Source: Paramicrosporidium saccamoebae KSL3 (taxonomy: Eukaryota; Fungi; Cryptomycota). From it: a stretch of 32,000 nucleotides of DNA. This document shows positions 1 through 32,000 of this stretch, piece by piece; position 1 is the first letter of the stretch, and every line of letters starts with the position of its first letter. Location: positions 1-32,000 of the forward strand of contig MTSL01000107.1 of assembly GCA_002794465.1 (NCBI GenBank), read 5' to 3'. The position numbers and the translations under genes were made by a program. The notes beneath the pieces are model-generated. The model saw only the letters and a program-made list of their open reading frames with translations, searched no databases and was not told the origin of the DNA.

Positions 1-92
1 CCCTCATGGGGCCCAACGGCAGTCGTGATAGACAGGACGCTTCAATTCGTCGATTTTGTCGATAGGCGATCTAAATACATGCATGAAATTGG

Positions 93-473
93 TTAATGGG
101 ATACCGAGAGGGCCTGCTCAAAGGTGGTATCCTCCGTCAAGGTGCTGAGGGGGCACCGGTCCGCATAGCGTTGTCCCAGCTTGTTCAACCTACGTCGTTG
201 CGCGAAACAACGAATGACCAGAGCACAAGTGGGGAGTAAGGCGGGCGCAGCACCGGTTCCAAGCACCCAGGTTGCCGTCCCAAGAGCGGCCACATAGCCT
301 GCATAAACAAGCCCAGTCGATAAAGCGAGTTTGGCGTACGCGCGCCACTTATACAATCCTTGAAAGTCTTTGAGAGATCTGGTGAAAGCATAGCAACCCG
401 AGACGACTGAGCAGATGGCACCTAGAATGTTTTCAGCCGATATCATTAAAGTAGAGTCGAGAGTCGGGGGCAT
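93..473 (-). CDS. Hypothetical small membrane protein (~126 aa)
   Basis: ORF 93..500 starts at TTG; the first ATG is at 473 (MPPTLD...). Two or three hydrophobic stretches are followed by a basic RRR patch. No family recognised. Confidence 0.45.
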   Translation of the reverse strand: MPPTLDSTLMISAENILGAICSVVSGCYAFTRSLKDFQGLYKWRAYAKLALSTGLVYAGYVAALGTATWVLGTGAAPALLPTCALVIRCFAQRRRLNKLGQRYADRCPLSTLTEDTTFEQALSVSH

Positions 474-881
474 AAACACCCGTGTATAAATAGGAAACAA
501 TTCATGCTGTCATGCCGTCATGCTGCTATGATTGGTCAAGTCGGATTGGTGGGTCCAAAAAATGCCTCTTTATGGTCTAGGAATTGTGAGCAGCATAACT
601 ATGCGAGGGGCACGATGGATATATTTAGACACAGTTGCTCATTAGTCGTTGGTACTTTTCATTTAACTGTTGTAGGTACTGATCAATTACCGACAACAGA
701 ACCATCTATTAAGTCTTGTATTGTGGATACACAAGTTATCTACACAATAATTCGTTTTAAAATGAATTTCGACCATTGTTTCTAGGATCACCAGTGAACA
801 AACTTCCCTTCCCATCTCTTCTTGTCTCTTCTTGTCTCTTCCACGTGGCAAAGTACGTGGTAGCACCCCAGCCACGTAACA

Positions 882-2780
882 TTAGCATTCTATGGACAAT
901 TTCCCAAATGCCTCAACCATATCACCACACAATGTATCCCGTAAAGGGTTTCTCTGTTCGCTTTGAAAATTCCTCATCCTTTGCACTGTTCCTGGGGCTA
1001 CTTTGTGGTAGCCGTGTTCTACAAGGAACTCTACGTCTGGAACGTGTTCTGGCCTTGTACTATGCACATAGAGCAATAGCTCAGTGTTTTTGTATACCTT
1101 CAAGCCAGCCTGGACCGACTCTCTTGATGGGGCTGCGTCTGGATTCTTGTCAATGATCCAGCTCAGCGCTTTGACGTTTCCGATATTGGCAGCAGCGCTG
1201 GCCATCTCGGAAGTAGCCACATTGATGGAAAGATCCCGGGATATCCACTCGTGAAATTGTGCAGTATCACTTTTCGCCTTGCACAGCATTATCAAAGCAC
1301 TTTGAGATAGATGGCCTGGATTCTGGGAATGAACCCATTGTACATATTCCACCGGCTGATCGTACATCTCATCATATGTAGGCAGATATTGGGAATCTCT
1401 GTTGGCCAGTTCGTAAAGTGATCTTAAGAGAGTCAAAAAGTCGGCCATATCTTTCCGTGTGCGGGAGCAGTTGGCTTTCATGGCCACAGTAACCTGCTTC
1501 CTGTCAGGCAACAAAGACTGGTCCTTTTTGACAATCCATTCCACGAGCAGCCAAGCACACGAATGGAGAGCGTGATCAAGATCATTTGCTGTCAGTTTTG
1601 GAATTTTTTTAGTCGTCTCATAAATCTTGTTGCCTGTCCAGATAACAACACTGTGCACACACAGCTTCATGGCATGACGATATAGTAGCTTTAGAGGCAC
1701 TAGCTCGGGCTTGAGATAGTAAACTACAACAATCATATCATGGTGCCACATGGTTGCAATGTCTGCCACACTCGCTTGATACCGCTCTGGTAGAAAATTT
1801 GGATCGAGGCTATTTAAAAAGCCAAATACGCCGACATGACCACCAACCATAATCTTTCCCATGCAATCTCTACTTGGCCAGAGTGTCCTGTCGATTGCCC
1901 GTACCCACTCGAGAATCTCCAAGCAGCCATGGCTGGCAGCAGTGGTCACATGTTCCATAGTTAATGTAGATATTTTCTGGTGCCGATAGAGGACCTTTAG
2001 CAATCCTGCCTTACAGCTAACAATGGCAAACCTGACAACTCTCATAATGTTGACAATGTCAGGCTTGGCTAACAAGACAAAGTCGAGAAAATCAGGATCG
2101 CCAATCCATGAGAATAATCCAGAGTCTTTGAATATGTCAACACCATTATTGTGTAGCAGGCGCAGAGTCTTGGTGCGTCCATTGCCTTTTAACTTTTCTA
2201 TCTTTGTCTCGTCTTTAATTACTGTCATTTTCAGGTGCTGCATAATGTTTACGGCTTCAAGTGACTTGAGTAGATCTGAAGATAGCACCGTGCCCGAGTA
2301 CAGATCTAATGGCACGAGACGCATTTTCTTGACATGTTCAAAAAACTCTACATTGTCCGCTCTTAAAAGTTCTACAAAATTGCTGACCCAGTCAAATTCC
2401 ATTCGGTCCCACAACTCGTTTTCAAACCAGCACTTTCCAAACGATAGCGCATAGAACCAATGGTAATCCCTTGGATGCTCCCAACCAAGAAACATTTTGC
2501 TCTGTACACAGAAGAGCACAAGATTACATTTTTCATGGAGAGCTTCTTTCACGACATCCAGGGTATTCATCTCAGCAGTCCTACTGTTTGATGCAATGAT
2601 GCAAGCCTCTGCAGGAGTAATTCCATGTTTTTGTATGGCCTGTTCCATTACAGAGTTTAGTTCTGAAATGAACAGTCCCTCTCCACGACGTATCAGCTCA
2701 AGGAAGGTAACGTCTGAGCTAGTGCAACGGTTAACAATCAATAGCAAACCGAATGCATTGGATGCGCTGAATAATCTCAT
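882..2780 (-). CDS. Ankyrin-like helical repeat protein with a possible signal peptide (632 aa)
   Basis: Long intronless ORF with degenerate repeats such as TTAASHGCLEILEWV, IMVGGHVGVFGFL and SAAANIGNVKALSWII. The N-terminus is hydrophobic (MRLFSASNAFGLLLIV). Confidence 0.7.
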   Translation of the reverse strand: MRLFSASNAFGLLLIVNRCTSSDVTFLELIRRGEGLFISELNSVMEQAIQKHGITPAEACIIASNSRTAEMNTLDVVKEALHEKCNLVLFCVQSKMFLGWEHPRDYHWFYALSFGKCWFENELWDRMEFDWVSNFVELLRADNVEFFEHVKKMRLVPLDLYSGTVLSSDLLKSLEAVNIMQHLKMTVIKDETKIEKLKGNGRTKTLRLLHNNGVDIFKDSGLFSWIGDPDFLDFVLLAKPDIVNIMRVVRFAIVSCKAGLLKVLYRHQKISTLTMEHVTTAASHGCLEILEWVRAIDRTLWPSRDCMGKIMVGGHVGVFGFLNSLDPNFLPERYQASVADIATMWHHDMIVVVYYLKPELVPLKLLYRHAMKLCVHSVVIWTGNKIYETTKKIPKLTANDLDHALHSCAWLLVEWIVKKDQSLLPDRKQVTVAMKANCSRTRKDMADFLTLLRSLYELANRDSQYLPTYDEMYDQPVEYVQWVHSQNPGHLSQSALIMLCKAKSDTAQFHEWISRDLSINVATSEMASAAANIGNVKALSWIIDKNPDAAPSRESVQAGLKVYKNTELLLYVHSTRPEHVPDVEFLVEHGYHKVAPGTVQRMRNFQSEQRNPLRDTLCGDMVEAFGKLSIEC

Positions 2781-2951
2781 TATACGGTCGTACCACTTGG
2801 TTCACAATAAATTAATTGCGTGGTCCCTTGAACAATGATTGTGGATTGGAAGATAGCGATCAATTAAGACTTTACAGGCACTAATTATGAGAAATGTAGC
2901 GTACTGATTAGCCGGTTATTCCGCGTCGCACCAATAGCATTTGGTACTCTG

Positions 2952-3944
2952 ATGACAGAGATTGGGCTCTTTGAAAAGTTGTGTTCTGGGGCCGTTGCTG
3001 GTGTTATTGGCACTGCCGTGTAGGATATTAATTACGGACTAAATAATTCTACAGAATATTTCCTATCGACTCGATAAAGACTCGGTTGCAATCTGGACAA
3101 GTCTCCGCCGCTGGTGGACTACAAGGGTAAACCTTTGTCTCCACCATTCACATTTAGTGTCAAGTGCTTCAGGGATGTTCTTGCAAAGGAAGGTCCTCGG
3201 GGGCTCTACAAGGGGCTGTCGGCAAATCTAATTGGAGTTACTCCCGAAAAAGCAATCAAGCTTGCCGTCAACGACTACTCTCGCGCCCATTTCGCACTCA
3301 GAGCGGGGACTTGTCCGGAAAAGCTGCCTGTTCAGTATGGGATGGCGTCGGGAGCAATTGCGGGGTTCTGCCAGGTGATAGCAACAAATCCCATGGAAAT
3401 TACAAAGATCCAGATGCAGCTCGCAGCAAGGGGGCAGGGGAACGCAAAGCTTCTGGATGTTGTCAAGAGACTGGGCCTCCGCGGTCTTTATCGCGGTACT
3501 CTGGCAACACTGTGTCGTGATGTTCCATTTTCCATCATGTTTTTTCAAACATTTGCATCCCTGAAAGGGCTCCTGTCGCAAGGTTCCAATCAGTCAACAC
3601 CGCCCCTCACGGCCATCCTCCTTTCTGGATTGTTGGCAGGCGGAGTATCGGCATTTGGGGCTACACCGATGGATGGTAAGCATTGTGAACTATTTGACCT
3701 AGTAGTTGTAAAGACGAGACTGCAGGCATCGACCTGTCCGCCCGGTGACACCATGTTGAGGATTTATCGGTAAGCACTCGATCGTATATTCTAAGCTCTT
3801 AGTGCCATCTGGAGGCAGGAAGGATATCGAGGCTTCTTCCGCGGTGCCATCCAGAGGACAATGGTATTTGCGCCCTTGTTCACCATCTCTCTGTTGGTCT
3901 TTGAAGTGCAAAACTTTTACATGAATAAATACTCTCGTCCGTAA
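2952..3944 (+). CDS. Mitochondrial carrier, glutamate/aspartate-glutamate carrier type (no EF-hand domain); 4 introns
   Basis: Introns at 3020-3054, 3127-3157, 3676-3705 and 3770-3802 restore three Px[DE]xxK carrier motifs (FPIDSIKTRLQ, NPMEITKIQMQ, TPMDVVKTRLQ). GVTPEKAIKLAVND is the Agc1/SLC25A22-type signature. Stop TAA at 3942-3944. Confidence 0.92.
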
Positions 3945-4070
3945 AAAAGTGACATTGCCTCATGTGGGAGGTTATACGTGGCCCTGTGAGATTATTTGCG
4001 AGTATGTGTGATTGTGTAAAATCGTTTTTGATCTCCTAGGCATGTTTATTTGGAAAAAAGGTGGTACTTT

Positions 4071-4256
4071 TGTGACGTAGAAGACTGATTAGTTGGGTAG
4101 TTGAGAATGGTTCCCTAGTTTGGAAAAGGGATAATCAGAACAATCGACGAAGGATAATGTTATTTGTGAGACTATAGATGGGTCGTTGGATTGACTGAAG
4201 AAATTCTCCTCTCTTCTCGCCCGACAGTCCATACTATTTATCCCCACTACGCGACA
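4071..4256 (+). mobile_element. Short TGT...ACA element, copy 1 (186 nt); MITE or solo-LTR-like
   Basis: Begins TGTGACGTAG and ends CTACGCGACA. Its last ~35 nt (GACAGTCCATACTATTTATCCCCACTACGC) match the reverse complement of 27335-27370. Flanks CTTT/CCAA give no TSD. Confidence 0.65.
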
Positions 4257-4287
4257 CCAATATACTTTTGTACACTAATTGCCTAGT

Positions 4288-5187
4288 TTATTCACTATCA
4301 TCACATTGGTCATGGGCATCTGTTGGCTCCTTGGGCTCGAGTGCTTCACTAAACTGTGTGGCCATCTCAATGTGCATCATTATATTCTGCAACGAACTCT
4401 CCTTTTTAATGTTAAGAGGAATAAAGTTGACCATGTCAAACTCGTCAATGAGCTGTACAATCGCTCTGTTTAGCTCTAGAAACTTGGGTCGGGTGCTGTC
4501 AGACATTTGCTCATTAAGGAGACTTGGATCGGGATAAAAGTACCGATGAAGATGGTGCAAGTCGTCTCCCACATCCTCGTCGTCCTTTTCGTCAGTGTCG
4601 CCTCCATCTCGCCTCGATTCCAAAAGATCCATCTTGGAAATCACATTCAGATGTGGTATTCCTATTTGCAGCATGGCAGAGGTGGCAGTGAGCACACCAG
4701 CAAAAAACTTTGTGACATCCTGGAGGAACAAACTCTCCATCAAGTAAATGCCGCATGGCTTGTAATCGGCCGTTTGGAATACCGACACGATTCGCGACAT
4801 AATGTCCGAGTGAGTGTAGAGCTCGATTTGGCCTGGACAGTCGACAATAAGAAATTCGTCTTGATACTCGCCCAAATCCGTGGTGAGCCACTCAATATTC
4901 TCCAAGAGATATTCAAGACAAAACATGAGACCACCGTTTGGACCATATTGCAACTCTTCCATGGCATCCTCAACGGCGATAAGCTCCTTGATATCTTTGG
5001 ACGGTTCATAATCAAAATGGTCAGCCGCAGGGTCGAGGTTGATCAAATGGGCAACTCTACCCAGACTTTCACAATGTTGTATCAGCGCTGAACAAAAAGT
5101 AGACTATTACGTTAGTGAATATTGGCTAATAACAACCTTTCCAGAGCCAGCAGGGCCCATGATGAACAAAGCCGCACCAGATGACAT
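4288..5187 (-). CDS. GPN3: GPN-loop GTPase 3; 1 intron (5104-5136)
   Basis: Spliced N-terminus MSSGAALFIMGPAGSGK|STFCSALIQH. Motifs INLDPAA, YGPNGGLMFCLEYL, DCPGQIELYTH and VISKMDL; the C-terminal EPKEP matches the GPN3 subfamily. Confidence 0.95.
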
Positions 5188-5270
5188 TTGTGACCCATCC
5201 CCTGCATGCCACCCTAAATGGCATGATCTGGTAGCCGCGGCATGTGATGAGAGTGGGTAGTTGAAAGTAT

Positions 5271-5599
5271 TGTTGCGTAGTGAAAACGACGCTAAAACAC
5301 AAGTATGGTATATTAAAGTGTCAATCTCTCCGTTTTTTGTCTCTGATTCTTTTCCCCACATTGGTCCATCACGTATCATCCAACCAATCGTTTCATTTCT
5401 TTGCAGCTGGGAAAAGACTTGCTTACTATCAATCCACCCAACCGCACTACACTGTCAATCCACCCAACCGCACTGCACTGGTAATTTACCCAACCACACA
5501 ATCACATAACCACACAACCACACAATCACACAACCACATAACCACACAACCACACAACCATACAACCATACAACCATACAACCACACAACCACGTTACA
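5271..5599 (-). mobile_element. Short TGT...ACA element, copy 2 (329 nt), flanked by a GTAT TSD and carrying subterminal tandem repeats
   Basis: Forward strand reads GTAT|TGTTGCGTAG...CCACGTTACA|GTAT. The left end is identical to the left end at 27330. Confidence 0.75.
5429..5593. repeat. Minisatellite: two 26-nt units then an 8-nt CAACCA(C/T)A array, inside the element above
   Basis: TCAATCCACCCAACCGCACT(A/G)CACTG occurs twice (5429-5480), followed by roughly a dozen CAACCACA/CAACCATA/CAATCACA units. Confidence 0.9.
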
Positions 5600-5626
5600 G
5601 TATCAAATCTACCTTGATCACCCTAA

Positions 5627-6902
5627 CTACTCTATTTTTTCAAAACATGCTACAAAAAATCCATTCATCCGATCTGCCTTGGGGTCAGCTCTTATGACGT
5701 CATTTCCAAAGGAATATTCGGGGAAACCACGCCTTGGCCATAACGGGAGAGGGTACGGGACAAGCTGAAAAGCTGGCTCGGCTTCGAGGACTTGTCGAAC
5801 TACCTCTTCGTTTTCCTCCTTATGGACTGAGCAAGTGGAATAGACTACCCTCTTCATGTTTGGAAACTGCATGGCGTGCCTCAGAATCATGCATTGGAAA
5901 TTCGACAACGACTGCAGTCGATCTGAATCATAAGTGTCGGTATTTTCAAAGTCTTCCAACATTCCACTACCAGAGCAGCTGGGATCTACTAATCCATATT
6001 CAATCTGTGGGTAATCAGCTGGGTTAGTCTTGAGAAAGTCCATGTTTGCAATCGTCACATGAGTGCACTCGTGCTTCCTAATAGTTTCGGCCAAAATTTT
6101 GAACCGTTTAGGATCCCTCTCAAAGGCACAGACGGAGCCGGAGGACCCCACAGCAGCTGCAAGTTGTGTAGTCTTGTTTCCTGGAGCAGCACAAGCATCC
6201 AACACCGAGGCTCCCGCTGGTGGCTGTAACACGGCGACGGGTATACAACTAGCCTTGTCCTGCAAAACAATTTGTCCTTTGCAGTACATTTCATTCTTTG
6301 TCAAGTCGGTTCCTGGAGGAAATACCAAGAGCCCGCCAATGTGTTCATCTAATGAAAAGCATCGCCCAGACTCGGGAAGACAGCCGTCGAGATATTCATA
6401 GCCCTCGTCTTTGAATTTCTGGATGCATTCGGCCGTCGAAAGGGCCAACGTGTTGATCCGGACGTATCGCATGGGCCTGGGCACATTTTCCTGTGGCGAT
6501 CGCAATTTAGACAACACATACTCTGCTTTTATGCGCGTCTTATGACGTGATATGGGCTCCCACAGCTTTGCACTGCATTCAGGGACTCGGTCATTCACGA
6601 GGTCATGCGCAAGAACAATCGCCAAGCCCGGACGAATCTAAAAATTCCGTAAAATGCCTGCTGTACCTTTCGTTCCTGCTTGAAGAACATGGATTTTTCC
6701 AAGGCTTCGTTTATCCACTTGAAATCTACACAATCAACTTTTAGCATTCAAGAGTACTTTTGCACGTCTCAGTGACGAGTGCAAATAGGGCCTTCTTATT
6801 ACGATATCTCGAACCGTAGCAAAGCGTCTTAATTCTTCCCTTTCCGTTTCGTACGGAATCTACAATAGAAGCGGCTTCGTAGTACAGTCCATCATTTGTC
6901 AT
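5627..6902 (-). CDS. NSUN5: rRNA cytosine-C5 methyltransferase NSUN5/Rcm1; 2 introns (6726-6757, 6638-6666)
   Basis: Spliced N-terminus MTNDGLYYEAASIV...KALFALVTETCKNFKWINEAL...ERKIRPGLAIVLAHDL. Motifs RYVRINTL, LQDKASC, DACAAPGNKTTQLA, DPSCSGSG and VVYSTCSVHKEENE. Confidence 0.95.
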
Positions 6903-6936
6903 TTTAAAACCAACAGAGTCAGGCACCCCTTGCTCA

Positions 6937-7920
6937 ATGACGAACCGGGTCGCAGCACCAAAACTGTCTGGCAAAGACGTAGTATCAGACACGCCACTTT
7001 CGGACCAGAACGTGGCACCAAAACTATCGGTCAAGACACTATCTGACCGTGTCATTTCTATCGAATTAGCGTCCGAGATAAAATCCATTGGGGATGTAAA
7101 GAGTTATTTGGAGAGGCATGGCGTAGTGTCAGCTCAGAAGCAGACACTTATTTCTTGTGGCCGCGTGCTCTTGGACCATGAGCCTGTTCCGGCGCCCGAT
7201 AGCGTCATTCATTTATTCTATTACGAACCGACCGCGCTTATTGCTGACCCCATTGAGGCAGCCGCCGACTGGGACACTAAGAACAGGATGAAGGTATTCA
7301 AGGGACTCTACTTGTTCTCCATCCGCAAGTTCCACGAGGCTGCACCCTTCCTGATTGATTCCCTGACAACATTTAGCGAAACCTCTTTTATTCCGTTCAA
7401 GGACTGTGTAAAATATGCTGCCATTGCATCCATGCTAGTGTTGGACCGACCAACCATACTCAAGACACTTGTCAAGTCTCCCGAGGTTCTGGAAGTCATC
7501 AATGACCTGCCCCACATGGAAGCCTACATCAACTCCCTCTACAACTGCCGCTACCGTGAATTTTTCCTGGCTCTCGGATCGTTGGAGAGTGAAATGAAGA
7601 ATGACTGGCTAATCGAGCCACATGTCCAGTACATCATCAAGGAAATGCGGATCCGTGCCTACACTCAAATTATGCAATCATATCGTAGTCTCACTCTCGA
7701 CTCTATGGCAAAGTCGTTTGGCGTGACTGCCGACTTTATTGACCGCGAGATAAGTCGTTTCATTGCAGCCGGACGACTGAACTGCGTGATTGACAAAGTG
7801 GCAGGACTAGTCATTACCAGTCCTCCAGATCAGCGAAACACAGAGTATGTAGCTCTCATAAAGCAAAGCGATGCTCTTGCCGCACGAATGCAAAAATTGG
7901 GACGCATCCTCAGCTACTGA
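6937..7920 (+). CDS. RPN7: Ubiquitin-like domain fused to the C-terminal (PCI-containing) half of proteasome lid subunit Rpn7/PSMD6
   Basis: From about 7252 the sequence IEAAADWDTKNRMKVFKG...EMRIRAYTQIMQSYRSLTL...SRFIAAGRLNCVIDKV follows PSMD6/Rpn7. Codons at 7021-7221 resemble ubiquitin (VKTL...I.DVK...Q.LI..GR.L.D...S.IHL). Confidence 0.88.
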   Translation: MTNRVAAPKLSGKDVVSDTPLSDQNVAPKLSVKTLSDRVISIELASEIKSIGDVKSYLERHGVVSAQKQTLISCGRVLLDHEPVPAPDSVIHLFYYEPTALIADPIEAAADWDTKNRMKVFKGLYLFSIRKFHEAAPFLIDSLTTFSETSFIPFKDCVKYAAIASMLVLDRPTILKTLVKSPEVLEVINDLPHMEAYINSLYNCRYREFFLALGSLESEMKNDWLIEPHVQYIIKEMRIRAYTQIMQSYRSLTLDSMAKSFGVTADFIDREISRFIAAGRLNCVIDKVAGLVITSPPDQRNTEYVALIKQSDALAARMQKLGRILSY

Positions 7921-8184
7921 TTCAGTAAATACATCACGTAGTGATCTGTAAAGTAGTGGAATAATGATCGGATGAAAGGACTCGGCCTATAACGGTGCCA
8001 AATACTTTGATAAATATATTATAACTATGATTTGTCCTGCACCACCCATTATTAGCCATATCCATAATCATGATCTTGCATTACCATTTATATTTTATGC
8101 ATTATCCCATTATAACTCAAGCCTCTCACCCTCACACATACCTCTTACTCCCCTCACATACACAACTCGCCCCTTCCATCTCAT

Positions 8185-8208
8185 CCCACCCCACCCCACC
8201 CCACCCCA
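8185..8208. repeat. (CCCCA)n tract; G-quadruplex-capable on the minus strand
   Basis: CCCACCCCACCCCACCCCACCCCA, about 145 nt upstream of the ubiquitin ATG. Confidence 0.8.
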
Positions 8209-8267
8209 CTTTACAAATAAACGCCACAATTGGCCATTTGAGCAAATTTGGAAATTGTGGGCTGTGA

Positions 8268-9047
<780 letters not shown>

Positions 9048-9128
9048 ATAAAGAGTCATTATGAGCGGCTAAAAAGTTGGTAACTTATGAAAGCTTGCCA
9101 TAATTACAACTGATTTTAACATACTCAC

Positions 9129-9200
9129 AGCTCTTGACAACTCTTTGACAACTCTTTGACAGCTCTTTGACAACTCTTTATACTCTCTCATACTCTCTCA
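9129..9200. repeat. 11-nt minisatellite (GACAACTCTTT, about 4 copies) plus ATACTCTCTC repeats
   Basis: Read directly in the gap between the convergent UBI and RAD23 stop codons. Confidence 0.8.
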
Positions 9201-9221
9201 CAATAGACCATTTATATACTT

Positions 9222-10207
9222 TCACAGATCCTGATCATTTAAATGTTCCAGCAAATAATTGGCTGCCAATTCTTCATTCTTGTCGCAGGCAAAGAAGGCT
9301 TCAACGACATGCGCTCGTCCGAAACCCATCGACTCTAAGCGTTCAATGGCCTGACGATCTTCTTCAGAAACTTGCAGTACTTGAGCACCAGGAGGAAGCT
9401 CTCCATCATCACCATCGCCTCCGTCATCTTCTTCTTCGTTACTCTCCTCACCCTCACCCTCTCCCTCTCCCTCGCCGTCGGGGTTGGCCCCTTCCATGAT
9501 CAGGGCATAGAATTCTTCGCGATTCTGTTCAATCAACTGCAGAATCTCGGGGCTGTTTTGGCTCAGCTGCTCGATTATTGGCCCCAGCATTTGTGGGTTT
9601 TGTTGAATCAGAGAACGAAGCTGTTGGAACTGAGGGTCGTTTCTCAAAAAGTCCAGAGATCCGGATGATTCATGATGGGCCATGGGTGCTTCATCCTCTT
9701 CCGCAGGCAGCATTCCGGTCGTCAAGTATTCAACGGCACGCTCTGGATTATTAAAGGACGCTCTCATGGCGGCCATGACTTCTTCCTTTCCAAATCCCAT
9801 ATCAACTAGCTTTCCCACGGCATCCTCATAGGCTTCCCCAGTCACCAGCTTGGATTCTGCGTCACCAGTGGCAGACTGAACAACCGGTGTAGCTGGAGTG
9901 GCTGAGGTGGCTCGAGTAGTTGTTCCTGCGGAAACTGGCTTGGGCGTCACAGTCATCAAAACAACAAAATCTCCCTCTTTCAGAGCCGTTTGAGAAATGA
10001 CCTGCTCATTCTCCAAAACTTTGCCTGCATGGATCAGTTTCTGGCGCTCCACGGGGGTATTTTTCGATTCACCCATTTGGGCGATGCGCTCCTTGGCGTT
10101 CAGCACCTAACACTCAATAAATATTCGTCGTGTCCTTTTACCGTTTCATCAGGAGTGACTTCAAGCGCAAATTGGCTTTGTTGTAGCGTCTTGATTACAA
10201 TTCTCAT
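9222..10207 (-). CDS. RAD23: UV excision repair / proteasome shuttle protein Rad23; 1 intron (10107-10141)
   Basis: UBL MRIVIKTLQQSQFALEVTPDET|VLNAKERI...QKLIHAGKVL; UBA1 (LVDMGF...SFNNPERAVEYL); XPC-binding LDFLRNDPQFQQLR; UBA2 (LESMGF...ACDKNEELAANYL). Confidence 0.97.
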
Positions 10208-10240
10208 TGACCCGGCTGCTTGAAACCCCGGTTGTTCCAG

Positions 10241-12235
10241 ATGGGGAAGAAAGCCGCTCCCTCGTCTCTGGCTTTCAAGGCTGGTGCAGCCAAGAGGCTG
10301 CAGGCAAAGCCAAACATGTTTGATCTCAAAGTCAACAAGACCAAGTTTCAAGTCTTGAACAAGAACGTTGTCGGATCCAAGGGCAACCCCACCAGGTCCA
10401 AGGCAAAATCCCTACAGGTTCGTCAAAAGACTCTTTTGCCCGAACTCGGCCGACGCGGCCGAACTGGAGAGTTTGTTGACCGGCGGTTTGGAGAGAAAAC
10501 TCCTGGTCTCTCTAGTGAGGAAAAAATGTTGGAACGTTTTAGCCGTGAAAGACTCAAGACGAACAAGAAAAAGTCAGTCTTCAACCTGAATGACGAGGAC
10601 TACTCCCACACCATGACGTTGACTCATCGTGGTCGCAACATTAATGATCTTGATGCATTCGATTCAGAGCCAGAGGGATCAGACTATGACTCGGACGGAG
10701 GTCTTGATAGTCACATTGTCGGAAGTGGTCATTTTGGTGGTCCTGGAATCGACAATGAAAAGCGCACCAAAGCCGAAATCATGCAAGAGGTCATTTCTAA
10801 AAGCAAGATGCACAAATATGAACGCCAAAGAGTCAAGGATGCAAATACCGTACTGTGTGATGACCTTGATGCTGATTTTCATTCCCTCTTGGATGTGCTA
10901 GAACCTCGCGACTCTTTCAGAGAACGGACACTCCCAAAGGACGATGACTACACTGAAGCTGTTAGGACCATGGCTTTTGAAAAACGTAGTAGGCCATCTG
11001 ACCGCACAAAGACTGAGGAAGAAATCTCCCAGGCTAAAAAGGATAGGCACACAAAAGAGTCTGAATCTCTGCGCAAACGAATGCACGGGGATCTTAATGT
11101 TACAGACTCGGAGGATGAGGAAGAGCATGCAGGCTCTGACGCCGACAAGAGCATTCGCCGGGTCATGGATCAGGCCGGACAGCTCTTGGACACTATCATC
11201 CAAGACACCAACCTTGCCTTGGTAACCGAGGCCTACATTAAACTGGTCGACTTGTGCAAAACCAATTCAGTGATCCCCGTGGCACGCGTCTTCCGAGAAC
11301 GTCTGAGTCTCATCACCGAATCTATGAATGCGCAGATTGAAAACTTTGCTGCTCCAAAGATGCCCAGCAAGGATTCGCTTATCCTATTCCATGTTATTGG
11401 GCGCATTTTCAGCACGTCCGATTACCATCACATTGTTGTTACCCCAGCCCAACTACTGATGAGTGCCTATCTGGGCCATGGAAGAATGACTAGGCCGTTC
11501 CATCTTCTTTCGGCTCTCTTCATTATGCAAACCATGCTCAACTATCAAAAAGTGTCAAAGAGGCTTGTCCCGGAACTTTTTGGCTTGTTGGGCCCACTGT
11601 TAACTCTGTGCTTTGGACTAAAGCGCTCTGGATGGAGCCAGTACTCGGAGGATCGCTACATGTCTCGTTCCGTCCATGATTTACTTGGCCAGGAACTGAC
11701 CAGTGTCCCCAGCGCAAGGGCAATCTCATTTGAAGATTTGAACAATGCTGAAGATGGACAACTTTCAAAGGAAATGGTCACATCCTTCCTCCTCCACATA
11801 CTCACAGAGGCTGTGGAGATTTACAAAGATAATGTCGCGGCGCCCGAGCTCTTTATTCCTCTACTACAGACTCTAAAATGCTGCCCGACGACTGCCGCAG
11901 TCGCACAGCCACTATTGGAGGTGATCAAGTCGAAGCAGGAGGCCCGCAAGCCACTACAACTCCAAAAGTCCAAACCGATTGCAATCCCGCAGCTGATCCC
12001 CGATTTGGATGACGGTCCGAGCCGAGAGGAGAGAGAGCAGAACATGCTCAAGCGCCAGTACAAGAGAGAATTGAAGGGCGCCAAGAAGGAGCTGAAGAAG
12101 GACAGTGCCTTCTTGGCCCAACAAAAGCTTCAAATGAGACTAGAGGCAGATCGCAAATACCAAGACCGGCAACGCCAGATCCTTGGATCCATCTCTAACG
12201 AAACTTCCCATGACGCCAAGAGACGTCGTAAATAG
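10241..12235 (+). CDS. NOP14: Nucleolar 40S biogenesis protein Nop14
   Basis: NMFDLKVNKTKF, GEFVDRRFGE, LERFSRER, FNLND, RTKAEIMQEVISKSKMHKYERQ, RPSDRTKTEEE, HHIVVTPAQL, PLQLQKSKPIAI and RELKGAKKELKKD. Likely ATG at 10241. Confidence 0.93.
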   Translation: MGKKAAPSSLAFKAGAAKRLQAKPNMFDLKVNKTKFQVLNKNVVGSKGNPTRSKAKSLQVRQKTLLPELGRRGRTGEFVDRRFGEKTPGLSSEEKMLERFSRERLKTNKKKSVFNLNDEDYSHTMTLTHRGRNINDLDAFDSEPEGSDYDSDGGLDSHIVGSGHFGGPGIDNEKRTKAEIMQEVISKSKMHKYERQRVKDANTVLCDDLDADFHSLLDVLEPRDSFRERTLPKDDDYTEAVRTMAFEKRSRPSDRTKTEEEISQAKKDRHTKESESLRKRMHGDLNVTDSEDEEEHAGSDADKSIRRVMDQAGQLLDTIIQDTNLALVTEAYIKLVDLCKTNSVIPVARVFRERLSLITESMNAQIENFAAPKMPSKDSLILFHVIGRIFSTSDYHHIVVTPAQLLMSAYLGHGRMTRPFHLLSALFIMQTMLNYQKVSKRLVPELFGLLGPLLTLCFGLKRSGWSQYSEDRYMSRSVHDLLGQELTSVPSARAISFEDLNNAEDGQLSKEMVTSFLLHILTEAVEIYKDNVAAPELFIPLLQTLKCCPTTAAVAQPLLEVIKSKQEARKPLQLQKSKPIAIPQLIPDLDDGPSREEREQNMLKRQYKRELKGAKKELKKDSAFLAQQKLQMRLEADRKYQDRQRQILGSISNETSHDAKRRRK

Positions 12236-12283
12236 CGTCATAAATAAACGATGACATGGCACACTTTATTTCGAAACTTGTAT

Positions 12284-12694
12284 TTAGATGGTCGACGGGA
12301 ACATCATCTAAAGGATCAGCCAAATATAATAATAATAGGTTACCACACGAAGAGACGCACCAAAGGTACGGGGAGGCAGGGCAACGGTAAACTTGGCACG
12401 GACGACGCCAGAGTTTCCATGGACGCGGGTAACCTTGCCCCAAATCTTGCGAGTCTTGCTTCCGTCCTTATCAGCCTTCTGTCCGCGGTAGACAAAGGCG
12501 ATACGCTTTCCGAGGTACCAACGGGCCTCCTCGGCGCTGCTCACATTCTCCAGCTGGACCAGTGAGGTCTTGGTGTGCTGGGTGTGCTTGGCACGCTGGT
12601 ATCCGAGATGGCGACCCTTAACGTAGAGACTATATACGAGTTAGAATGGATGGATAAGGGGTATATGGTACCGAACTTGCTTGTCAGCAGTCAT
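12284..12694 (-). CDS. RPL33: 60S ribosomal protein L35a/L33 (eL33); 2 introns (12630-12671, 12308-12343)
   Basis: Spliced product MTADKQVRLYVKGRHLGYQRAKH...WYLGKRIAFVYR...IWGKVTRVHGNSGVVRAKF...GASLRVMMFPSTI (110 aa). Confidence 0.97.
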
Positions 12695-12818
12695 TAGGAG
12701 GACACCCCGGCTAGTGGGTGGTAGTTGATGGTTAGTGGTTGGTCAGATTTCCTGTTATAGAAGTTGTCTGAATGCAGACTCGGGATTTTAGCTCAGGAGC
12801 CTATAGCGCCGCATTAAT

Positions 12819-13070
12819 ATGCAGGACGACTGGAGTGTAGTCGGAACCGAATCCGCCCAAGAGACTGCTGCGAGTCGTGATGGCACTGATGTTTTGGAGG
12901 ACATGCTGAATGATTTTCGCGAGTTTCTCGATACAAAGGTTCGACCTCTGGACCTACCGGTTCGGCAAGGCCTAGTACAGGCAATCGACCGTCTGGAGCT
13001 TGTTCTTGAGCATGGAAAATGCATTCTGGAAGGCATGAAGAAGCGTCTTATTCCCGACCAACACGAGTAG
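12819..13070 (+). CDS. Hypothetical 83-aa protein
   Basis: ATG-started ORF divergent from RPL33 with an amphipathic helical composition; no recognised motif. Confidence 0.45.
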   Translation: MQDDWSVVGTESAQETAASRDGTDVLEDMLNDFREFLDTKVRPLDLPVRQGLVQAIDRLELVLEHGKCILEGMKKRLIPDQHE

Positions 13071-13344
13071 TTCTCTATAAACATGACGGTATATCGTGCC
13101 ATGGGCCTATATATAATGAATCAAAAATGTCGTGCCGTGGACTTTTATATGACAGATTAAATTCTCCAATCTTTGCCGCTGTTGTGTGGTGCGAGTATGA
13201 CGTGTCGTTATGAATTGTTTATTACCAACCAGTGTACCATTTTATGAATTTGCCGAAATATCCAAACATTGTAGAGTCAATATTCCCATTCCTCGCCTCT
13301 GAAACTCTTTTCCATATCCAGTCAAATATTCAACACTCAGCACC

Positions 13345-13400
13345 CAACAAACCCAATACACCCAACACCCAACAAACCCAATACACTCAACACATCCAGC
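13345..13400. repeat. C/A-rich degenerate tandem repeat (ACCCAACAAACCCAATACAC twice plus partial copies)
   Basis: Read directly, just beyond the stop codon of the minus-strand glycosyltransferase-like gene. Confidence 0.7.
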
Positions 13401-13415
13401 ACCATAAATCTCGGA

Positions 13416-16250
13416 TCACACATGTGCTAGCTTTTGGGCTTGTAGTGTAGTCTGTTCTTGATACCACTGGTTGATGCGTCTTTGGCCGTCTATCACGGCT
13501 TCCCTCCATCTGGGTTGGTCACAAATGCTATATCGGGTGGCGGATGCCCCATTTCGAATCGTGGACCCCGCATGACACTTTGTTGCCTCGGGTCCATAGA
13601 CGCTGGTAATCCAGTTGTCCGAGTACCAGTCCTTGATCTCAAGGGGAAAGTACCAGTGGAATATTTCATGATGCTTCCTTGATACAAAACTTTGCGTAAG
13701 CAAACGACACTGCCACAGCCGGTCGTTGGGTCCCACAACACCGAAATCATCATTATCGCGAAGTGTCTTTACAAACGTTGTAGTCCATCCGGGACTCTCA
13801 ACCGTTACATCATCATTGACCTGATAAAAGTAGTCATTTCCATCATGTACAGCATCGATAAACAGAATATTCCATAAGAGGGTTATGCATTTTGCCGTCG
13901 GCAACAGGTGATACTTGATTAGGACGGATTCTTTATGCGGTCCAAGCACTACATCGATGGCCTTTTGCATCTCGATCCGGTTCATGTCCAAGAGGGGATC
14001 GTCCCGGTCGTAGCCAATGTAGATGGAGTATTGAAACTTGCTCCACTCGTCCATCTTAATACTAGACACCATTGATCGCAAAAAGTTGTTTACAAGGTGC
14101 GCCGTGGCAGGAGTGTCCTCCTTCTTGTTCTTGCTTGGTATGAGAAAGGCTATCTTTGTTTTTTGACAAGCACGGATAATTGCCTCATCTACTGCTCCCC
14201 TTGCCCAGCTGGAAACATGGCCGCCAGCAAATGCCACAGGATTGTACATAATCTCGGGTCTGATGGTGAGATGGCAATATTGCTGACTACGCTTTGCATG
14301 ATCGTCCGGTTTGGGAAGTAGACTTTTCATTGAGAATACTTTGGCTGCATCCTGCACAGTGCCAATCATGTCATAGTCCACAGGCTTGTTTTGAGAATCT
14401 TTGCCGTGACACGGCAGCCCTTTGACGCGACGTAACCTCTCCGAGTGAACGCGGGAGAATACCTTGCGATCATATCCTTCGACTACCAACGAAGGGAGCT
14501 GATTATCAATAGACAGCCGGGCAAGAATTAGGCCGTCCTTCATTAATATCCTCCTCATATCTTCCAGAATCCCCGTGTCTGGAATGACCGTCTTGGGGCT
14601 AATCCACAAGGCGCTGCCAAAGCGATCTGTAAAAATCTCCAAGACTGAGAGCCGAATATCTACATTGTCCAAACTAATCTTGGTATCCAAATCCATGCCA
14701 AATAAGAGAGCCTCAAGCTCATAATAGTCAACATGCCGCCACAGTTTGATCATTTCGATATTCCCGCTATCAAGGTTCGATCCAATCACTAGGATGAGGG
14801 GCGGCGGTTCCATCGGAGTGACAGAAATTGCGCCGTGAATGGAACCAACAATCTCACGCAGTAACCAAATGTCTTCAGTACTACTGATTGCAGTGATAAT
14901 TACAAGCGGGGGTGGCTTCAAAGTGCCTCCACGGACCAGCGCCTGCAGCCAGTTGGCAGTCTTTGTCAAGTCTCCAATTGATCCCAAACGATAAAAATGA
15001 TGACACCCGTCTTGAACGGCACTCATGCTGGAAATGTCCTCAACCCTCCCCGAAACACTAATACCCTCCTTTTTGGAAGTTTTAATGTAAATATCCGTGG
15101 CCAGCTTTTTCGCTCGAAGCAGCGTCTTGAGCACGTCCGACTCATTTCCAGAATAGTCTGCAACATACAATATGATTAGATAATTGCCATGCTCCTGTCG
15201 ACTGAGCGACTCTAAGAGAATTTCAAGCCGATCCTGCACAAAGGCCGCATACTTTTCTTCTGGACCAATGTCAAGACTGAGACCAATGCGCAGCTTTTGG
15301 GAATTTGCAACTGAATCTCGGTCTTCCGGTTCCAGATACTCAAACAAGTCCGACAACAGCGGGTTTGCAACTGGATAGTTGGCTGTCCGTCCCGAGGTGG
15401 TAGGAAGCAATCGCGCCTGCACTCGAGGGTCCACCTTTTGAAGCCCAACCGATCCCCTCTTCATGATCGCCTGACTGAGCGGCTTCTGAATCTTGGTTTC
15501 TGATGCACAAAATATGCCTCTTCTGCAGTCTAAATGGGGTTTAACTCTTTCAAGAAATCCGGATCGCGTGTACGCCAGCAACGGAAAAATGTGCTCGGCA
15601 GAAACGGGATTCATTTTTGTCGACCGCCCCGTATAGTCGGGTCCGGGCACAATGACCTCGCCCGTCTTTGCAATAGTTTTTAACACTTCCGGAAGAGTAT
15701 TCTTCTCAATCGCATAGCCAACATCCACGTAGACTACCACAGGAAATTCCACCAAGAGATATTCCAAAATGTTTGGCAATGCCCAAGTGGCCTTGGCGGA
15801 CAGCTCTTTCATTCCTGCAGGCAAATTGACCAAAGCTTCAATTTCCAGAGGCTTCACCAGTCGCAGTAGCTTTAATGCCGCTATGGTTTGAGCATCCAGC
15901 GAGCCAAAATAGCCGACATAAATAAATGCAGGTTCCATCTTCCGAATAATATGACTTTGGAGGGACTAGGCAATGGTTAGGGCTGCAACAAATGGTACTT
16001 GGACTAAAGCTTCTAGACGCGACCATGCTGAAGCATCTGACAATATTGTCACATAGGCATTCCCACGAGTCCGGTTCGAATCGGTCGGGATGAACAGCTT
16101 CTCCCTGCCATCTCTAAACTCTGCTGGCAGGCCAAATTTCAGTTTCGCTGGACTTTTAGTGACAATAGTCCGCCACGCCACAACCGCGACGAAAATGACA
16201 ATGGCTCCGATGAAAACTTTCAGGCCCCGACGGGGAACATTTAGGGCCAT
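13416..16250 (-). CDS. Type II membrane glycosyltransferase-like protein GT1, with a doubled two-domain module; 1 intron (15966-15998)
   Basis: N-terminal TM (KVFIGAIVIFVAVVAW). The intron joins LEALVQ|SLQSHIIRKMEP in frame. The C-terminal GT-A-like domain has YIGYD, YFYQVNDD, GVVGP and DWYSDNW. Confidence 0.85.
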
Positions 16251-16378
16251 CTCGCGTCGGGATAAACAACCCACCAATTAACTTGGTGTCAGTTCTCCAT
16301 ATAGAAATGGCCATATTACCATTTTGGGACGCATTGTTGCATTGTAAGGAAGGTAGTGCTCCGTGAGCCAGGACAAAC

Positions 16379-18622
16379 ATGCGACGTGGATCTTATTCAG
16401 GCATACTCATTTTCGCAGTTGCGTGCTTTGCGGCGACAATGGTGATCATTGCCCTTTGGCCCAGCTCTGCAAAGAGTCAAGCTGGCACAAAGCCGATCGG
16501 AAAGGCGCCTACTCTTGAAGAATTGCTGCTGAGCAGCAGAATGCAAGACGAGGAATGCCAGCAGAACATGGATCATATTAATGAACCATCTGAAGGGACA
16601 GTGGAGCAGCAAGCCGAGTTCTTAAAGCGCTTTGAAAAGTCGGCCCGAGAGATGAAACCAAGCGACCCGGGGGGCAGTAATCATGCAGCAAATAGTGTCG
16701 ATCTTGTAGCAAGCGGCTTTGATTTTGTGGCAAACAATGTTGCAGTGGGTAGCACAGCGGGTAATAATGTCGATCCAAGCCCAAATGTTGTCAAAACACC
16801 TCCAAGAAATCTCACATTGAGCAATTCACATGCGGCCAGTCCCCCTTCAAGCAATCCATACCCAAACAACACAAATCCAAGCACCTCGCGTCCAAATGAA
16901 CAACTCGGCAAAGAAATACCAGGCCTCATGGAAGAATACTATGACGGGACAGCGGGACCACGTTTTCCCCACGCCAGAAATCCTACTGAATTTGAAGATC
17001 TGGTCATCTTTACCATCATCCCGTCAATTGAAAATCGGGCATCTTTGGTCCTCCTTAGAGACTTTGTCGGGGTACCATTCTCCCATGGCCTTTTCTTACT
17101 GTAGGGACTACATCAGCTCAGACAAGGAAGACACCACACTCCAACGATTGAAATTTTCACTCCCACCTTGCTTAGCAACATCCCCGACGATATTCTAGAG
17201 GAATTGAGTTGGTGGAATGGGGTTCAGCTGAAGAACATCCACAATTATCTCGGATTGCCCGTCAGCAACGAGACCATCCTGACGTCAAATGAACAACATA
17301 TTCGGCTAGCTTTGCACAGTCGGCTCGTCAAAGAGCATGGTCATTCATTCTGGATCAAATTCGGCTACGTAGTGGAGCCGGAACGAATCGGAATCTATCG
17401 CGCTGAACAGAGCGGATCTGCGGCAAACATTCTCGAAGCACATGCGCGTGGACGCAATGAGGTGATGAAGATGGCCAAAGTCCTCAAGGTTCACGGCTAC
17501 GTCCTGGGTCAGCAAAGCGATCCAGTGCAATACTCTACTGGCAAGGCAGTTGTAGACCGAAAGAAAGCCGAGGAGCAATCTCTTGTGGCAGGGATCTATG
17601 CCCCAAAGAGTCTTGTAGTCGAGGGGTATTCGTTGGAAAAGGGCCTCAAATACATTGACGAGCAACTAAAATGTCTCATCACTCCGAACCAATGTTCCAG
17701 CCCAAACATGGAATACATTTATGACGCATCCGTGTACAGCGTCTTTCCAAGCGATCCCAACTCACACGCGGGATGCATTGTCGACGTCCGAGAAGAGGCC
17801 ATCACCAGTACAATTCTTGTCAACGAGGTTGCGTCAACTCTGGCCAACAATGCAACAAAGGCCATTGTTGCCAAGAACGGGAAAAAGGTTGCAGTAGCCT
17901 TCCCAACCACCTCCAAAGGAATGAAAAAGGGTGAAGATCCAGTGTTCCTCAGAGTTCTGTTGCCTTCCCTAATAAGTTCAGTCACTCTAGAAGAATTCTC
18001 GTCCACAATGTTTACCGTGTACATTGGATTCGACCATGGCGATCCAGTGTTTGAGAATCCCACTCTCCGAAGCAAATACTTGCAGAAGGCTGTAGAGATT
18101 ATTGGCAACAATCCAGTGCAGGTCAAGATGCTGCAGCTCCCCAATGCCAAACGGGTGGCTCTTTTGTGGAATCTGCTCTATTTGCATGCCCTCCGCGAGG
18201 GCGCCGAATACTTTTACCAGCTCAATGATGATCTCCATCTTGAGACTACGGGCTGGCTGACCTACTTTACATCCACCCTAGATGCACATGGCGGGTTTGG
18301 TGTAGTGGGTCCTGCTGACTACCACAACGGGCTCAACTGCGCCATCCTAACTCAGTCCATGGTCACGCCAGTTCACTATGAGATTTTCGGGATGCTCTAC
18401 CCTGTGGAACTTAAAGACTGGAAGAGCGATCGCTGGCTCACCTATGTGTATCAGCCAAACGACACTCACTGCAGACAGGACATTATTGCAAATAACGGCG
18501 GAGCACCAACACGCTACCAGTACTGCGAGTTCCTCAGCTATGTCATCTACGTGGATGCTGGAAAACGTCGAATTGCCGAATGGAAGGCGAAAAAATTGGC
18601 ACGGGAAAAGTCGGCATTGTGA
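16379..18622 (+). CDS. Type II membrane glycosyltransferase-like protein GT2; 1 intron (17072-17104)
   Basis: TM segment GILIFAVACFAATMVIIALW and a Pro/Ser/Asn stem. The intron joins LRDFVG|GLHQLR. C-terminal domain VAVAFPTTSKG, YIGFD, YFYQLNDD, GVVGPAD, DWKSDRW. Confidence 0.87.
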
Positions 18623-18722
18623 GGCAGAAAGGGCATTGGAATTTCTAAACGAAAAGCCGACGCTGTAATCACTAAAATGAATCGGTATGCCAACTCTCAT
18701 GACACTATAAATTTATAATAAA

Positions 18723-19676
18723 CTAAATACGACTGATCTTTAGCGAATGGCGTTGCCTGGACTGATCCGTCTTTGCGCGTCGCTTCTTGAAATTAAAGTG
18801 TCCCGAGATGGGTGTATAGGTGACAGGCAGATTGGCATCATTTGGGAGCGTCAGCACCACATACGGAGTTCCATGGCGATCAACCCTTTGAATGTCATAG
18901 TCGCGAGTGTACACAAAGACGTCGTCTCCATCGGCAGCGGGCAGATAGTACCACACAAAGGCGTCATTTGGATCAGTAGCATTGCTCATTGCCTTTACCA
19001 GTGCCCTCTGGTCGCCCTCTTGGGAAATGGGCACTCCATCCACAGTGGCCACGTTTGGATCAGCATCAAAGGTGCATTGTGCAAAGGTCTCGGGTTCTCC
19101 CTCGCCTGGAAATATTGGCGTCATGGAAACCGCCGTGGCATTGGGGTTGTTCGGGTGGCAGAGGTTAGCCAACTGTGGGGTACACACAAAGGACCGTTCG
19201 ATGGCCTGGATGACGTCTTCCTTATTCTCCAACTTCATTTGACTCTGTAACGGCGCCATATTCGTCAGCGATGGAGAGTTTTTCAGTCCCTTTGTTTCTG
19301 CCGACAAGTACTCTGTCCTGCGCAGCCAAGTCACCTCTGTTCTTTGGCCCTTTGTCGTCCCCTCCTTCCCATCGAGTGGCTTCACCAGTGCCTCATCCTC
19401 GGCCGCGAGATACTCATTCATTTGTGGCTTGAACTTTTCCAAATCGACAAAATCAAAAAGTGACGTATTCAAAATATCTACGGGTGCCTCGTGGCGGTAC
19501 TCTTGCTCAATGCTGGAGACCCGAAACGGGATGAATTGGCTCAGGTCGGGTGTGTTTATTGCTAAACGAGAGGCGACCGTAGGTTCAGGCAAACTGTTCT
19601 TGAACTTGACATGACATAGGAATTCTGGAACCTTTTTGAGTGTTCGTCCACGACCCATGACTGCGTCCCTGGACAT
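18723..19676 (-). CDS. PAF1: RNA polymerase II-associated factor Paf1 (short, lacking the acidic tail)
   Basis: EFLCHVKFKNSLPEP, EVTWLRRTEYLS, IQAIERSF, HPNNPNATAV..PIFP, YTRDYD and YTPISGHFNFKKRR. Confidence 0.88.
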   Translation of the reverse strand: MSRDAVMGRGRTLKKVPEFLCHVKFKNSLPEPTVASRLAINTPDLSQFIPFRVSSIEQEYRHEAPVDILNTSLFDFVDLEKFKPQMNEYLAAEDEALVKPLDGKEGTTKGQRTEVTWLRRTEYLSAETKGLKNSPSLTNMAPLQSQMKLENKEDVIQAIERSFVCTPQLANLCHPNNPNATAVSMTPIFPGEGEPETFAQCTFDADPNVATVDGVPISQEGDQRALVKAMSNATDPNDAFVWYYLPAADGDDVFVYTRDYDIQRVDRHGTPYVVLTLPNDANLPVTYTPISGHFNFKKRRAKTDQSRQRHSLKISRI

Positions 19677-19682
19677 TAGTGT

Positions 19683-19742
19683 TTTATGTGGTGTATGTGG
19701 TGCATAGGGTGCATGTGATGCATATGGTGTGTGTGGTGCTGT
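19683..19742. repeat. Degenerate 9-nt repeat (TGGTGCATG-like, about 6 copies) upstream of PAF1
   Basis: tggtgtatg tggtgcata gggtgcatg tgatgcata tggtgtgtg tggtgctg. Confidence 0.7.
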
Positions 19743-19926
19743 AATGTATATTACGGTATACTTATGAGCTAATTAACACTGTCATCTCCAACTCGTATGA
19801 AACTTTCGTCGGCCGCCTCACTATCTGGCTCTTATTATTCGACTTTTATTATCTAATTTTTACAATCCAACTCCTACTATCACCATTAAACTCTTACGAC
19901 CCACCCCCATTATTATTCAATGGCGC

Positions 19927-20182
19927 AAAAGTTGTTTGCCCTACTCTGCCAACATTTGTTCTGAATGACTGTGCCCATATGCACCCTTCCACCACACAGG
20001 GCGGAACGTTTTCGCTGCTGTGTTTCCACCCTCGCGCAGTACCGTCCTCATTGACCCAACCTCGCTAGCAACCGTTCCCAGCCGCTAGCAATGTTGACCC
20101 CGTGTCTGGCGGGTGCAGGCATTGTGCCGATTCAGAACCAGTGGTTCACAGAGACGAACTGTCCAACTAAAGAGTACCAGGG
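19927..20182 (-). ncRNA. Signal recognition particle RNA (7SL/scR1-type); 5' end uncertain (20167-20182)
   Basis: Helix 8 CGC-GAGG-GUG-GAAA-CAC-AGCA-GCG (20013-20036). Helix 6 is a 12-bp hairpin with a GGAA loop (20063-20090). Helix-5 pairings: 20130-20138 with 19958-19966 and 20111-20117 with 19980-19986. UGUGA Alu motif at 20146-20150 and a TTTT terminator at 19927-19930. Confidence 0.88.
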
Positions 20183-20237
20183 ATTTTTACTTTATTAATT
20201 ACCCAATTATTTGCCATGTCGTTTTTGTGGGATTGTT

Positions 20238-21293
20238 TTACGGCACAATCTCGGCTACAATTTGTTTGCATTCGACTACTTTGGCCATTGCGGCATCAAA
20301 TATTCGGTCGTATTTTTCCACCACTACCTCCAACGCTTTTATTTCCTCCTGGACCTGGATTGCAGTCTCGTCAGTATCCAATGCAGACATCTTTTCGTCC
20401 ATCATAATCGTTTTAATATCACTCTGATACTGGGATTCCCGGGTGTGGACGTTCTCCAGCTTCATCATTCCATAGTCTCCCCCCAAATCATCCAGCGCTC
20501 CAGAACCGTGCAAATTCAGAGTCTCCAATTCGCGGTCCAGTAATCTGCGTGAAAAGTCCTGGTTCTGCAGCTCTTGCTCAAGCTTCTGTCGAGCATACTC
20601 TAGACGGCTAATGGTGTCTGACTTGGATTCGAGCATCGTTTCGAGCCTTGCAACCTTTTCGCTGCGCTCTGGAGAGATCATTGTGCGCATCGTGTCCTCG
20701 TCCTCTAGGATGGTGGCAGCACATTCGTCGTGTATCGACATTGTCTCCTCGATATCTTTGAGAACGGCGAGCTCATCTGATTCCGCACGATGCATCATCC
20801 CATTCGTTCCAGCTCGGCGATTCTGTTCGTGCAATATGCGTCGAACCAACAGGCTTGCAAGATTGAACTTGTCCGCATCGTTTGCGAGGTGACTGCGCAG
20901 CAATATAGAGCTTGCCATTTGCAACTTTTCGTTGAGATCGTAATCCTGTACTTCTGGAATAGTCCATGCTGCTGACTCTTCATGATGCATGGTCTCGAGA
21001 TTTGACAAGTGCCCCATCCTTGTCATACGTCTTTTCACAATTGTTTCTTTGTGGAGTTGGAAGCTTAGACCAGAACGGCCCGTCGATTTCACCTGACCTT
21101 GGGCCTCAAGTCTGCGAAGTGCCGCCAAAAGTCGTTTTTTCCAATTGGCGGGGAATGTATATTTTCCAACAAACTGCTTTGACACCAGGTTAACCAGAGA
21201 CAAGTAATGCATGGTCGAACATTGCGAACTTTTCATGAGTCGAGTGGCAATTGCCGCATAGGCTGGGTGGTGCGAGTGTCTGTTGCTCGTCAT
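20238..21293 (-). CDS. Protein with a linker-histone (H15)-like winged-helix N-terminus and a C-terminal coiled coil (351 aa)
   Basis: HPAYAAIA...FPANWKKRLLAALRRLEAQGQVKSTGRSGLSFQL resembles the H1 globular domain; the C-terminal half is heptad-rich. Confidence 0.75.
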   Translation of the reverse strand: MTSNRHSHHPAYAAIATRLMKSSQCSTMHYLSLVNLVSKQFVGKYTFPANWKKRLLAALRRLEAQGQVKSTGRSGLSFQLHKETIVKRRMTRMGHLSNLETMHHEESAAWTIPEVQDYDLNEKLQMASSILLRSHLANDADKFNLASLLVRRILHEQNRRAGTNGMMHRAESDELAVLKDIEETMSIHDECAATILEDEDTMRTMISPERSEKVARLETMLESKSDTISRLEYARQKLEQELQNQDFSRRLLDRELETLNLHGSGALDDLGGDYGMMKLENVHTRESQYQSDIKTIMMDEKMSALDTDETAIQVQEEIKALEVVVEKYDRIFDAAMAKVVECKQIVAEIVP

Positions 21294-21335
21294 AGACCGC
21301 TGGCAGTTTTAGCTTTATTGATGAGCTTATTTAAG

Positions 21336-22295
21336 TCATATCTGTAGAACCTCGGCACATTGATCAAACAAGTCTTGCAGATTAGATGCAGCTTCGCGCT
21401 GGAGTCTGATTTGCTCTTCCAGTTGGGATTTTCTATTTTTTTGCTCCAAGAGACGCTGCTGCCTCGCCAATGAACCATTCTGCCGAAAAGGTGCCTCTTC
21501 TGGGATGGCCTCGCCGTAATATTCAAAATTATCATCATGTGCTTCTTGGAAAGATAGGCGTCTCTCGGTGAAATCGCGTTTTTTAGAGCAAATCTGCTCT
21601 TCAAGCTTCTTAATGGACCGAGTCCCATCGTTTACCTTGGCTTCCAATTGTTGGATAATGTCTTGAAGCTTTGCTGCTCTTGTGTCTGAATCCATGATAA
21701 TTTCCTCAAAGTCCTTTTCCCCTGCTCCCGAGGCCTCGTAGTGTTCTTCAAAATGATCCTCTGACTGTTTAGACACAGTCACAGTCTCCCCAAATCCGAT
21801 CGCTTCTTCTGTTTTTAAGCTTTCAAGCAGGAATTCAGTCAATTCGAGGGCCTCGGCGTCAACTTCCTTCTCATGCGCGCTGCCCATCAGTCTGCGTAGA
21901 TACGCTTCTAGATCCTCAAATTCCAAAGCGTCCCCAATGGATGATAATAGAGGCGGCAAGGTTTCTGGCTCGCCGTGAAGATGAACTTTTCGATAGTTAC
22001 GGGTTGGAGTTGTAGGCGGAGTTATTGCCTCAGTGTGGTCCAGCATCAATTGTTCGGCTGATGTTTTTCTATTCCATCGATACGAACTTTTCGAGCCATT
22101 CACTCTCATGATGACATTTCTTTCAACCATCCTCGTCAATGCTTTTGTAGTAAAGGCTTTCCAGTTCGTGGGCAGTCTCAGGGGACCTTGGACATCTCTC
22201 TCTAGCGTAGTCAGAATGCTCCGCCAGTGGATGGTTCTTGTTTGTGACTTTGCAAATACGTGCTCCACAATTTGTTCATAGCTTGGTCTCCTCAT
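21336..22295 (-). CDS. Tandem paralog: H15-like winged helix plus coiled coil (~319 aa)
   Basis: First ATG at 22295: MRRPSYEQIVEHVF...LPTNWKAFTTKALTRMVERNVIMRVNGSKSSYRW. It shares the P.NWK....AL.R motif with its neighbour. Confidence 0.75.
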   Translation of the reverse strand: MRRPSYEQIVEHVFAKSQTRTIHWRSILTTLERDVQGPLRLPTNWKAFTTKALTRMVERNVIMRVNGSKSSYRWNRKTSAEQLMLDHTEAITPPTTPTRNYRKVHLHGEPETLPPLLSSIGDALEFEDLEAYLRRLMGSAHEKEVDAEALELTEFLLESLKTEEAIGFGETVTVSKQSEDHFEEHYEASGAGEKDFEEIIMDSDTRAAKLQDIIQQLEAKVNDGTRSIKKLEEQICSKKRDFTERRLSFQEAHDDNFEYYGEAIPEEAPFRQNGSLARQQRLLEQKNRKSQLEEQIRLQREAASNLQDLFDQCAEVLQI

Positions 22296-22385
22296 ATTTG
22301 CTCGCCGGGTCAAAGTTTACGAGCTTAATGTACCCGTGTAGCCAGAACCATGACTAAGCCTGACGGCACCATGTGATTGGCGGGA

Positions 22386-23612
22386 ATGAGTTCACTCTAC
22401 ACTTTTAACGGACGACTTGCTACTTTTAAAAAGGGCAGCTGGCCTCACAAGTCTGATTATGCTGCCACTCCAGAAACAGTACAACTGCCATCCTTGCTGA
22501 CCAGCTAGATGGCCATGGCCGGTTTCTACAATCGTCCGTTTCCTGGGTCACCAGACAATGTCTGCTGCTTCATGTGTAACAAGAATTTGGACGGCTGGGA
22601 GGCCAGCGACGAGGCCTGGATGGAACATGTCAAACACGCAGCCCATTGTCCACTAGTCCGACTGGATATTGAAGGCAGTCGTCTGTCCACATTCACCATC
22701 GATAACTGGCCACACTTTCACAATCCATCTCTGAATGCTGACAAAATGGCGCGTGCCGGGTTCTTTTACTGGCCTAAATTGCTCCCATCAAAGTCAGAAT
22801 GCGACGACACAAGTGTCTGCTTTCAATGCGGATTGGCTCTCGACGGGTGGGATGCAGATGACGACCCGCGACATGAGCACGCAAAACGGCGTCCAGAATG
22901 TCCGTATATTCGGAGCAATGTTGCCATCCGGCCGTGTTCATTCGAATTTCTGCTTGCCTCAAAACCGGATCAAAACGCTGTCCGACATATTAGTGCCAGG
23001 CCACAGCAGAAGCCCACAGATAAAACGTTTCAACTGCCCACAGTCGCAAAGAAGCCCCCCAAAGCGTCGAGGAAAGGATCAATTGCTCCCAAGTCTGTCG
23101 ATTACGAAGGAACGTCAAAGGCACCGGTGGTAAATGATTATGGGGGGACATTGATTGCACCGACAGGAAGTGGTTATGGGGAAACACTGGTCGTGCCGGT
23201 AGTGTGTGATGATAAGAAACAGTCTATTGCGCCGGTGGTGCGTGAGGAAAGAAAGGCTTCTATTGCTCCAGTGGGGCGCAATGAAAGAAAAACGTCCATT
23301 GCACCATCAGTGAGGAATACCCGAAAGTCATCCATTCTACTGCCAGCGGATGATGACAAAAAGGCGTCCGTTGTAAAATCCATGGTCGAGTCGACGCCTA
23401 AGCAATCTAGGAATTCAGTAGTGAAGAAGGCAAAAGTTTCCACAGACTCGATGCTGCTTACGGGCTTTGAATCAATAATGACAACGACTGATCTGGACAA
23501 GTCGTTAGAATCCTTCCTTGGACATTTAGTCTCCTCCAAACTATCACAATATGATAGGAGGACCGAATTGTTACTATCACAACTCAACGGCGAAGCTATT
23601 AAAGACTTGTAA
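22386..23612 (+). CDS. BIR1: Two-BIR-domain survivin/Bir1-like protein; 1 intron (22479-22508)
   Basis: BIR1: RLATFKKGSWPH...PET|MAMAGFY...VCCFMCNKNLDGWE...EHVKHAAHCP. BIR2: RLSTF...WPH...MARAGFF...VCFQCGLALDGWD...EHAKRRPECP. Both carry the CxxC...H...C zinc ligands. Confidence 0.92.
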
Positions 23613-23648
23613 TTTGTAGCTATAATGCTGGGAATTTTATTGCACTAC

Positions 23649-24809
23649 CTATTGCAATTGCTGTTGGGCATATCCCGCCTTTACAATTTGCTGCTGTCGA
23701 GTCGCCTGTTGCTGAGACACTTGCTGCTGTTGCTGTTGTGGTTGCTGTTGCTGCTGCTGTGATTGCTGCTGTGGTTGCTGCTGTTGTGGTTGCTGTTGTT
23801 GCTGCTGTGGTTGCTGTTGCTGCTGCTGTGGTTGCTGCTGCTGTTGCGCTACTTGAGGCTGTCCAGCAGTAGTAGAGGCCACGGCATTAAATTGATCGGC
23901 AAGCTGTTTCAATACTTGTCCTTGATCAGCTGGAACCACAGTAGCTACCCAAGTAGTCGAGTACATAGTCACAACACCTGGAGCCATTGTAGATGTGATT
24001 GTCTGCAGTACACATTGGGGAACCACAGTAGTGGTGGCAACTACAGTACTGACAAAGGGAACCACACGTCGGAGGGATGTCGAGATCATCGATGGGGTCG
24101 GAGTTGGAGTCGGGGTTGGGATAAAAGTCGCGGGTGTGGAAGCAGCTGGCGCCACCAGTTTGGGAGTAGCAATCGGCGTAGTTATCATCGGACTGTTTGA
24201 AGAGTTGGCCGGTGCAACCAGTTTGGGTGTTTCAGGACATGTAGTCACAGTAACCGTTACAGCTCCACTGATTGGTGTTGTCTTTGGAGTAGCCATCGAA
24301 GCTGTCAGCACTACAGTCGGAGTAGTGGCCCTTATTCCGCTTGATGTTGCAAATGCCACTGGCGTGGTAGGCGGGACCACCGGGACCAAAGGCGTAGCCG
24401 CCGGAGGAATAGAGGATATCGAAGGCGTAGTCACCGGAGTGACAGATGGAACCAAAGGGGCAGTGGCTGAAGTGACGGATGGAACCAAAGGAGCAGTGAC
24501 TGGAGTGACAGATGGAACCAAAGGAGCAGTGACTGGAGTGACAGATGGAACCACAGTAACAGTAACGGGAGCAACAGGTGGAACCAAAGGAGGTGCAACG
24601 GGCGCCTTTCCCATTGTGATCAGTATTGTAGTCATGGAAGTAGATGTACTAGTTGTAGTACAAGTGATCGATATGCTTGACTTGAGAGTCGGAGGAGCAT
24701 TCACTGGCGTGATCGTAGGAGCTGAAGCAGCTGGTGCGACTGGAGCAGCCGGAGCGGCATCGATACCGCCAACGAGTAATACACCAAAAAGCAATGTGTT
24801 CGGGATCAT
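23649..24809 (-). CDS. Secreted mucin-like Pro/Thr/Val/Ala-rich protein with a poly-Gln C-terminus
   Basis: ATG at 24809: MIPNTLLFGVLLVGGIDA|APAAP is a signal-peptide-like start. It contains PVTAPLVPSVT repeats and a Q-rich tail. Confidence 0.75.
   Translation of the reverse strand: MIPNTLLFGVLLVGGIDAAPAAPVAPAASAPTITPVNAPPTLKSSISITCTTTSTSTSMTTILITMGKAPVAPPLVPPVAPVTVTVVPSVTPVTAPLVPSVTPVTAPLVPSVTSATAPLVPSVTPVTTPSISSIPPAATPLVPVVPPTTPVAFATSSGIRATTPTVVLTASMATPKTTPISGAVTVTVTTCPETPKLVAPANSSNSPMITTPIATPKLVAPAASTPATFIPTPTPTPTPSMISTSLRRVVPFVSTVVATTTVVPQCVLQTITSTMAPGVVTMYSTTWVATVVPADQGQVLKQLADQFNAVASTTAGQPQVAQQQQQPQQQQQQPQQQQQQPQQQQPQQQSQQQQQQPQQQQQQVSQQQATRQQQIVKAGYAQQQLQ
23706..23850. repeat. CAG/CAA poly-Gln (QQQQQP)n tract within the mucin-like CDS
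   Basis: (tgc/tgt/ggt)n run on the forward strand. Confidence 0.9.
24430..24561. repeat. Four 33-nt tandem coding repeats (11 aa, PVTAPLVPSVT-like)
   Basis: GTGACTGGAGTGACAGATGGAACCAAAGGAGCA-like units start at 24430, 24463, 24496 and 24529. Confidence 0.92.
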
Positions 24810-25027
24810 TGTCAAGATATTCGTGTCGTCCAAGAGACTGAAATAACTATATGCTCGCCTCTGACAATTCGAATCAGGAATCATTTGTAACCAATCAGAT
24901 TTGCCACATTGTGTAAAAGTAGAACACCAATCCAATCCAATCTAATCTAATCCAACCCAATCCAGTCAGTCCAGGTCATACCTCACAGTATCCTGGGTTT
25001 TTAAACACAAGCATGCAGATAGTGCTG

Positions 25028-25834
25028 TTAACCGATAGAATTTAGTAAAATAAAGTTGCTTATTGAATCAACCAGCGAGTGCCTGGAAATAATCCCAGTC
25101 ACGATAGCCTCCAGTGACCGTTTCAGATCGGTTAATTCTGGAAAATGATTGGTCAGCGCTAGACAGTCCACCGGATCCCTCAGAGAATCAATGTCGGCCA
25201 CAATCTCTCCAAACTCTACATCTAAAGAGCACATTTGCATCAAATATTCAGTAGTACCTTTTAGAATGGCACACTTGTCTTGAAAGACGAGTTTCTCAAA
25301 ACTCGCCAACCGACCTGAGCGCTCTTCCAATGATTTGATAACAGTGCTCAAGGACCGGACTGCGTCTACCTCCTTCTCTCGCCGAGCCTGAACCACATCA
25401 GACGGCAAAGACGCAAGGTATTCAAGAGATTCGGACGTAACTGGACAATTCACGTCAGCATCTTTAGAAAATAGCAACGCTCGACGGCACGCGTTTAAAT
25501 TCCGGCCCTGTTCCCGATAGACCGCAGGCCGCAAAGCCGCAATTGATAAATTCTCCTGGCTAGTATTCTGCGCAAGTGGAGCAGGCTTTGAAAGGATTGG
25601 TCGGGCTTTTACTGGAGCAATTGCAATCTTTGGGGTTGGACAAGGCGCCGGAGCAATAGGAGTCACTTTGGGTTTGATAAGCGGGGCTTTGGACACTCTA
25701 CCAATGGCAGTTTTGCGTTTTTTTGGCGCTTGCTCAACAGCCATGCTTGGAGCGGTCCCGCGCTTCTTGAGGAGAAAGTCGCGCAGCTTTCCACGCATCT
25801 CTTGCGATTCCTCATTCTCCTTGTTATCGTTCAT
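25028..25834 (-). CDS. Hypothetical protein with an N-terminal KEN, a basic Pro-rich linker and a helical C-terminus
   Basis: First ATG at 25834 (MNDNKENEES...); divergent from CDC5; no recognised domain. Confidence 0.65.
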   Translation of the reverse strand: MNDNKENEESQEMRGKLRDFLLKKRGTAPSMAVEQAPKKRKTAIGRVSKAPLIKPKVTPIAPAPCPTPKIAIAPVKARPILSKPAPLAQNTSQENLSIAALRPAVYREQGRNLNACRRALLFSKDADVNCPVTSESLEYLASLPSDVVQARREKEVDAVRSLSTVIKSLEERSGRLASFEKLVFQDKCAILKGTTEYLMQMCSLDVEFGEIVADIDSLRDPVDCLALTNHFPELTDLKRSLEAIVTGIISRHSLVDSISNFILLNSIG

Positions 25835-25888
25835 TTGATTGAAACTGACCAATCAGCGCCGGGGTAACTGAACTTGACCGCGTTCCGT

Positions 25889-27189
25889 ATGAAACACACA
25901 CTCAAAGGTATTCTGTCCAAAAGTAAAGTAACCTGTTTGTAGGAGGGGTCTGGACCAATGTTGAAGATGAAATTCTCAAAGTGGCTGTTATGAAGTACGG
26001 CCGGAACCAGTGGGCACGCATCTCCTCTCTGCTGGTGCGCAAAACCCCCAAGCAGTGCAAGGCCCGCTGGAACGAATGGCTTGACCCACGGATCAAAAAG
26101 ACTGAGTGGAGCAAAGAGGAGGATGAAAAACTGCTGCATCTTGCCAAAGTGTTTCCCAGTCAATGGGGCACCATTTCCGACCTTGTGGGACGGACCTCAC
26201 AAATGTGTCTGGAGAGATATGAGAGACTTTTGGATGCTGCACAGAACGAGGAGGGGGAGGGGGCAGGCACCACACTTTCCGAGGCCCGAAAGTTGAGGCC
26301 GGGAGAGATAGACCCGAGTCCCGAGACCAAAGCCGCCCGTCCAGATCCAATAGATATGGACGAGGATGAGAAGGAAATGTTGGCAGAGGCACGTGCACGT
26401 TTGGCCAATACACAGGGCAAAAAGGCCAAGAGGAAGGCGAGGGAGAAGCTTCTGGACGAGGCGAGACGAGCAGCTGCCCTGCAGAAAAGGAAAGAATTGA
26501 TCGTTGCCGGTCTGCCAGGAATCGCAGTCAAGCAGACGGGGATGGACTATAACAACGAAATTCCCTTTGAACGGAAACCACAGCCCGGCCTATACGATCC
26601 CACTGAAGAGTTGGAAGGGGAAAGGCGGAATCATGAGGAACAGTCGCGGACAAGACAGAAAATAGGACCGACAAAAGAGGCCATCGAATTGGCAGAGCGA
26701 CGAAAGGACGTCCAGAAACAAAAGGAGCGTGTGGAAAAGGGTCATCTTCCTGCTGCTTTGGAACGCAAGCTCCGAGAACAGCAAGCAGCAAGGAGAGTGC
26801 CTCTCAGTCTCCCTGCTCCTCAGATTGGGGATGTCGAGTTGGAGCAAATTGCCAAGATTGGATATGCCAGTGAAGCTGCCAGATTGGCCGCTGAAGAATC
26901 TGCCACTCCGGCAGCATCCACCCTCCGGCCTAACGTGGCTATGACACCGCTATCTCATCGTGGAGGATCATATGGAGGCGCTACGCCGATGAGTTCCACT
27001 ATGAGTGTCACAACTGTAGGCAGAACCCCACTCCGCGATCAGTTGGGGATTAACGCAAGCATCAGACAACACGAACCGTTGGATTCTGCGTCAATGTTGG
27101 ATGCTTTTAATAAGAATCGACTAAGAGAAGCGTTCAAGTCGCTTCCCAAGCCCAAAAATGATTTTGACATTGTAGTTCCCGAAGAATAA
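25889..27189 (+). CDS. CDC5: Pre-mRNA splicing factor Cdc5/Cef1 (NTC), C-terminally short; 1 intron (25908-25942)
   Basis: MKHTLKG|[30 protein letters not shown]...[23 protein letters not shown] (two Myb repeats), [37 protein letters not shown]; ends at [14 protein letters not shown]. Confidence 0.96.
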
Positions 27190-27257
27190 ATCAACTGTTG
27201 CATAGCTTGAACTGTTTACGGGGAGTCTCGGTAATTGCAAGAGCCCATGCCCACTAT

Positions 27258-27576
27258 CTATGGCTCACAGATAAAAGGTCTTTCGATAGTTGTGGGGATC
27301 TACTACATTATATTTACCCTTGATGCTATTGTTGCGTAGTGGGGGATAAATAGTATAGTATGGACTGTCAGGCGGAAAGGGGGGGGGTTTGTTCACTGCT
27401 AATCCTAAAATAGTATGGATACACATCCCACTGTCCTCAAGTACCCAGCAACTAGGTCTTCTCCGAACTAATCAACCCTCTGCTTCTACGTCACACTATG
27501 ATCCACGGATAAAGGATCTCTCGATAGTAGTGGGGATCTGGTATATTTACCCTTGATGGTATGATCCCCAGATAAA
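27258..27576. repeat. Tandem array of ~63-68-nt units interrupted by a mobile element
   Basis: Unit 1 at 27258-27325, unit 2 at 27496-27558 and a partial unit 3 at 27559-27576. Shared core CTATG...GATAAA..GG..TCT.TCGATAGT.GTGGGGATCT...TATATTTACCCTTGATG. Confidence 0.85.
27330..27495 (-). mobile_element. Short TGT...ACA element, copy 3 (166 nt), with a CTAT TSD
   Basis: CTAT|TGTTGCGTAG...CTACGTCACA|CTAT. Its 66-nt core (27389-27454) matches 31015-31080 in inverted orientation with 5 mismatches. Confidence 0.85.
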
Positions 27577-27706
27577 TGAGCTCGCGGTAGCCATGATAAT
27601 ATACCATGTCTATTATATCTATGCCAGGCCATTCAATATCACGCTATGCTATGGATGGTGCACGGATAAGTAACTTTTTACCTCGGCAATTAATTTGTTA
27701 ACATAG

Positions 27707-28093
27707 ATGCTGCTACTCCGCTCGAGACTTCTGCCTCGTTTCGTCCCCCGAACCATAATCGTGCGCCATTCGCATGAAAACCCATATCCCACCATTCCCG
27801 AGTACGAATCACGCTGGACAACCTTTTTCAACTCTTCGGCCTACGACCAGTTTGAACTCCAACGGGGTCTGAACCATGCATTCAGTTTCGATATTGTGCC
27901 CACTGTGCCCGTGCTGGAGGCTGCATTGAGGGCGGCGAGACGACTAGGCGACTATGCCGCGGCGATGCGCGTATTTGGAGCGTTGAGGCAAAAGTGCAAG
28001 GACGACAAGGAGTATGAAGGGTATGTGAGACATCTAGACTCGCTCAAAACAGAACTTGGAATCTCGGCACCTGAAGACATTGGCCGAATGTAA
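27707..28093 (+). CDS. COX5A: Cytochrome c oxidase subunit 5A (yeast Cox6)
   Basis: Arg/Leu-rich mitochondrial presequence, then DQFELQRGLNHAFSFDIVPTVPVLEAALRAARRLGDYAAAMRVF...LKTELGISAPE. Confidence 0.93.
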   Translation: MLLLRSRLLPRFVPRTIIVRHSHENPYPTIPEYESRWTTFFNSSAYDQFELQRGLNHAFSFDIVPTVPVLEAALRAARRLGDYAAAMRVFGALRQKCKDDKEYEGYVRHLDSLKTELGISAPEDIGRM

Positions 28094-28226
28094 ACGTCAA
28101 TTAAATACTTGGCATTTCCAAGTTTGTCCCTAATACTATGCGAGTCTACTAATATATACCCGAGACCTCAATATTGCAAATTTCTAGCTTTATTAGCATG
28201 CGGATCTGCGCTGTAGAAATCCATTT

Positions 28227-30002
28227 CTAATCGTCGTACGGATCGTCAGCTTCGGTGGCATTAGTCCACATTGAGGGCTCCATGACCCCGTCAGCATTCT
28301 TCAATCTCTTCTGATAATGCAGTGTCAGTGGCTTAAACGACGCCTTTTTGCACGGCGTGTATCTGGGTAGGTATCCCAGGTTAGAATAACGTCCGTTCCA
28401 GATGACCATTTTCTGGAAACAGCGCATATATGTTGCATAGACCAAGGTGAGCCAGGTATCACATTGCCAATTCCTGAACTCGGGGGGAAAGTACCAGCCA
28501 AATATCTGCCAATGCGTCCTGGTCACCATGGTCATGGTCATTATTTTGCAATCAAACACCGGGTCGTTGGGACCCACCACGCCCAGACCTTGCTGACGGT
28601 CCAGCTGGCTGGCAAAGGTGTGCAACCAGCCAAATGAACTGAACCGCAGATCGTCATTTACTTGGTAAAAGTACTGGCAACCATCGGCCATGGCCATTGA
28701 GAAGAGAACATTCCAAATGTAGGCTACTGCACCCGACACTCCCAGGCGGACAAAATTGAGACGGACATTTGGGATCCCAAGATTGCGGAATGTTGCCTTT
28801 GCTTTCCCAACGATCCGTTTCATCAACTCGCGATTCTCATAGACCGGATCACCGTCATCGTAGCCCAGATAGAGGGACAATTCATAGCGCCTCAAGTCCT
28901 TCCATCCCAGCGAACGGGCCAGTGTAGGCAGAAAGATGCCCAAGAAGGGCAGATCCCAAAAGTTTGTGACTCCGCGTGAAGTTGTTGGGAATGCCAGTGC
29001 CACCCGTTTTAGAGGCTTCTTGGCTGCTACAATGGGCGGACGACGGTCCTTGAAGAATCGCCATCCATGATGTGCATCGTCCCGGAAACAAAGATTGCAC
29101 ATGTTGATTTTGTCCTCATCATCCCGTGGGGCCACCTGGTCAATCCCAAAGTCACTAGCCAATTCCAGGCGGCTCTCCCACTCTGCACAGCCCTTGGCTA
29201 AATATGGATCCCAGATGGCCTGAATCTCGCATCGGAAGGGCTCCATCTCTGCCACATAACCCTCCGCAATGACCTCACCATAGCACGAGTTCAGACGGAA
29301 ATAGCCATCAGTCTTTAACTTTTCTCTCATTCTCCCAAAAGTCTTTGCCCACATGGCGTTTCCTGTTTTCAAGAACACGGCGTGGCCATGCATTTGGACC
29401 ATTCGGCTAATAAGTGTTGCCCGTAGCGACTTTTCCCCTTCTGCGCTGAAAATTTCCCTATCAATTACCGAGTTCAAGTCTTCAGTCTTATTCAATGCCT
29501 GCATCCCCTCAAATATCCCATATGGTGTCAACACATCTTTGATATCCTGGTACACCACGTTACGCCAGAGCGTCATTTCATCAATTTCGCGGCGCTGAAA
29601 ACCATGGGCAAAGACGTGGATGATGGGCGGATGTTGGGAGACCAGTGGTCGCCAACGATGGATGGAACCCACAAGGTCGCGCAACTCGCGAAATTGGCCT
29701 TTGCCGGCAATCGTGAGGAACACTATATCTCGATACGGATCGATAATCTTTCGCACCCCCCATGGCATGGCAAGCGCCTTGGCAGGAGCTTTGACTGCGC
29801 TGGGCACAATTACATCCTTCTCAATCGTCTTCTTTTGTTGTGTGCCTGACACAATTGGCTTGACCCCTTCTGGTTCAAATACTGTTAGATTCCCATCCAC
29901 CTCTCCTACCATTGACTCTTCAATAACCAGCCAAGCAACTAGCCCCGCCACTACCCCGATAATGAACAGTACTATCCACCATCGGTTCCGAAGCGCAGCC
30001 AT
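28227..30002 (-). CDS. Type II membrane glycosyltransferase-like protein GT3 (intronless, 591 aa)
   Basis: TM segment WWIVLFIIGVVAGLVAWLVI, LRDLVGSIH domain, then RVALAFPTTSRG, YLGYDDGD, YFYQVNDD, GVVGPND and NWQCDTW. Confidence 0.87.
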   Translation of the reverse strand: MAALRNRWWIVLFIIGVVAGLVAWLVIEESMVGEVDGNLTVFEPEGVKPIVSGTQQKKTIEKDVIVPSAVKAPAKALAMPWGVRKIIDPYRDIVFLTIAGKGQFRELRDLVGSIHRWRPLVSQHPPIIHVFAHGFQRREIDEMTLWRNVVYQDIKDVLTPYGIFEGMQALNKTEDLNSVIDREIFSAEGEKSLRATLISRMVQMHGHAVFLKTGNAMWAKTFGRMREKLKTDGYFRLNSCYGEVIAEGYVAEMEPFRCEIQAIWDPYLAKGCAEWESRLELASDFGIDQVAPRDDEDKINMCNLCFRDDAHHGWRFFKDRRPPIVAAKKPLKRVALAFPTTSRGVTNFWDLPFLGIFLPTLARSLGWKDLRRYELSLYLGYDDGDPVYENRELMKRIVGKAKATFRNLGIPNVRLNFVRLGVSGAVAYIWNVLFSMAMADGCQYFYQVNDDLRFSSFGWLHTFASQLDRQQGLGVVGPNDPVFDCKIMTMTMVTRTHWQIFGWYFPPEFRNWQCDTWLTLVYATYMRCFQKMVIWNGRYSNLGYLPRYTPCKKASFKPLTLHYQKRLKNADGVMEPSMWTNATEADDPYDD

Positions 30003-30061
30003 CCTCTTGTTTACCCACTACACTTGCCATATTAAGCAATCCCCGCAGACCGGGGCTTGAA

Positions 30062-30700
30062 ATGACAAAGTCCAACACTATGTATCCCGCGTTCCAAGTG
30101 CTCTCTGGTAAGCGCGTCATCCTTGGAAGCACTTCGTCTAGTCGCATTTCCATCTTTACCCAGCTCGGTCTAGACTATGAGCTACTGTCGTCCAATTTTG
30201 AAGAAGATTATGACAAGGCTGCATTCAAAACACCATTGGCATATTGTGCTGCAACTTGTGCAAAGAAGGCCGAGATTGTCCTCGAAATGAGCAGCGGAAC
30301 CGCCAGTCTAATCGTGTGCGCCGATACGATTATCAGCTGTAATGGTGTGATCTACGAAAAACCAATGGACCGGGCTGATGCTGTGCGTATCCTATCAGAA
30401 CTTGGTGGCAATACTATCGAAGTGATTACGGCCGTGTCCTTTTATTACCGCACTGCCGCTGGCTACCAACATTGTGCATTTGAAGACGTGACCTTAATGC
30501 ACATGTTGCCGTATGATGACAAAATGATTGCCGCATACCTTGACACGGGTGAAGGAATGTCCTACTCTGGTGCCCTAAGCTACCAAGGAGCTGGATTCCT
30601 ACTCGTCAAAGGAATCAATGGATGTTTTTACAATCTAAGGGGTTTCCCAGCCCCGAGATTCTATCAAGAATACGCTAAAATAGCCCATCTCATTGTGTGA
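30062..30700 (+). CDS. Maf-family nucleoside triphosphate pyrophosphatase, paralog 1 (intronless)
   Basis: RVILGSTSSSR, SNFEED, KKAE, CADTII, YEKPMDRADA, YQG and GCFYNLRGFP. Confidence 0.9.
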   Translation: MTKSNTMYPAFQVLSGKRVILGSTSSSRISIFTQLGLDYELLSSNFEEDYDKAAFKTPLAYCAATCAKKAEIVLEMSSGTASLIVCADTIISCNGVIYEKPMDRADAVRILSELGGNTIEVITAVSFYYRTAAGYQHCAFEDVTLMHMLPYDDKMIAAYLDTGEGMSYSGALSYQGAGFLLVKGINGCFYNLRGFPAPRFYQEYAKIAHLIV

Positions 30701-30915
30701 AATGTTAGCAGCCGAAATTCGTGACCAATCATAACGGAGAAGCGACACTGTGAGATGGTACAACTAAGGACCACAGTGATCCCAATAAAGGGTCGTGTTG
30801 ATGAGCAAATTAGTTTTATTAAAGTATGTGGCATATAGACAGCCATCCTTACTGTGATTGGAATGGCTTATAGGATCGCTATCTGAGTTGGATTCACTAG
30901 TGATAGGTGATACTG

Positions 30916-31119
30916 TGTGACGTAGAGGCAGAGGCAGAGGATCGATTGATTAGTCGGGTATTTGACGTAGAGGCAGAGGATTGATTAGTCGGGTATTTGA
31001 CGTAGAGGGTTGATTAGTTGCTGGATATTTGAGGACAGTGAGATGTGTATCCATACTATTCTAGGATCAGCAGTGAACAACGCCGCTTCCCGTCTGTGGA
31101 TTATCCCCGCTACGCGACA
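30916..31119 (+). mobile_element. Short TGT...ACA element, copy 4 (~204 nt), with a triplicated left subterminal unit
   Basis: TGTGACGTAG...CTACGCGACA. The TGACGTAGAGG...TTGATTAGT unit occurs three times. The core matches copy 3. No clean TSD. Confidence 0.8.
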
Positions 31120-31277
31120 AGCGGATGCTGCTTAACAGGGCCTTACTCTAAACCTCACAATTGTTAATACAGCTGCCTATCAATGATGGTTCATTATTAA
31201 CAAAAAAACCTATCGATCAGTCCAGTCAGTCCCATTACTTTATACTCGACTAAGAATAATCGCGTTTTTGCATTATC

Positions 31278-31952
31278 ATGTCTCCAGATGCCGTCAAGTA
31301 TCCCGCATTCCATGTTCTCCAAGGAAAGCGTGTAATTTTGGCCTCTGCATCTCCACGTCGGGTCAATCTTCTGGGCCGAATGGTACATTTCCGCACGCTA
31401 CTCATACCATAGGGGCTCTCTTTTGAGGTCGTTCCATCAAATTTTGAAGAAGATTATGACAAGGCCAATTATGACTCTCCCACCGCCTACTGCTCGGCAA
31501 CTTGTCTTAAAAAGGCTCAAATCGTCCTCGAAAAGACCATCGATACTGAACCTTCCCTGATAATCAGCTCTGATACAATTGTCGTCTGCGAGGGCGCCAT
31601 TTACGAAAAGCCGATGGATAGAAACGATGCCGTACAGATTTTGAGTGCAATTAGCGGAAAGACAGTGGACGTGATTACAGCCGTGACAATGTTCTACCTC
31701 CAGAAAGACGGAACGTATAAAGAAGTCTCTTTTGATGAGAGCACCGAAATGTACATGGACCAATATGGCCAAGACATGATCGACGCCTATCTCGACACGG
31801 GCGAAGGAATGGGTTTCAGTGGCGCCTTTTCCTATCAGGGTGCTGCGTTCCTGATGATCAAGGGAATCACTGGCTGTTTCTACAATGCAATTGGATTCCC
31901 AGTTTCTCGGTTCTACCGCGAATTCCTTAAAATATCGAACCAAGTCGCATAG
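31278..31952 (+). CDS. Maf-family nucleoside triphosphate pyrophosphatase, paralog 2; 1 intron (31383-31412)
   Basis: MSPDAVKYPAFHVLQGKRVILASASPRRVNLLGRM|GLSFEVVPSNFEED...SSDTIV...YEKPMDR...YQG...GCFYNAIGFP. Confidence 0.92.
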
Positions 31953-32000
31953 ACAACACATGGCTTTATTGAGGTGCATCTTGAACATCTCGGCCAAATA

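Follow-up and report, generated by a model that had tools for sequence, protein, structure and literature searches.

Short inserted elements with TGT...ACA ends in the intergenic spacers of Paramicrosporidium saccamoebae

Sigma elements in Saccharomyces cerevisiae are solo LTRs left by Ty3, an element that inserts at Pol III genes with a 5-bp duplication. Fungal Ty3/gypsy elements usually generate 5-bp duplications, and tandem repeats occur in the U3 regions of LTRs. Across LTR elements, the usual target-site duplication is 4-6 bp (PMC2253517). Ginger1 and Ginger2 are DNA transposons with terminal inverted repeats (TIRs) of 40-270 bp that produce 4-bp duplications at CCGG/CCGT (Ginger1) or within RTATAY (Ginger2); Ginger2 prefers AT-rich targets, a Ginger2-like protein is found in a fungus, and non-autonomous Ginger copies with only their ends in common are known (PMC2836005). 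TRIM and SMART elements are very small, non-coding and located beside genes, use enzymes supplied in trans, and are built of a PBS and a PPT between two direct LTRs (PMC3281118).

Five elements on a contig of the amoeba parasite Paramicrosporidium saccamoebae KSL3, whose genome is tiny, are described here. The window takes in the first 32 kb of that contig, MTSL01000107.1, and the search was continued to contig position 40700, covering 40.7 kb of the 7.3-Mb assembly. Like the solo LTRs of Ty3/gypsy elements, these are single units of a few hundred nucleotides scattered between the genes of a compact genome, mostly relics, with TGTNR...YNACA ends, a short imperfect inverted repeat, in two copies a duplication in the 4-6 bp range, and a directional interior of variable length. 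They differ from Ty3 in their 4-bp duplication and in the absence of any tRNA gene from the window (ARAGORN). They differ from Ty3/gypsy elements more broadly in that a duplication is missing from three of the five, the aligned copies have no conserved TATA or poly(A) signal (AATAAA), and no full-length partner, RT, RNase H, integrase or other pol gene, PBS or PPT was seen in the 40.7 kb. With Ginger1 and Ginger2 they share TGTNR termini, and with Ginger1 and metazoan Ginger2 the 4-bp duplications, whereas their TIR is 10 nt long, their targets are GTAT and CTAT, and no transposase was seen in the 40.7 kb. They resemble TRIM/SMART elements in being very small, non-coding, gene-adjacent and presumably dependent on enzymes in trans (PMC3281118). 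Unlike TRIM/SMART elements, none has terminal direct repeats; in no element does the 5' segment recur at the 3' end, and this class, defined by two direct terminal repeats with PBS and PPT, was rejected.

Ends, interiors and target sites

A sequence-only reading had described four intergenic elements of 166-329 nt with imperfect TIRs. Their coordinates, lengths and ends all hold, and a fifth, more decayed copy (E5) is added here (Table 1). All five copies start with TGT followed by N and R and end with Y, N and ACA. The degenerate 10-nt pattern of the ends was matched 10 times against 0.50 expected, a count reached by none of 100 shuffles. The inverted repeat pairs 8/10 positions in E1, E3 and E4, 7/10 in E2 and 5/10 in E5, and stops at 10 nt in every element. 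A strict structural scan matched E3 only, and contig positions 32001-40700 contain no further copies.

Table 1. Coordinates of the elements, their duplications and the interrupted host repeat
Feature	Position	Strand	Length	Description
E1	4071-4256	+	186 nt	start TGTGACGTAG, end CTACGCGACA
E2	5271-5599	-	329 nt	forward-strand start TGTTGCGTAG, end CCACGTTACA
E2 target-site duplication GTAT	left 5267-5270, right 5600-5603			exact, abutting
E3	27330-27495	-	166 nt	forward-strand start TGTTGCGTAG, end CTACGTCACA; minus-strand TGTGACGTAG...CACTACGCAACA
E3 target-site duplication CTAT	left 27326-27329, right 27496-27499			exact, abutting
Host 63-nt tandem repeat, 2.4 units	27266-27590			interrupted by E3 (TRF on joined flanks)
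E4	30916-31119	+	204 nt	start TGTGACGTAG, end CTACGCGACA
E5	668-881	+	214 nt	more decayed copy; degenerate 5' end TGTTGTAGGT, 3' end CCACGTAACA

The exact duplications previously claimed for two copies are present at E2 and E3, the only two of the five to carry one. Both measure exactly 4 bp, not 5, and fall within the usual 4-6 bp range of LTR elements. By our own arithmetic, the chance that two of five elements carry exact abutting 4-mers is about 1e-4. The target contexts read A-GTAT-C and G-CTAT-G, and the proposed STAT target preference comprises these two sites only. Flank repeats at E1, E4 and E5 are displaced or imperfect. E1 has no abutting 4-bp duplication and shows a displaced direct repeat, TACTTT, at 4064-4069 and 4263-4268, while the flanking 4-mers are not identical at E4 (ACTG/AGCG) or E5 (TAAC/TTAG).

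The interiors had been described as only partly shared. E1, E3 and E4 are clearly homologous over their whole length (global alignment z = 6.3-13.8 against shuffles), and E5 shows moderate homology to them (z = 3.5-4.0). Homology of E2 is weak (z at most 3.5); its common part consists mainly of the ends, where a 12-nt stretch matches the 3' end of E3 exactly, and by its sequence E2 appears to belong to the family only through its ends. A 19-nt interior core occurs three times at no more than one mismatch, against 0.01 expected, in E3, E4 and E5 (783-801 in E5). The interiors are directional. Their tandem repeats lie towards one end, in E4 only within the 5' part and in E2 only within the 5' two-thirds, a placement also seen in U3 regions. 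In E4 a 35-45-nt unit is repeated head-to-tail three times, the units opening with (T)TGACGTAGAGG at 30916, 30961 and 30996; E2 contains a 26-nt array of 2.9 units (5425-5499) and an 8-nt array of 12.9 units (5491-5593). The repeats of both elements are head-to-tail arrays within one half.

Empty sites and insertion

E3 lies in the Cef1-COX5A spacer, inside a host tandem repeat. The intact junction between 63-nt units reads TTGATGGTATGATCC, and the interrupted junction reads TTGATGCTAT, then E3, then CTATGATCC. When E3 is excised in silico together with one copy of its duplication, a continuous 63-nt tandem repeat is restored (TRF). The host repeat is thus an internal empty-site control for E3.

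Further empty sites come from syntenic metagenome contigs of two relatives, species A and species B. E1 is situated between the convergent stops of a mitochondrial-carrier gene (3942-3944) and a GPN-loop GTPase gene (4288-4290); in the closest relative, with the coding flanks conserved, this spacer measures 53 nt, and in the window 343 nt. Aligned with species A, the E1 insert has an uncertain boundary and may include 4041-4070. E2 fills most of a 439-nt spacer running from the NSUN5 stop (5627-5629) to the GPN start (5185-5187), and the relative's spacer is 183 nt long. At the E3 site, the spacer of species B is 140 nt, against 517 nt in the window. None of these three spacers contains the element, and the relatives' distinct sequence, about 50 kb, yielded neither the end motif nor any significant similarity. 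No excision footprint is recognisable at the empty sites, whose spacers are too diverged to show one reliably.

The elements are insertions and not conserved regulatory or RNA elements, because two carry 4-bp duplications, the host repeat is restored around E3, and three sites in relatives are free of the element. The comparison of orthologous loci on which the sequence-only reading had staked its proposal therefore came out in its favour.

Probable solo LTRs and alternative origins

The elements are best read, with moderate confidence, as probable solo LTRs of Ty3/gypsy-type retroelements or as remnants of such LTRs. Two features of such LTRs are present: TG...CA ends of the TGTNR...YNACA form with a short imperfect inverted repeat, and insertion in place of ancestral sequence, as seen at the E1, E2 and E3 sites and in the repeat around E3. 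The short TIR (10 nt, with 7-8/10 pairing) and the directional interior also appear LTR-like, unlike those of DNA-transposon derivatives. An integrase, an RNA intermediate and the steps that lead to solo LTRs are inferred. A retroviral-type (DDE) integrase would have inserted the family into the short spacers of P. saccamoebae after binding two imperfect inverted ends of about 10 nt, TGT at the 5' side and ACA at the 3' side. The 3' CA ends would be joined to a target cut at a 4-bp stagger, and gap repair would create the 4-bp duplication. The coding interior could then be lost, leaving one LTR, when the two LTRs of a full-length copy recombine or through deletion under strong pressure for a small genome. 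The differing interiors may stem from several diverged source lineages and from a gain of tandem repeats in the 5', U3-like part.

The earlier proposal of a mobile family with retroviral-integrase-type ends is upheld by the ends, the 4-bp duplications and the empty sites, and its two class assignments fared differently. For solo LTRs, the ends and the insertion fit and no tested feature failed, with the absence of a duplication in three of five copies and of a conserved TATA or poly(A) signal counting against the class. As to a U3-R-U5 layout, the copies show tandem repeats in the 5' part and the 19-nt core conserved in E3, E4 and E5, and they have no TATA or AATAAA in common. For Ginger/TDD elements, the defining TIR length was not found: the inverted repeat ends at 10 nt, against 40-270 bp (PMC2836005). 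Other observations also weigh against solo LTRs. Shared ends with differing interiors are equally a hallmark of non-autonomous DNA transposons. The usual 5-bp duplication of fungal Ty3/gypsy elements is at odds with the 4 bp seen here. The genome paper puts repeats at 0.53% without mentioning transposons, and a duplication is present in only two of five copies.

Miniature non-autonomous, MITE-like DNA transposons would be moved by cut-and-paste through an integrase-related DDE transposase, Ginger2/TDD-like or of an undescribed relative, with a cis requirement of only the ends of about 10 nt and interiors free to vary. This origin is unlikely, though it is the main alternative. The TGTNR ends fit it, both Ginger1 and Ginger2 make 4-bp duplications, and the AT-rich target preference of Ginger2 and its fungal protein relative (PMC2836005) are also compatible. 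Shared ends with differing interiors suit it as well, E2 in particular, as do the small size and gene-adjacent position of the elements and the lack of reported retroelement genes in this genome. Set against these points are the Ginger TIR length, far from the 10 nt at 7-8/10 found here, and the targets: the 4-bp length agrees with Ginger1 and Ginger2, but GTAT and CTAT, known from two sites only, match neither CCGG nor RTATAY. The strands give no hairpin signal (fold z about 0), the homology of E1, E3 and E4 spans their entire directional length, and the empty sites, in spacers too diverged to show one reliably, lack a recognisable excision footprint.

It is doubtful, though conceivable, that the elements are self-contained miniature units of about 170-330 nt and not leftovers of long retroelements. 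An integrase-type enzyme would then move the units as such through their ends of about 10 nt. Several diverged lineages would have moved after P. saccamoebae separated from its nearest known relative, within a 7-Mb parasite genome reported to be nearly repeat-free and possibly without an obvious autonomous partner.

A separate route or remnant for at least E1, E4 and E5 seems improbable. These copies could represent a 3' LTR that retained a few internal nucleotides when the rest was deleted, a filler-containing insertion at a break that made a longer duplication, or a retroposon of SINE type read on the opposite strand. The three have a short motif in common immediately outside the 5' end: upstream of the 5' TGT, E1 and E5 match at 10/11 positions (p about 0.002 per pair) and E1 and E4 at 9/11 (p about 0.02). 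Sequence of the 5' flank recurs 4-6 nt past the 3' ACA, in E1 as TACTTT (p about 0.016) and in E4 as GATACTG/GATGCTG, and the species A alignment is compatible with 4041-4070 being inserted DNA. A simple solo-LTR model does not predict the shared motif or the displaced flank repeat of E1, which are borderline observations; after correction for about 20 pairs the statistics remain borderline, and the E4 and E5 signals alone are not significant. The extra 3' nucleotides are unlike between copies, E2 and E3 have clean 4-bp duplications with the same ends, and no copy has an A-rich or simple-repeat tail or a tRNA-like or 5S-like part. SINE and other non-LTR retroposons were rejected as a class, as neither a tail nor a tRNA, 5S or 7SL part is present (ARAGORN found no tRNA, and Rfam only an SRP RNA gene).

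A non-mobile conserved intergenic regulatory module or ncRNA gene family, such as clusters of ACGT-core bZIP sites, is very improbable and already largely refuted: TGACGT in the ends and in the E4 repeat units, CACGTG-type cores in E5, and the sense orientation of E2 and E4, with start codons 83 and 159 nt downstream, would suit it, but three orthologous spacers with conserved gene order and coding flanks lack the elements, a host tandem repeat is broken by E3 and its 4-bp duplication, no Rfam family, tRNA or fold signal was found in the elements (fold z-scores -1.4 to +1.0), and a promoter module is disfavoured because both orientations relative to neighbouring genes occur and three copies lie within 31 nt (0-31) of a stop codon, E1 between two gene 3' ends and E5 abutting a stop.

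Elements in a compact genome

Solo LTRs would be an ordinary kind of element, but none has been reported for this genome, and a transposon specialist would find nothing surprising here. The P. saccamoebae genome paper describes its repeats as mostly simple, and its supplements contain no RT or integrase entry; the claim that the family is undescribed for this genome agrees with that paper. The high density claimed for a compact genome is likewise borne out, with five copies in 40.7 kb making up 2.7% of that sequence. Given this share, and with all three sites that could be compared (E1, E2, E3) empty in relatives, the lineage appears to have been host to mobile elements of the integrase type that escaped ordinary repeat masking. 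For genome shrinkage on the path from fungi to Microsporidia, Paramicrosporidium serves as a point of reference.

The 3' end of E5 directly adjoins the stop codon (882-884) of a minus-strand 632-aa ORF, and E4 is placed between two tandem Maf paralogs, with the second 159 nt downstream. Elements at 0-31 nt from stop codons that fill most of some spacers may provide neighbouring genes with promoter or terminator sequence. Their presence or absence could also act as a marker relating Paramicrosporidium isolates to the metagenome relatives. The SRP RNA gene, at 19927-20212, is the sole Rfam match in the window.

Ends, copies and relatedness of the TGT...ACA family

The four elements of the sequence-only reading (E1 to E4) have the positions and ends that it quoted. 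Where 0.50 matches to their degenerate 10-nt end pattern would be expected in the window, ten occur, and the paired ends of E1 to E4 account for eight. Repeat finding and mismatch searches expose a fifth copy, E5, with a 3′ end reading CCACGTAACA and a decayed 5′ end; no further copies emerge in the window or the following 8.7 kb. The termini fit TGTNR...YNACA in all copies, and the terminal inverted repeat of E1 to E4 pairs at 7-8 of 10 nt with no extension past 10 nt.

Global alignments against shuffles place E1, E3 and E4 as homologous end to end (z = 6.3 to 13.8), with a 66-nt core that is 92% identical between E3 and E4. E5, which shares a 19-nt interior core with E3 and E4, belongs to the family as a distant relative (z = 3.5-4.0). 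E2 shares little with the others except its ends (z at most 3.5), including a 12-nt stretch that matches the 3′ end of E3 exactly. Internal repetition occurs in E4, where a 5′ unit is triplicated head-to-tail, and in E2, which holds a 26-nt and an 8-nt array. A chance-free search pattern combining the interior core with the 3′ end finds no match in JGI metagenome contigs, prokaryote genomes or IMG/VR.

All five elements are situated in short spacers, in mixed orientation relative to the adjoining genes. The deposited gene model differs for the 632-aa ORF beside E5.

Elements and other features of the window and of relatives' contigs; for the elements, the strand is the orientation with E1 as reference
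Feature	Position (strand)	Length	Setting or remark
E5	668-881 (+)	214 nt	adjoins stop codon of 632-aa ORF
E1	4071-4256 (+)	186 nt	between convergent stops of mitochondrial-carrier and GPN-loop GTPase genes; 31 nt from GPN-loop GTPase stop
Direct repeat bracketing E1	4064-4072 and 4263-4271	9 nt	exact
E2	5271-5599 (-)	329 nt	occupies 329 of 439 nt between NSUN5 stop and GPN start
E3	27330-27495 (-)	166 nt	Cef1-COX5A spacer
E4	30916-31119 (+)	204 nt	between two tandem Maf paralogs
Polyubiquitin gene	8352-9034 (+)		three 228-nt units, 81-85% DNA identity
Glycosyltransferase-like paralogs	13416-15938 (-), 16307-18622 (+), 28227-30002 (-)		25-34% identical; no Pfam match
SRP RNA gene	19927-20212 (-)		Rfam RF00017, 88.3 bits, full length; spacer of Paf1 and 351-aa genes
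SRP RNA stretch in species B	L003 13336-13438	103 nt	88% identical
Adjacent weak paralogs	20238-21293 (-), 21336-22313 (-)		no Pfam match
Tandem Maf-like genes	30062-30700 (+), 31278-31952 (+)		58% identical
Single Maf gene in species B	L008 9201-9848		syntenic place
C/A-rich arrays	5491-5593, 8185-8209, 13333-13398, 19686-19739, 24927-24964; L007 460-485		spacers
Direct repeat in L012	within L012 1-330	about 160 nt	spacer upstream of 599-aa gene

Insertion sites and their counterparts in relatives

Three lines of evidence agree that the elements are insertions: 4-bp duplications, the position of E3 in a tandem repeat and element-free sites in relatives. Exact duplications abut E2 (GTAT) and E3 (CTAT), and their length is 4 because the fifth base is mismatched in both. 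The STAT target preference proposed earlier derives from these two sites only. E3 interrupts a host tandem repeat; its flanks, joined minus one duplication copy, are read by Tandem Repeats Finder as a 63-nt repeat (2.4 units) that runs unbroken across the junction. The intact neighbouring unit junction reads TTGATGGTATGATCC and the interrupted one TTGATGCTAT[E3]CTATGATCC.

Relatives came to light through two single-protein searches and a profile built from three Pfam-less paralogs of the window, and the proteins so found lie on metagenome contigs syntenic with the window; a search of metagenomes with the back-translated GPN protein gave no match. In species A (JGI 3300042204), with a 94% identical GPN protein and 81-86% identical coding DNA, the E1 site on the NSUN5-GPN-carrier contig is a 53-nt spacer versus 343 nt in the window, with coding flanks conserved on both sides, and the E2 site is an element-free spacer of 183 nt versus 439 nt. 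Species B (JGI 3300037657 and others) is represented by a 39-kb contig on which the genes from RPN7 to past Maf follow the same order as in the window, and its Cef1-COX5A spacer, the E3 site, measures 140 nt versus 517 nt. The relatives' loci, which total about 50 kb of non-redundant sequence, contain no match to the end pattern and no significant similarity to any element; a search there for TGT...ACA elements with duplications returned one match, at chance level. The further relative L012 carries no element in a sequence that ends before the E3 site.

At any single site, absence of the element could formally also reflect loss in the relative. The E1 insertion boundaries cannot be read from species A because the spacers, at this coding identity, are too diverged for base-by-base alignment, and the E4 site is not comparable because only one Maf gene exists in species B. 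No relative covering the E5 site was found.

Abutting duplications are lacking from E1, E4 and E5, whose flanks carry other signals. A short motif directly outside the 5′ TGT is common to the three (E1 versus E5, 10/11, p about 0.002 per pair; E1 versus E4, 9/11, p about 0.02), and with about 20 pairs tested it is borderline after multiple testing. The hexamer TACTTT abuts the 5′ end of E1 and recurs 6 nt past its 3′ end; among longer or displaced duplications sought in the three elements, only E1 reaches p about 0.016, with offsets allowed. E1 is also bracketed by the direct repeat TACTTTTGT, whose left copy overlaps the first TGT, which a 4-bp duplication does not explain. E4 has a similar displaced flank repeat that is not significant, and longer flanks show no homology among the elements. 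These signals may reflect a target preference, 3′ LTRs with a few internal nucleotides kept, another insertion route, or chance.

In all, at least four uncultured relatives are represented by metagenome or Logan contigs (L003/L008 from JGI 3300037657, L006/L007 from JGI 3300042204, L009, L010, L012, L004 and L005) whose gene order matches that of the window for as much as 39 kb. These contigs could serve comparative genomics of the poorly sampled Paramicrosporidium clade. The direct repeat in L012 is unrelated to the studied family.

Nature of the elements

LTR elements are typically recognised by tg...ca ends and duplications of 4-6 bp, and they commonly degenerate to solo LTRs (PMC2253517). 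Judged from sequence features, the short imperfect inverted repeat, directional interior, 5′ tandem repeats and size of 166-329 nt fit single LTRs best. Our preferred reading is accordingly one of solo LTRs or remnants of LTRs, probably from at least one Ty3/gypsy-type lineage, with E2 probably from a separate lineage with similar ends. Such an origin would involve an integrase, an RNA intermediate and recombination leaving one LTR.

A miniature DNA transposon is the less likely alternative. Ginger elements, which are integrase-related DNA transposons, differ in having terminal inverted repeats of 40-270 bp and targets of CCGG/CCGT or RTATAY, neither of which is seen here. The sequence-only reading is confirmed in its observations and partly supported in its interpretation. 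The elements form a genuine family of mobile insertions of the integrase type, for which a solo LTR is a more likely identity than a miniature DNA transposon, though not decisively so. The family is new for P. saccamoebae, and its kind is well known.

The elements have no terminal direct repeats and are therefore not miniature retrotransposons of the TRIM/SMART type. A composite transposon of E1 and E2, inverted around the GPN gene, is rejected because the outer ends have no duplication and the GPN gene occupies the same place in element-free relatives. Targeting to tRNA genes is likewise rejected, as the window contains none. Folding of the element strands is no stronger than that of shuffled sequence (z = -1.4 to +1.0), and the elements contain no Rfam match and no tRNA-like part.

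Host genome and neighbouring features

P. saccamoebae KSL3 (MTSL00000000; GCA_002794465.1), a member of the Rozellomycota, lives as a parasite inside the nuclei of amoebae. Among public contigs, an 840-aa ORF of the window is encoded only on MTSL01000107.1 (69,936 nt), of which the window forms positions 1-32000. Its genome paper assigns 76% of the genome to gene space, makes no mention of transposons and lists no RT or integrase entries in its supplements; we found no description of transposons in Paramicrosporidium in the literature. In the DNA read here, 40.7 kb comprising the window and contig positions 32001-40700, no mobile-element coding sequence occurs. The family accounts for 1,099 nt of it, or 2.7%, more than the repeat content of 0.53% published for the whole genome. 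The excess reflects either local enrichment on this contig or copies whose divergence put them beyond the reach of the repeat finder then used.

C/A-rich (on the other strand G/T-rich) microsatellite-like arrays recur in spacers of the genome. The NSUN5-GPN spacer of species A contains (GGTGT)n, roughly where the 8-nt array of E2 lies, which may be coincidental or point to a local tendency.

The deposited annotation calls neither the SRP RNA gene nor, on this contig, the polyubiquitin gene, the latter perhaps through masking as a repeat. Motifs of glycosyltransferase-like appearance, an invariant Y-F-Y-Q-x-N-D-D among them, are shared by the members of the three-paralog family. Its homologs were found only among metagenome and Logan proteins, and it therefore seems restricted to Paramicrosporidium-like organisms; one of its two NCBI-sourced paralogs comes from another assembly, and they add no P. 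saccamoebae sequence. The adjacent weak paralogs are 23% identical over 91 N-terminal residues.

What the first reader, a model, noticed from the sequence alone, without database searches (positions are those of the whole stretch)
6937..7920. Rpn7 with its N-terminal half replaced by a ubiquitin-like domain
Seen: VKTLSDRVISIELASEIKSIGDVKSYLERHGVVSAQKQTLISCGRVLLDHEPV...SVIHL aligns with ubiquitin [51 protein letters not shown]...STLHL. It lacks the C-terminal GG and runs in frame, with no GT-AG break at the junction, into Rpn7 at IEAAADW. About 170 N-terminal Rpn7 residues are absent, and no such exon lies upstream on this strand. Known: canonical Rpn7/PSMD6 has no UBL; its N-terminal helical region contacts the ATPase ring; UBLs bind Rpn1/Rpn10/Rpn13. 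Inference: a rewired lid subunit, a split gene, or a neofunctionalised paralog. I do not recall this architecture being described.
Basis: partly seen in the sequence, partly recalled or inferred. Interest (0 to 1): 0.8.

Follow-up and report, generated by a model that had tools for sequence, protein, structure and literature searches.

The report
Proteasome lid subunit carrying ubiquitin domain
In the amoeba parasite Paramicrosporidium and its relatives, the proteasome lid subunit Rpn7 has lost the arm that normally touches the ATPase motor and carries a permanently attached, ubiquitin-derived domain instead, an arrangement I found described nowhere.

Summary
Window 6937-7920 (+) is one uninterrupted 327-codon gene of Paramicrosporidium saccamoebae. 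It encodes a disordered leader and a ubiquitin-fold domain without the C-terminal GG. This runs straight into the last ~60% of Rpn7/PSMD6: the end of the helical solenoid, the PCI domain and the C-terminal helix. That part is 48% identical to human PSMD6.

It is not an assembly artefact. At least 16 protein clusters (50% identity) from independent assemblies share the architecture and the gene neighbourhood. The ubiquitin-like part is under purifying selection (dN/dS 0.065).

The canonical Rpn7 gene of Rozella lies in the same Nop14/NSUN5 neighbourhood, so the gene was probably remodelled in place. No second Rpn7 and no separate N-terminal half turned up, but the whole genome could not be scanned.

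A second, more divergent group has the same architecture. It includes the RPN7 of the metchnikovellid Amphiamblys, listed without comment in a published supplement. Mitosporidium and classical microsporidia keep the canonical N-terminus, so the origin (one event or two) is unresolved.

The likely role is inferred only: a lid subunit whose ubiquitin-like domain replaces the lost lid-base contact or docks on a proteasomal ubiquitin receptor.

Verdict: new variant of a known kind.

The parts
6937..7920 (+). Complete coding sequence of the UBL-Rpn7C protein (327 aa plus stop), with no intron
   Evidence: ORF list and sequence. It is identical to the gene called in NCBI assembly GCA_002794465.1, contig MTSL01000107.1. 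The same architecture is seen in about 20 homologues and in at least 16 clusters at 50% identity.
6937..7017 (+). Poorly conserved, probably disordered N-terminal leader (residues 1-27). It contains an imperfect 60-nt-spaced direct repeat (6941-6974 / 7001-7034).
   Evidence: pLDDT below 50 for residues 1-24. dN/dS is 0.42 against 0.065 and 0.014 downstream. Most relatives start METDxVVIPKLTVKTL without this extension.
7018..7221 (+). Ubiquitin-derived beta-grasp domain (residues 28-95) without a C-terminal GG, so not cleavable like ubiquitin
   Evidence: The family profile hits ubiquitin at E about 3e-12. PF00240 is hit in 17 of 17 members. AF2 gives strands 29-34, 39-43, 71-73 and 90-93 and helix 51-60, with pLDDT about 90. 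dN/dS is 0.065. The domain is closer to ubiquitin (47-51 bits) than to the Rad23 UBL (15-24 bits).
7216..7272 (+). Junction (residues 94-112, FYYEPTALIADPIEAAADW) where the last strand of the UBL runs into the first retained Rpn7 helices. It is the most constrained stretch of the gene.
   Evidence: F94, Y96, A100, D104, I106 and W112 are invariant in 22 sequences. There are no non-synonymous changes against the closest relative at dS 0.75. It aligns to canonical R(I/L)GFFYxD...NIxKAKxLIEEGGDWD with a 7-residue deletion.
7252..7458 (+). Remnant of the Rpn7 helical (TPR-like) solenoid. Only the last about 70 of 174 positions of the Pfam RPN7 domain are present.
   Evidence: PF10602 at residues 106-174, matching profile positions 103-171/174. 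AF2 helices run 112-248.
7579..7821 (+). PCI domain (helical part plus winged helix), the module that places Rpn7 in the lid horseshoe
   Evidence: PF01399 at residues 215-295, E 1e-17. AF2 gives a winged helix at 251-293. Foldseek's top hits are PSMD6/Rpn7 chains of 26S structures.
7831..7914 (+). C-terminal helix (residues 299-326), the counterpart of the helix that joins the lid helical bundle
   Evidence: AF2 helix 299-326. It aligns to the canonical C-terminal helix. PF21154 is on record or weakly hit for relatives P0003, P0004, P0012 and P0280.
5627..6902 (-). Divergently transcribed NSUN5-type rRNA methyltransferase gene. It is a synteny marker, and its start codon lies 34 bp from the Rpn7 start.
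   Evidence: Pfam; gene model. It has the same position in relatives. NSUN5 also lies within 10 kb of the canonical Rpn7 of Rozella.
8352..9047 (+). Polyubiquitin gene (three repeats plus an NSH tail) immediately downstream. It is a candidate donor of the ubiquitin-fold domain and a synteny marker.
   Evidence: ORF translation. A ubiquitin gene is also directly downstream in relatives L002, L003, L006 and in the divergent L010.
9222..10207 (-). Rad23 (UBL-UBA shuttle factor) gene with a 35-nt intron; a synteny marker
   Evidence: Pfam; first exon and intron read from the sequence. Rad23 is also adjacent in L002, on the P0004 contig and in L010.
10241..12235 (+). Nop14 gene, a synteny marker shared with the Rozella Rpn7 locus

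Best explanation
This is the Rpn7 (PSMD6) lid subunit of the Paramicrosporidium saccamoebae 26S proteasome, remodelled in place.

Shown:
- The gene keeps the end of the helical solenoid, the PCI domain and the C-terminal helix.
- The first about 140-165 residues are gone. That is the TPR-like arm which in canonical proteasomes contacts the ATPase domain of Rpt6.
- In their place is a ubiquitin-derived beta-grasp domain joined rigidly, without GG, to the first retained helix. It cannot be released by ubiquitin-processing enzymes.
- The arrangement is conserved and under selection across a whole clade.

Inferred:
- The retained parts are those that canonical Rpn7 uses to enter the lid horseshoe and helical bundle, so the protein should still assemble into the lid.
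- It is the only Rpn7 of the organism.
- The ubiquitin-like domain sits where the lost arm began and takes over or replaces the lid-base contact. It would do so by binding the ATPase ring directly or by docking on a proteasomal ubiquitin/UBL receptor.
- Rpn1 is, from my memory of 26S structures, the nearest such receptor to Rpn7's N-terminal arm. That geometry was not checked here.
- The residues equivalent to ubiquitin's K6, L8, K11, G47, Q49 and V70 are invariant or nearly so, and I44 stays hydrophobic. That points to a conserved protein-protein interface on the classical ubiquitin recognition face.

My estimates for the parts of this claim:
- real remodelled Rpn7 gene: about 0.9
- sole Rpn7 of the organism: about 0.7
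- UBL acts as an intra-proteasomal docking or contact module: about 0.35
For: - Gene and domains.
- Rpn7 identity of the C-terminal part: Foldseek's top hits are PSMD6/Rpn7 chains of human, spinach and yeast 26S structures. Identity is 48% to human over 222 columns (E 2e-20), against about 20% to CSN1. Identity to canonical fungal Rpn7 is 50-53% over 216 columns.
- Ubiquitin fold.
- Not an artefact: the architecture recurs in independent assemblies (NCBI GCA_047514055.1, JGI metagenomes, several Logan runs) with the same order GPN - NSUN5 - Rpn7 - ubiquitin - Rad23 - Nop14. There are at least 16 clusters at 50% identity in 1.84 billion representatives.
- The UBL is translated and selected: against the closest relative, dS is about 0.62-0.69, dN/dS is 0.065 for the UBL and 0.014 for Rpn7C, and the junction has no non-synonymous change.
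- A divergent member is a complete ORF on one assembled transcript, TSA GHVP01050340.
- Positional orthology: the canonical Rpn7 of Rozella has Nop14 about 4 kb away and NSUN5 about 7-10 kb away.
- The gene tree of the shared part follows the accepted species tree. The clade UBL forms + Mitosporidium + microsporidia appears in 289 of 300 bootstraps.
- No second Rpn7 and no N-terminal half named for this organism appeared in searches that returned canonical Rpn7 of many fungi, animals and plants. None is present in the window or held loci.
- Jespersen et al. list the UBL form as the RPN7 of Amphiamblys.
- The N-terminal TPR domain of Rpn7 contacts the Rpt6 ATPase domain (PMC6910829).
- Related parasites tolerate shortened N-termini of Rpn5, Rpn6 and Rpn7, and lack Rpn12 and Rpn13 (PMC8615682; PMC9666519).
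- Conserved ubiquitin-face residues.
Against: - I could not scan the whole P. saccamoebae genome or its reads. The absence of a canonical Rpn7 or a separate N-terminal half therefore rests on protein-database searches with word prefilters.
- I had no transcript or proteome data for this species.
- The window protein's own PF00240 score is below Pfam's cut-off.
- The coordinates of the AF2 model were not available. I cannot say whether the conserved ubiquitin face is exposed or packed against the Rpn7 helices.
- Every statement about what the UBL binds is inference.
- Mitosporidium and classical microsporidia keep a canonical N-terminus, while Paramicrosporidium-type and metchnikovellid-type sequences have the UBL. 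This patchy distribution does not fit a simple single replacement in one ancestor.
Confidence: 0.6

Rival explanations
1. It is a neofunctionalised paralog. The UBL-Rpn7C form arose once, as a duplicate or an alternative 5' form of Rpn7, in an ancestor of Paramicrosporidium and Microsporidia. It coexisted with canonical Rpn7 and was then kept or lost differentially. In P. saccamoebae it may still coexist with a canonical copy and do something other than the standard lid job.
For: The UBL form occurs in the Paramicrosporidium clade and in metchnikovellid-type sequences (Amphiamblys, P0392, P0412). Mitosporidium, Encephalitozoon and Vairimorpha, which branch between or beside them, have canonical N-termini.

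Both UBL types share features absent from every canonical sequence examined:
- the same junction, (L/I)F.(Y/V/I)E(P/E)
- A at position -3 of DWD
- loss of the otherwise invariant R after DWD
- an F in TFSExSF
- DW in K.DWLL

Both types also have ubiquitin directly downstream and Rad23 next door.
Against: - No canonical Rpn7 of P. saccamoebae was returned by searches that found those of many other fungi.
- The gene occupies the neighbourhood of Rozella's canonical Rpn7.
- The Rpn7C tree does not unite the two UBL types (21 of 300). It places the metchnikovellid type with canonical microsporidia (252 of 300), though long-branch attraction could cause that.
- The retained part is barely more diverged than expected for a parasite lineage: 50-53% identity to canonical sequences, against 58-65% among them.
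Confidence: 0.2
2. It is a split gene. The N-terminal arm of Rpn7 is still made from a separate gene elsewhere in the genome and joins the complex non-covalently, so the UBL is an addition and not a replacement.
For: Only that it could not be excluded genome-wide with the tools at hand.
Against: - tblastn with nine N-terminal halves, and an HMM of them, find nothing in the 32-kb window or in L001-L009 (best E 0.5-3.7).
- A profile search with N-terminal halves returned no protein named for this organism. The short hits I read looked like exon fragments of animal or other fungal genes.
- Related parasites live with shortened Rpn7 N-termini.
Confidence: 0.05
3. The gene is the lid subunit, but the UBL is only a structural cap. 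After the arm was deleted, a compact domain from the neighbouring ubiquitin gene sealed the exposed hydrophobic end of the truncated solenoid. It binds no receptor and has no signalling role.
For: - The junction is short, invariant and predicted with high confidence (pLDDT 82-89). This suggests a rigid, packed connection, not a tethered domain.
- pTM of 0.76 for a two-part protein also suggests a fixed arrangement.
- The conserved 'ubiquitin face' could be the surface packed against the Rpn7 helices.
Against: - A cap would not need to keep ubiquitin-like surface residues (K33, L35, R38, V77, F94) invariant across sequences that are only 35-65% identical in this domain.
- The loops of the domain vary freely in length while that face does not.
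- This remains untested without coordinates or experiments.
Confidence: 0.25
4. It is an artefact: a chimeric assembly, or an over-extended gene model in which translation really starts after the UBL.
For: - The start codon lies only 34 bp from the divergent NSUN5 start.
- The first methionine after the UBL (M118) would still give a PCI protein.
Against: - The same fusion and the same neighbours occur in at least ten independent assemblies.
- There is strong purifying selection on the UBL and junction at saturating-free dS.
- A complete fused ORF sits on a transcript in a divergent member.
- 33-34-bp divergent spacers are normal in this compact genome; Rad23/Nop14 has one as well.
Confidence: 0.02

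Closest known systems
Canonical Rpn7 / PSMD6 (26S proteasome lid, PCI subunit)
   Same: - The end of the helical solenoid, the PCI domain and the C-terminal helix are present.
- Identity is 48% to human PSMD6 and 34% to yeast Rpn7 over about 222-229 aligned positions.
- The gene has the same chromosomal neighbourhood as Rozella Rpn7.
   Different: - It lacks the first about 140-165 residues, the N-terminal TPR-like arm that contacts the Rpt6 ATPase domain (PMC6910829).
- It carries a ubiquitin-fold domain there instead.
- The otherwise invariant R in DWDR is lost.
Reduced proteasome subunits of Microsporidia (Huntsman et al. 2021, PMC8615682; Jespersen et al. 2022, PMC9666519)
   Same: This is the same broad lineage of intracellular parasites. 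N-termini of Rpn5, Rpn6 and Rpn7 are reported as shortened and several subunits are lost. This shows that the lid-base interface is evolutionarily plastic in this lineage.
   Different: Encephalitozoon and Vairimorpha Rpn7 still begin with the canonical helical N-terminus and have no ubiquitin-fold domain. In the window gene the arm is not merely shortened but exchanged for another fold.
RPN7 of the metchnikovellid Amphiamblys sp., as listed in Supplementary Data of PMC9666519, together with P0392 and P0412
   Same: It has the same three-part architecture (UBL, RPN7 tail, PCI) and the same kind of junction, with no GG. PF00240 scores 28-38 bits, above the cut-off. In L010 it is also next to Rad23 and ubiquitin.
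   Different: - It is only 26-31% identical to the window protein in the shared part.
- It keeps 3-4 more residues of the helix before DWD.
- It groups with canonical microsporidia in the NJ tree, so it may be an independent fusion.
- The source paper does not comment on the UBL.
Natural ubiquitin fusion proteins (ubiquitin-eL40, ubiquitin-eS31, polyubiquitin)
   Same: A ubiquitin-derived unit is encoded in frame at the N-terminus of a subunit of a large machine. Ubiquitin is the closest relative of the domain, and a ubiquitin gene lies next door.
   Different: From established knowledge, those fusions are cleaved after GG to release free ubiquitin. This family has no GG and the last strand continues into the Rpn7 helices, so the domain stays attached.
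UBL-bearing proteasome visitors (Rad23, Dsk2, Ubp6/USP14, UBLCP1)
   Same: A non-cleavable ubiquitin-like domain is associated with the proteasome. From established knowledge, their UBLs dock on Rpn1, Rpn10 or Rpn13 through the L8/I44/V70 face. The equivalents of that face are conserved here.
   Different: Those proteins bind reversibly and are sub-stoichiometric. Here the UBL is part of a core scaffold subunit. Whether it binds a receptor at all is untested.

Membership tests
Rpn7 / PSMD6 | PCI domain (helical part plus winged helix) | tested here: met
   PF01399 at residues 215-295, E 1e-17. AF2 shows a winged helix.
Rpn7 / PSMD6 | RPN7-type helical domain (PF10602) in front of the PCI domain | tested here: inconclusive
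   The family is hit well above its cut-off (66.5 against 29.6 bits). However, only profile positions 103-171 of 174 are present and the first about 100 positions are absent.
Rpn7 / PSMD6 | Closer to Rpn7 than to the paralogous PCI proteins (CSN1, Rpn3, Rpn5, Rpn6, eIF3e) | tested here: met
   In Foldseek, PSMD6/Rpn7 chains rank first at 33-48% identity (42% for spinach). CSN1 is at 18-21% and the other PCI proteins at 12-17%.
Rpn7 / PSMD6 | C-terminal helix that enters the lid helical bundle | tested here: met
   AF2 helix 299-326. It aligns with the canonical helix. PF21154 is recorded for close relatives but is not reported for the window protein itself at E <= 0.1.
Rpn7 / PSMD6 | N-terminal TPR-like arm that contacts the ATPase ring (Rpt6) | tested here: not met
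   Canonical sequences align only from residue 144-167 onward. No such helices are encoded in the window. The contact is described in PMC6910829.
Rpn7 / PSMD6 | Orthology (same locus, gene tree follows species tree, single copy) | tested here: inconclusive
   The Nop14/NSUN5 neighbourhood is shared with Rozella Rpn7 and the gene tree resembles the species tree. Single copy is supported only by protein-database searches, because the whole genome was not searchable.
Rpn7 / PSMD6 | Physical presence in the 19S lid | not testable with these tools
   This needs purification with mass spectrometry, or cryo-EM.
Ubiquitin family (PF00240), ubiquitin-like domain | Beta-grasp fold with ubiquitin-type sequence profile | tested here: met
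   The family profile against ubiquitin gives E about 3e-12. 17 of 17 members hit PF00240. Divergent members and Amphiamblys score above the cut-off. AF2 gives the topology at pLDDT about 90. The window sequence alone scores 17.8-22 bits, below the 25.4 cut-off.
Ubiquitin-like modifiers (ubiquitin, NEDD8, SUMO) | C-terminal di-glycine exposed by processing and used for conjugation | tested here: not met
   There is no GG in any family member. The last strand continues as FYYEP into Rpn7. It is therefore an integral ubiquitin-like domain and not a modifier.
Proteasome-docking UBL domains (Rad23/Ubp6 type) | Binding to Rpn1, Rpn10 or Rpn13 through the L8/I44/V70 face | not testable with these tools
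   Only the conservation of the equivalent residues (L35, I72, F94, plus K33, R38, G75, V77) could be shown.

The most novel reading that the evidence does not exclude
These parasites build a ubiquitin-fold ligand into the scaffold of their own proteasome. The Rpn7-borne domain would permanently occupy a ubiquitin/UBL receptor site or touch the ATPase ring. It would so replace the lost lid-base contact and hold the particle in a particular, for example activated, conformational state. The fusion arose either twice independently next to a ubiquitin gene, or once as an alternative form that coexisted with canonical Rpn7 before lineages kept one or the other.
Probability: 0.25. Interest if true: 0.8.

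Novelty: new variant of a known kind. Interest (0 to 1): 0.62.

Why it matters
As far as I know, no core stoichiometric subunit of the 26S proteasome contains a ubiquitin fold. UBL domains are known on transient visitors, which use them to dock on the particle and stimulate it.

A lid scaffold subunit that swapped its motor-contacting arm for a fixed ubiquitin-derived domain is a natural experiment on three points:
- how much of the lid-base interface is needed
- what a permanently present UBL does to proteasome conformation
- how reductive evolution in intracellular parasites rewires an essential machine by local gene fusion

The distribution adds an evolutionary question that is directly testable: a rare, complex architecture arose either twice or through a two-form intermediate. 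The form is present in the Paramicrosporidium clade and in metchnikovellids, and absent from Rozella, Mitosporidium and classical microsporidia.

The form could also serve as a sequence marker for these poorly sampled lineages in metagenomes.

Tried and rejected
1. I looked for the missing N-terminal half on both strands of the window and in nine related loci, with tblastn and an HMM. Nothing was found.

2. I ran a profile search with nine canonical N-terminal halves against the 5.8-billion-protein collection. It returned mostly exon fragments of animal and fungal genes, none attributable to this lineage. It did not even list the full-length proteins the profile was built from. Its negative result is therefore weak.

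3. I tried a mixed alignment to reach Mitosporidium or microsporidian Rpn7 by protein search. The list filled with canonical Rpn7 of other eukaryotes. The answer came instead from the supplementary table of PMC9666519.

4. I asked whether the UBL came from the neighbouring Rad23 gene. This was rejected, because ubiquitin scores 47-51 bits against the family profile and the Rad23 UBLs score 15-24 bits.

5. I tried to decide between one origin and two by comparing the two UBL types. Each is closer to ubiquitin than to the other, which is uninformative because ubiquitin barely changes.

6. NJ trees give conflicting signals, depending on whether fast-evolving microsporidia are included. No maximum-likelihood program was available.

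8. Searching the genome paper of P. saccamoebae and its supplements for proteasome or Rpn7 found nothing. A search for run SRR29645026 found no paper.

9. I considered CSN1 as the identity of the C-terminal part and rejected it.
Full report
**What is in the window**

The window is the first 32 kb of contig MTSL01000107.1 of NCBI assembly GCA_002794465.1. Accession MTSL00000000 is the genome of Paramicrosporidium saccamoebae, an intranuclear parasite of amoebae placed in Rozellomycota, next to Microsporidia (PMC5701793).

The ORF 6937..7920 (+) is uninterrupted and encodes 327 residues. Pfam finds three things:
- The RPN7 family at residues 106-174, but only its last 70 of 174 profile positions.
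- A PCI domain at residues 215-295.
- A sub-threshold ubiquitin match at residues 31-84 (17.8 bits; cut-off 25.4).

The gene is flanked by:
- a divergent NSUN5-type methyltransferase gene whose start codon is 34 bp away
- a three-unit polyubiquitin gene
- Rad23
- Nop14

**Is the ubiquitin-like domain real?**

Yes. The first homologue search returned about twenty proteins with the same layout, from 92% down to 44% identity. Most already carry a precomputed PF00240 hit. Their alignment shows strongly conserved motifs: VKTL(S/T)DR, G(R)VL.D and (I/L)(H/Y)LFYYEP.AL..DPI(E/D).A.DWD.KNR.

- A profile of the 17 UBL regions matches 76-residue ubiquitin chains in the PDB at E about 3e-12 over ubiquitin residues 3-69.
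- Each of the 17 sequences hits PF00240 on its own.
- AlphaFold2 on the 22-sequence alignment gives mean pLDDT 86 and pTM 0.76. It predicts a disordered leader (1-24) and a beta-grasp (strands 29-34, 39-43, 71-73, 90-93; helix 51-60). Helices follow up to 248, then a winged helix and a long C-terminal helix at 299-326.
- There is no di-glycine. Where ubiquitin reads [10 protein letters not shown], the family reads HLFYYEP and continues into Rpn7.

**Is the rest really Rpn7, and how much is missing?**

Foldseek against the PDB ranks PSMD6/Rpn7 chains of human, spinach and yeast 26S proteasomes first. Identity is 48% to human PSMD6 over 222 columns (E 2e-20). CSN1 follows at about 20%.

Canonical Rpn7 proteins of Rozella, Calcarisporiella, Mortierella, Ambispora, Apophysomyces and Schizosaccharomyces align to the window only from their residues 144-167 onward. 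So about 140-165 residues are absent.

The multiple alignment places the break in the canonical stretch R(I/L)GFFYxDxxLxxxNIxKAKxLIEEGGDWD. The family has xIHLFYYEPxALxADP, a 7-residue gap, then IExAxDWD. The missing part is the N-terminal TPR domain with which Rpn7 contacts the ATPase domain of Rpt6 (PMC6910829).

**Artefact, pseudogene or over-extended model?**

None of these.

- The same fusion with the same neighbours (GPN ATPase, NSUN5, ubiquitin, Rad23, Nop14) is found in JGI metagenome contigs, in several Logan assemblies of unrelated runs and in another NCBI assembly, GCA_047514055.1.
- An exhaustive HMMER search of 1.84 billion representatives with the family profile found at least 16 clusters (50% identity) that match from the UBL through the C-terminus.
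- Against the closest relative (92% protein identity, dS about 0.62-0.69), dN/dS is 0.065 for the UBL and 0.014 for the Rpn7 part. It is zero for the junction and 0.42 for the 27-residue leader.
- The UBL is therefore translated and constrained.
- The short spacer to NSUN5 is conserved in the relative. It is matched by a 33-bp spacer between Rad23 and Nop14, so it is simply how this compact genome is built.

**Ortholog, paralog or split gene?**

- No N-terminal half is encoded anywhere in the window or in loci L001-L009.
- Three searches of the 5.8-billion-protein collection contain the annotated proteome of this organism. They returned canonical Rpn7 of Rozella, Paraphelidium, many Mucoromycota, Zoopagomycota, chytrids, animals and plants. 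They returned no second Rpn7 and no N-terminal fragment named for Paramicrosporidium.
- These searches use word prefilters, so the negative result is moderate evidence, not proof.
- In Rozella allomycis the canonical Rpn7 gene has Nop14 about 4 kb to one side and NSUN5 about 7-10 kb to the other. The same two genes bracket the window gene. Two shared neighbours within 10 kb across such a distance are very unlikely by chance, so the gene was remodelled at the ancestral Rpn7 locus.
- In the retained 216 columns the window protein is 50-53% identical to canonical fungal Rpn7. Those proteins are 58-65% identical to each other. That is a moderate acceleration, normal for a parasite lineage.

**A second group with the same architecture**

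The exhaustive search also found two very divergent members, P0392 and P0412 (about 31% identity in the shared part). Their UBLs pass Pfam's cut-off.

- P0392 lies on a 13-kb contig of 23-29% G+C with 50-80-bp spacers. It sits between a Rad23 gene and a ubiquitin gene.
- P0412 is a complete ORF on transcript GHVP01050340. That transcriptome is attributed to the gregarine Polyrhabdina sp. (PMC10304595).
- From my own knowledge, Polyrhabdina is a host of metchnikovellid microsporidia, so a hyperparasite origin is plausible but unproven.
- The supplementary table of Jespersen et al. (PMC9666519) lists as RPN7 of the metchnikovellid Amphiamblys sp. a 313-residue protein of exactly this kind. Its scores are PF00240 37.6 bits, RPN7 profile positions 100-173, and PCI. 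It is 40% identical to P0392.
- The paper's text does not mention a ubiquitin-like domain.
- In the same table the RPN7 of Mitosporidium, Encephalitozoon, Vairimorpha and Rozella begin with the canonical helical N-terminus. No other species in the table has the metchnikovellid-type motif.

**One origin or two?**

This is unresolved.

NJ trees on the shared Rpn7 part reproduce the accepted species tree:
- Rozella branches outside.
- A clade of all UBL forms plus Mitosporidium plus microsporidia appears in 289 of 300 bootstraps.
- The Paramicrosporidium type is monophyletic in 237 of 300.
- The metchnikovellid type is monophyletic in 298 of 300 and joins canonical microsporidia in 252 of 300.
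- All UBL forms together are recovered in only 21 of 300.

That topology argues for orthology of the C-terminal part and, taken literally, for two independent fusions. Long-branch attraction between the fast-evolving sequences could produce the same picture.

Several points speak for a single event:
- the same breakpoint and junction motif
- four signature residues shared by both UBL types and absent from every canonical sequence inspected
- the shared adjacency to ubiquitin and Rad23

A single event would require that canonical and UBL forms coexisted for a time, as tandem duplicates or alternative 5' ends, before lineages kept one of them.

Both UBL types are closer to ubiquitin than to each other or to Rad23's UBL. 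This points to ubiquitin as the source but does not discriminate between the two scenarios.

**How it most likely works**

Shown:
- The protein keeps the parts that in canonical Rpn7 form the horseshoe contact (PCI) and the bundle helix.
- It lacks the arm that touches Rpt6.
- It carries a non-cleavable ubiquitin fold joined by an invariant, confidently predicted junction.

Inferred from established knowledge of the lid:
- It still assembles between Rpn6 and Rpn3, and the UBL sits at the stump of the arm, on the side facing the ATPase ring.
- The equivalents of ubiquitin K6, L8, K11, G47, Q49 and V70 (K33, L35, R38, G75, V77, F94) are invariant or nearly so, and I44 (I72) stays hydrophobic. 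Meanwhile the loops change length freely.
- My preferred reading is therefore that this face is a conserved interface.

Two possibilities for that interface:
- It contacts the base: an Rpt subunit or a UBL receptor such as Rpn1. It then substitutes for the lost lid-base contact, perhaps with the activating effect known for UBL domains.
- It is simply packed against the Rpn7 helices as a cap.

Microsporidia lack Rpn12 and Rpn13 and have shortened lid arms (PMC8615682; PMC9666519). This shows that the lineage tolerates and explores changes at exactly this interface.

**Comparison with what is known, and novelty**

The protein is an Rpn7 by sequence, fold and locus, but it fails one defining feature of the family, the N-terminal arm. 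Its extra domain is a member of the ubiquitin family but not a modifier.

Its nearest functional analogues are the UBL domains of Rad23, Dsk2, Ubp6/USP14 and UBLCP1. These belong to reversible visitors, not to a scaffold subunit. Its nearest genetic analogues are the ubiquitin-ribosomal protein fusions, which are cleaved.

Five literature searches found no description of a ubiquitin-like domain on Rpn7/PSMD6. The sequences are public, one of them in a published table, but the feature seems not to have been noticed. I rate it a new variant of a known kind.

**Limits**

- The whole genome and its reads could not be searched.
- No transcript or protein data for this species were examined.
- The trees are distance-based.
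- The organisms behind P0392 and P0412 are inferred.
- Everything about binding partners is inference.

Noticed in passing
window 9222-10207 (-): The Rad23 gene has a first exon (10207-10142, MRIVIKTLQQSQFALEVTPDET) and a 35-nt GT-AG intron (10141-10107). Together these complete its ubiquitin-like domain. The gene model on record starts at 10076 and so lacks the first third of the UBL.
   Followed up: partly
window 6941-6974 and 7001-7034: There is an imperfect direct repeat (74% identity, spacing 60 nt) inside the 5' coding leader. It gives the duplicated peptide APKLSGKD / APKLSVKT. It is shared in part with the closest relative (L008) but absent from most family members, which start METDxVVIPKLTVKTL.
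   Followed up: partly
window 6902-6937 and 10207-10241: Two divergent gene pairs (NSUN5/Rpn7 and Rad23/Nop14) have only 33-34 bp between their start codons. Promoters and 5' UTRs must therefore overlap the neighbouring coding sequence or be extremely short.
   Followed up: no
window 5627-12235; L002, L006, L010: Three ubiquitin-system genes (UBL-Rpn7, ubiquitin or polyubiquitin, Rad23) are clustered within 3.3 kb. The cluster persists in relatives as divergent as the AT-rich contig L010. The Rozella Rpn7 locus has neither ubiquitin nor Rad23 nearby.
   Followed up: partly
L013 10001-12579 (Rozella allomycis KE561324.1): In Rozella the canonical Rpn7 gene is followed, 17 bp away and tail to tail, by a gene for another PCI protein with a PSMD12/CSN4-type N-terminal domain (probably Rpn5 or CSN4). 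No such gene lies next to Rpn7 in the window.
   Followed up: no
Supplementary Data (file 4) of PMC9666519, row Amphiamblys_sp., column RPN7: The published table of microsporidian proteasome subunits contains a UBL-Rpn7C protein for the metchnikovellid Amphiamblys. The text of the paper does not mention any ubiquitin-like domain.
   Followed up: yes
window 13416-15938 (-), 17168-18622 (+), 20238-22313 (-), 23649-24935 (-), 28227-30002 (-): Several long ORFs (325-840 aa) have no Pfam match at E <= 1e-5. The 840-aa gene keeps its position next to Nop14 in the relative L002.
   Followed up: no
window 22509-23612 (+): This is a gene with two BIR (inhibitor-of-apoptosis) domains (E 1.5e-33). Paf1 (18723-19676, -) and a Cdc5/Cef1-type Myb splicing factor (25981-27189, +) lie nearby.
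   Followed up: no
L002 5828-6610, and proteins P0005-P0007, P0009, P0010, P0014-P0017: Relatives of the gene carry introns at two different positions, after ...DFIDR and after ...EFFxTL. Gene callers truncated them there. The window gene has no intron, so intron content varies within this clade.
   Followed up: no
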